The notes beneath the pieces were generated by a model. It did not search any database. It had not been told where the DNA came from and worked only from the letters and a program-made list of their open reading frames with translations. Shown here piece by piece: positions 1-64,000 of a stretch of DNA of 64,000 nt. The DNA comes from Macrostomum hystrix (lineage: Eukaryota; Animalia; Platyhelminthes): positions 5,642,001 to 5,706,000 of the forward strand of contig CATNEN010000025.1 of the NCBI GenBank assembly GCA_950097015.1, read 5' to 3'. The translations under genes and the position numbers were made by a program. Each line of letters opens with the position of its first letter. Positions within the stretch are counted from its first letter, which is position 1.

Positions 1-609
1 GCCCGCGTGTCGGAGGTTTCGGTGCCGCTGCACAAGCAGGTGGACGCGTTCTACCTGCCCTACCTGCTGCACGGCTTCCGGGCCACCTACCTGACTGACG
101 GAGCCCTGCCAGTTGATGACGCCTACGTCAATCCCGACGCTGTCGATGCCATGTTCAAAGGCCGTCGCACCTTCGCGGCCGACAATCAGCACATTGTGAA
201 GGTTGTGATGCTGATGTCCGAGTTTCTAGCCAACGGCTACGGCCTCAAACAGTTCAGCCAGGCCGCCGCGTGGATACGGGAACTGCGGCGTTGCTATGAC
301 AACGCACTGACCGGCGTCGACGGTGTGGACTTCCTGCTGATGCCGACACTGCCAATGCGTCCGCCGCTTTTAATCGACCAATCGGTCAGCGTGACGGAGG
401 TCTTTCATCACGGGCTCGGCATGATCGCCAACACCGCCGCCTTCAACGCCACCGGCCATCCGGCCATCACCATCAACTGTGGCCGGACCGGAGGCCAATA
501 TCGACTGCCGATCGGCGCCATGCTGGTCGGACGACACTTTGAGGATGCCAAACTGTTGGATGCGGCATTCGGCGTCGAGCAACTGTGCGGTAGTTTTAAC
601 AGCGCCTAA
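1..609 (+). CDS. Amidase-signature family protein, C-terminal part (gene begins upstream of window)
   Basis: Open GC-rich frame to TAA at 607-609. DFLLMPTLP, NTAAFNATGHPAITINCG and LPIGAMLVGRHFEDAKLLDAA are typical C-terminal amidase-signature motifs. The catalytic Ser/Lys region lies outside the window. Confidence 0.85.
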   Translation, partial: ARVSEVSVPLHKQVDAFYLPYLLHGFRATYLTDGALPVDDAYVNPDAVDAMFKGRRTFAADNQHIVKVVMLMSEFLANGYGLKQFSQAAAWIRELRRCYDNALTGVDGVDFLLMPTLPMRPPLLIDQSVSVTEVFHHGLGMIANTAAFNATGHPAITINCGRTGGQYRLPIGAMLVGRHFEDAKLLDAAFGVEQLCGSFNSA

Positions 610-1189
610 TCGCATCGATTTGGAACCATTCAGTGATAACAATTAGATACTAAGTTAACGCTTTATTACTCGAAATTTTCCATCGATTGCTAACTTTACT
701 ATTAGTTTATTTTTCAGTATTTTTGCTTTTTTAACCAACCGTTGCTTAACCAACGAGTTCTAATCAGGCAGTTTTTCGATTCGATAAATAAACTATACAA
801 TCTTTTCTTATTGATGATCTCTTAGCAGAGTTAAATGGCCTAGTTTATCTCTCACTTTCGTAAACGCAGTACAGAATTTTCTTTGATGCGCATTCCACCA
901 GTTTTCCGTGTCACCGTCAATCATTTGATGACAGCTGATGTCGCATGGGTCCAACTGTGACCTATGTTTGTTAGCTTCAACCGAATGAATAGGCCAGTCT
1001 GAAAAGTAGTTTAAGGAATCTTTGAGCCGAACTATTCGACCGAATTGTAATGCCGGCCTGGATTTTTTTGGTGTTTAACCTTCAGCATGCGCACTGCAGA
1101 TAAGAAATTAATCGTATTCAGTTTGTTGGTTCTGAGAAAAAAATAAACTGACAAAAATCGGCCCCAAACCGAAGCATTTCTTTAGAAAC

Positions 1190-2701
1190 ATGAAAGAGAA
1201 CACCGCCGTAGAAGCGACTTCGACGCAGCTTCGCGATGATTCATTTACGAGATTCCACGGATTGACCTGCCTGACCGGCTTCCTGTTGCTGGTGTTTGGC
1301 TCGCTAATCATACTGAGCGGAATGTTCCTGAATGTGCGACCATTCAACTGCACTGCGGCTGCTGGAGAGCCGAACAATACGGACTCTGAGCCTGAGCTTG
1401 CCTGGTCCGAGTACCAGGGCTTCCGCTCCTCGCTAAGCCTGCAGTACCGACTCTGCTGGCAGGCCACAGGAGACCTCACTAATGTCGCCTTCCTGATTGG
1501 CACCATCGTCGGCTCGCTGCTGGCCGGCCCGACCTCGGACACCGTCGGCCGCAAGCCCTGCATCCTGGCTGGCCTGATGTCCACCGCCCTGGCCAGCCTG
1601 CTTAGCAACTACGCGCCCAGCCTGGAGCTGCACCTGGCCAGCCGGGCACTGGCCGGCTTCTGCCTGATGTTCGCCCAGTGCGCAGTCCAGGTCTACGGCA
1701 GCGAGGTGCACAGCCCGCGCCACCGAAGTCGCTTCCTGGCCGCCTGGAGCTCCGGTGTCTCAGCTGGCACCCTGGCCTCCGGCGTGCTGGCCCACCTGAC
1801 CAGGGATCACCAGCTCTACGTGCTGCTCGCCTGCTGCCTGCCAGTCGGCCCGCTGCTCATGGCGCTCTGCCTGCCGGAAAGTCCGGCCTGGCTCGACGCT
1901 CGGGGCCGTCCGGCCGACGCCGAAGCCGCCAGGCGACGCATCGAAGTCATCAACGGCCGCGGCTCCAGTCAGCCGCCTCCACCGGCATCGTCGCCGTTCA
2001 GAATTGGCGGCTGCGGCCCGGGGTGGAACCGTCGACTGGCCCGCCTGGCCTGCCTGCTGGGCCTGCACGGCCTCTTCGTCGGCCTGAACTGCTACGGCTT
2101 CTACTTTGTCATGGGCGGCGTCATACCGGACGTCTGTCTCTACGCCGTGCTGATGGGCGCCACCCAACTGCCGAACTTCTTCCTGCTCAACCTGGTACCG
2201 CGCAGAGCGGGCCTCCTAGCCTGCAGTCTCCTGTCCGGCCTCCTTAGTCTGAGCTTCGGCGCCGCTGTTCAATTCAAACCGTCGGATGCCGGCAACGGCA
2301 GCTACGGAATTCTGCTAGCCGTCTTCGGCGCCTCCGGCTGCTTCTGCTCCGTTTCGGCGTTCAACCTGTTGGTGTCGGCCAGCGCCGAGTATTTCCCAGT
2401 AGGCATCCGCAACACCAGCCTCGGCCTGTGCACCCTCTGCCTGCGATGCGGCTCCGCCCTGGCGCCGCTGGTCAACTTTCTGCCCGATGTGCCGATGCGC
2501 TCCTTGGCGCTGGGCTGTCCTCTGCTGCTCACCTGCCTGCCGCTGGGGCTGGGGCTGGGCTTCTGCGGCCGCGCCTACGGCTGTCAGATTCGCTACAGCC
2601 AGGCCGAAGCTTCGGATGACCAACTAGAGACTGACCCGACGACCGGAAAACTAATGATTCCAATTGGCGCTAGTCAGATCGAGGTCGATATTAAGCCTTG
2701 A
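1190..2701 (+). CDS. SLC22/organic cation transporter-like MFS transporter, paralogue 1 (single coding exon, 503 aa)
   Basis: MFS motifs GSLLAGPTSDTVGRKP, LPESPAWL, SAEYFPVGIRNTSLGLC and multiple hydrophobic segments. A 3' splice-site-like tttctttag lies 4 nt before the ATG. Confidence 0.9.
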   Translation: MKENTAVEATSTQLRDDSFTRFHGLTCLTGFLLLVFGSLIILSGMFLNVRPFNCTAAAGEPNNTDSEPELAWSEYQGFRSSLSLQYRLCWQATGDLTNVAFLIGTIVGSLLAGPTSDTVGRKPCILAGLMSTALASLLSNYAPSLELHLASRALAGFCLMFAQCAVQVYGSEVHSPRHRSRFLAAWSSGVSAGTLASGVLAHLTRDHQLYVLLACCLPVGPLLMALCLPESPAWLDARGRPADAEAARRRIEVINGRGSSQPPPPASSPFRIGGCGPGWNRRLARLACLLGLHGLFVGLNCYGFYFVMGGVIPDVCLYAVLMGATQLPNFFLLNLVPRRAGLLACSLLSGLLSLSFGAAVQFKPSDAGNGSYGILLAVFGASGCFCSVSAFNLLVSASAEYFPVGIRNTSLGLCTLCLRCGSALAPLVNFLPDVPMRSLALGCPLLLTCLPLGLGLGFCGRAYGCQIRYSQAEASDDQLETDPTTGKLMIPIGASQIEVDIKP

Positions 2702-2834
2702 CACCAAGGCCCTCTAAGTCGCTTTGTTGCTTAATGTTTTCTGTTCTCTGAGTTCGATCAGCTGATAGACTCTTTATTGGCGAGGTTTTTCATCTAATTT
2801 TGAAGGCTTTGGTAAACTACTTGACCATTTAGTT

Positions 2835-3530
2835 GCTGGCTGGCTGGTTGGTTGTTCGACCATCTGGTTGGTTGTTAAACAATCTGGTTGGTTGTTAAAC
2901 CATCTGGTTGGTTGTTCGACCATCTGATTGGTTGTTAAATCATCTGGTTGGTTGTTCGACCATCTGGTTGGTTGTTAAACCATCTGGTTGGTTGTTCGAC
3001 CATCTGGTTGGTTGTTAAACCATCTGGTTGGTTGTTCGACCATCTGGTTGGTTGTTAAACCATCTGGTTGGTTGTTCGACCCTCTGGTTGGTTGTTAAAC
3101 CATCTGGTTGGTTGTTAAACCATCTGGTAGGTTGTTAAACCATCTGGTTGGTTGTTCGACCATCTGGTTGGTTGTTAAACCATCTGGTTGGTTGTTAAAT
3201 TATCTGGTTGGTTGTTAAACCATCTGGTTGGTTGTTAAACCATCTGGTTGGTTGTTCGACCATCTGATTGGTTGTTAAACCATCTGGTTGGTTGTTAAAC
3301 CATCTGGTTGGTTGTTAAACCATCTGGTTGGTTGTTAAACCATCTGGTTGGTTATTAAACCATCTGGTTGGTTGTTAAACCATCTGGTTGGTTGTTAAAC
3401 CATCTGGTTGGTTGTTAAACCATCTGGTTGGTTATTAAACCATCTGGTTGGTTGTTAAATCATCTGGTTGGTTGTTAAACCATCTGGTTGGTTGTTAAAC
3501 CATCTGGTTGGTTATTAAACCATCTGATTG
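2835..3530. repeat. Minisatellite, 20-bp unit catctggttggttgttaaac (~35 copies)
   Basis: Direct tandem periodicity with aaac/cgac variants; begins about 130 nt after the transporter stop codon. Confidence 0.97.
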
Positions 3531-4429
3531 AGTTTTCTACTATTTTTCTACCCATCCGGATTGCTTAGTCGACTAATTAGCTACTATGCTCATGGTTGGC
3601 TGGCTTTAACATTATCTTTCGATGGTGTTATCATGTTTTTGTCTTTGCTAAACTATTTAGTTGCTTCTCTCTTGACTCAAATACTTTAAAACTTCGACAA
3701 ATAAAAAAATATATCATTTTCAATTGTATTTTCTCAGAGCTCACATTTTATAACAACAGGGTAAAGAACAAAGTTTGTCCTATTTTTAACCTCTCATTTA
3801 CCCTATTCTCAAACTCTCAGCATTGTGTCTTCCATTTCTGGCTCTTCTTTTTCATCCTCCTGAGTCTAATCTTTCTCACCCTCGTTCGTTCATTTAGCTC
3901 GTATTATTATCTCATCCGACTGTCACCTCTTCTAGCTAACAGCATTTTTTCTAGCCTCTGTTGTTAAAACACGATTTGCACTTTTCTTTGTCGCGGTGTT
4001 CCTGTCCACACCGAATATTGTGTCAGCAGAAAATCGTTGTGATTTTTGTTCATTTACACCAGAAAAAATAGGTTTAGCCAAGTTCCCAGGATAAACAATG
4101 ACTGTGCAAAAAAGGCCTGACCTTTTTACTGCCCCTAGCAACACGGCCATCAGCTGTCGCACCAGATTCAGCTAGTGGCTGCTGCTGTATCAAAATGAAT
4201 GATACTCGTATTTACACAAAACTAGACCTAATAAAGCCTACCAATATTTACTTTTGGCCTGTTCCCTTCATCTTCTCTGTTTGAATACCAATGGCTTTTA
4301 ATATTCCTTTCTGTTGCAATCCATTGCCCTATTTGTTGACATTGTAAAGTAGGTCGCGTGCTTGAAAAAAACTGTACTTCTCGGAGTTTTTAAACCGTCT
4401 GTAAAACTGAGTCTTTTCGCCCCTTTCTG

Positions 4430-4830
4430 GGTCATAGAGAATTGTTCTTCTGTTTTTGGGTCATATAGGATTGTTCTTCTCATTCTGGGTCATAGATCAT
4501 TGTTCTTCTGTTTTTGGGTCATATAGGATTGTTCTTCTCATTCTGGGTTATATAGGATTGTTCTTCTCATTCTGGGTCATATAGGATTGTTCTTCTCATT
4601 CTGGGTCATATAGGATTGTTCTTCTCATTCTGGGTCATATAGGATTGTTCTTCTCATTCTGGGTCATAGAGGATTATTCTTCTCATACTGGGTCATAGAG
4701 GATTGTTCTTCTCATTCTGGGTCATATAGGATTGTTCTTCTCATTCTGGGTCATAGAGGATTATTCTTCTCATACTGGGTCATAGAGGATTGTTCTTCTC
4801 ATTCCAGGTCATAGAGGATTATTCTTTTTA
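4430..4830. repeat. Minisatellite, 29-bp unit ggattgttcttctcattctgggtcatata
   Basis: Direct tandem periodicity. Confidence 0.95.
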
Positions 4831-5690
4831 TCTACTTCTTCGGCCAATTCAGTCTTTGGAGAAGTGTACTCTAAGCAGATTATTTTGTGCAATTTGCACT
4901 GGTCATCTTAGATGAGGTTGTTTCTGTCAAAGAGAGATGCAATTGGACCATAATTATCTTCTGCCAACCAGCAACCCCAGGACTCCAGTTGAATGCTTGT
5001 CAGTTTTCTTACAAATTTACCATTCTTATCTCGTATGCCGCTCGCACAGCAGGCGATCTATCCGACTACTGCCCGACACAATTCCTTCTGCGGGCAACAT
5101 TTATTTCTTAGGAACCTCATTTTCGTAAAATTATTAAACTAGTTTGTCTAGTCCAACTACCGCCTCCCCTGTCTCCCCTATCTATCTATCTTCCCACCCA
5201 GCAACATCTGGACAATGGTTGTTGAATCAGAGGTCGGCGAAAGTGCTGGTAAGTTAAGGAAAAAGACTATTTTTGTTAAAGTTAGGAAATCACAGGAAAT
5301 CATAAATCCGACAGGTGCTTATCTCGCTGGTAAAAAGTCACAATTGTGTCAATTATATAGAATTACCTGCAGTCACGTTTAGTTAAATTTAGTATTTTCA
5401 CCTGATTCACATTCTGAGTGTACTTCTATATGCGTGAGGGAGTTTTACCGAGTGGTTTTTTCCACTGACATTTGCACGAGTTTTTTTAGCTAAGAAATTT
5501 GCAACTCGGCTAAATTAGTTCAGTAAAATTGATAAAGAACTTTTTATCAGCGAGTAGTCTCTACCGGATTTGTAGGTTTCTTGTAGTGACCATTAAGCAG
5601 CCCCTTAAGTTGTAAAGTTGGACATGCCTTGCCTGCAATGCCACTACATGTGTATAGGCTAAATGATGCCTGTGTCCTGGGAGCCACTGC

Positions 5691-7941
5691 ATGGAAACAG
5701 CAAGTAATAAAATTATTATAATCACGCAACACTTTTGAAGCCGATGAAGCCGAGGTTCTGCCGGAATTCAGCCGATTCCATGTCCTCATATGCGTCCTCG
5801 GCTTCCTAACAATGATCTACGCCACCCTCATCACCTTGAGCGGCATGTTTCTCAACCTGCTGCCGTACAGAGCAGCTAATAACAGCGCGAGCTTCGACAA
5901 CGCATCTTCCAGCATCTCCGGCTTTCACAGTTCCATCAGCCAACAGTACCGTCTGGATCGTCAGGAGACCGGCGATCTAACCAATGTCCTGTTCTTCTCC
6001 GGCACTATCGCCGGCTCCCTGCTGGGCGGCCCAGCCTCAGATGCGATTGGTCGGGTCAGGTGCGCTCTGATTGGCCAGACGCTTCTAGCCGTGTTCAGCT
6101 TGGCTAGCAACTACGCGCCCAGCTTCGCGCTGCACCTGATGGCCCGCTGCGCCGCCGGCTGCTGCCTGATGCCCGCCCAGTGCGCTGTGCAGGTCTACGG
6201 CTGCGAGCTGCACTCGTGAGCAACGCTGCTATTTGTTAGATTACTATTCGCAGTCAACTACTTACTAAAGTAGAAAGTATGGATTTATTACTTATTATTA
6301 TCTCGAATAAAAAACCCTCCCTATTGGTTTGGTCGTCGGACTCACGACTTGAAAGTCGGGGGTTCGATTCGCGACTCCACTTAAACAAATTGTGTCCTTT
6401 GGCGAGACATCTAACCCTGCATTGCTTCACTTCACCTAGCTGTTTAATGGGTACCAGCATCAGCTGGGGTAATCAAAGGTGGGTGTGGCGTCCCTCTTAA
6501 GTCCATGGACTGAACAGCCGTACACAGTCTTCAGATGCGCCGCGCAATAGCTGCGACTGTGCTGTCGGCTGCACATCTGGCTTGATTGGGGCTTGATTGG
6601 TGTAATTACCTGCATAAAGGCTTACGAATAATTTTGTCCAAGTTTAACCATCGAGTCCTTGACTAAATTGTCCATGTCTAAAAAAAAGCAAAAAAAGTTT
6701 TTCGTTGGCACACCATGTACTCGTACTTTATCTCAGCCGGCTCAGCCAATCAGAGCGCAGTAGTCTCACTGTAGGCTGTGGCTATAGAATCATTGTACGC
6801 TGGAATATGTACATCATACTTTGGGTGGGTGTATAGCACGCGGAAAGGATTCTTGGCTCCAGCCAATTAAAACGCGGCGAATTTTTCATGGTTAAACTTG
6901 ATGATTCAAAAATCAATCTTCGATTTCAGCAACGCCCGAAGGGGTCGTTTCATCGCCTCCTGGAGCACAGGCATCTCCGTTGGCACCCTGGCAGCCGGCT
7001 TGATAGGCTGGCTGACTCGCGACCACCAGCTCTACGTGCTGACCAGCTGCTTCACCGTCCTGCCCTCCCTCCTGTTGCTAGGCGCCTGCCTACCCGAGAG
7101 TCCCGTCTGGCTGGCCGCCCGCGGACGGACTAGCGACGCCCAGGTCGCTATGAGACGCGTCCGGTTAATCAACGATGCTCGACTGAAGTCTGGCCAGCTG
7201 ACAACCTTGATGCGAAATGAGCGCAAGGCCGACCAGATGGATCACGAAAATGTCTGCAGTTCAGATGTGAACCATGAGAAACCAACAGAGGGGGCGAAGG
7301 TTAGCAACGCCCTAGCAACGTGTCGCCGCGTCGCCTGCCTCCTATTTCGTCCAATGAGCGTCCTGGGCTTTCACGGCCTCTGCCTTGGTCTCAACTGCGT
7401 CGGCTTCTACTTTGTCCTCAGCCGAGTCATCCCCAATGTCTGCCTCTACGCCGTTGTACTCGGCGTCACCCAGCTGCCCTACGCCTTCGTTCTGAACCTG
7501 CTGCCACGACGACGCGGCCTTGTCGCCTGCGGCCTCCTCTCCGGCTGCGCCTGCCTCGGATTCGGCGCAGCGGCCCGATTTCTGCCCGCCCAGCCGCTCC
7601 TTCTGGCCAGCCTCGGTGTGGTCGGCTGCTTCTTCTCCTCTGCCGCCTACAGCCTCCTGGTTGCCATCAGCGCCGAATTCTTCCCAACTGAACTGCGCAG
7701 CACCGGCCTCGGCCTGTGCATCTTCAGCCTCCGCGCCGGCTCGGCCTTGGCCCCCCTAGTCGGCTTCCTGCCCGGTGGAGCTTCAGTTCAGTCGCTTGCG
7801 CTGGCCTGTCCGTTGTTAGTCAGCAACCTGGCCATCGGACTGGCCCTGGCGTCCAAGAGTCGCTCGGCTAAGCGGCAACGCTCGCAGATACAGTTTGAGA
7901 GGCCTGCGATTGCCAGCCTGCAGGAGTCAAATGGCCGATAG
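5691..7941 (+). CDS. SLC22-like MFS transporter, paralogue 2; model join(5691..5703?,5741..6215,6930..7941)
   Basis: Collinear with paralogue 1 (FSRFHVLICVLGFL vs FTRFHGLTCLTGFL; ETGDLTNVLF; AQCAVQVYGCELHS; LPESPVWL; SAEFFPTELRSTGLG). Phase-2 intron TC|gtgag...tttcag|C at 6216-6929. The start is uncertain: homology extends upstream of ATG 5812, and a 37-nt intron 5704-5740 would restore the frame from ATG 5691. Confidence 0.85.
6318..6615 (+). mobile_element. tRNA-headed SINE, family 1, copy 1 (in transporter-2 intron)
   Basis: B-box ggttcgattc, central ttgtgtcctttggcgagacatctaacc...cctagctgtttaatgggtacc, palindrome agtccatggact. Homologous to copies at ~35.3, 42.4 and 58.0 kb. Confidence 0.8.
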
Positions 7942-8329
7942 GTGAAAATTTAGTCGTGAAATTCGACTATATAGTAGCGAGTATAAAATCCTGTACCGAA
8001 TCCACTGTTTTCAATTCATGTACTCGTAACTTATCAATGTTGCGACATCGGAAATTTTAAATTCAGAATTACGTCGATCTTCAATGTCATCTTACCGATT
8101 TATTGATAAGATTGCACTTTTATCTTTCTAATTTCCTGATTAGATGTCACTTTCTTCTTTCTTCATCTTCTAGAAGCATATAATTTGAGAAAATTTCAGA
8201 AAATTTTAGTCAGTAACGCTTTCAACAAGCTTAAGTTCTGTAGGTGTACTTCGTTTCTGAATGCATCAGCTATCAATTTCACTTCGAGGCGCTTGACTTA
8301 TCTTTTTTAGATTTCACTCTTAAATCTCA

Positions 8330-8830
8330 CTGAAAATCAACCTCTAATCTCACTGAGAATCAACCTCTATTCTCACTGAGAATCAACCTCTAATCTCACT
8401 GAGAATCAACCTCTAATCTCACTGAGAATCAACCTCTATTCTCACTGAGAATCAACCTCTATTCTCACTGAGAATCAACCTCTAATCTCACTGAGAATCA
8501 ACCTCTAATCTCACTGAGAATCAACCTCTATTCTCACTGAGAATCAACCTCTAATCTCACTGAGAATCAACCTCTATTCTCACTGAGAATCAACCTCTAA
8601 TCTCAACGAGAATCAACCTCTATTCTCACTGAGAATCAACCTCTAATCTCACTGAGAATCAACCTCTAATCTCAACGAGAATCAACCTCTAATCTCACTG
8701 AGAATCAACCTCTAATCTCACTGAGAATCAACATCTAATCTCACTGAGAATCAACCTCTAATCTCAATGAGAATCCACCTCTAATCTCACTGAAAATCCC
8801 CCTCTGATCTCACTGAGAATCCACCCTGAG
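8330..8830. repeat. Minisatellite, 23-bp unit ctcactgagaatcaacctctaat
   Basis: Direct tandem periodicity. Confidence 0.96.
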
Positions 8831-9737
8831 TTTTGAGTAACAATGATTGAAGTATGCAAATATTTTTGAAGAGGCTAAAACATTTTTTCATATATTATCA
8901 ATTAAGCATGTTGTGGCTTTTACTCATCAATTCAAAGGATTATGAGCTGGCATTCACAGGAATATCTCGTAAACGTATTGACACGTTGAGCAAAAATTGT
9001 AAACAACAGTTATGTTTTGTTCTAGACTGACTTCAATTCAAGAGTAACAAGAAATTTAGAAAGTTTCTGAACGATTGGTTTTCCTGAAAGTGAATTAGAG
9101 ACTTGAAAGAATACTTAGAGATAAGATCAAAGTGCAAAACATGTTATACTAGTGCAGAAGAATGCAAAATAACAACAAGCAGGATTATCATTATCACAAT
9201 GAGTGAAACGGAAAACTTAGCAATCAAACATTTTTAATTAAACATAAATTTTATATCCACGTGATTATGCCATATTTTTAGAAGATCTTGAATAATTTCC
9301 TAATAAAAACATTTAATTAACAATTTAAAAAATCGCAAATATTTCAGATTCATTCGCATCGAATTCATTCCGAGAGGCGGATCCAGTTAAACAAATAAGT
9401 GCACTCTGCAGAAATGCGATTCAATGAAAACAAAAGTACTCGTATAGATAAAAAACCAAAGTCATTTGTTGCATGTGAAATTGTTAGAAGCCTGTGTAGC
9501 TTTCTAGAAACCCGGCCGTAGTTGCTGATTGTCGAATTTCAATTGCTGGAATATTGAAAGGTGTTCTGGTTTTTTTTAAATATACGAAAAATAATTTACG
9601 CAGAACAGTGCATGATCGACTGAAATTCATGATTATACGCCTTTGGTTCACACAAGCCAAACTCTGACTGTGCCCAAAATCTTGCCCAATGCCCAATGCC
9701 CAGTGACAATGCCCACCTAATTCCTCAAAGACACCTA

Positions 9738-10040
9738 CGGGGCTCGGTGGCAGAGCGGTTTGCCTCTCGCACCGAGGTCCCTAAGTTCGATTCCACAGCG
9801 AGGCCACATTCATTTAAGGGCGCGGCCGCGGAGAGAAGGCTTGGGGGCTTGTCGTGCAATTTACGCTTTTGAGGGCCAACCTCCAAGGTACAGTGAGAGT
9901 GTACACTGCCTGACGATAAGAAAGTCAGGGCAGATGTACACACCTGTGTGAGCGTGTGCTTGCGTACAGTATTTGTGTGCGTGTGTGCTCAGGAGTCAGC
10001 GAAATGGGCAGAATTGCCTCCTCGCTGGCTGCTGGTCTAG
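9738..10040 (+). mobile_element. tRNA-headed SINE-like element, family 2
   Basis: A-box tggcagagcgg and B-box gttcgattcc. Body ctgcctgacgataagaaagtcagggcagat...gtgtgcgtgtgtgctcaggagtcag is shared with 33838-33965. Confidence 0.65.
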
Positions 10041-10129
10041 TGTCACCAAATGATGTGCCATTGCCCGCAGCCCTCCTGCAATTATTATTATTTTGTTATT
10101 CGAAGACACCACCTCTAAATACACCCACC

Positions 10130-10290
10130 CCACGCCTCGACAAAGCCCACCTCACTCCCCGAAGACACCCACCTCACTCCCTAAGACACCCACCTCACTC
10201 CCTAAAGACACCAATCTCACTCACCAAAGACACCCACCTCACTCCCCAAAGACACCCACCTCACTCCCCGAAGACACCCACCCCACGCTG
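10130..10290. repeat. Degenerate 22-bp minisatellite acccacctcactccccgaagac
   Basis: Tandem periodicity about 110 nt beyond the MYRF stop codon. Confidence 0.85.
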
Positions 10291-10399
10291 GGACAACACC
10301 AACCTAATGCCTCGACTCTACCTCCGCAAGCCATGGCCTTCCTAATAACTACATTACTTACTTGCATATCCAAATCCTTAGCTAATTTGGAGATGTAAA

Positions 10400-13300
10400 T
10401 CACGGCTCGCAGCCGAACTCCTGACGTTCCAGTAGGACGGTCAGCTCCACGAATTCTCTGCCCAGACTCGATGCTTCTAATTGGCAGAGATTTTCCTGAA
10501 ACAATGAGACATGAATCATTTCAATAACAGGAAAATCAATATGACTGATGAATAAGGAGTTCAATTCACACACCTTGGCCTCAGCGGCAGCCAGGCGAAA
10601 TCTCGCCAGGTGCAACAGGTGCGACGACGCCGCGCTGACATCGCAATCGAAGCCACCGCGCTGCTGCTGCTGCTGCTGCTCGTCTGACAGCGGCGTACAG
10701 TCATTGCCACCGTTACTGCTGCCGGCATCGCCTCCATTGTCGTCCGTGCATCGCCCAAGACTCGTCACTGGGGAGCACAAGCGAACAGCTAGCAGCCTCT
10801 CGGACATTGTCAGTCGCAAATTTAGCCGAGCGTCCAACGGAAAGGCGTTGCTTAGCAACACGTGAAAGGTCAAATTGCTGCTCGTGCAGCCGCCGTAGCG
10901 CAACAGCCGCTGCCTCCGTCCGCCGTCGCCGCAATGCAGCGAAGCAGCGTCGGCCAGGCTCCAATTGCCCAGCGCCGGCGACACGAGTCTGGCTCCGAGC
11001 ACCTCCCAGAAGGCCGCTTTGGCGGAGCCGTCGGCGGCGTCGTCTCGTCCGCCGGAGTGGCCGCTGGCAGATCCGATGATGAAGACGTCGTTGGTTGAGC
11101 TGACGTCGCCGCTGCCGCTGGTGCTGATGTTCTTCCGGCTCGGACAGCAGCGCACAGGGGAGCAGGCGTTACCAGTGCCGACGCAGCTCTCGGGACGAAA
11201 CGGTATCGGTGTCGGCGGTGCTGACGATGTTGGCGTCGCGCCGTGCAGCGGCCGAGGCCACCGGCCTCCGGGCGGAGTTGTAAAGTGGCTCCTGTCGCTG
11301 CAAAACAGTAGAAAGACCACAGCGGGATATTTCAAATACCTCCATTTTTCTTTTTTGTCTGAATCTCCCAAAAATATTCAACAAATCATTATGAAAACCA
11401 AAAACATGAGCTAAAATTTTCGTTTTATCTGATGAAACAACTTCCATAATCAAAAAAACATCGGCCTCGTCGAGGTATTCAGCATTATCGTTGGGGTGTC
11501 TGGCTGGCAAAAACCAACAAATACAGGCATTATTTTTCTGCTCACTAAATTTTTTGAAGGAACCATGTCAGCTCCACAAACTATGTCAATCAGTAGTAGG
11601 GACCTTTGTTCTCAGCACCCCAGTCACCAGGGTCCCCTTCATCATCGTCTGGAGCATCGGCGGCGACTATATTGGGACCTTCAACAAAAGCACTCGATCA
11701 GCATCTAAAAGACGGCAACTTTTGTTAAAGGTCCCGACAGTCACCCGCCTCCCTCTCCACAGCCCACACTCTCCCCAGAATCACCCGCCTCCCTCTCCAC
11801 ACCCACCCCAGAATCACCCGTCTCCCTCTCCACACCCTCCCCAGAATCACCCGTCTCCCTCTCCACACCCTCCCCAGAATCACCCGCCTCCCTCTCCACA
11901 CCCTCCCCAGAATCACCCGCCTCCCTCTCCACACCCTCCCCAGAATCACCCGTCTCCCTCTCCACACCCTCCCCAGAATCACCCGTCTCCCTCTCCACAC
12001 CCTCCCCAAAATCACCCGCTGATGCTCCAGGCGGCGATGAATGGGACAACTAAAAGGAATGCTAGTTGTCCTTTTCACCAGGATCTTCGACAAGAATCGC
12101 TGAATATCTCGACGATGCTGACTCGGACGGATTTAAAAGTTATTTCGTAAAGGGTGGAATTTTTTGGTCAAAATGGTCGACTTTCATGAAAATCTGTTCA
12201 TTCGTTTTGGGAGCTATCGTGAACTAGGCAGTGGGTATTTCCCCATGGGATAAAATGGCATGGTCTTTCTACTGTTAAAAAGTAAGGCTGACGTTTCGTG
12301 GGATAAAGAGGCTTTTTAGTCTTACCCTTGGTGACTGCCAGTGCTGCTGCTGTTGCCACCGACCATGCTAGTCCCAGACAGATGCGGCAGCAGTTTCTCC
12401 ACCAGAAGCAGCGTAGCCAGGCCGAGAAAGCAGACAATGAGGATGACCAGAAGAGCAACGAGAACAACGTTGAAACGAAAGCTGCTTCGGCGTTGGGACT
12501 GTTGAAACAACTGCTGCTGACGCTGCTGCTGCTGCTGCTGCAGGTGGCATGGGAGTCGGCTCCGTTCAAGACTGCCTTGTTGCTCGCAGCAATGATTGGC
12601 CCCGGCCGATGCGGCTGCAGCTGAAGCGGCTAAGTTTGATATCGTTGACTTTGGAGACGGCTGGGGCAGTAGCGGCGGAGGCGGAGGCGGCGGAGGCGGC
12701 GGCGGCGGCGGAGACCACGAGAAGCCCGCCTCAATATCAGGATTGTACTGAGTTCCCACTGATTTAAAACGTGGCGGCGAACTGCAAAAAAATCCGACAG
12801 TTCAAATTCAGCTCTTATTGTTACCAATATTGAAAAAGTCTTTCTACTGTTAATCTCGTGATCTTCAATGCCCATCAACTGTCGCTTTCAGGCTAGATAT
12901 GTACATTCATTGACGCTTCATAAACAATGACGTTTAAAACGACTACATTTTACACATGTATGCACTGTGCTACTAGTAGTAGATGAATCGAGTAACACTA
13001 CCAAATAGAAAGGATTTTTAAACTCTCTATCGATCGCGGTATTAAATTGTAGAAAAGAGGCTCAGAATTTACATTGCACCTGGTCAAGACTCTCGGTAAA
13101 CTCTCCAAAAGAACTTTTTGCTTAAAAAGTGACTACTACTGTTGCATTTAGCTAAGATTTGCATAATCTCTTTGTAAGGCGAAGAAGTAGACCTGTAAAC
13201 TGATTCCAAGCGAAACACAATTTGATTCCCTGTTTGTTTACAAGTTTCACCGCCTCTGTAATCGCCAAAGACAGGCAGAAAAAAACTATAGAGGAGCCAC

Positions 13301-16300
13301 ATTGAAGGTGGTATCGAGTTTCTAAGCGAGGCTGCGGCACAATGGCTATCAATGTATTCGGACTAAACTTTGGCTACTATAGACAACTGCTGTTAATTGA
13401 TTGCGTTATCATGTCTGACAAGTCTATTGTAGCTGGGGTCAAATAAGACCTCCTAGTCACCCGCCTGCCTTTCCACACCCTCCCCAGAATCACCGGCCTC
13501 CCTCTCCACAGTCCACACCCTCCCCAGAATCACCCGCCTTCCTCTCTACAGTCTACACTCTCCCCAGAATCACCGGCCTCCCTCTCCACAGTCCACACCC
13601 TCCCCAGAATCACCCGCCTCCCTCTCCACAGTCCACACCCTCCCCAGAATCACCCGCCTCCCTCTCCACAGTCCACACCCTCCCCAGAATCACCCGCCTC
13701 CCTCTCCACAGTCCACACCCTCCCCAGAATCACCCGCCTCCCTCTCCACAGTCCACACCATCCCCAGAATCACCCGCCTCCCTCTCCACAGTCCACACTC
13801 TCCCCAGAATCACCCGCCTCCCTCTCCACAGTCCACACCCTCCCCAGAATCACCCGCCTCCCTCTCCACAGTCCACACCATCCCCAGAATCACCCGCCTC
13901 CCTCTCCACAGTCCACACTCTCCCCAGAATCACCCGCCTCCCTCTCCACAGTCCACACCCACTGCCAGAATCACCCGCCTCCCTCTCCACAGTCCACACC
14001 CTCCACAGAATCACCCGCCTCCCTCTCCACAGTCCACACCCTCCCCAGAATCACCCGCCTCCCTCTCCACAGTCCACACTCTCCCCAGAATCACCCGCCT
14101 CCCTCTCCACAGTCCACACCCTCCCCAGAATCACCCGCCTCCCTCTCCACAGTCCACACCATCCCCAGAATCACCCGCCTCCCTCTCCACAGTCCACACT
14201 CTCCCCAGAATCACCCGCCTCCCTCTCCACAGTCCACACCCACTGCCAGAATCACCCGCCTCCCTCTCCACAGTCCACACCCTCCACAGAATCACCCGCC
14301 TCCCTCTCCACAGTCCACACCATCCCCAGAATCACCCGCCTCCCTCTCCACAGTCCACACCCTCCCCAGAATCACCCGCCTCCCTCTCCACAGTCCACAC
14401 CATCCCCAGAATCACCCGCCTCCCTCTCCACAGTCCACACCCTCCCAGAATCACCCGCCTCCCTCTCCACAGTCCACACTCTCCCCAGAATCACCCGCCT
14501 CCCTCTCCACAGTCCACACCATCCCCAGAATCACCCGCCTCCCTCTCCACAGTCCACACCCTCCCAGAATCACCCGCCTCCCTCTCCACAGTCCACACTC
14601 TCCCCAGAATCACCCGCCTCCCTCTCCACAGTCCACACTCTCCCCAGAATCGCCCGCCTCCCTCTCCACACCCATCTTCACCGCTTGCATTGTTAAGTTG
14701 CTCAGTAAATTTTTTATATCATTAAATTGTGTAACGGATGGCAACAGCAATCACTAAGTGACCAGATATACTGATTCCAGTAAGAGAATGCCAATGAGAA
14801 ATGGACAGTTGAGAGATTTGTTAAACTGCCAGTCGCACCCCAGAAAATATTATCTAAAAATAAAAAGCACCTGTACGAGCATTGGAAAACAAAATGAGCT
14901 TTTAGTAATTTAAATTTTTGCTGCTAGCTTGCAATGATAAGGAGGTGACTCTAAACGACTCGACATAAATTTGATAAACTATTCTACTTACCTGAATAGG
15001 CTCTGACTTTAGACTCGATCTACAGTTGTGTCTAAACTGTGGTCAGCTGAGAAGCCCCACATTCGAATAGCACTTAATTCTAACATGCTCGGTCTCACTA
15101 ATATTTAGCTATTTTTGTGTACGAGTACAGCCATTTGTCTGCGCAATTCGACATTGAGTTTTGACAGAGCTTAGTGAAGGCTAGAGTAGGCTGTACAGAT
15201 TGGGTAGAGTAGGCTGTACAGATTGGGTAGAGTAGGCTGTACAGATTGGGTAGAGTAGGCTGTACAGATTGGGTAGAGTAGGCTGTACAGATTGGGTAGA
15301 GTAGGCTGTACAGATTGGGTAGAGTAGGCTGTACAGATTGGGGAGAGTAGGCTGTACAGGTTCGATAGAGTAGGCTGTACAGACTGGGTAGAGTAGGCTG
15401 TACAGATTGGGTAGAGTAGGCTGTACAGATTGGGTAGAGTAGGCTGTACAGATTGGGTAGAGTAGGCTGTACAGATTGGGTAGAGTAGGCTGTACAGATT
15501 GGGTAGAGTAGGCTGTACAGATTGGGTAGAGTAGACTGTACAGATTGGGTAGAGTAGGCTGTACAGATTGGGTAGAGTAGGCTGTACAGATTGGGTAGAG
15601 TAGGCCGTACAGATTGGGTAGAGTAGGCTGTAAGGATTGGGTAGAGTAGGGTAGAGAAGGCTGAACGAATATGATAGATTGGGGTAGCGGTGGAGTATTG
15701 ATGTTGTGATTGGGTACTGCTGAAGTACTTATAAACCACAGCCCAATTGACGCACCCAGTGACACAACCAGACGAAGCATCGTCAGCAACAGCAGCTGCG
15801 GCAGCGGCTGCAGTTGCAACAGACGAAGCGGAGGAAGCCGACGATCGTAGGGAGTCGCGCAGGCGGCACAGCTTGCTGCGCATTCGCTCCAGCTCGCCAA
15901 TTCGACAGTCTAAGCTGGCAGTCAGTTCGCCCAGCTGCTTGACGGCTCCAACATTCTCCATGTAGATTCGATCTTTGTTAACTAAGAGCAGCGGCTCTCC
16001 CGTGGGCACTCGCTCCGTGCTGCTGGCGTGCACAGCGTCTGGCAAGATGCCAGCCACCTCCTGGGCGATGACACCGGTGTCTGACATGTTCGGCGACAGG
16101 CTGTAGCTATAGATCTTGATGCGGCTGATGTTCGCCAGCTGGTCGGCGGGGCTGAGCTCACGTTCGATGGATTTGATGCGCGCATCGGATGGCTGCAGAA
16201 GGCTGCCGCGGAGCTGGAGGTTGCCGTTTACTGTCAACGCTTCGGCCGGATTCGGCGTGTTGATACCGACATTGCCTGTGTAGTAGACAACGCCAGGCCG

Positions 16301-18306
16301 CGATGTGATCCAAGCGCCGCCAGATTCGTCGATTATTTCTAGATCAGCCGGAATTATCGAATTTGGCTGCTGATGATGCGTCGGGGACTGCGGCAGCGGC
16401 AGCGGTGGCGGCGGTGTCGGCGGCGGTAGTGGCGGAGGCGGTGGCGGAGGCGGCGGCTGATTCTCGCCAGACGCAGTCGTCGCAGAGGATGCGGCAGTCA
16501 CAGCGTCAAACTGACCAGGATTCGAGGCTCTAACAATAATTAGGCGTGAAATGTAGCGCTGGACAGGCGCCACGGTGGTCTCCGTGAGGGCCTCCAGCGA
16601 CACCACCAGCTGGAAGAAGCGCTGATCCGGGTGCAGGTCACCGCGCTTGCGCTGATTGTTCATGGTGGTGGCGGCGAAGTGGAGTCGTTGCGCAACAACG
16701 CGCACAGGGCGGCCGTTTCCCGTCATGGCGACGAGGATGGGGGCGAACAGTCGCTTGGTGCGGTTCACCTCGGACTGTTCCAAGCTCACCAGCGAGTCCA
16801 ACGGAGACTCGGCCTTGACGCCGTAGAGATTGACGCGGAAGCCCGTGACTGGCTGGGGTTCAGCGCCTCCGGGTGCCACAGCCCAATGGCGACCAGTGAT
16901 ACCAACGTAGCAAGTGATCTGGAAATGATTCTTCTTCTGACAAATCCAGATGCCCTCCTTGCCACTAAACTGGAAGCCTTTGTCGGCCTCAATCTTGAAG
17001 GCGATTCTAGCTCGCTGAACTTGACCACCGCAGCTTGGCTCGACTTCTAGTAGGTCGAGAGCGGGCGCGGCGTCCCACGGTAAGAAGCGCAGAGGTGGCA
17101 GCGGGTGTACGCAGTCTTCAAGCGCCGTACAGTGATGCGAATGAGGCAACATGTTGTTCTGCCGCGATGTAAATAACGTCGGCGGTGAAGGCTCGACAAT
17201 TGTCGACGCTGGAATTAATTGAAATTAATCAGGTCCATATAAAGAAGATTACTACCATATGACAGATGTTATGACACTCACATCTATCGATTGCTATCCG
17301 AGAGTCGGTAACTCTCGCAGGCTGTGACCCGTTTGAGCAGGAGCCAGTAGGCCTAGACTCAACCTTGCCACGAGTCGCAAGTGGTCTAGGCGATGCAAGA
17401 TCCGATTCGCCAGTGTTAGATGGGCTGAAATGCGAATTGGAATATTATCTAATTAGCTCAAGAACACGCACGGTTGACAATTGAGCGCCTCGGCAGCTGC
17501 TCACCGAACTAAGCAGTGACTACTAGTCGTCCAATCTTCATATTCACCCGCCGCTGTCTTTATACACGTAACCTTGACGTTGACCGCAGCAGACGAAGAC
17601 CCCGCTGCTGCCGCCGCCGCGCCAGAGTTGCCCAATTCGGCAGGCGACTGGGCGTCCGAACTGGAATTCGACGGCGATAATGTCGGCGTGGCGGCGGACG
17701 CCCGCAGCACCTGACGGAAATGACCGAGACGACGCTTGGCCACGGGCGGTGCCAGGCCGTTGTCTCTACCGACCCTCTCCTTAGCGCTGTCTGCAGTTAC
17801 TGTACGGCTAGACTGTGCAGTGCTAGCGGCTGGAGAATTTGAGGCCATGCATTGGTATGCATGCCTGCCAGTTCCTTGTACGTGTACAGCTGACGTGGAA
17901 GATAGGTACAGGTCATAGCCTCGCTTCAGGCCTGGCTGGAGATCATTGTTATTAACTGGCACAGTTGGCAGCGATGAGGAAGCGTACGTTTTTAACTCAT
18001 CTGGCTGAAGTTGCTCGTTCTGCTGGCTAACTCTGTAATGAATATATATTTTTAAAGCCCCCTTCACTTGACAATCGTTTGAATGTTACCATCTATCATA
18101 GAAGATATGCAATGTGCGCTGTTCACTTACGGACTATCACCGGTTCCGAGTAATTCTTCTTTGATTTTCTGGCCGTCGAAAAGGCTAGCTCGGATAAATT
18201 CGGCGTTCGAAAGTATTGGATCGAATTGATGAGGCTCTAGAGATGTAGATAGATACTCCTCTTCAAGAAAGGATTGATCTCCGTCTTCAAAGCCGCCGTT
18301 GATCAT
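10400..18306 (-). CDS. MYRF: Myelin regulatory factor (membrane-bound, self-cleaving Ndt80/PhoG transcription factor); model complement(join(10400..10495,10574..11297,11460..11503?,11628..11666?,12016..12049,12326..12758,15123..15169?,15756..17208,17548..18032,18131..18306))
   Basis: Ndt80 DNA-binding domain (KIEADKGFQFS, CQKKNHFQIT, LHFAATTMNNQRKRG..PDQRFFQLVVSL, IIVRASNPGQF). ICA/peptidase-S74 autoprocessing motif QPSDARIK and TGVIAQEV...LLVNKDRIYMENVGAVKQL. TM helix VVLVALLVILIVCFLGLATLLL. C-terminal lumenal domain. Exons marked ? are frame-consistent but weakly supported. Confidence 0.92.
11745..12015. repeat. Minisatellite, 33-bp unit ccctccccagaatcacccgcctccctctccaca, abutting a MYRF splice donor
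   Basis: Tandem periodicity. On the minus strand the unit reads ...ggcgg gtgatt..., matching the predicted junction cagcgg|gtgatt at 12016/12015. Confidence 0.95.
12205..12290 (+). repeat. Short dispersed repeat, family 3 (second copy at 57168-57240)
   Basis: tttgggagctatcgtgaa(c/g)taggc...gg(g/a)(t/g)aaaat(g/a)g...tctttctactgttaa is shared between the two loci. Confidence 0.6.
13455..14670. repeat. Minisatellite, 40-bp unit (33-bp unit of 11745-12015 plus gtccaca), MYRF intron
   Basis: Tandem periodicity of 40. A variant block cccactgccagaa appears at ~13960 and ~14240 (higher-order duplication). Confidence 0.97.
15180..15660. repeat. Minisatellite, 23-bp unit gattgggtagagtaggctgtaca, at the 3' end of a MYRF intron
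   Basis: Tandem periodicity; ends about 10 nt from the predicted acceptor. Confidence 0.97.
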
Positions 18307-18915
18307 TGTCTAATATGTTTCAGCATTTGCCTTTTTAAAGTTTCAATAATAGAAATGAACTAGTCCTGTCACATCAAGTTAAAATTCATTAGCAAGCAAA
18401 AGAAATTGAATCCAGTTTTTTATATTGCTATGAAGAATCACTTACTGATCAAGAGCAGTGCAATCCAAACACCACTGCCAGGCTCAGCTGTCGTAACTTT
18501 TAATTCGGAATCAAGAATTTGCTCTGGACGTTATCTCAGTTGACGTTTATACAATATGCGTCATGTCTAGGAGTTTATGTTCTTCTCAGAAACTTCATCG
18601 ATAATAAATTTCATGCTAAATAGCAGTAAGGCAGAAAATGTCGTGCGGCAAAGTTTGGTGCTAACTAAGGTGAGAATTCATTATCTTGATTATGATGGTT
18701 TCTTTGCTTTATACTAATTTTTTTAGTTTTGCAGCTTTAAAATATATTAACTTTGAGGTTTAAAAATATAGCTTCAATACTTCTGATGCATTTAAACTAT
18801 ATTTTTGTTTTATTAAGTAAAGATTTGTGAATCATTTAAGAACTTGCATTTTCTTCGAATAATTTCTATAGTAAAATTTTATCTGACTGTTACTGACTGT
18901 AAAGTTTAATAAAAT
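18307..18915. promoter_or_regulatory. Probable bidirectional promoter / 5'UTR region between head-to-head MYRF and COMMD5
   Basis: Divergent ATGs 610 nt apart. Donor-like gtaagt on - at ~18447 and aag|gtgaga on + at ~18670 suggest short 5'UTR introns on both sides. Confidence 0.55.
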
Positions 18916-21900
18916 ATGGCTAAACCAATTAACCCAATGCAAATAAAGTACCATGAGTTTGTTGTCAGTGACCGTGACATTGACTTTCTCAGGCAAAATC
19001 GTAAAGTTTTGGTTGATCTTCCCTTTGATATGGAACTTTTAAAGGGTAAGACACAGCATGCACACTTACTAATGAATCAATTTAAAGAATATGTTATTTG
19101 CTTAAGTAAGCTTAAGAAGCTTTAAGTTGTAATTGTATAGCAACATATTTTTTTGTGCCATTTGCGAACAGTAATTAGAAAGGGAAGCAGTTCCTAGTTA
19201 AAATTATATGTAGATTTATTTACAAGTTTCAATTGCTACTCTTAATTAAATGTAATTTAATGTAGAAAGCTGGGAATATTCTAAATAAATTTGAAACTGA
19301 AACTTAAGGTAAAAAATAAAGTGCTTTAAAACTGCTATTTTTTAATGTTGTAAGTAAAACTAAAAGGCCAATAATTTTCTTGGATTAAGCTTAGTAAGAT
19401 TAATATCAAGCTAGATAGATACTGCAATTAAACCTAACCTGAATAAGAAATCGTTTGTATTGTTTGTAACTAATTTCGGAGGCAGGGTATACCTTTGTAA
19501 AGTAAACAAGGTCCACTTTTATATTTATGAGCATATTTTTATCTATACCTTTTATGTATATATGTAGTTAGCAATATTTTTTAACCATTAGTTGTTTTAG
19601 TTTTAAATTTTTATAACCTATCTCATAAACATTGCAAATACCTAAGCTGAAACTTTAAGGGCTAAGATTTACACTGCCATGAATAGTAGCTAAAATCCTG
19701 CAATGAAACTTAACTTGTTAAGGCATTATTTAGTACAACACAATCATCTACTATATGTTCTCATTTTAGACAGCTAGTGTGGCTCCTATTTTATTTTTTT
19801 ACCACAGCATACATCAGTTGCTAGTTTAGTCATGATAGATTTTACTTTTTTTGCAAAGAATCTAGCTTCACTAACTTTTTTTCTAGAAAATCAAAAGTGC
19901 AAAAATTAATTTAAAAAAAATAAAAAATAAAATCAAAATTAAAAAAATGTACTGTAAAATATCCATTTTAGCATCGCACAAAATGAAATGCGGCAAGAAA
20001 GATGCATAACCAAAGTTATTATCAAAAGTGCTTTATATACAAGCCGCAACGTGCATATTGAGCGTGGGGAGGTGCAAGAGTGTAGCGTGAGTCAAAACAC
20101 CCCCGGCTTAGCGCGCCGGCGGGTGGTGCACCCACCCCTTGGCTAGGCGGCCAGGGTTTGAGTGTGACTGCACTGCAGATGGCGCTGCGTGCAGGCTTGG
20201 CCGCCACAACATGTTGTAGTTTATTAAAAAAATATTATGATATTTGGTTGACTTTTTGTACTGGTTTTTCCCATAAAAATACTATAGAATGCTACTCTTT
20301 GGATAAATCTTCTACCCGATAAGTGGAAAAGTCTATAATGAAAGGAATATTTAGATTTAAATAGTTTCTCCATCAGTCAAATTACAATATCATTAAGAGT
20401 CTATCGATTTTTTATTAGAACACTTTTAGAGACGTCATTTAGTTTTCCTTTCTTCTGAATGGGTAATATGAACTCTTTCTAACCTGCAACTTTAACCATT
20501 TGTGTAACAGCTGCTGCCAAGCTGTGTGCCAATCAGCCTAACCCGGCACTGCTGCAGAAAATCTGCTCTGCAGCCGCGGCCCCGGCTGACAATGAGAAGC
20601 GGGCCCTGGCTCTGGGCATCCTGCTGCGATTGTTCCGCTCCACCCGCGACCTGCCGCCTAAGCTGCGCCAGCGAGACCGCCTGCGCGAAGACCTGCGCCA
20701 GCTGAAGTACCCGGAGGCCTGGACTGACGGTCTGGTGGAGATGGCCTTCGATTCCGGGTTAGAAAATTTTTTCGAAGGACGCGATTTGAGTTCGCTGTGC
20801 CTGAAGGTGTCTGCCTGAAGAATGTTTCCAGATCGCCTGAAGGTGTCTGCCTGAAGAATGTTTCCAGATCGCCTGAAGGTGTCTGCCTGAAGAATGTTTC
20901 CAGATCGCCTGAAGGTGTCTGCCTGAAGAATGTTTCCAGATCGCCTGAAGGTGTCTGCCTGAAGAATGTTTCCAGATCGCCTGAAGGTGTCTGCCTAAAG
21001 AATGTTTCCAGATCGCCTGAAGGTGTCTGCCTGAAGAATGTTTCCAGATCGCCTGAAGGTGTCTGCCTGAAGAATGTTTCCAGATCGCCTGAAGGTGCCT
21101 ACCTGAAGAATGTTTCCAGATCGCCTGAAGGTGTCTACCTGACGAATGTTTCCAGATCGCCTGAAGGTGTCTGCCTGAAGAATGTTTCCAGATCGCCTGA
21201 AGGTGTCTGCCTGAAGAATGTTTCCAGATCGCCTGAAGGTGTCTGCCTGAAGAATGTTTCCAGATCGCCTGAAGGTGTCTACCTGAAGAATGTTTCCAGA
21301 TCGCCTGAAGGTGTCTGCCTGAAGAATGTTTCCAGATCGCCTGAAGGTGTCTGCCTGAAGAATGTTTCCATATCGCCTGAAGGTGTCTGCCTGAAGAATG
21401 TTTCCAGATCGCCTGAAGGTGTCTGCCTGAAGAATGTTTCCAGATCGCCTGAAGGTGTCTGCCTGAAGAATGTTTCCAGATCGCCTGAAGGTGTCTGCCT
21501 GAAGAATGTTTCCAGATCGCCTGAAGGTGTCTGCCTGAAGAATGTTTCCAGATCGCCTGAAGGTGTCTGCCTGACGAATGTTTCCAGATCGCCTGAAGGT
21601 GTCTACCTGAAGAATGTTTCCAGATCGCCTGAAGGTGTCTACCTGACGAATGTTTCCAGATCGCCTGAAGGTGTCTGCCTGAAGAATGTTTCCAGATCGC
21701 CTGAAGGTGTCTGCCTGAAGAATGTTTCCAGATCGCCTGAAGGTGTCTGCCTGACGAATGTTTCCAGATCGCCTGAAGGTGTCTGCCTGACGAATGTTTC
21801 CAGATCGCCTGAAGGTGTCTACCTGAAGAATGTTTCCAGATCGCCTGAAGGTGTCTACCTGAAGAATGTTTCCAGATCGCCTGAAGGTGTCTGCCTGAAG

Positions 21901-23627
21901 AATGTTTCCAGATCGCCTGAAGGTGTCTGCCTAAAGAATGTTTCCAGATCGCCTGAAGGTGTCTACCTGAAAAATGTAACAGTGTCCAAAAATTATCTTA
22001 CAAGGGCTTTCGAAGCAGTTTAGTTTCTACTTTAATCCTAACTGTCACACAGGTTCCTCGAGGCTGTTGACAAAGCTAAGAAAATCGATGCACGCACCGA
22101 ACCGATGAAAGATTTGTCGTGGAAAATTGATGTCAACATTTGTACCAGGTGCGTATTCTGCTACTTAAAGTAGGGTACCTGAGATTCTGTGAACTTTCGT
22201 TATGGTTTGATAGATAATTTTCTGTCTTATTGTAATTTTTTGCAGCAAAGTTGGCAAAATTCTGGAGCCAGTTGTGTCTCTCAGCTTCCGCACAGGCGAA
22301 AATTTGCACAGTTTTGAAGTAAGTTTAAAATAATAGACTCTCCAATGTTCACTCGCTCTACACCTAATGCTTAATGGTAAACAAGCTGCAGGCCAAACCC
22401 TCCAATGTACACTCACTCCGGATTGAACCCTCGAATGTACACTCTCTCCGGATTGAACCCTCGAATGTACACTCTCTCCGGATTGAACCCTCGAATGTAC
22501 ACTCACTCCGGATTGAACCCTCGAATGTACACTCACTCCGGATTGAACCCTCGAATGTACACTCACCGGATTGAACCCTCGAATGTACACTCTCTCCGGA
22601 TTGAACCCTCGAATGTACACTCTCTCCGGATTGAACCCTCGAATGTACACTCACTCCGGATTGAACCCTCGAATGTACACTCTCTTCGGATTGAACCCTC
22701 GAATGTACACTCTCTCCGGATTGAACCCTCGAATGTACACTCACTCCGGATTGAACCCTCGAATGTACACTCTCTTCGGATTGAACCCTCGAATGTACAC
22801 TCACTCCGGATTGAACCCTCCAATGTACACCCACTCCCAACCAAACCCTCCAATGTACACCAACTCCCAACCAAACCCTCCAATGTACACCCACTCCCAA
22901 TCAAACCCTCCAATGTACACCAACTCCCAACCAAACCCTCCAATGTACACCCACTCCCAACCAAACCCTCCAATGTACACCCACTCCCAATCAAACCCTC
23001 CAATGTACACCCACTCCCAACCAAACCCTCCAATGTACACCAACTCCCAACCAAACCCTCCAATGTACACCCACACCCAACCAAACCCTCCAATGTACAC
23101 CCACACCCAACCAAACCCTCCAATGTACACCCACTCCCAACCAAACCCTCCAATGTACACCCACTCCCAATCAAACCCTCCAATGTACACCAACTCCCAA
23201 CCAAACCCTCCAATGTACACCCACTCCCAACCAAACCCTCCAATGTACACCCACTCCCAACCAAACCCTCCAATGTACACCCACACCCAACCAAACCCTC
23301 CAATGTACACCCACTCCCAACCAAACCCTCCAATGTACACCCACTCCCAACCAAACCCTCCAATGTACACCCACACCCAACCAAACCCTCCAATGTACAC
23401 CCACACCCAACCAAACCCTCCAATGTACACCCACTCCCAACCAAACCCTCCAATGTACACCCACTCCCAACCAAACCCTCCAATGTACACAAACTCCTGA
23501 CTATTATACGTCAATTGTTTGCCAGGTACCATTGTCAAAGTTTCACCAACTTCGTTTCGCTGTGGCCGACCTGCTCAAAGACATGGCCCAGTTGGAGAAC
23601 CATCCCGCTGTTAAGTTGGACGGCTAA
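18916..23627 (+). CDS. COMMD5: COMM domain-containing protein 5; join(18916..19045,20511..20757,22053..22148,22246..22318,23526..23627), 215 aa
   Basis: All introns GT-AG and phase-consistent. COMM domain DLSWKIDVNICTSKVGKILEPVVSLSF...FEVPLSKFHQLRFAVADLLKDMAQLE matches the COMMD5 pattern WRVDV..S...L.PSVL...FEVP..KFQELR..VA..LKEM..LE. Confidence 0.88.
20061..20197. ncRNA. Candidate structured ncRNA / conserved GC-rich element, copy A (COMMD5 intron 1)
   Basis: Homologous to 55247-55388 with conserved hairpins and compensatory substitutions; TATATA at 20034. No known RNA family recognised. Confidence 0.45.
20797..21975. repeat. Minisatellite, 36-bp unit tcgcctgaaggtgtctgcctgaagaatgtttccaga (~32 copies), COMMD5 intron 2
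   Basis: Tandem periodicity; starts ~40 nt after donor 20758; source of the spurious 408-aa ORF. Confidence 0.98.
22393..23490. repeat. Bipartite minisatellite, two related 30-bp units, COMMD5 intron 4
   Basis: tcactccggattgaaccctcgaatgtacac up to ~22820, then ccactcccaaccaaaccctccaatgtacac. Confidence 0.98.
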
Positions 23628-24189
23628 AATTGCAATCGATTTGTTTTATTCGCTAATTTTGCATGAATATTTTAAATATGTGTCGGTGATTATTTTGCGA
23701 GTGATTAGGGATTTAAAGTATGAATGCGCACTATTTTCTACTTATGAAGAAGTGTTAGTAGCTAGGAAGGCATACTACTCTTGTAATATTTATTTTTAGT
23801 TTTCTGTCATGAAATGGGTCCGCGAAGATTGCTTTCAATTTGAAATTTTTTTATTGCGTTATTGTTGCACTTGTTTTGTAATTAAGATGACTGAATTTGA
23901 TTGTCTATGAAATTGTGACTCATTTTTGCAAGAATTTTCATGCGAAACGAATTCCATATGAAATATTAAAGCGTCACTATAGATAGATTAACAATCTACG
24001 CTCCTATATATATGATTTTCAAAAATATGTTTGTGTTAGGAGTTATTTATTTTCGTTTTTTCTCTTCAGTTTAAGACTGTTTGTGGTATCGTTAAAATAT
24101 GGGTTAGTCCCTTAGTTATGCAAATGATAATCCTGTCCTCTCTCTCTTTCTCTTTGTTATTTGGGTCTCTTTGTTCTGTTTGTTTTTTT

Positions 24190-24290
24190 TCTCTCTTTCT
24201 GTATGCTTGTCTGTCTGTCTCTCTGTCTGTATGTAAGTATGTCATTCTGTCTGTCTGTCTGGCTGTCTGTCTGTTGTCTGTCTCTGTCTG

Positions 24291-24327
<37 letters not shown>

Positions 24328-24868
24328 CTAGGTGTCTGTATGTCTGTCTGTCTGTCCTAGGTGTCTGTCTGTCTGTTCTGGATCCTAGGTGTCTGTGTGT
24401 CTGTTCTGGATCCCATGTGTCTGTCTGTCTGTCTGTTCTGGATCCTAGGTGTCTGTATGTCTGTCTGTCTGTCCTAGGTGTATGTCTGTTCTGGATCCTA
24501 GGTGTCTGTCTGTCTGTTCTGGATCCTAGGTGTCTGTGTGTCTGTTCTGGATCCTAGGTGTCTGTCTGTCTGTTCTGGATCCTGGGTGTCTGTCTGTCTG
24601 TTCTGAATCCTAGGTGTCTGTATGTCTGTCTGTCTGTCCTAGGTGTATGTCTGTTCTGGATCCTAGGTGTCTGTATGTCTGTCTGTCTGTCCTAGGTGTA
24701 TGTCTGTTCTGGATCCTAGGTGTCTGTCTGTCTGTTCTGGATCCTAGGTGTCTGTCTGTCTGTCTGTTCTGGATCCCAGGTGTCTGTCTGTCTGTCTGTT
24801 CTGTATCCTAGGTGTCTGTCTGTCAGTCTGTCTGTCTGTCTGTGTGTCTGTCTGTCTGTCTGTCTGGC

Positions 24869-24899
<31 letters not shown>

Positions 24900-24933
24900 T
24901 GTCTGTCTCTGTCTGTTGTCTGTCTGTTGTCTT

Positions 24934-25023
<90 letters not shown>

Positions 25024-25779
25024 CTAGGTGTCTGTATGTCTGTCTGTCTGTCCTAGGTGTCTGTCTGTCTGTTCTGGATCCTAAGTGTCTGTGTGTCTGT
25101 TCTGGATCCCATGTGTCTGTCTGTCTGTCTGTTCTGGATCCTAGGTGTCTGTATGTCTGTCTGTTCTGGATCCTAGGTGTCTGTATGTCTGTCTGTCTGT
25201 CCTAGGTGTATGTCTGTTCTGGATCCTAGGTGTCTGTGTGTCTGTTCTGGATCCTAGGTGTCTGTGTGTCTGTTCTGGATCCTAGGTGTCTGTCTGTCTG
25301 TCTGTTCTGGATCCTAGGTGTCTGTATGTCTGTCTGTCTGTCCTAGGTGTCTGTCTGTCTGTTCTGGATCCTAGGTGTCTGTCTGTCTGTTCTGGATCCT
25401 AGGTGTCTGTGTGTCTGTTCTGGATCCTAGGTGTCTGTGTGTCTGTTCTGGATCCTAGGTGTCTGTGTGTCTGTTCTGGATCCTAGGTGTCTGTGTGTCT
25501 GTTCTGGATCCTAGGTGTCTGTGTGTCTGTTCTGGATCCTAGGTGTCTGTCTGTCTGTTCTGGATCCTAGGTGTCTGTCTGTCTGTTCTAGATCCTAGGT
25601 GTCTGTCTGTCTGTTCTGGATCCTAGGTGTCTGTCTGTCTGTTCTGGATCCTAGGTGTCTGTGTGTCTGTCTGTCTGTCTGTCTGTCTGTTCTGGATCCT
25701 AGGTGTCTGTCTGTCTGTTCTGGATCCTAGGTGTCTGTGTGTCTGTCTGTCTGTCTGTCTGTCTGTTCTGGATCCTAGG

Positions 25780-25818
<39 letters not shown>

Positions 25819-25895
25819 GTGTCTGTCAGTCTGTCTGTCTGTCTGTCTGTCAGTCTGTCTGTCTGTCTGTCTGTATGTCTGTTTGTCTGTCCGTC
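24190..25895. repeat. Compound (GTCT)n microsatellite with interspersed gttctggatcctaggt module
   Basis: Direct inspection; blocks at ~24250 and ~24860 are duplicated. Confidence 0.97.
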
Positions 25896-26404
25896 TAGAT
25901 TGTTCTTATCGTGTGCCTGTTAGCCTGTTTGCAATTTTAGTCTGTCTACTAGGGGATATTTCCCCTTAACCGGATTACATTTTCCCCTCAAATGGAAGCG
26001 CTGTCAACTCAACTTCTGCCTTAAATCTATTTTCCACTGGACGTCCCGAATTGGTGCTAAACAAAGACTAAATAATAAATCATTTGATTTTTTTGACAGA
26101 TAGTGATAAAATAGCTTCGATTTTTATTTTCTTTATTCTGAGTTGCACTAATCCCAAGTGAAAATGATTCCAATCACTGGGGAAATTTCCTGAGTCAGGA
26201 AATATATGTCGTGCAATGCGATCATTCGGATAACCTTGCTGCCTTCATGTCTCTGAGATTCCGCCTTTGGGCGCGAAAATCAGCAGGAAATGAAAGGATA
26301 AGTGATTTCTGCTGGTCAGATATTTTAAATCTGGCACAATGCCTTCCTCTGGTCCGGATTTCTAAAAATCGAATTCCCATAAAAATCCTGTATCCGAATA
26401 TCCA

Positions 26405-27050
26405 ATCTCTGATCCACATGAATATCCCATCTCTGATCCCTATGAATGCCCTATCTCTGATCCCTATGAATATCCCATCTCTGATCCCTATGAATGCCCC
26501 ATCTCTGATCCCTATGAATATCCCATCTTTGATCCCTATGAATATCCCATCTCTGATCCCTATGAATATCCCATCTCTGATCCCTATGAATATCCCATAT
26601 CTGATCCGTATGAATATCCCATCTCTGATCCGTATGAATATCCCATCTCTGATCCCTATGAATGCCCCATCCCTGATCCCTATGAATATCCCATCTCTGA
26701 TCCCTATGAATGCCCCATCTCTGATCCCTATGAATATCCCATCTTTGATCCCTATGAATATCCCATCTCTGATCCCTATGAATATCCCATCTCTGATCCC
26801 TATGAATATCCCATCTCTGATCCGTATGAATATCCCATCTCTGATCCCTATGAATGACCCATCCCTGATCCCTATGAATATCCCATCTTTGATCCCTATG
26901 AATATCCCATCTTTGATCCCTATGAATATCCCATCTCTGATGCCTATGAATATCCCATCTCTGATGCCTATGAATATCCCATCTCTGATGCCTATGAATA
27001 TCCCATCTCTGATGCCTATGAATATCCCATCTCTGATCCTTATGAATATC
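26405..27050. repeat. Minisatellite, 24-bp unit atcccatctctgatccctatgaat
   Basis: Tandem periodicity. Confidence 0.97.
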
Positions 27051-28094
27051 CCTTTGCTACTCTAAGTTCTCACGTCTTTTTAAACTATCCCTCACTGCCT
27101 AAGTAATTTCGAAGCGCATATTAAAGGGAATATGTGTTTCTATTCGAGCACTAGTATGGCTAACATTATCACCTTCATCCCAACATATCATTACTTCATT
27201 AAAAAATGAGTTTCTCGCGTGCAGTCTTCCACTTCTAACTGATCGAGGGCCGCTTTGAGTTGTGCTCACAAAGCTAGACTCGACTCAAACTGCACTAAAT
27301 ATATACCCAAGTAGGGATTATACTGTTACACGCGATTAATCAGTTGTAAAGGATATTACAATGTATAGCAATTGGATTAGTAACTATATTGATGGTGAAT
27401 TGCGGTTGTGAAGTGGGCCCAGCACGATCAAGATGGATTAGGCGCCAGTCAAACTTATTAATCCTAATTCTGTTATAGCCTAATCTGCATTGGCTGATGC
27501 AGTTAAATCTCTTTCTCTTCTCACCAATGCCCTACTATTGGCGCTACCATCTGTTTAGGCTTCCACTGTAGGTGTTATGAATCCCATCCCTACAGGTCGC
27601 ATTCGGTCGGTCCCAAAAGAGAGAAAAGAAAAATAACGGAACTAAAAGCTTGAAGCACACAGTTATCTTGTAAGTGCATATTTCTTTTCCCAAGTCTGCC
27701 TGTCCATAGCTGCAATATTTGCCGTTGAAAGACTGCTTTATGGACTTTACTCTCGTTGGATAATCTTCGCCTTGACGTTGCTTTTTTATGACTGCCGCTT
27801 AGATTTGTAGCTGAGATTTCGTTTTTTTGGAGTGCAATAAATATTTGAATGTGTAGAGAAAAATTGGTCTGTTCCGTTCATGACTTGGCGCCATGATGTT
27901 CTTTTGTCTTCGGGCAGTTTTTGGAGAGTTCAGAAAATTTTGGATGGCTGTGAATAATGCTCTGCTGTTTTATTGCGGACATGAACTAGCAGAGTTGTTC
28001 GTCCTTTTCCCCTCTTTTGTACTGAAAATCCTTTTCTATTATTCTATTCTGTTCTCTCATAACTCTTTTTTTATCGCTTTGCTTTACTGGTGCA

Positions 28095-28400
28095 TGCTAT
28101 GCTTCTCCCACTTCTCCTCTTACCCTCTTGTCTGTTGTTCTCAATCCCCTCTTCTCTTCGGCTCCTCTCCCGCTCTCCCTTGCTCCCTCTGCTCTCTTCC
28201 TCTCCACTTTTATCCTCTTCCCTCTGTCTCCTTCTTATCCTCTCTCCCTCTTTCTATCTTCTCTCCTCTCTCCCTCTTTCTTATCCTCTGTCCCTATTTC
28301 TTATCTTATCTCCTCTGTTCCTCTTTCTTATCCTCTCTCCCACTTTCTTATCTTCTATCCTCTCTCATCTCTTCCCTTCACCGCTTCTCTCTCACTCAAG
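28095..28400. repeat. Degenerate CT-rich low-complexity tract upstream of NAXD
   Basis: cttatcctct/ctctcc-rich sequence. Confidence 0.8.
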
Positions 28401-28575
28401 ACTCGTAATTCTCAGCTCCGGCTACTCTCGTCATAATTTACAATAGTTTAAGGCAGTGTCATTCGCAATCCAACTTATTTTTGCTTTGTGTTCCAGTCGC
28501 TCATTTCCTTGAATCCAATTTCTTCGCCCGGCCTCGTGTCAATCGCGTCGCCAATCAGCAGCGGCGACTGTCTCT

Positions 28576-31500
28576 ATGGCCGCGGTGTCTCTATCGCCCG
28601 ATCAGTTGCTAAGCGCCGCTGCTCATTGCATTCCGCCGCTGTTAACACTCGGCGGTGCCTATCCGGCGGCGGAATTCGGCGTTCTAGTCGTCGGCGGATC
28701 CGCCGATCAGTGCGGACCGCCTTGCCTGTCAGCGATGGCCGCGATGCGAGCTGGGGCCTACCAGGTGCACATTGTCTGCTCCGATGAGGCTGGCCCGCCT
28801 GTGCGCAGCTTCAGCCCGGAGCTGGCTGTTCATCCCGTACTAGACAGCCGCGCCCGGCAACCGCCTGGCAACAATGATGAATTGAGAACACTGCTCAACG
28901 CCCGGCTGCCGTTGTGGCAGGCAGTCCTGATTGGACCCGGTCTGGGTGACTCGACGTCTAGCCGAGAGGGCGCCGCTATGGTGACTTCTGTCAGGGGGGG
29001 CGGATCTATTTGGGGTTGGGGAGCGGATCTATAGGGGTTAGGGAGCGGATCTATTTGGGGTTGGAGAGCGGATTTATTAGGGTTGGAGAGCGGATCTATT
29101 GGGGTTGGGCAACGGATCTATTTGAGGTTGGGGAGCGGATCTATTGGGTTTGGGGAGCGGATCTTTTGGGGTTGGGGAGTGGATCTATTGGGGTTGGGGA
29201 GCGGATCTATTGGGGTTGGGGAGCGGATTTATTGGGTTTGGGGAGCGGATCTATTGAGGTTGGGGAGCTGATCTATTGGGTTTGGGGAGCGGATCTATTG
29301 GGGTTGGGGAGCGGATCTATTGGGGTTGGGGAGCGGATTTATTGGGTTTGGGGAGCGGATCTATTGGGTTTGGGGAGCGGATTTATTGGGTTTCGGGGAG
29401 CGGATCTATTGGGTTTGGGGAGCGGATCTATTGGGGTTGGGGAGCGGATCTATTGGGTTTGGGGAGCGGATCTATTGGGTTTGGGGAGCGGATTTATTGG
29501 GTTTGGGGAGCGGATCTATTGGGGTTGGGGAGCGGATCTATTGGGGTTGGGGAGCGGATTTATTGGGATTGGGCAGCGGATCTATTGAGGTTGGGGAGCG
29601 GATCTATTGGGGTTGGGTTTGGAGTTGATGTGCATTACGCAGGTTGCAACTATTCATAGTATTACTTTTTCAATTCTTTTCTTCTACTAAAAATATTTCA
29701 GTATATCTCCTTCTCTCCTTCGTCTTCAGGTTGTCGAGTTTGCCAGGTCGCTCAACAAGCCGCTAGTGATTGACGGGGTAAGAGAATAATTCGGTTCTCC
29801 CCCTCATGAACACAGATCAGACCTAAGGATAATAAACCCAGCCACCTGTTCCCTTGACACCTGACACCAATTGAATTATCAAAGTAGGACAAAATCCTTC
29901 GATTGCAATTCAATGTAGTTTCTGCTTGGGAATTTGTTTGATTCTACTTTTTGTACTTTTACTAGAAATTTCTTTTTCATTCGATTAGCCTTAGTAACTG
30001 GTCGGCTAGATAATTGATGTTGAGAAATGAGCCTAGAGGATGCAGGCTTTTCTAATGATATCCCATAATTATTGTGAAGTAGGATGTGACCGGAAAAAGT
30101 TATTAGACTGCTAATTCGTGCTGACTTCATTCTCCATAAGACTGCATATTGCACTGACAATTTTATAATGTATAAAAGTACTCTACCTCAGTGATTTATT
30201 TTGCAATAACCAAGCTAACTACATGAGATAAGTGGATAAAGTGGATTATCTATTCAGGCTAAAACTTTGCTCTTGTCTATCAGTCTAGTCTATTTGAATT
30301 CCCAACCCAACCATCCACTCTACCCTACCCTCCACTCTACCCTACCCTCCACTCTACCCTGCCGTCCACTCTACCCTACCCTCCACTCTACCCTACCCTC
30401 CACTCTACCCTGCCGTCCACTCTACCCTACCCTCCACTCTACCCTACCCTCCACTCTACCATACCCTCCACTCTACCCTGCCGTCCACTCTACCCTGCCA
30501 TCCATACTACCCTGCCATCCACTCAACCCTGCCATCCACTCTACCCTGCCATCCACTCTACCCTGCCGTCCACTCTACCCTGCCATTCATACTACCCTGC
30601 CATCCACTCTACCCTGCCGTCCACTCTACCCTGCTATCCACTCTACCCTTCCATCCACTCTACCCTGCCATCCACTCTACCCTGCCATCCACTCTACCCT
30701 GCCATCCACTCTACCCTGCCATCCACTCTACCCGGCCATCCACTCTATCCTGCCATCCACTCTACCCTGCCATCCACTCTACCCTGCCCTCCACTCTACC
30801 CTATCATCCACTCTACACTGCCATCCACTCAACCCTGCCATCCACTCTAGCATACCGTCCACTCTACCCTACCATCCACTCCACCGCAGGACGGCCTGTC
30901 GCTCATCGCCGATCGGCCGGATCTGATACGCGGCTATTCTCGCGCTCTGCTAACCCTAAACGCGGCCGAATTCGGTCGACTCTATCAATCGTTACTAGGC
31001 GGCAACTCAGCGGCTCAACAATCGTCGTCTGCTTCGTCGCAGGCTTCAATCGATGGTCAGCCGAGTCGCCAGCTGGTGGCCAGATTGGCTGCCGCCTTAG
31101 CAGGTCCTTGCATTCTGTTGAAGGGTCGGGAAGATATTCTAGCTGTGGCCGCGCCGATTGGAAAGCAGCAGCAGCAGCAGCAACAGCAGGTTCAGGTGCA
31201 AGTTGAAATCTGTGCTTTGCAAGGCTGCGGCAGGCATTGCGCTGGGCAGGTTAGTAAAAAGTCAAGTCACAGTGAGACTGTACATCTGCGTGAGTTTGGC
31301 TCTAAATCATTATTGTTTTTAAAAGGGCGCCATTCTCTCCGGCCTGGCCCTGGTGTTCTGCCACTGGTGCTTCAACGCGGCGACCGACAGTCAGGGCCGA
31401 TCGACGACGCTGCCGCGACATCCGGCCCTCCTGGCTGGCTACGCTGCCTCCGCGCTGGCCAGGAGATGCGGAGCCCAGGCATTCGCTGTGCGGCGTAGGG

Positions 31501-31580
31501 CCACCCTGGCAACTGACCAGCTGGACCAGATTGGTACCGCTTTCAGCCGCCTGTTCCCCGAGGCCGACTGCTCGCACTGA
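28576..31580 (+). CDS. NAXD: ATP-dependent NAD(P)HX dehydratase-like (YjeF C-terminal/CARKD), motif-degenerate; join(28576..28980,29730..29777,30890..31249,31326..31580)
   Basis: VLVVGGS, AMRAGA..VHIVC, SFSPELAVHPVLD, VLIGPGLG, PLVIDG|DGL, LIRGYSRALLTLNAAEFGRLY, LLKGREDIL, CAGQ|GAILSG, IGTAFSRLF. Four phase-0 exons with GT-AG introns. Confidence 0.88.
28995..29620. repeat. Minisatellite, 22-bp unit ggggagcggatctattggggtt, NAXD intron 1
   Basis: Starts ~15 nt after donor 28981. Confidence 0.97.
30305..30882. repeat. Minisatellite, 17-bp unit ccatccactctaccctg, NAXD intron 2
   Basis: Runs into the acceptor ...ccactccaccgcag at 30889. Confidence 0.97.
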
Positions 31581-31594
31581 GCACACTTTGTAGC

Positions 31595-31950
31595 TGGTTA
31601 CCTGTTAACCAGTTGGATGGTTACCTGTTAATTAGTTGGGATGGTTACCTGTTAATCAGTTGGGATGGTTACCTGTTAATCAGTTGGGATGGTTACCTGT
31701 TAATCAGTTGGGATGGTTACCTGTTACTTAGTTGGGATGGTTACCTGTTAATCAGTTGGGATGGTTACCTGTTAATCAGTTGGGATGTTTACCTGTTAAT
31801 TAGTTGGGATGGTTACCTGTTAACCAGTTGGATGGTTACCTGTTACTTAGTTGGGATGGTTACCTGTTAACCAGTTGGATGGTTACCTGTTAATTAGTTG
31901 GGATGGTTACCTGTTAACCAGTTGGGATGGTTACCTGTTAATCAGTTGAT
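31595..31950. repeat. Minisatellite, 24-bp unit gttacctgttaatcagttgggatg, NAXD 3' flank
   Basis: Starts ~15 nt after stop codon 31580. Confidence 0.96.
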
Positions 31951-32374
31951 TACAATTTTAGTTGTCCGTTAATGAAATTGTTTATGGAACTCTTCAATGA
32001 GGCACCATTTTTGTAATTGACAGTGACTTAGTTGACGAGTATTTCGTGTTAGTTTAGTTTTGTCCTAGTCAATTTATTGTTGTTTAATATTTTATTGTAC
32101 CTTAGAGATAAAAGTTTGTTTAGCACAATATTTAAATAATTTAGTGTTTTTATTGATACGAAATTGTTCGCTTTGAGTCGCTTAAAAATTAGTTGATAAA
32201 AAGAAACAACTTTATGGAATCTCAGTTTACATTTTGAATTGATTTTATTTGAAAGATCACAATATTAATTCTTCACACACTTTAGCTGAATAATGTATTT
32301 TGTTCTCAGTTCTAATTCCCAATTCCCTGTCATACAAATAACACCTAAACTCATTTTCATCCTTATTATTTTTT

Positions 32375-32950
32375 TCATAGTTATTCCCATTCTTTTCCCT
32401 AAAAAATCCCACTCTCAAGTCTTTGTTATTTCCATTCTTTTCCCTAAAAATTCCCACTCTCAAATCTTTGTTATTCCCATTCCTTTCCCTAAAAAATCCC
32501 ACTCTCAAATCTTTGTTATTCCCATTCTTTTCCCTAAAAAAATCCCACTCTCAAATCTTTGTTATTCCCATTCTTTTCCCTAAAAAATCCCACTCTCAAA
32601 TCTTTGTTATTCCCATTCTTTTCCCTAAAAAATCCCACTCTCAAATCTTTGTTATTCCCATTCTTTTCCCTAAAAAATCCCACTCTCAAATCTTTGTTAT
32701 TCCCATTCTTTTCCCTAAAGAATCCCACTCTCAAATCTTTGTTATTCCCATTCTTTTCCCTAAAAAATCCCACTCTCAAATCTTTGTTATTCCCATTCTC
32801 GCGCCTAAAAAATCCCACTCTCAAATCTTTGTTATTCCCATTCTCGCGCCTAAAAATCCTACCTTCAGATCCCATTTTCTCCTAAAAATTTTCCCACTCT
32901 CAGATCCCATTCTTCCTGTAAATCCCACTCTTAAAATCCTAGAAATCCTA
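32375..32950. repeat. Minisatellite, 45-bp unit ttattcccattcttttccctaaaaaatcccactctcaaatctttg, upstream of RMC1
   Basis: Tandem periodicity decaying toward the acceptor-like ttgcag at 33013. Confidence 0.96.
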
Positions 32951-33023
32951 CATCCCCTAAACCCCTTGCAGATCCAAATTATCCCAAACCGTCGCTAATC
33001 TAACCGCTTGCAGCCTAGCCGTC

Positions 33024-33205
33024 ATGCAAGCCCAATCAGACGACAGCTACGCCCAGTTGGACGACACCCCGATCCGGTTCCAACCGGTTTCTGAGCAGAC
33101 CAACGTGTTCTACGATCCCGTCCAGAGTCAGCTGTTCACCGTTGAGAAAGCGGACTCCGCCGCTATCTTGGTGCGGATGCAGAGTTGCCGGCATCCTGAT
33201 TCTGT

Positions 33206-33237
<32 letters not shown>

Positions 33238-35830
33238 AGTTGAGCTTTCGTCTAAAAGACTGTGGCGAAGTTAAGTCGATAAAATTCTCCTCGGAATGTC
33301 GCGTTCTAGCCGTTCAACGCTCCTCAACGGCTGTTGAATTCGTCAATTTTCTTGGCGGCAGCGCTGACAATGTCGAATATTCGCAGACCTGCAAGGCCAA
33401 AGGCGCGCAGATACTGGGCTTCCAGTGGAGCCCGGCCAGTCCTCACGAGATCATCTACGTTACCGACTGTGGACTGGAGCTGTTCGGTGTGACGCCAGAG
33501 AAAAGGTCTGCAGCACTTTGCCTGACTGATTTGATGAGTTGATGACGGTCATAGTTGAATTGATGACGGTCATAGTTAAATTAATAACGGTCATAGTTAA
33601 ATCGATGACGGTCATAGTTAAATGGATGACGGTCATAGTTAAATAGATGACGGTCATAGTTAAATGGATGACGGTCATAGTTAAATGGATGACGGTCATA
33701 GTTAAATGGATGACGGTCATAGTTAAATGGATGACGGTCATAGTTAAATGGATGACGGTCATAGTTAAATGGATGACGGTCATAGTTAAATGGATGACGG
33801 TGTGTCATAATTGAATTGATGACGGTCATAGTTAATGAGAAAAGTGCCTGAGACTGCCTGACAATGAGAAAGTCAGGGCAGATATGTTCACGCCAGTGAG
33901 AACGTGTGCCGGCGTACGGTATCAGTGTGCGTGTGTGCTCAAGAGTCAGAATGTGAACTCAAAATGTCGTCTCAACCAAACTACCACTTCCGCACCTAAA
34001 CCAAAGACACCTGCGGCTAGTGAAGAGCGCCACCCAGCAGTGCAACTGGTTTGTTTGGCACCACTCGGCCGCCACCATAGCTATGAGCAATGGCCCGTTG
34101 TCCAACCAGTTCAGCGTATTCCGCATTGGCCAGTCTAGCCTAGTTAAAACGCCGCGCTTTGAGGTCGACCTGCCGCACGCGCCGTCCACCTCGTCTTCTC
34201 CGGCTGGCGCTGGCGGAGGCGGCAGCATCGCCGGCCGGCAGCCGCTGCGGGAGCGGGACGTGTTTCTGGCTGAGCTGTACGGTCAGCTCTACCTGGGTGT
34301 GCTTAAGCACTATGTGAAACCTGGCGGCGGATCCGCCACCGAGATCGCGCTCTATTATCAGGTCCAGCGGGCTCATATATCCCTGCCTGCACTCAGCAAC
34401 TTTCCCATCCCTCCCTTCAGTCCCTTCTGTCCCTTCACTTGCTTCACTCCCTCCCTTCAGTATCTTCACTCCCTCCCATCAGTATCTTCACTTCCTCCCA
34501 TCAGTATCTTCACTTCCTCCCATCAGTATCTTCACTTCCTCCCATCAGTATATTCACTCCCTCCCTTCAGTATCTCCACTCCCTCCCTTCAGTATCTCCA
34601 CTCCCTCCCTTCAGTATCTTCACTTCCTCCCATCAGTATATTCACTCCCTCCCTTCAGTATATTCACTTCCTCCCATCAGTATATTCACTCCCTCCCTTC
34701 AGTATATTCACTCCCTCCCTTCAGTATCTTCACTCCCTCCCCTCAGTATCTCCACTCCCTCCCTTCAGTATCTCCACTAACTACACTACTTCATCATCAG
34801 TAGACAGATGGTCATTTTTAAGACTAATAATAGACAATTTCCATTGTTTCCAGCCCGTCAATGATTCCTCTGGCAATCCGCGCAAATCGGACCTTCTGGT
34901 ACTTCAACAGGGCGGCCGTCTGGCCGTCAGCATTGTAGACAACCTGATCCTGGTGCATCATCAGCGCCTACAGCGCAGCTTCGCCTTTGACATCGCCCTC
35001 CCAGCCGAGAGTGACGGCTACCTGCGGTATCACCAGCCCGTAGCGCCGGAGGCCAAGCCATTGTCCTGGAGCCAGCTCAACCCACGCCAGCAGCTGCGGA
35101 CGGTGAGGATTTTGTCATTATAATCCCATCCATGTTTTAAATCCCATCCAAAGTTTTAATCCCTTCCAAAGTTTTAATCCCATCCAAGTTTTTATCTCAT
35201 CCAATTTTTTATTCCCATCCAATTTCTTTCTAAATCCAAGGCAATCCTACCCTCCCTTATCATCCCATCGTATGCTACAGGAAAAATATACTACATTCTA
35301 TGCTAGTTTATAGTCCAGTGGTTAGAATGAAAGGTCGGGAGTTCTAATCTCAGCCTATGGGAAGCTATTTCTTTTCTTAAACAAAGACACTTAATCCCCA
35401 AGTGGCTTCAGTTCACCCAGCTGTAAACTGGGTACCAGAATCAGCTGGGCTAGAAATTTTGGTTGGGTTTGGCGGCCTCCAGTGTCCACGGACTGAACAA
35501 TTGTACACAGGATTTTCGAAGTGCCGTGCTTCAGGCTGTGTATCTGGCCCGACTTGGTTAGGTATCTAGGTGTCATATCCTTATTCTTCCACTACTAATT
35601 ATCCCATCCTATACTAAATATTCTCTCCATTTATCCCATAAGAGTACATTTGCGCACTATTAATCCCATCTAGCAGTCTTTATTCCATCCGATATTACTT
35701 ATCAAATCCTATACTTATTTTCCGTTCCTTACCTTATATCCCATTTTAAACTATTTATCCCCTTCGATCCCATATATTTATTTGATGCCATTATCACATC
35801 CATCTTTCATTCAGGGTTCCCAATCGCAAG

Positions 35831-35869
<39 letters not shown>

Positions 35870-37378
35870 CAACTCAGCTGTACAGTCAGGACTGGATCTT
35901 CTTCCTGCCTGACATCATTGTGGACGCCAAGGCGGGCCTGCTCTGGCAGGTGCGGCTTCGCCCGGATCGCCTGGGCGCCCAGATGTTTGCCGCTGATCCT
36001 GGCCGCTGCCTGCACTGCCTGCACCTCCGCTCGGCAGCCAAAACGGCCACCGCCGACGCACTCCGCCGACTGATGCTAATGCTCGCTTTGCCGGATTCAG
36101 CCGAGTCGTCTTCCTCGGCCGCGTCAGCCGCAGCCGTCCACCTGCCTGTGCTGGCCTACGGGCTGGAGCTTCTGGCTGCTCAGGAGGCCGCGCAGTTGAC
36201 GCCCCTGCCGACACCGCCGCCGCCGCCGGTAGCGCCTGGCTTAGATCCGACTCCGTTTTCGTCTTTGTCGTCAATGCAGCAACAGCAGCAGCAGCTTGTT
36301 GGATTGCCGGCGAAGGCGGCCGATCCGCTGACTCAGGGTGATCTGTATGTCCACCTGCTGGCCGAGGGACCGGCTTCTGAGGCAGAGTACCGGGCTCAGG
36401 TACCTCAACTAACTTGTCTACCTCGTCTACTTTGTCAACCTTGTCTACTTTGTCTACTTTTTCTAACTTGTCTACTTTGTCTACTTTGTTTACCTTGTCT
36501 AATATGTCTAATTTGTCTACCTTGTCTAAAAAGTTGTCTACCTTGTCTAATATGTCTACCTCGTCTACCTTGTCTACTCCGTCTACTTGTTATATCCTAT
36601 GATCTAATCTCGATGCAGCAATCTACAATAGTCTGATCGCACCTTGTATTAATTGCGACCAAAATCCCACAATAACCCTTAAAAATCTCATAGCGAAGTT
36701 TTGGATATGTCAAAGCAGATTTGTGATAATTCCATAGTAGTAATTTTCATAATCTCATAGAAGTCTGGAGATTCTAAGCTGATATGGAATACAGACATGC
36801 CATATATTTGTATAGCTATGCTAAATTATCCTAACATTCAGGTCTCCATGATTCTAGAATTCGTTCGCGCACTAAACGACCGCAATGTGGCAGTTCAGCA
36901 CTTCCTATTTGAGACCCTGGTTCGAGCGCTGGTCACCACTGGTCGGTTCGGAGAGCTGCATCAGCTGATTCAGTATCACGTGATCTCGGACAGCAAGCCA
37001 ATCGCCTGTCTGCTGCTATCTCTGCAGAGCCTGTACCAGCCGGCTCATCAGCTGGCTCTGGACATGATGAAGAGGCTCGGCACAGCCAATGAAGAGATTC
37101 TGGAAGTCCTACTATCGCAGGGTCGGGTTCTGTCCGCTGTGAAATTTCTCCGCTCTATCGGCAAATTCGATACCATACCGGCGCACAAACTGCTGGAGGT
37201 GGCGTCGGACAGCGGCGACTGGTGCCAGTTCTACTCCGTGTTCCGGGCGTTGGAGCAGCGCAACGCCCGTCTGAGGGGGAGCGCAGTGTTCCAGCCCACG
37301 GATCATTGCCAGAAATATGTGGCCAAGTTTGTTGGCAAGTTCGGACAGGGCGCGCTTGGCCAGCTCAGGGCACTGTGA
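33024..37378 (+). CDS. RMC1: Regulator of MON1-CCZ1 (C18orf8/Mic1); join(33024..33505,34007..34361,34854..35102,35815..36399,36842..37378)
   Basis: N-terminal NVFYDPVQSQLFTV, VKSIKFS...LAVQRSSTAVEFVNF, ILGFQW; middle PRFEVDLP, LAELYGQLY, GRLAVSIVDNLILVHHQ, LYSQDWIFFLPDIIVDAKAGLLW; Mic1 domain LEFVRAL...QLIQYHVISDSKPIACLLLSL..YQPAHQLALDMMKRLGTANEEILEVLLS. Phases consistent. Confidence 0.92.
33530..33835. repeat. Minisatellite, 21-bp unit gatgacggtcatagttaaatg, RMC1 intron 1
   Basis: Starts ~25 nt after donor 33506. Confidence 0.96.
33838..33965 (+). mobile_element. Partial copy of SINE-like family 2
   Basis: ctgcctgacaatgagaaagtcagggcagat...gtgtgcgtgtgtgctcaagagtcag matches ~9905-10000. Confidence 0.6.
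34400..34780. repeat. Minisatellite, ~22-bp unit cttcactccctcccttcagtat, RMC1 intron 2
   Basis: Starts ~40 nt after donor 34362. Confidence 0.95.
35305..35590 (+). mobile_element. SINE family 1, copy 2 (RMC1 intron 3)
   Basis: tagtccagtggttag...ggtcgggagttctaatc head; agacacttaatccc...ttcagttcacccagctgtaaactgggtacc core; gtccacggactgaaca. Confidence 0.7.
36412..36590. repeat. 9-bp repeat ttgtctac(c/t), RMC1 intron 4
   Basis: Starts ~12 nt after donor 36400. Confidence 0.9.
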
Positions 37379-37609
37379 CATGTCTGACCTGTTTTTTTCT
37401 AATCATCATTTTCTAATTTTATATTTGCTTTAGAGCTAAATGTTCCAACTGTAATGATGTCATTTAATTCCCTTTTGGTAATTGCTTTTTGAAAAAACAG
37501 GAATATGCCCTAGATATTACGTGTTTTACGGCTTCGTAACTTATAAAGAAAAAAAATTATTACTCAATAATTTGGCCATTTGTTCTGATTCATATTTTCA
37601 AATACTTTT

Positions 37610-38105
37610 TGAGAGCAGAGAGAAGGGGAGAGTGGGAATTGGGGAGAGTGGGAAGAAGGGAGAGTGGGAACAAGGGAGAGTGGGAACAAGGGAGAGTGGG
37701 AACAAGGGAGAGTGGGAACAAGGGAGAGTGGGAACAAGAGAGAGTGGGAACAAGGGAGAGTGGGAACAAGAGAGAGTGGGAACGAGGGAGAGTGGGAAGA
37801 AGGGAGAGTGGGAAGAGGGAGAGTGGGAACAAGAGAGAGTGGGAACGAGGGAGAGTGGGAACAAGGGAGAGTGGGAACAAGAGAGAGTGGGAACAAGAGA
37901 GAGTAAGAACAAGAGAGAGTAAGAACAAGGGAGAGTGGGAACAAGGGAGAGTGGGAACAAGGGAGAGTGGGAACAAGAGAGAGTGGGAACAAGGGAGAGT
38001 GGGAACAAGGGAGAGTGGGAACAAGGGAGAGTGGGAACAAGGGAGAGTGGGAAGAAGGGAGAGTGGGAACAAGAGAGAGTAAGAACAAGGGAGAGTGGGA
38101 AGAAG
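37610..38105. repeat. Minisatellite, 16-bp unit gggagagtgggaacaa
   Basis: Tandem periodicity downstream of RMC1. Confidence 0.96.
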
Positions 38106-38599
38106 TGGTGGGACGAGAAGTGGTGACTAGGTTGCAGAAAAAACAATGGGACAAGGGGATTTGTTTACCGTTATGTTGCAAATATACATACATGTTACAC
38201 TTCCTTGGTTTGCCTTATTTTATTTCAAATATGTTTTTATTTACTACTGTAAATTATATTCAGAGGATGCTTCAATCGGAAAGAATAAAAATATTGTTTC
38301 TTCATTTATGTTATATTTGATCTTGTTTATTGTTTTATTATTAATTGGAAAGTGGACATTTCTGCTGATTTGTAATCAGAGTTCAAGCGGTCAGGAAATT
38401 CAACTATTATTTCGTTATTATGCCGTACTCTGTTAAATAGATAATTAAATGAATTTTAAAAGTACGACCGCTACAGTAATAGTTTATTGTTTACAGTAAA
38501 CTCTTCCTTTCAGTGATTTGAAAGATAACAATGGGAGACTAGGAAACAAACAGGGAGAGAAGAAGGAAAGGGGGAGAAAGGAGGACACTATGGGAAAAT

Positions 38600-39700
38600 G
38601 ATCACATCTAGAGAAACAATGCATCTAGGGGAGAGAAAGAAGGAATCTAGGGGAGAGAAAGGGGGGAATCTAGGGGAGAGAAACAATGCATCTAGGGGAG
38701 AGAAAGAAGGAATCTAGGGGAGAGAAAGGGAGGAATCTAGGGAAGAGAAAGGAGGAATCTAGGGGAGAGAAAGAAGGAATCTAGGGGAGAGAAAGGAGGA
38801 ATCTAGGGGAGAGAAAGAAGGAATCTAGGGGAGAGAAATGGGGGAATCTAGGGGAGAGAAACAATGCATCCAGGGGAGAGAAAGAAGGAATCTAGGGGAG
38901 AGAAAGGGGGAAGTCTAGGGGAGAGAAACAATGCATCTAGGGGAGAGAAAGGGGGGAATCTAGGGAAGAGAAATGAGGAATCTAGGGGAGAGAAAGGAGG
39001 AATCTAGGGGAGAGAAAGGAGGAATCTAGGGGAGAGAAAGAAGGAATCTAGGGGAGAGAAAGGAGGAATCTAGGGGAGATAAAGGGGGGAATCTAGGGGA
39101 GAGAAACAATGCATCTAGGGGAGAGAAAGAAGGAATCTAGGGGAGAGAAAGGGGAATCTAGGGGAGAGAAACAATGCATCTAGGGGAGAGAAAGGAGGAA
39201 TCTAGGGGAGAGAAAGGGGGAATCTAGGGGAGAGAAACAATGCATCTAGGGGAGAGAAAGGGGGGAATCTAGGGAAGAGAAATGAGGAATCTAGGGGAGA
39301 GAAAGGAGGAATCTAGGGGAGAGAAAGGGGGGAATCTAGGGGAGAGAAAGGAGGAATCTAGGGGAGAGAAAGGAGGAATCTAGGGGAGAGAAAGGGGGGA
39401 ATCTAGGGAAGAGAAAGGAGGTATCTAGGGGAGAGAAAGGGCGGAATCTAGGGGAGAGAAAGGGGGAATCTAGGGGAGAGAAAAAATGTATCTAGGGGAG
39501 AAAAAGAGGAATCTAGGGGAGAGAAAGGGGGTATATAGGGGAGAGAAAGGGGGTATCTAGGGGAGAAAAAATGGGAATCTAGGGGAGAGAAAGGGGGAAT
39601 CTAGAGGAGAGAAAGGGGGGATCTAGGGGAGAGAAAGTGGGAATATAGGGGAGAGAAAGGGGGAATCTAGGGGAGAGAAAGACGGGATCTAGGGACCTAG
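38600..39700. repeat. Minisatellite, 22-bp unit ggggagagaaaggaggaatcta
   Basis: Tandem periodicity upstream of the METTL7-like gene. Confidence 0.96.
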
Positions 39701-39883
39701 AGCAAATACAATGAATAGTTGCAGAATGAAGATATGGGAGGAAATTAGTAGGATAAGCTTAACTTTTATAACTAAAAAACTGTGGAAGGTCCAAAACTCT
39801 TTATTATTGCAGAGCAATCTGATACATAAACGGAGTCGAAACAAGAATTTCTATATTTTTTTATATTAATAGCTTTTGAGAAG

Positions 39884-41281
39884 ATGCATCTGCAGTTATC
39901 GTCGCTAACATTGTTGCTGCCGCAGCAGACTCTGCCACGAGCACTAGTTCTGGCCTGTTCGGGTACGGCCGCACTGATTGCTGGTCGCAAGCTCTACCTG
40001 TGGGCCCAGGTGATAATGCTGAAACTAATCTGCGGCAAAGCTGACCGCGCCTTGTACAAACGAAAGCGGGCCCTGTTTCAACGTCTGCTGGACCGAGCCG
40101 ATGAGATGAAAGAGCCGATGGAGGTGCGCTTAGTATTTACTGTCTGTGACCTACTGTGAACTGTATGTAACCGACTGTGAACTGTCTGTGACCTATTGTG
40201 GACTGTCTGTGACCTATTGTGGACTGTCTGACCTATTGTGGACTGTCTGTGACCTATTGTGGACTGTCTGTGACCTATTGTGGACTGTCTGTGACCGACT
40301 GTGAAATGTCTGTGATCTGTCTGTGACCGACTGTGAAATGTCTGTGACTAACTGTGAAATGTCTGACTAACTGTGAAATGTCTGTGACTAACTTTGAACT
40401 GTTTGTGACCGACTGTGAAATGTCTGTGATCTGTCTGTGACCGACTGTGAAATGTCTGTGACTAACTGTGAAATGTCTGTGACTAACTGTGAAATGTCTG
40501 TGACTAACTGTGAAATGTCTGTGACTAACAGTGAAATGTCTGTGACTAACTGTGAAATGTCTGTGACTAACTTTGAACTGTCTGTGACCGACTGTGACAG
40601 TCTAGCAGTGACAGACTATTAACTGTGTGCGACAGTCTGTGACCGATTGTGAACTGTCTGCTACTGTCTGTGACAGAATATTAAAAAAATGCATTCAACT
40701 GCTTTAATGCTGCTTTTCTCAGTAGTCTGACTGGCATCCAGCTCTGATATCAAATATTTTATTTTTTCCAGATTTTGGAGCTCGGCTCCGGCACAGGTGT
40801 TAATTTTAAATACCTGCCGCGCGGAGCTAAGCTTACCGCACTGGATCCGCTGCCCGGAGTTCACGAGATCTACGCCAAGGCCGCCTCTGACGACGCCGGA
40901 GTTGAACTAGTCGGCTACGTGAAAGGCTTCGCCGAGGATCTATCCGAATTTAGTGACGAATCGTTTGACGCTGTCTTCTGCACCCTGACGATGTGCACCG
41001 TGTGGAATCTGGAGCGCATGTTAGCCGAGGTCAAGCGAGTCCTCCGACCAGGCGGTTTATTTCTATTCATCGATCACACTTTGTCGGATAAGCCACTGGT
41101 GCGGGCTGCCCAGTACGCGGTGACGCCGCTCTGGTACTTTCTAGGCCACGGCTGTCACTTCCGGCTGCCGCAGAGGTGCGTTGAAGCGGCCGGATTTTCC
41201 AAGTGCAACTACAACGAATACGACGGTAACCTCAAGATGCCGCTGCTGCGACGGATGGTTGACGGCTGCGCTGTCAAGTGA
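39884..41281 (+). CDS. Class I SAM-dependent methyltransferase, METTL7/TMT1-like; join(39884..40123,40772..41281)
   Basis: KRKRALFQRL...ILELGSGTGVNFKYLP (motif I), FAEDL...SFDAVFCTLTMCTV...EVKRVLRPGGLFLFIDH, GCHFR; hydrophobic N-terminus. Phase-0 GT-AG intron. Confidence 0.85.
40140..40660. repeat. Minisatellite, 21-bp unit tgtgaaatgtctgtgactaac (grading from tgtggactgtctgtgacctat), METTL7-like intron
   Basis: Starts ~16 nt after donor 40124. Confidence 0.95.
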
Positions 41282-41294
41282 TTCGGACTCATTC

Positions 41295-41400
41295 AGAGTT
41301 GAGTAGATATGTGAGGAGAGCTGGGTTGAGTAGATGTTTGAGATGAGTTAAGTAGATGGATCAGGAGAGTTGAGTAGATGTGTGAGGAGAGTTGAGTAGA
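41295..41400. repeat. Short ~22-bp tandem repeat gagttgagtagatgtgtgagga after the METTL7-like stop
   Basis: 4-5 degenerate copies starting ~15 nt after stop 41281. Confidence 0.8.
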
Positions 41401-42092
41401 CGTGAAGACGTATCGACGTAGTAGTTACCATAGAGTTACCGATATCAAATTACCGATAGAAGGACTATAAGTACTTGAGATAAATAAAATTGTGCCCTTT
41501 GAATACTCGTTTTAAAATTTTGTAACGTACGAGCTATTTACTAAATTAACCATTTGCAACACGTTTGATACATAGTAATGCCCAATTTAACAAATAAATG
41601 AAACATTAATAATGTATGCATTTTTGCACGCTTCTGTTTTGTCAATAGCGAATAATAACACTTGGATAGAGCGGTAATCGATTAGAATTGTTAATTTTCT
41701 TTCACATTTTTTATTTTTAGTATTTTAATGACAGAATGAATGAGAGCACGATATGAGCTGAGCATTGAGCACCGAGGTTCTTCAAAAGAAATAATAAGCG
41801 CCAGATTTGACTGTAAAATAAAATGCAATTATTTTTTATATAGAATGGAGCATATGCAGTGTTTTGTAGGTTAAAGGCCATTTAGACAAATAGTCTGAAA
41901 ATAGAAAAAAGCTGAAAATTAAATTGTAAAAAATAGATCGCATTTATCTGAGCTGTAATTTATTAGGTATTGCACCAAGACTAACTTTCAATCGGTGTTA
42001 CTTTAAAAAATACAAATACCACTTCAATTTTATGGATAGTAAATAGACCATATTATATGGTTAGAATAGTTATAAATAACCTATTGATGAAT

Positions 42093-44103
42093 TCAGCACG
42101 CCCTTGTGGCAGCGGCGGCGGCTGCAGCTGCGGCAGCTTTCTGCGCCTGAGCATCAGCCACAGCGATTGGCCTGCGAAACAAGATGATATGCGGCTCAGG
42201 CTGGTGCACCATGTAGTTCACCCAGCCTTCGCTCTGTTGAATGCCGATGCCGCGCCATTCTTCTTCGGTCATGACGCGACCTTTGGGCACGTAGGCCAGC
42301 ATCTCCTTGGGCAGGTGGCAGTGCCTTCATCAAGTAATGGTTATGATTTATAAAGCTGTGTAAATTCACTGTAATTGCTTGACCACTAGAAGATGGATAG
42401 AAATCATACATGCCTAATTGGGCCAGATATACAACCAGTACTAGCTATTGCATGGCACTTCTAAAGGCTGTTTACAAAGTTATTTGTACAGTCCATGGAC
42501 TGGTGGGGCAACCACACCCACCGAAATTTCTATCAAATAGCTAAAATCTATCATTTACTTTATAGCTAGGTGAACTAATCTGTAACAATAGGGAATTTAA
42601 GGTTATGTCTCTAATCATACAAGCTGTTCCCCAAAGCTCTTATCATATTGCTTTTATAGCTACATACAATCAACACATTAAGTGTTTCCTTGACTATGCC
42701 TGCTTGGTTGTAAAATATAGTAAATAATAAGTTTTTCACATAATTCTTGGAATGTATTGGAATACATCATATATAAAATAGCTCCATGTAGCTATCTCTA
42801 TCTTAAAGCTCCAAATACAAACTAGTGGTAGCAATATGTAATAAAAATGCTATTTGATTCATTGTTTTGGTGACCACAGAATCACCTCTCCCCAGTCTGT
42901 CACCAAATATAACACCCATCAACTTCTCACATGGATTGTATGTACAGTAGATTATGTGCTAAACATAATTTTCAATCTTCTTTCTAACAAACAAGCCTTG
43001 ATAATGACTGCTGAAGTTGAAATGCGTTGGCAATAAAATTAATAAATGTTAGCTATTTTATTTGTCTCCATTACCCCCTCGGCTTCAGTTTACAATTATG
43101 TAAATTGAGAATTTGTAAAGGTAGCTGTGTATCCAGATAATATTTATATTTGTTATTACTGCTACTATTTACACTGAACCCCAACCCCTATTGGAATTTT
43201 CAGAGTTCACAAACATTTGCCCAGAAATTTAAAATATGTGCTAGACATTTGTTGACAAAAACAATTTTTCTGATAGGGCTATGCTGTACCACACAGTGGC
43301 GGTGCTGTGCTATACCAGATAGTATAACCTTGCTGCTATATTATGTGACATACCAACCTAAAACTTTGAAAATGTGTTAGACATCTACAAAAAGATGATT
43401 TTACTTTCCTATAGGCCCACAAACTTTGACTCATGATCATTTAAATGTATTTGGCTATAGCAATTTAATGATCATATGACATAAACCTAAGTGGATCATT
43501 ATATAGGATTTTCTTAATGGAACAGTTCTGGAACATTACATGATAGGCCTACACAAAATACACCCAATGGGAGAAACTAGTGTAGCTCTATTTAAAACAT
43601 TATTTTTTTTTAAAATTGCTACTTTTGAGCAAGCCATGATAACAGAAATGGAAAACTACATAGACAATGCAAACCAAAACAGCTGAAAAGATTTTTGCAA
43701 ACAAATGGAATGCCATTGTATTTTGAACAACTCATCCAAGATCATCAATACTCAAGAATCAATACTCAATATTTCAAGAATCCCAATGCATACAATGTCA
43801 ATTTGTATCAAGAGCTCTTTTTCGTTTAATATGAAAATGGTATTTTCCAAAATAAAACAGCATTGATATATTCAATAAAAAAGATAAATAATTGTGAATT
43901 ATTTACTTATGTCCTTTGTCACTTAGACCTAATTTTGAGTTTGACTCTAGCATAGAAACTAAACCTAGACAATAAAATTAACTGGATAAATTTGAGAACT
44001 GAAGACGCAAATAAAAAACTTACCGATATTCATACACATCGTCTCTGTATTTTTCTGAGTAGTAAATCTTCTTCTTTAGTGATGGGTCAATGTAGTGAGC
44101 CAT
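42093..44103 (-). CDS. CKS1: Cyclin-dependent kinase regulatory subunit; complement(join(42093..42324,44024..44103))
   Basis: [27 protein letters not shown]|[52 protein letters not shown]; phase-2 intron CG|gtaagt...gaag|G. Confidence 0.95.
42395..42630 (-). mobile_element. SINE family 1, copy 3 (head degenerate; CKS1 intron)
   Basis: Reverse complement contains agttcacctagctataaa, cggtgggtgtgg...agtccatggactgtaca and gcaatagct...tatctggcccaattaggc, collinear with the other copies. Confidence 0.65.
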
Positions 44104-44807
44104 TATTATTTTCTGGATTAGAAGTATATCAAGTTAGGGTACACTTTTTAAAGCGCTAGTTAATTTACCGTGACGGAAAACAAGAACAGTCTGTGATTTT
44201 TATCTGTTCCGGAAATTAAGTACTCGTGACTCTGTATTTAAACTAATTGTATAACAATTTAACTTACAACACGACCAATTATCAACGTCTTAGCTCCGAT
44301 AAACCCTAAAGTAAAAATTTACTTTAATAAAATTCTGTTTTATTTTTAAATACACTTTCAGTGTTCGCGTGGTATATATAGATTTAAAAAAATACGCCTT
44401 ACTCAAAGCTATATAATCTCTGGTCCAGTGCTGTTCGTCAAGACTGATATAGCATAGGGTCTGTAATGTGCAACATAGCTGGCTGATAAGCACGCGATAT
44501 TAAGCTGCGAGAAGAAGCCCATTATAATTGGTAGGTATTTTTTGTCTGAATCCTTTCAATTAAGTAAGAACCGATTTACTTAATTTACTTAAGTCGTGAC
44601 CTAAAAGGTGAGCTGCTTTTTTTTAAATATGCGAACTTGAATTTCACTTCTCTATCCCGCTAAAATCTCGGGTTATGTAGATTCAGATGAAAAAGACGTG
44701 TTATTGCTTTTGCATATAATAAATATCCAAAATCTCATTCCAACAGAATGTGAAACTTTTTGTTCACATTGACTGGTTAAAATCTGTCATCCACGCCGGC
44801 CGATTCG
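44104..44807. promoter_or_regulatory. Probable bidirectional promoter region between head-to-head CKS1 and TTLL
   Basis: Divergent ATGs 705 nt apart. Confidence 0.5.
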
Positions 44808-47800
44808 ATGGATCCGAACGAGTCTGATAATGCGTCCTTCGAGTCTTTCTCTGGCAGCGAGGATGGCAACGAAGGTCACGATTTTGATGACTTCGATGAC
44901 GAGTCAATCGTAGCTCAGGGCGAGCTGACTCTCGAAGATGACCCGCAGCTGAGCTCGCTACTGCCCAAGTCTTTTGATGCAAACTACCACGACGACGAGG
45001 AGGAAGGCGAATGCCAGGACGACGAAGGCGAAGATTCTGTCGAGACTGTGACTGCTGGCAAGTCTGAACCGCCTCTGAATGAAAGGCCTTCTGAATCTGT
45101 CTTGAATCCATCGCTTGACACACGAAAGAAGAAAAAGAGGTTTAATTTGGTTTGTGATTAAAATTATCCTATTTAGGAAACGCATTTTCTGCGTTCCCAC
45201 ACGTTTACATTTTATTTTCTTTTTTGCATCTGCAATTTCAGAATATATACAATATGTCTTGCGAATTGTAAATACGATGTTGGTAAGTCAAATTTGCATT
45301 TTTTTCTGCTTCTAGTGGAACAGAGATGAGATTGAGTCTTAATTTTGCAGTTCGCGACTGCGCCAGAAAGCTCGGCTTGAAGGAAGTTGACGAAGAAGAC
45401 GATTGGAATCTATTCTGGACTGACTTTGCCGTCTCAATGGATCGGGCCTGTGCAATGAAAAAATATCAGGTCTATTTTAAACGTTTTTTTCTGGCTTCTC
45501 GAGGCTAGGGCGAGGGCGAGGGCGAAGATTGATAAAGTTAATGACGGAAAGTGAGGAATAGAGAGATTATGGACATAAATACATCAAATATATAGAACGC
45601 GCGCAGGTGAGAAAGTCGATTGATAGAGTAAATTAATTGCTTTGATTATCAAAATTTCAGAAAATCAATCATTTCCCTGGCATGAGCGAAATCTGCCGCA
45701 AAGACTGTCTGGCCAGGAATCTGGGTCGCATGCGGCGCCTATTTCCCAAAGAGTTCAACATATCGCCGCGCACCTGGGTATTGCCGGCCGAGTGAGTGCG
45801 GGAGAGTGGGATTTGAAGATGAAATTTTGTGGATGGGATACAGAGTCTGAGATATTGTGGATGGGATACTGAGTCTGGGATATTGTGGATGGGATACAGA
45901 GTCTGGGATATTGTGGATGGGATACTGAGTCTGAGATATTGTGGGTGGGATAACTGAGTCTGAGATATTGTGGATGTGATACTGAGTCTGAGATATTGTG
46001 GGTGGGATAACTGAGTCTGAGATATTGTGGATGGGATAACTCAGTCTGAGATATTTTGGAAGGGATACAGAGTCTGGGATATTGTGGATGGGATAACTCA
46101 GTCTGAGATATTGTGGAGGGATACTGAGTCTGGGATATTGTGGATGGGATAACTCAGTCTGAGATATTGTGGATGGGATACTGTGGATGGGGTACAGAGT
46201 CTGGGATATTGTGGAAGGGATACAGGGTCTGGGATATTGTGGACGGGATACAGAGTCTGGGATATTGTGGAGGGATACTGAGTCTGGGATATTGTGGATG
46301 GGATAACTCAGTCTGAGATATTGTGGATGGGATAACTCAGTCTGAGATATTGTGGAAGGGATACAGAGTCTGGGATATTGTGGACGGGATACAGAGTCTG
46401 GGATATTGTGGAGGGATACTGAGTCTGGGATATTGTGGATGGGATAACTCAGTCTGAGATATTGTGGATGGGATACAGAGTCTGGGATACTGTGGATGGG
46501 GTACAGAGTCTGGGATATTGTGGAAGGGATACAGGGTCTGGGATATTGTGGACGGGATACAGAGTCTGGGATATTGTGGAGGGATACTGAGTCTGGGATA
46601 TTGTGGACGGGATACAGAGTCTGGGATATTGTGGACGGGATACAGAGTCTGGGATATTGTGGATGGGGTACAGAGTCTGGGATATTGTGGACGGGATGCA
46701 GATTCTGGGATATTGTGGACGGGATACAGAGTCTGGGATATTGTGGAGGGATACTGAGTCTGGGATATTGTGACGGGATACAGAGTCTGGGATATTGTGG
46801 ACGGGATACAGAGTCTGGGATATTGTGGATGGGGTACAGAGTCTGGGATACTGTGGATGGGGTACAGAGTCTGGGATACTGTGGATGGGGTACAGGGTCT
46901 GGGATATTGTGGACGGGATGCAGATTCTGGGATATTGTGGACGGGATACAGAGTCTGGGATATTGTGGATGGGGTACAGAGTCTGGGATATTGTGGACGG
47001 GATACCGAGTCTGGGATATTGTGGATGGGATACAGAGTCTGGGATATTGTGGAAGGGATACAGGGTCTGGGATATTGTGGAAGGGATACAGAGTCTGGGA
47101 TATTGTGGATGAGATACAGAGTCTGGGATATTGTGGATGGGTTACAGAGTCTGGGATATTGTGGAAGGGATACAGAGTCTGCGTTATTGTGGAAGGGATA
47201 CAGGGTCTGGGATATTGTGGAAGGGATACAGAGTCTGGGATATTGTGGATGGGATACAGAGTCTGGGATATTGTGGAAGGGATACAGAGTCTGGGATATT
47301 GTGGATGGGTTACAGAGTCTGGGATATTGTGGAAGGGATACAGAGTCTGGGATATTGTGGATGGGATACAGAGTTTGGGATATTGTGGATGGGAAACTGA
47401 GTCTGGGATATTGTGGATGGGGTACAGAGTCTGGGATTTTGTGGATGGGGTACAGAGTCTGGGATATTGTGGATGGGATACAGAGTCTGGGATTTTGTGG
47501 ATGGGGTACAGAGTCTGGGATATTGTGGATGGGGTACAGAGTCTGAGTGGAGTGGTACTGAAGTCAGTATATTTTTGTTCCAGTCAGTCTTGCTAGAACA
47601 TTGTGCATGAAAAGTTAGGGTAGTAAAATATTCCGTCTGAAGATGATAGATAAGTGTTATGTGTGCTGTAGAAGTGTAGGCCTATCCAATTATAAAGTAA
47701 GCACTCAAATATATAAAAATCTCATTTCATTCTCTAACGACTTAAACACGCACCTGTCGTGAACTGTCTTTGAAGTAATTAAAGAAAACTTCAGAGAACG

Positions 47801-50800
47801 AAAAAAATCTTCATTTATTGCTGTTTCCATTGTTTATCAGTTTCGAAGTTTTTTTTTCAATTGAGGCCGAAAATGAGTTTTTTCGAAGCTCTACAAAACG
47901 GCTCATTGTGCCGGTGGAAAACCCCTTTCAGAGAGAGATCGAAAGAAAAAGATGGCAACAGAAGGCTAGAGAGCTGAAAAGCTCAGAACAGAAACTGCAG
48001 CATACAGATTATATTTCACAGAGAGAGAGAGAGAGAGAGAGAGAGCAAAGTTTAGGCAGTTTAGGCAGATAATATGCTGCTTAAGTTAAATCTCTATCCT
48101 GTCATATTCTCTAATTTTCTCGAACTCGAACAAAACCAGGTGTTGAGCACGTCCAGAATGGTTTACAGTCTAATTACAGGGAAATTGAGCAGTCTGTATA
48201 GCTTTGGGGTCGTGTGGGACACAGCGGTGGTCATCGAATAGGCGCGAATTAATAGCGGGGTCTCTCCGGAGGGGGTCTACCCTACTACTCCAATATACTA
48301 TTCATTCTCTATCTATCAAATTTTCTTACATAAAGTACTATGAGTATATTTTTGCTAAGAAAAGCAAACAGCATACGCCGACACGGAAAGTGCGTCGAGC
48401 AAGACTGTAAAATGCTTGCGGTAGAAATCTTGAACAAACAGAATTTCACTAACAGATCTTCAGATTTAGGTTAGACTTTTATGTGCTTACGTTTTGTGGT
48501 CGCTAATTTCTCTTTTTGTTTGTTCAAAATTTTTGGCCGTTGTAAAAATGTGCTGAATCAATTTTTCTCTCTTTCTATTAAATCGTTTGTGGAGACGTAT
48601 GTCAAACTTTGGGATATTTCGACCTTGGGATATTTCGACCTTGGGATATTTCGACCTTGGAAGCCTTAGATGTTTTCGAATTTAGGTTTTTTATTTTGAA
48701 TATATCAAACTAACGCACAGATCCATATAAAACTGAAATAAAATTTTTCAGCTACTCGGACCTGCAGGCCTACGCCAGATCTCGCAAGCATCGTACTTAT
48801 ATTTTGAAGCCGGACGCTGGTTGTCAGGGACGCGGCATCTGGTTCACCCGCAGCGTCAAGGATATCAGGCCGACTGACAATCAGGTCTGCCAGCTCTATG
48901 TGTCAAAGGTGAGCATATCGACTCATGCTCAGATCCTTCTCGTGCTCATATCCTTCTCGTGCTCAGACCCTTCTCATGCTCAGATCCTTCTCATTCTCCT
49001 TCTCATGCTCAGATCCTTCTCATTCTCCTTCTCATGCTCAGATCCTTCTCATTCTCCTTCTCATGCTCAGATCCTTCTCATTCTCCTTCTCATGCTCAGA
49101 TCCTTCTCGTGCTCATATCCTTCTCGTGCTCAGATCATTGTCGTGCTCAGACCCTTCTCATGCTCAGATCCTTCTCATTCTCCTTCTCATGCTCAGATCC
49201 TTCTCATGCTCCTTCTCATGCTCAGATCCTTCTCATTCTCCTTCTCATGCTCAGATCCTTCTCATTCTCCTTCTCATGCTCAGATCCTTCTCATTCTCCT
49301 TCTCATGCTCAGATCCTTCTCGTGCTCATATCCTTCTCGTGCTCAGATCATTGTCATGCTCAGACCCTTCTCATGCTCAGATCCTTCTCATTCTCCTTCT
49401 CATGCTCAGATCCTTCTCGTGCTCAGATTCTTTTCGTGCTCAGATCCTTCTCATGCTCAGATCCTTCTCGTGCTCAGATCCTTTTCGTGCTCAGATCCTT
49501 CACATGCTCAGATCCTTCTCATTCAGATTTCTATTTAAAGAAACTATAAGCCAGCCCACTTAAACAAAATTCCCAGCATCTAGAATCCCAATTCAACAGC
49601 ATGTGACGCCAGCTGGGCCACTTGTAAACAAATCCTAAATTTTCGTTTGTTTGCTTTCTTTCTCGCAGCCGACGTGATTGCATGCTGCATCGGCCTGTGA
49701 GAACTCTCCCAGGAACAATGTACTTTTTGTTAGCCTTAAGTCACTGCAATCATTGCTAGCTATTTTCTGCTTTGCAGCTGTAATTGGCCATGTTGGGACA
49801 ATTTTTTTCTTTCAGCCATTCCTAATTGACGGATTCAAGTTCGACTTGCGTGTCTATGCTCTGGTTACGAGCTGCGATCCGTTTAGAATCTTTGTTTTCA
49901 AAGACGGCCTGGCTAGATTTACCACAGTCAAGTATAGAGATCCCACAGCGGCTAATCTGGTGAGCTTTGGCTGGCATTCTTTGGACCCTGGGGGTTGGGG
50001 CTGGGTACGTGTTGGTGCTGGGGTGTTGGGGCTGGGGTGTTGGGGCTGGGGTGTTGGGGCTGGGGTGTTGGGGCTGGGGTGTTGGTGCTGGGGTGTTGGG
50101 GCTGGGGTGTTGGGGCTGGGGTGTTGGGGCTGGGGTGTTGGGGCTGGGGTGTTGGTGCTGGGGTGTTGGGGCTGGGGTGTTGGGGCTGGGGTATTGGGGC
50201 TGGGGTGTTGGGGCTGGGGTGTTGGGGCTGGGGTGTTGGTGCTGGGGTGTTGGGGCTGGGGTGTTGGGGCTGGGGTGTTGGTGCTGGGGTGTTGGGGCTG
50301 GGGTGTTGGGGCTGGGGTGTTGGGGCTGGGGTGTTGGGGCTGGGGTGTTGGGGCTGGGGTGTTGGGGCTGGGGTGTTGGTGCTGGGGTGTTGGGGCTGGG
50401 GTGTTGGGGCTGGGGTGTTGGGGCTGGGGTGTTGGGGCTGGGGTGTTGGTGCTCGGGTGTTGGGGCTGGGGTGTTGGTGCTGGGGTGTTGGGGCTGGGGT
50501 GTTGGGGCAGGGGTGTTGGGGCTGGGGTGTTGGGGCTGGGGTGTTGGGGCTGGGGTGTTGGTGCTGGGGTGTTGGGGCTGGGTTGTTGGGGCTGGGATGT
50601 TAGCACTTAACACTTATCTCAATTATTAAATTAAACTAATGTTAAGAAAAACATATTTTTTTTCAAAACTTCTCAGGACAATGTATTTATGCACCTGACC
50701 AACTACGCGGTGCAAAAGAATTGCCGTGATTTCGTTCGCGACAATGAGGAAGGCGGAACTAAAAGGTGTGGCACACCTCTTGCTCATAATCATTCCAATA

Positions 50801-53528
50801 AACCGCTATTCCTCTCACCCTCCGCGTACATTTGAAAATTTCTAATCGGTTGTCAGGCGAATCTCTACAGTCAACCGTTGGCTGGCTAGCAACGGATACG
50901 ATGTAGCTAAACTGTGGTCAGATATTGATGACGTCATCATCAAGACAGTCCTGTCCGCGCACGGCGTCCTTCGGCACAATTACCGCAGCTGCTTCCCGGA
51001 TGCTGCGCCGGCGACCTCCGCCTGCTTTGAAATTCTCGGCTTCGACATCATTCTGGACAGGAATCTGAAGCCTATAGTTCTCGAGGTTTGCGCTTTTTCG
51101 ATTGTCGGGATCTGAATCTGGGATCTGAATCTAGTGGGATCTGAATCTAGTGGGATCTGAATCTAGTGGGATCTGAATCTAGTGGGATCTGAATCTAGTG
51201 GGATCTGAATCTGGTGGGATCTGAATCTAGTGGGATCTGAATCTGGGATCTGAATCTAGTGGGATCTGAATCTAGTGGGATCTGAATCTGGTGGGATCTG
51301 AATCTAGTGGGATCTGAATCTGGGATCTGAATCTAGTGGGATCTGAATCTGGGATCTGAATCTGAGATCTGAATCTGGGATCTGAATCTAGTGGGATCTG
51401 AATCTGGGATCTGAATCTGGGATCTGAATCTGGGATCTGAATCTAGTGGGATCTGAATCTAGGATCTGAATCTGGGATCTGAATCTGGGATCTGCATCTA
51501 GTGGGATCTGCATCTAGTGGGATCTGAATCTGGTGATAAGTGAAATAAGTGAAAAAGTTGAATCTCATAGCATTCGCATATCTAAAAAAAGCTCACAAAA
51601 GCTGCTCGTAATAAAAACCAATACAATCGAACCTTGTTAAACTGCTCAAAGAAAATGCATAAAGCGGAGGTCCATTCAACAGCAAACCCTGAAACGACAG
51701 GCTCAGGGTTTGTAGGTCAAAGTGGGGCCCAAAATGCTTAGACTCCAGCAATGCCCTCAGATACAAGGATAGAGACTTCCTGATTGGCGTGCAATTTCAT
51801 CCTCCTTTTAAAGAAGGCTTGCTTTTCTTTCTCTTCTCTTTTCTTAAACTCCCCCCCCGCATTGACTTCCTTGCCTGAGCACTAGCTGCGTATACTCACG
51901 GAGTAGAAGACAGACAGACAGACAGACAGCTCCATTATTTGGCAAATGCTTAAGCACCGTTGCAAACCAACGCCTCATCATAAGCTCAACCAGAGCCTTA
52001 GCAACGACACATTTGAGCACCCAGCGCTGGCTAAAGTACACAATCAGCTGTCAGTTCGCAGTTTGCATTATTGTAGGATAGGGCAATAAATATGGCAATA
52101 AAAATGCTCAACATTCCTGAACTATTTTGAGTCCCGGAAAAGCGAGGCTTTCCACTCAGTCACTCCACTTTTTCCCCCCAGTTTCGTCAAACAGAGTGGG
52201 ATTTCATTGTCGTAGGAGCAGCAGCAGCATCTCAGGGTTGAATGCTTTCTGTTTGTTTGCTATCGTTTTGAGTTCGATTGTTCTACTGGCATTGCTGCAT
52301 CATGTTAGGGACTCGGATTTCTCTTTGAATCCAATTCTGCTCAATCTCAGCTGGCAAAATCACCCGATCGCTGTCTCTCGTATTCTAAACGCTTACACCC
52401 GCTTAAAATTCCCCAGGTAAATCATAGCCCTTCATTCAGCACAGATTCTCAGCTAGATGTCGACATCAAATCCGCGTTAATCTGGGATACCTTGCGGCTA
52501 GTCAACATTGGCGCCATCGACAAGCGCAAAGCGATGGAAGAGGAGCGACGGAAAGCGCGGGACCGCCTGTTTCAACGGGGCAGCCGGCGAGATACCAGGT
52601 GACACTGGTCACCTTAACTGACCTAATATAGCCCTGATCAACTGTGAAGCAACCTGCCATTGACACCCGCCTCGCACCCTGCCCCTGATAACATCCACCT
52701 CACACTTTGCCTCGAAAACACCCCACCCCACACCCTGTCGCCGATAACACCCCACACCCTGCCTCCGTTAACACCCGCCTCACACACTTTCCCCGATAAC
52801 ACCCACCTCACACCCTGTCCACGATAACACCCGCCTCACACCCTGTCCCCGATAACACCCACCTCACGCCCTGTCCCCAATAATACCCGCCTCACACCCT
52901 GTCCACGATAACACCCACCTCACGCCCTGTACCCGATAACACACGCCTCCCACCCTGTCCCAGATAACACCCGCCTCACACCCTGTCCCCAATAATACCC
53001 GCCTAACACCCTGTCCCCGATAACACCCACCTCATGCCCTGTCCCCAATAATACCCGCCTCACACCCTGTCCCCAATAATACCCGCCTAACACCCTGTCC
53101 CCGATAACACCCAACCCTCCTAAAGCCCTGGCCGGATCGATTGTTTCCAACTAGTGATCCATGCCATCTTTAAGTCTACCACTATCCGCTAGTCACATTC
53201 TTTCTCTGCCACCCATATCTTTAGAGAGGACTCGGAGCGAGACTCGGCCCAATCAGTTGAAGCTCTCAAGCGCTACGAAGACGCTCATCTGGGCAATTAT
53301 CGTCGGATCTATCCGCCAGAAGACGGCCAGCCGGATCGCTACGAGCGCTACCTCACCCAAGCTGGCTCGATCTATCACGAGACTGCGGCTGCTAGGGCCA
53401 GGGCTGACTGCGCCAGACAGCTCAGACGAGAACTGGAACGAAAATGGGCCGAGGAGCGAGAGATCGCTAGTAGGCAGCAACAACAGCAGCAGCAGACTAG
53501 TAATGCTGTGTCAAAGCGAAAGCCTTTA

Positions 53529-53560
<32 letters not shown>

Positions 53561-54537
53561 AGCCAGACCAGAGAGTCCGACCGACTCATCGTCTGCTGCG
53601 GGGTCGGTGAGAGGCAAAGCGAAGCGGCCAACACCAACCCAGCATACGCCGCCTCTGCCACCGCACCGGTCGCTTCGCATGACTAAACGCGCGGCCACCA
53701 GCTACTCGCTGGCGTCTAGAGAGGTTGGAAAATAAAATATTTAAGTGCCTTCTTCCTACACTACTTATTAAGTAGCGCTTAAAGAAAATAGCTTTTTACT
53801 ACTTTATGAAAACTAACGTTGAGTACTATCTTCAGTACTCTATTAAGTAGTATTTAGTGAGTTCTGTCACGAGTTGCATCTGTATCGAGTGGGATCTGTA
53901 TCAATTGGGATCTGTATAGAGTTGGATCTGTATAGATTGGGATTTGTATAGATTGGGATATGTATAGATTGGAATCTGTATAGTTGAATCTGTGAAACAG
54001 AATGGGGATCCTTGGATATCACTCGACCACTGCCACCGTCGCCGTCGTCAGGCCGCTCGCGAGCGCAGCGAGGCGGAGCTGCAGCAGCGCAGCGCGGCGG
54101 ACACAACCCGGCCGCAGCCGATCCTTGACGAAGAAGAGATCGAGCGCCTCTCTGGTTTGCTCCAGCGTGACAGCCTGCTGAGAAGCATGGGCATCACGGA
54201 GCTGGTCTACCGGATGCTGCACTGCACCCCTGGCACAATGGCCTCGGTTGCTCCGGTAAGCCAGCTACCCGCCCTGGCCAAGACTGCGACTTCATCAACT
54301 GGAGCCAGTATGCGCTCGGCCAGGCTGCAACAGCAGCAGATGGTGATGCTGATGCAGCTGCAGCGGCAGGCGACTGCGCCGGAGCTGCCGGCTGCCACCG
54401 TGTCGGGGTTTGGTCGAAGTGGTCCTGGTAAGAGTCAGAAATCATATAGAATGTTTTGTATAGAGAAGCCTTATAAATTCTAAATCAAATTAAAAATCCA
54501 ATCAAATGCAGACAACCGCGGCGCTACAATAGTCTAT

Positions 54538-54575
<38 letters not shown>

Positions 54576-54897
54576 CTCTAAGTCATCAATCGTTGCAGCC
54601 AGTCGACTTTTTCCAAATCTGACGCATCATCAGCAGCAGCAGCAGCAGCAGGTCCCACCGCAGACGCAAACTGGCGTCCTGCCGCCACAAGCGCAGTTAA
54701 TTCGCAGCTCAGCAGCAGCACCCGCGGTGCCTCTCACCGTCATTTCCGCGCCAGCGCCAGTGGCCTCGAGAGCCACCACGGGCGAACCACAGCAGCAGCA
54801 GCAGCAGCAGCAGCAAATCCAAAGCAGTCGGCCGAAAAAACTGCGCGGAAACAGCGAAAGCTTCGAGCGTCAGGGCACTGAGCTCATTATTCGATGA
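44808..54897 (+). CDS. TTLL6: Tubulin polyglutamylase TTLL6/TTLL13-like; join(44808..45139,45242..45282,45351..45469,45661..45791,48752..48908,49816..49959,50677..50765,50857..51085,52417..52598,53225..53723,54001..54427,54512..54897)
   Basis: CLANCKYDVVR, DWNLFWTD, QKINHFPGMSEICRKD, TWVLPADY, YILKPDAGCQGRGI, PFLIDGFKFDLRVYALVTSCDP, GLARFTT, MHLTNYAVQK, CFEILGFDIILD..LKPIVLEVNHSPSFSTDS, HLGNYRRIYP. All 11 introns GT-AG and phase-consistent. TTLL6 vs TTLL13 orthology is not resolvable by eye. Confidence 0.93.
45825..47550. repeat. Minisatellite, 28-bp unit gatacagagtctgggatattgtggatgg, TTLL intron 4
   Basis: Starts ~33 nt after donor 45792. Confidence 0.98.
48922..49525. repeat. Compound minisatellite catgctcagatccttct (17 bp) + cattctccttct (12 bp), TTLL intron 5
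   Basis: Starts ~13 nt after donor 48909. Confidence 0.96.
49988..50595. repeat. G-rich minisatellite, 14-bp unit tggggctggggtgt, TTLL intron 6
   Basis: Starts ~28 nt after donor 49960; G4 runs on the sense strand. Confidence 0.98.
51105..51535. repeat. Minisatellite, 13/16-bp unit gggatctgaatct(agt), TTLL intron 8
   Basis: Starts ~19 nt after donor 51086. Confidence 0.97.
52660..53110. repeat. Minisatellite, 28-bp unit cccgataacacccacctcacaccctgtc, TTLL intron 9
   Basis: Starts ~60 nt after donor 52599. Confidence 0.93.
53880..53992. repeat. Short 16-bp repeat gggatctgtatagatt, TTLL intron 10
   Basis: Ends ~8 nt before acceptor 54000. Confidence 0.85.
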
Positions 54898-55246
54898 GCA
54901 TAATTGAAAGCATTTGTCTGATGTAGCTAGATTTTATATTTTTTTAAAGAATTTTTATATTGTTTGCTAAACTCTTTCTTGTTCAAAAAAATATATCTTA
55001 TCTAATAAAATAAAATAATCAAATATATAGTTCTATTATCAACTGAAGAAAAAAATTTTACTTAGTAAATTTTGGTGCATGTGTCTTCAAAAAGTGACGC
55101 TTCGTTTTTTATAATATGCCGCAAGAATAAGATGCTTCAATAAATATTTAGTAAAAAAATTATAGCATACGGCAAAATATGAACTTGAAAAATAAAATAA
55201 AAATGAAATAAACAACTTTTAGTATAAATTTATTTTTACAGAGACA

Positions 55247-55388
55247 GCGCGTGGTGAGGTGCGCAAGAGTGACGTAAGTCAACAACCCCCCAGGCTTAGC
55301 GAGCCGGTGGGCGGTGCACCCACCCCGGACTATAGGCGGCCGGGGGTTGAGTATGAATGCACCAGAAAACCGCTCTGCGTCCAGGCCT
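55247..55388. ncRNA. Candidate structured ncRNA / conserved GC-rich element, copy B (between TTLL and Rabaptin-5)
   Basis: Homologous to 20061-20197; folds as a multi-hairpin junction; TATAAA at 55223. Confidence 0.45.
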
Positions 55389-56885
55389 ATTGCTATACGT
55401 ATATAGATTGCGCTGGCATATATTGCCTTTGACCATATAGAAACGTTTTCTCAACTCTCAAGCCTTTAAACTTATATTCGTGCTACAATAATTATTTTCT
55501 TTAGCTGCAACAGGCAAATTTAATTTTATGTCGCTCTCAAAAAAATAGCGAAACCACACTGCACTGCTCATGTCGATTAAATCGTTAAGTGTCTGAATTA
55601 ATGCAACGCAGGGTTAGTACTTAGTAGCAGCTACTATTTTATGTTCACGATAATAAAAAGAACTTGATCAAGTATGAGCAATGTAATTTTAACAACCTCA
55701 TTTTAACAAGAATACACAACTGTTCTAAAGGCCTAAATGTTTACAAATATCTTTTTTAGCGCCAAGTAATTGATGAAGTCGTTTTCTGCTAACTTGACCA
55801 GCTTAAAACCAAAAAATATCTACAACTTCTGTAAGGATGCTTTATTTCAACAATGATCTACGAGTATTTCATTGAAAAAACGGGTTGTAGCGTATCTCAC
55901 GACATGAATGAAATGTTAATTAATGTGCTGTCAAGTATTCATTTCACCTCATGCATGTCCTTTATCGGCGCAGTAATTTCGCTGTAAATATGTGGGTTGA
56001 TTAATTGATTTGCTTTGTAACTACTACGATTGGTGTTTACAACTTGTTATTACAGTCTTGCAACTTCAAAACAGGCATATTATACTTGGTTAGCGATTTG
56101 GCAATCAAAATAGTTACAAGATTTTAAAGCACAGCGCTTTTTATGAAAATATTTATTATCTTTTGTCTAAGACTTACATAGACATTCTCTAAGTCTAATA
56201 GACCAAACTTTTGCCATGTAAAATGTAAATTGTTAGATCCCCCTAATGAGAGAGAGAGTAAGATGCAGGCAGTTTTCTCTCTGAAGAAGTTTACTTGAAT
56301 ATCTACAGCTGTGTTTGTGTTTGTACACCTGGAAAGTGTTTTTGTTAAATTTAGCTTTTTAGAGTTTAGATATTTTATTTTTATGATATGATTAAAATAC
56401 AAACCATTGTATTACTCACCTACTGCATTTTGTACATATTTTTTAAGACTAGCTATTGAGATAGCAAACTATTTCAGTATTTATTTGGTTGAACATTGAT
56501 AAAATTGTGCTTTTATTGTTAAGTGGTTAAGGATTGATTTCTTAAAGTACTTAAAGGTGTTTTTAGTTGCCTATGGAGTTGGGTAGGCCTAATGCCCTAG
56601 GCCTAGATATATTTATAATTGAATCAACATTTTGCTAGACATTGCCTATATATATTTGCATTTTATTTTGTATAAAAGCTACAAGAAAGAGAAAAGCATT
56701 TATAAGCTATGTCTTGCTAATTTCTATTAAAATTATATAGTTTTATCTGAAAAACAAATCATAATTTTCTAATAGCAGAACTTCTTAACTCCAATTAAGA
56801 ATTACACCATAAAACATTATGGAAGGTCAGTACTAGTGTAAAAACAATTTTTTTCCAATTCTTTGCAGGGAATTCTGATTCTCTA

Positions 56886-59800
56886 ATGGATCTTAATCAG
56901 CCACAAGAAGTTGGTGTTACTGAAGCGGTGACATCATTGCCACCTCTATCAACCGCACAATTATCATCCTCATGTCCTAATTTAATTTTGTGTCTAGACA
57001 ATGCTACAGTCGGTTGTGATGGTAGTGTTGACTGTCCTAAACGAAAAAGGCGACAATCTGTAGGTGATGGCAATGCTTCTGGGCAGCCTATATTTGGTAA
57101 GCTGAACTCAAAATTCATTCTTACAATAATAGTTCCATCTATACTTAATACTTATGCCTTAATCGGTCATTTGGTTTGGGAGCTATCGTGAAGTAGGCTT
57201 TCTCCAGGGAGAAAATAGTGTGATCTTTCTACTGTTAAGGCCTATAAGTCTATTTGTAACTAACTACATTGTACTGCTTTTAACTGGAGAATTTCAAATG
57301 GAGTATAGAAATTTTAAAGTTAAGTTTCACCCTGAACCGATTGACTCCTAAACTGCATATATCTCTTATGCACTAGTCCAGAGAATAGGTGTTTAGCGTG
57401 GAGTTGTCTCCCCAGTTTCTAGATTCAGAGCTTTGCCCGCCTCGCTGCCACCCCGATTCTCCGCTAGTTGCCGCAGCCACCGCAGCCCGCTGCCAGATGT
57501 GTCAGAGCTGGCGCTCCGAGGTTCGACGCCTCCGCGCCGCCCAGCGCCAAGCCGAAGCCGCCGCAGCGGCCGAAGCTGCCAGTCGTCAGCGCGAAGCCAA
57601 TCGGGCAGCTGAACTAGCCGACGCTCTGGAACGCTTAGACACCGCGTGTCGTCGTTCCGACGCTGCTCACGTTGAAAAACTCGACGATCTCAGCAAGCAG
57701 CTGTCCGAGGCGTCTGGCCGAGTAAATCAGCTGCGCGACCGCCTGGAATCCTGCCGCTCCAGCCTCGGCGATCAGCTCTCCTGCCTAATTCGCGATCGAG
57801 ACCAGCTGCAGGACGGCATCGACCAGCTGCAGGGCTGGTACGACGACCTTCTGGCAGCCGGGCGCGACTCGGCCGACAGCCTACGACAGGACCTGCTGGA
57901 GGGCATTCCGGCAGCGGCAGACGAGTTGCAGGCCAGTTACATGTTCTCTTCGGTTTAAATCCCCCTATAATAATAGTAATATTAATAAGAATCATTGATT
58001 ACACCTGCCCCAATTGGGCCCGATATGCAGGCGAAAGCACAGTCTCAGCTATTGCGCAGCGCATCTGAGGGCTGTGTACGGCTGTTCAGTCCATGGACTG
58101 GGGAGACGTACCCTCAATTACTCCAGCTAATGCTGGTATACCCGTTTAACAGCTTTGTGAACTGAAGCAATGCAGAGTTAAGTCTCTTGCTAAAAGACAC
58201 AAATAGTTTCAGCAGAGTCGGGAATCGAACCCCCGACCTTTAAATCGTGATTCCGACGCTTTAACCACCTGGCTACAACCTCTTATGTAAGGTATTAAAC
58301 TTACAGTATTGAATATATCCCTATACAGTTAAGTTAATCCCATCTGAAGATATCCCATAGAATCAGCTTATTCCTGTCCTTATTTTATGTTATATTTTTG
58401 CTGAATATATTTTTCGCGCCTTACTATGAGTAGGATAATAAGGACGTTAACAATTTAATTTTCCGTATTCGCCAACTGCAGGTCCTAGTGCTAAAGTTGA
58501 AGGAGGATCTCATTGCCGAGCGCGTCACCCGGGAGCACCTGGAGCGCCGCTATCAATCCGAGGCTGAGTTCGAGCGCCGTAAACTGCTCAGCGAATCCGA
58601 GCAGCTGCGCCAGACCGAAGAGTGCCTACAGACCGAGACGGACAGATGCGACCGGCTCCGCTCCGAGCTGGCCAGGGAGCGCGGCGCCAAGGAGGCGGCC
58701 CAGGCCCAGCTGGCCAACCTGCAGGAGAAGTCGCGCGAGGTGGCCGCCAACCTGAGGTCAAGCGAGGCCGAGCTCAAGGCCAGGGCGGGCCGGCTTGAGG
58801 CCGACAATGCGGAGCTGCGGCACCGGGTTACCTGCCTGCAGGTGGGTTTGGGATGGCAGAATGCTCGAGTGGGGAATGGGATAATTCTGGAGTGGGGAAT
58901 GGAATAATGCTAATGTGGGGAATGGGATAATGCTAGTGTATGGGGAATGGGATAATGCTAGTGTATGGGGAATGGGATAATGCTAATGTGGGGAATGGGA
59001 TAATGCTAGTGTATGGGGAATGGGATAACGCTAGTGTATGGGGAATGGGATAATGCTAGTGTATGGGGAATGGGATAATGCTAATGTGGGGAATGGGATA
59101 ATGCTAGTGTATGGGGAATGGGATAATGCTAGTGTATGGGGAATGGAATAATGCTAATGTGGGGAATGGGATAATGCTAGTGTATGGGGAATGGGATAAT
59201 ACTGGTGTGGGGAATGGGATAATGCTACAGAGGGGAATGATAATATTCTTTCGCTGAGGAAAGGATTGTAGAGGTGTGGGGAATGGGATAATGCTGGTGT
59301 GGGGAATAGGATAATTCTGGAGTGGGGAATGGGATAATGCTGGTGTGGGAAATGGGATAATTCTGGAGTGGAGAATGGGATAATTCTGGAGTGGGGAATG
59401 GGATAATGCTGGTGTGGGAAATGGGATAATTCTGGAGTGGAGAATGGGATAATTCTGGAGTGGGGAATGGGATAATGCTGGAGTGGGGAATGGGATAATT
59501 CTGGAGTGGGGAATGGAATAATGCTAATGTGGGGAATGGGATAATGCTAGTGTATGGGGAATGGGATAATACTGGTATGGGGAATGGGATAATGCTGGTG
59601 TGGGGAATGGGATAATACTGGTGTGGGGAATGGGATAATGCTGCAGAGGGGAATGATAATATTCTTTCGCTGAGGAAAGGATTGTAGAGGTGTAGGGAAT
59701 TGAAAATTTCCGTCATTGGGAATAGAAAAAAAAAGATTTTAGGATATAGAAATAGTGCAAATGATGGGAATAGAATATTGCTGGTGTGGGAATAAAAAGT

Positions 59801-60249
59801 AACGATTTTATAAGTAGGATAACGCTGTTGCTTCGATTATTGTCTGCGTATAGCAATTGAATGGGCAGATTCTGCTAAATCGCATCCTCTATACTCCACT
59901 ATGACTTTAGACTGAGCTGCAGAACTCCGAGAGCGTCCAGAAGGACTTCGTCGAATTGTCCCAATCGCTGCAGGTGCAGCTGGAGAATCTGCGCCTGCAG
60001 GAGAGCCAGGTCCGCTGGCAGTTCCTGGAGGACGCGGCCAATTGCGGCGCCTGCAACCGGCCGCTCAGCCTGTCTGTGAAGCCCCGGCGCTGCCTGCACT
60101 GCGTGAAACTGTTCTGCCACGACTGCACATCCAAGACTGTCAGTTCCGGGCCTAAACAGCGGCTGGCTAATGTCTGCGAGTTCTGTCACACCCTGGTTGT
60201 CAAGGACGCTGTACCGTATTTCAGTGTTCGGGCCCCGCCTCAGAAGTAG
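56886..60249 (+). CDS. RABEP1: Rabaptin-5 (Rab GTPase-binding effector) with C-terminal FYVE-type zinc finger; join(56886..57096,57423..57931,58482..58841,59911..60249)
   Basis: Coiled coils with IP..ADELQ|VLVLKLKEDLI and LQ|TELQNSESVQKDFVELSQSLQVQLENLR, matching the Rabaptin-5 C-terminal Rab5-binding region. These are followed by CGAC...CLHC..LFCHDC...VCEFC. Confidence 0.85.
57975..58282 (-). mobile_element. SINE family 1, copy 4 (best preserved; Rabaptin-5 intron 2)
   Basis: Reverse complement: gtagccaggtggttaaagcg (A-box) ... ggttcgattccc (B-box) ... ttgtgtcttttagcaagagacttaac ... agtccatggactgaacagccgtacacag ... AT-rich tail. Confidence 0.85.
58862..59705. repeat. Minisatellite, ~23-25-bp unit ggggaatgggataatgctagtgtat, Rabaptin-5 intron 3
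   Basis: Starts ~20 nt after donor 58842; includes a ~416-bp higher-order duplication. Confidence 0.97.
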
Positions 60250-60284
60250 AAAGCTGATAATTTTGCCCATTCTAGATCATCTAG

Positions 60285-60710
60285 CATCACAGCAATCACC
60301 TTAGCAACAAAGTACATCACCTTAGCAACAAAGTACATTACCTTAGCAACAAAGTACATCACCTTAGCAACAAAGTACATTACCTTAGCAACAAAGTTCA
60401 TCACCTTAGCAACAAAGTACATCTCCTTAGCAACAAATTTCATCACCTTAGCAACAATGTGCTTCACCTTAGCAACAATGTGCTTCACCTTAGCAACAAT
60501 GTGCTTCACCTTAGCAACAAAGTACATCACCTTAGCAACCAATTACACCACCTTAGCAACAAAGTTCATCACCTTGGCAACAAAGTACATTACCTTAGCA
60601 ACAAAGTACATCACCTTAGCAACAAAGTTCATCACCTTAGCAACAATGTGCTTCACCTTAGCGATAATGTGCATCACCTTAGCAACAAAGTACATCTCCT
60701 TAGCAACAGT
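60285..60710. repeat. Minisatellite, 21-bp unit catcaccttagcaacaaagta, Rabaptin-5 3' flank
   Basis: Starts ~36 nt after stop 60249. Confidence 0.97.
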
Positions 60711-61573
60711 ATTCATACCATTATAACGGAATACCCCAACTTTGGCAACGGGTATCACTGGTAGCAACAAAGATAAGCAGCAGTGTAACAAACTTACTAC
60801 CGTATTAATAGCAGTGTTCTATATCTGTCTAGTTTTGTGTTATAGCTAGAATAGCATTCCATAAGGTAACGTGCACAAGTAATATTTGAGTGTCCACTAT
60901 GAGCCTGCATTCGCATACTTTTGAATCTACGAGTTTGCTGCTTATTTTTCATTTGTGATTTTTTCTGCATTTTTTCTTCTGACCAGATGCAAAAAATTCA
61001 TGACCGTATCTATATGCCCTCTTCAACTTTGTTGCACACAGTTTTTTAATTATATCCAGATTTATTTATCTTAACAATTTAGTCTATTTAAATTTGTACT
61101 TTGCTTTCAACTCTACTCATAGTAGTTTTATTGCTTACACTCGCATAAACTTGTTTGCTACTTCTTATTTCTCTCTTGTGTCAGTGGCGTGTGAAAGTAA
61201 CAAATTTAGCCCTTAGCAATTTTCTAGATTTTTTACTTCAATGTTGTGCTCAAATATGGTTTGCACTGAATTTCGCGCACAGAAGTGTCTCCTTGCAACG
61301 GATCTTAATTGTCTTAGCATCGAGAATTATATGCATTATGTTATCACTTCGAGCGATGTCTTGTCGTTCTTAGCACGCCACAGTATTGTTATCGTCTTTT
61401 ATATTAGCTTTTTTGTACACAATTGTACCACGCGTTAGTAAACAAGGGCAGGTGTAAATCACAGCCTTTTTATGTATTTTTTTCCTATGAATAAATATTC
61501 TTCATGCTATTACAAATACAAAACTGTTTTTATCTTTTCATTGTTAAGCGCTACTTCGCATAGGAGTACGTTA

Positions 61574-64000
61574 GAATTATCTCTTATTACAATTTTATGT
61601 CTTGTGCTTCGTGTCGGATTTGATTGAAAATCTTTTCCTGATTCTTAAGCTCTTCTTTAGCTTCGCCTCCGATGAGGTTTCAACCAAGATGAACTTTCGC
61701 CTGACCTGAACTTTCGCCTCCCAGGGATCTTCAACCACTTGTACCTCGGGGAGAGACAGGAGATAGATACGACTGGGAGAGCAGAGTGGTTACACTAAAT
61801 AGACAGATATGACAGGGAAGCGATGAGACACGGGAGAGATAAGAAATGGGAGAGATGAGACACGGGAAAGATAAGATATGGGAGAGATGAGACACGGGAG
61901 AGATGAGACAGGGGAGAGATGAGACATGGAAGAGATAAGACACGAGAAAGATGAGACATGGAAGAGATGAGACACGGAAGAGATGAGACATGGAAGAGAT
62001 GAGACATGGAAGAGATGAGACACGGGAGAAATGAGACAGGGATGCGACAAGACAAAAAAGAGATAAGACATGGAAGAGATGTGACACGGGAGAGATGGAA
62101 CATGGAAGAGATGAGACATGGAAGAGATGAAACACGGGAGAGATAAGACATGGAAGAGATGAGACGCGGGAAAGATAAGATATGGAAGAGATGTGACACG
62201 GGAGAGATGGAACATGGAAGAGATGAGACATGGAAGAGATGAAACACGGGAGAGATAAGACATGGAAGAGATGAGACGCGGGAAAGTCCATCTCTCATGG
62301 AAGAGATGAGACATGGAAAAGATAAGACACGGGAGAGATGAGACATGGAAGAGATAAGACACGGGAAAGATGAGACATGAAAGAGATGAAACACGGGAGA
62401 AATGAGACAGGGGAGAGATGAGACACGGGAGAGATGAGACATGGAAGTGATGAGACACGGGAGAGATGAGACAGGGGAGAGATGAGACAGGGGAGAGATG
62501 AGACACGGAAGAGATGAGACACGGGAGAGATAAGACATGGAAGAGATAAGACATGGAAGAGATGAGACACGGGAGAAATGAGACAGGGATGCGACAAGAC
62601 AAAAAAGAGATAAGGCATGGAAGAGATGTGACTCGGGAGAGATATGACAGGGAAGAGATGAGACACGAGATAGATGGAACATGGAAGAGATGAGACATGG
62701 AAGAGATGAGACACGGGAGAGATGAGACACGGGAGAGACGGAACATGGAAAAGATGAGACATGGAAGAGATGAGACAGGGGAGAGATGGAACATGGAAGA
62801 GATGAGACATGGACGAGATGAGACACGGGAGAGATGAGACATGGAAGAGATGAGACGCGGAAAAGATGAGACATGGAAGAGATGTGACTCGGGAGAGATA
62901 TGACAGGGAAGAGATGAGACACGAGATAGATGGAACATGGAAGATATGAGACATGGAAGAGATGAGACACGGGAGAGATGAGACACGGGAGAGATAAGAC
63001 ATGGAAGAGATGAGACACGGGAGAGATGAGACACGGGAATTATCTCTTATTACAATTTTATGTCTTGTGCTTCGTGTCGGATTTGATTGAAAATCTTTTC
63101 CTGATTCTTAAGCTCTTCTTTAGCTTCGCCTCCGATGAGGTTTCAACCAAGATGAACTTTCGCCTGACCTGAACTTTCGCCTCCCAGGGATCTTCAACCA
63201 CTTGTACCTCGGGGAGAGACAGGAGATAGATACGACTGGGAGAGCAGAGTGGTTACACTAAATAGACAGATATGACAGGGAAGCGATGAGACACGGGAGA
63301 GATAAGAAATGGGAGAGATGAGACACGGGAAAGATAAGATATGGGAGAGATGAGACACGGGAGAGATGAGACAGGGGAGAGATGAGACATGGAAGAGATA
63401 AGACACGAGAAAGATGAGACATGGAAGAGATGTGACACGGGAGAGATGGAACATGGAAGAGATGAGACATGGAAGAGATGAAACACGGGAGAGATAAGAC
63501 ATGGAAGAGATGAGACGCGGGAAAGTCCATCTCTCATGGAAGAGATGAGACATGGAAAAGATAAGACACGGGAGAGATGAGACATGGAAGAGATAAGACA
63601 CGGGAAAGATGAGACATGGAAGAGATGAAACACGGGAGAAATGAGACAGGGGAGAGATGAGACACGGGAGAGATGAGACATGGAAGTGATGAGACACGGG
63701 AGAGATGAGACAGGGGAGAGATGAGACAGGGTAGAGATGAGACACGGAAGAGATGAGACACGGGAGAGATAAGACATGAAAGAGATAAGACATGGAAGAG
63801 ATGAGACACGGGAGAAATGAGACAGGGATGCGACAAGACAAAAAAGAGATAAGACATGGAAGAGATGTGACTCGGGAGAGATATGACAGGGAAGAGATGA
63901 GACACGAGATAGATGGAACATGGAAGAGATGAGACATGGAAGAGATGAGACACGGGAGAGATGAGACACGGGAGAGATAAGACATGGAAGAGATGAGACA
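61574..64000. repeat. ~1463-bp tandem duplication: ~240 bp unique sequence plus a 16-bp minisatellite (gagatgagacatggaa/gagatgagacacggga)
   Basis: gaattatctcttattac... occurs at 61574 and again at 63037; the first ~390 bp look identical, and the arrays differ in module order. Confidence 0.92.

What the first reader, a model, noticed from the sequence alone, without database searches (positions are those of the whole stretch)
11745..60710. Exon-edge minisatellites: many introns and several stop codons are abutted by their own tandem array
Seen in sequence: about 20 arrays with different units (9-45 bp) start or end very close to a predicted exon boundary. Approximate gaps after donors: MYRF 0; COMMD5 40, 75; NAXD 15; RMC1 25, 40, 18, 12; METTL7 16; TTLL 33, 13, 28, 19, 60; RABEP1 20. 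Gaps before acceptors: MYRF ~10, NAXD ~7, TTLL ~8. Gaps after stops: NAXD 15, METTL7 15, RABEP1 36. Arrays spare the splice dinucleotides and never enter coding sequence. The distal part of the long introns is usually ordinary AT-rich DNA. Inference: a locus-independent process seeds or amplifies repeats at the GC-rich exon / AT-rich intron transition (for example splicing-coupled R-loops, nucleosome-edge breaks or local rolling amplification). It would be a main driver of intron length here. High simple-repeat content alone is known for some flatworm genomes; the positional rule is the candidate novelty.
Basis: partly seen in the sequence, partly recalled or inferred. Interest (0 to 1): 0.85.

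Follow-up and report, generated by a model that had tools for sequence, protein, structure and literature searches.

The report
Donor-hugging minisatellites inflating flatworm introns
In this Macrostomum flatworm genome about half of the intron DNA is short tandem repeats that mostly begin just after an exon ends; they look like ordinary variable repeats that grew inside once-tiny introns and persisted across species while changing sequence, and only their preference for the downstream side of exons is unexplained.

Summary
Largely real, but less special than claimed. The window (a Macrostomum species other than M. lignano) holds 33 minisatellites, none in coding DNA; 18 of 33 introns carry one (49% of intron bases). 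Arrays start within 45 nt of a donor in 11/18 introns against 3.8 expected (p about 1e-4, threshold post hoc). Post-stop bias is weak (p about 0.02); acceptors and start codons show none. The MYRF gaps given are wrong. Syntenic M. lignano genes have the same intron positions. Nine of 15 orthologous introns carry arrays in both species, with different units but shared composition. Gaps are fixed between homeologs while copy number varies up to 4.9-fold. Several M. lignano introns are an array plus only 29-69 nt, and one 91-nt window intron is array-filled there. Best reading: old VNTRs born inside minimal introns, with later growth mostly 3' of the array. R-loop and splice-junction-copy models were not supported. 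The 5' polarity remains partly unexplained. The scan noted this pattern on many other windows of this genome; one earlier follow-up found no splice-site attraction.

The parts
2844..3530 (+). 20-bp array, 142 nt after the stop of an SLC22-like gene
10146..10286 (-). 22-bp array, 113 nt after the MYRF stop
11632..12047 (.). Foldback-like element with 32-nt inverted ends; holds the 33-bp array 11764-12019; mid-intron in MYRF intron 5 (11298-12325), gaps 306/466
13472..14670 (-). 40-bp array, mid MYRF intron 4, same unit family as the 11764 array
15182..15650 (-). 23-bp array in MYRF intron 4 (12782-15755), donor gap 105 (41 with degenerate copies)
20799..21977 (+). 36-bp array in a COMMD5-like intron (20758-22052), gaps 41/75
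22393..23497 (+). 30-bp array in a COMMD5-like intron (22319-23525), gaps 74/28
28995..29617 (+). 22-bp array, NAXD intron 1 (28981-29729), gaps 14/112
30311..30885 (+). 17-bp array, NAXD intron 2 (29778-30889), gaps 533/4, acceptor-adjacent
31595..31948 (+). 24-bp array 14 nt after the NAXD stop; M. lignano has a related array after its stop
32380..32844 (+). 45-bp array 179 nt before the RMC1 ATG; related array at the same place in M. lignano
33541..33835 (+). 21-bp array, RMC1 intron 1 (33506-34006), gaps 35/171; interspersed repeat 33853-33949 directly after it
34430..34778 (+). 22-bp array, RMC1 intron 2 (34362-34853), gaps 68 (16 extended)/75
35121..35239 (+). 18-bp array, RMC1 intron 3 (35103-35814), gaps 18/575; SINE-like repeat 35330-35510 in the distal part
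36401..36590 (+). 9-bp-based array, RMC1 intron 4 (36400-36841), gaps 1/251
40139..40603 (+). 21/42-bp array, METTL7 intron (40124-40771), gaps 15/168 (95 extended)
41325..41400 (+). 22-bp short array 43 nt after the METTL7 stop, upstream of the first AATAAA (+201)
45820..47545 (+). 28-bp array, TTLL intron 4 (45792-48751), gaps 28/1206
48922..49524 (+). 17/29-bp array, TTLL intron 5 (48909-49815), gaps 13/291
49988..50601 (+). 14-bp G-rich array, TTLL intron 6 (49960-50676), gaps 28/75, G4 motifs on the sense strand
50766..50856 (+). TTLL intron 7: 91 nt, no array; its M. lignano ortholog is 59 nt plus a 175-nt array
51107..51535 (+). 16-bp array, TTLL intron 8 (51086-52416), gaps 21/881
52663..53113 (+). 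28-bp array, TTLL intron 9 (52599-53224), gaps 64/111
53878..53983 (+). 16-bp array, TTLL intron 10 (53724-54000), gaps 154/17
58853..59655 (+). 23-bp array, RABEP-like intron 3 (58842-59910), gaps 11/255
60295..60708 (+). 21-bp array 45 nt after the RABEP-like stop, upstream of the first AATAAA (+1240)

Best explanation
These are ordinary but very abundant VNTR-type minisatellites (units mostly 16-30 bp) that arose by local tandem duplication inside minimal introns (about 70-130 nt) and short 3' regions. They expand and contract from within by slippage or unequal exchange, between fixed flanks (shown for M. lignano homeologs). Birth inside a tiny intron puts both ends near exons from the start. 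The 5' splice signal needs only about 6 nt, while the branch point and pyrimidine tract need more, so arrays survive closer to donors (inferred from general splicing knowledge). Later insertions and decay of distal copies lengthen the intron mainly 3' of the array (partly shown). Many arrays predate the split from M. lignano and have turned over their unit by concerted evolution (inferred from shared position and composition). Coding DNA is kept clear by purifying selection. No dedicated exon-edge seeding machinery is needed, though the model does not fully explain why later growth is mostly 3'.
For: Array-free introns are mostly 68-134 nt, and donor gaps of the 14 window arrays within 75 nt fit birth in such an intron (KS p=0.59 on that subset). 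Four M. lignano orthologs are an array plus 29, 38, 59 and 69 nt. TTLL intron 7 is 91 nt here and 59 nt plus an array in M. lignano; NAXD intron 3 is 76 nt here and array-bordered there. Flanks are the same length and mostly 93-100% identical among homeologs while array length varies 1.8-4.9-fold. In the long CKS intron of M. lignano, arrays lie over 1.5 kb from both ends. Orthologous arrays share base and k-mer composition (11 pairs, p 0.0015-0.02). Distal parts hold interspersed repeats and on average resemble their own array more than other arrays (16 segments, mean rank fraction 0.32, my arithmetic). At 45 nt M. lignano shows no excess over uniform placement (6/14 vs 5.2).
Against: In the window, donor adjacency persists after reserving 3' signal space, extending arrays over degenerate copies and subtracting identified repeats (13/18 vs 5.3), and among introns with at least 200 nt of non-array DNA (7/10 vs 1.2). 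Stops show the same polarity (5 within 150 nt vs 1.9, p 0.016; starts 0), where no intron geometry applies. M. lignano shows a donor excess at 90 nt (11/14 vs 7.6, p 0.015). Most distal DNA is not identified as insertion or decayed array. Shared composition could reflect repeated seeding from conserved local sequence rather than common ancestry.
Confidence: 0.6

Rival explanations
1. A transcription-polar mutational process (for example breaks or repair slippage at the downstream edge of GC-rich coding exons) seeds or maintains arrays just 3' of exons, at donors and stops alike, independent of intron size.
For: Donor excess is robust within the window. Post-stop excess but none before starts. 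Upstream exon ends are somewhat GC-richer for array introns (0.59 vs 0.47, p 0.06). Promoter-proximal introns of TTLL and MYRF are short and array-free, and for TTLL this holds in both species.
Against: No sense-strand G bias (11 G-rich, 8 C-rich) and G4 motifs in only 3/19 intronic arrays. The longer array-free introns after the GC-richest exon ends (SLC22 0.73, RABEP 0.69) have no array. No excess at 45 nt in M. lignano. An earlier follow-up on another window reported no attraction (s1-291362, not checked).
Confidence: 0.2
2. Selection keeps arrays next to donors because they act as, or carry, intronic splicing enhancers or structural elements that help exon definition once the intron is long.
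For: The same introns keep arrays of similar strand skew in both species. 22/32 units have GGG or CCC runs. G4 motifs near splice sites modulate splicing in mammals and birds (PMC9065059).
Against: G-rich and C-rich arrays both occur on the sense strand, units are otherwise unrelated, donor strength does not differ between array and non-array introns (p 0.57), copy number varies freely, and stops show the same pattern. The section headings of PMC9065059 state that G4 enrichment does not extend beyond vertebrates.
Confidence: 0.08
3. The donor bias is a local or ascertainment effect: one gene-dense window, thresholds chosen after seeing the data, and TRF boundaries that miss long decayed 3' tails.
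For: n=18 introns from seven genes; post hoc thresholds; weaker in M. lignano; an earlier follow-up found no bias (s1-291362).
Against: p about 1e-4 by several statistics, including a threshold-free log-gap sum; extension over degenerate copies strengthened the bias.
Confidence: 0.12

Closest known systems
Intronic VNTR minisatellites (general class)
   Same: Locus-specific units of 9-47 bp, strong strand skew, variable copy number between fixed flanks, degenerate edge copies, absent from coding DNA.
   Different: Density: over half of the introns carry one, and they make up half of intron DNA. A donor-side bias and cross-species persistence with unit turnover were not found described for Macrostomum in my searches.
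Amphioxus 'mirage' minisatellites (PMC3087553)
   Same: Arrays at exon-intron boundaries, length-unstable, concerted evolution inside the array with the boundary copies left out.
   Different: Mirage units copy the splice junction and exon edge. Here the longest match of any array to the neighbouring exon end is 4-8 nt and no unit carries a consensus donor.
High tandem-repeat content of Macrostomum genomes (PMC5730564, PMC10468722)
   Same: Simple and tandem repeats are 15% of the M. lignano genome; mean intron 558-1114 nt across three species.
   Different: Neither paper uses the word minisatellite or satellite, or describes position within introns; PMC10468722 leaves the nature of the repeats for later work. 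The window has 33% array DNA.
G-quadruplex motifs near splice sites (PMC9065059)
   Same: Repeat-like G-run sequence close to splice junctions.
   Different: That enrichment favours the non-template strand and vertebrates; here there is no strand preference and only 3/19 intronic arrays have G4 motifs.

Membership tests
VNTR minisatellite | Head-to-tail units of about 9-100 bp in arrays of 0.1-several kb | tested here: met
VNTR minisatellite | Locus-specific unit, not a dispersed satellite family | tested here: met
   32 distinct unit families among 33 arrays; one family shared between neighbouring MYRF introns
VNTR minisatellite | Copy number varies between alleles or copies with fixed flanks | tested here: met
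   shown for the M. lignano orthologs, 1.8-4.9-fold among homeologs; not shown for the window species
VNTR minisatellite | Arrays present on raw long reads of this genome | not testable with these tools
Mirage / splice-site minisatellite | Unit contains the exon edge plus the splice dinucleotide | tested here: not met
   matches to exon ends of only 4-8 nt; no donor consensus in any unit
R-loop- or G4-seeded repeat | G-rich non-template (sense) strand | tested here: not met
   11 G-rich, 8 C-rich; G4 motifs in 3/19
Minisatellites with a shared core motif | One short motif over-represented across unrelated units | tested here: inconclusive
   TGGGAT in 8/32 window units vs 1.4 expected (family-wise p 0.012), not replicated in M. 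lignano (2/34)
Transposon-borne minisatellite (MITE internal array) | Array enclosed by terminal inverted repeats, with copies elsewhere | tested here: inconclusive
   only the 11764 array has inverted flanks; no second copy of the flanks in the window or the fetched loci

The most novel reading that the evidence does not exclude
Macrostomum has a transcription-polar process that creates or maintains minisatellites specifically just downstream of coding exons (donors and stop codons, not acceptors or starts), so the same introns stay array-bearing across species while units turn over, making it the main engine of intron length in the genus.
Probability: 0.2. Interest if true: 0.75.

Novelty: new variant of a known kind. 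Interest (0 to 1): 0.42.

Why it matters
Intron growth is usually credited to transposons. Here private minisatellites supply half or more of the intron DNA, persist in orthologous introns between species about 76-78% identical in protein, and change unit. With three sequenced Macrostomum species, M. lignano homeologs and transgenesis, birth, turnover and position of minisatellites become directly testable genome-wide. If the downstream-of-exon polarity survives a control for ancestral intron length, it would point to an undescribed mutational or selective asymmetry.

Tried and rejected
Splice sites were validated by open frames and by identical intron positions in M. lignano (RMC1, METTL7, CKS, TTLL introns 1-8); NAXD introns 1-2, COMMD5, RABEP, MYRF and TTLL introns 9-11 rest on open frames and splice consensus only. 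Database searches used single exons or open frames by reference; joined models were not sent to any search tool and were built only inside scripts for frame checks and local comparison with fetched sequences. Rejected: MYRF exon at 12016-12049 (34 nt, breaks frame, coincides with an inverted repeat arm); mirage origin; sense-strand G bias; weaker donors in array introns; a GC gradient between donor and acceptor gaps (p 0.27); a shared core motif (not replicated). No intronic sequence conservation between species outside one interspersed repeat family and a 33-nt match. Rfam gave nothing. Wasik et al. 2015 was not held. The last acceptor of the M. lignano MTPAP-like gene used is probably about 45 nt off (model 549 vs 533 aa); this touches one 3' gap only. 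The CKS intron of M. lignano was placed from tblastn to within a few bases.
Full report
Source. The METTL7 exon, RMC1 and CKS match Macrostomum lignano proteins at 78%, 76% and 92%, and the order NAXD-RMC1-METTL7-CKS-TTLL is conserved on M. lignano contigs. The window is therefore another Macrostomum species. An earlier scan note names M. hystrix (s1-402555); I did not test that.

Gene models. I built ten models by hand; each reads open to a single stop. COMMD5 lacks its 5' exons. For RMC1, METTL7, CKS and TTLL introns 1-8 the M. lignano copies have introns at the same codon positions, and the M. lignano RMC1 and METTL7 exons reproduce their annotated proteins exactly. Searches were made exon by exon by reference; the joined step was left out of all search tools.

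Observation. With fixed criteria (TRF score at least 100, at least 70 bp, at least 3 copies) the window has 33 arrays covering 33% of it. None overlaps coding DNA, against 12.4 expected. Eighteen of 33 introns carry arrays, which make up 11,556 of 23,374 intron bases; ten of the 15 array-free introns are 68-102 nt. The MYRF gaps are wrong: exon 12326-12781 splices in frame to 11297, and the 11764 array sits mid-intron between 32-nt inverted repeats. It shares its unit with the mid-intron array at 13472 but not its flanks, which suggests local copying.

Is the position more than chance? Placing each array at random in its own intron, 3.8 of 18 would start within 45 nt of the donor; 11 do (p about 1e-4; 0.0035 with 60 nt reserved at the 3' end; a threshold-free log-gap statistic agrees). 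In introns with at least 200 nt of non-array DNA it is 7 of 10 against 1.2. Extending arrays over degenerate copies and removing identified repeats does not weaken it. Acceptors show no excess (3 vs 3.8). Five stops have an array within 150 nt against 1.9 expected (p 0.016), and no start does. So the rule is not 'exon edge' but 'downstream of a coding exon'. These tests reuse the window that suggested the idea.

Out-of-sample test. In 14 array-bearing M. lignano introns there is no excess at 45 nt (6 vs 5.2) and a modest one at 90 nt (11 vs 7.6, p 0.015); ten of them are orthologs of window introns. The test has little power there because many introns are almost all array: residuals of 29, 38, 59 and 69 nt.

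History of the arrays. Of 15 orthologous introns, nine carry arrays in both species, three in neither, three in M. lignano only (Fisher p 0.044; TTLL intron 8, CKS and NAXD intron 3 counted). Units differ, yet orthologous arrays resemble each other in 1- to 6-mer composition more than shuffled pairs (p 0.0015-0.02; six or seven of 11 pairs rank first or second). Among the three M. lignano homeologs the gaps are constant and the flanks mostly 93-100% identical while array length varies 1.8- to 4.9-fold. This is VNTR behaviour and argues against assembly artefact. TTLL intron 7 is 91 nt in the window and 59 nt plus a 175-nt array in M. lignano, a direct case of an array inside a minimal intron (gain or loss not polarised). 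In the 4-kb CKS intron of M. lignano the arrays lie far from both ends.

Mechanism. Birth in a minimal intron predicts donor gaps with quartiles of 14, 21 and 31 nt; the 14 window arrays within 75 nt fit this (KS p 0.59, a selected subset). Distal DNA includes a SINE-like repeat and another dispersed repeat and some decayed copies. R-loop seeding predicts G-rich sense strands; 11 arrays are G-rich and 8 C-rich. Mirage origin predicts exon-edge copies; none was found. Donor strength and gap GC do not differ; upstream exon GC is marginal (p 0.06). I therefore favour minimal intron, then array, then mainly 3' growth (0.6). What stays unexplained is why growth is mostly 3' (donor gap shorter in 15/18; p 0.004 unreserved, 0.18 with 60 nt reserved) and why stops share the polarity. 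A polar mutational process is the main rival (0.2).

Comparison. High tandem-repeat content is published for M. lignano (15%, PMC5730564); the M. hystrix and M. cliftonense paper leaves the repeats uncharacterised (PMC10468722). Junction-copy 'mirages' are known from amphioxus (PMC3087553) but this window's arrays fail that test. My searches found no description of a donor-side bias or of intron-private arrays in this genus; most subscription papers, including Wasik et al. 2015, were not searchable. The scan has noted the same pattern on many other windows, and one follow-up there concluded that arrays are not drawn to splice sites; my window disagrees, while my M. lignano set is intermediate.

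Verdict. Real arrays, a real donor-side skew in this window, mostly explained by intron geometry and history. New variant of a known kind; interest 0.42.

Noticed in passing
window 11632-12047: Foldback-like element in MYRF intron 5: 32-nt terminal inverted repeats plus an inner 17-nt hairpin, enclosing the 33-bp array; no other copy of the flanks found.
   Followed up: partly
window 6334-6592, 35330-35510, 58007-58258: Three copies of a SINE-like repeat (70-80% identical), all intronic. In array-free introns these and another repeat (12198-12278, 57167-57238) also lie nearer the donor than the acceptor.
   Followed up: partly
window 9852-10025 and 33853-33949; L010 about 14562-14741: A dispersed repeat shared with M. 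lignano, where one homeolog has it inserted inside the RMC1 intron 4 array, splitting it.
   Followed up: partly
window 20062-20196 and 55249-55386: Two 79% identical GC-rich copies in AT-rich DNA (also noted as s1-402505); no Rfam match at gathering score.
   Followed up: partly
all window arrays: Arrays are CpG-poor (observed/expected 0.25) while exons are not (0.97) and other intron DNA is intermediate (0.65); could reflect methylation of arrays or a bias in which seeds expand.
   Followed up: no
window 61575-64000: About 240 nt of unique DNA plus the following array recur about 1,462 nt later, a tandem duplication of array and flank.
   Followed up: no
window 24190-25896; L001 3354-4134: Longer units built from a 4-bp microsatellite in both species, suggesting micro- to minisatellite conversion.
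   Followed up: no
window 57932: RABEP-like intron 2 was modelled with a GC donor; a GT donor 24 nt downstream is also in frame.
   Followed up: no
L002 and L003, about 12.6-17.3 kb: Two M. lignano homeologs carry a second, diverged METTL7 copy downstream of the first; the third homeolog and the window do not. One homeolog lacks the NAXD last exon within 10 kb upstream of RMC1.
   Followed up: no
unit lengths, window and M. lignano loci: Unit lengths cluster at 20-24 bp in both species (13/32 and 17/34).
   Followed up: no
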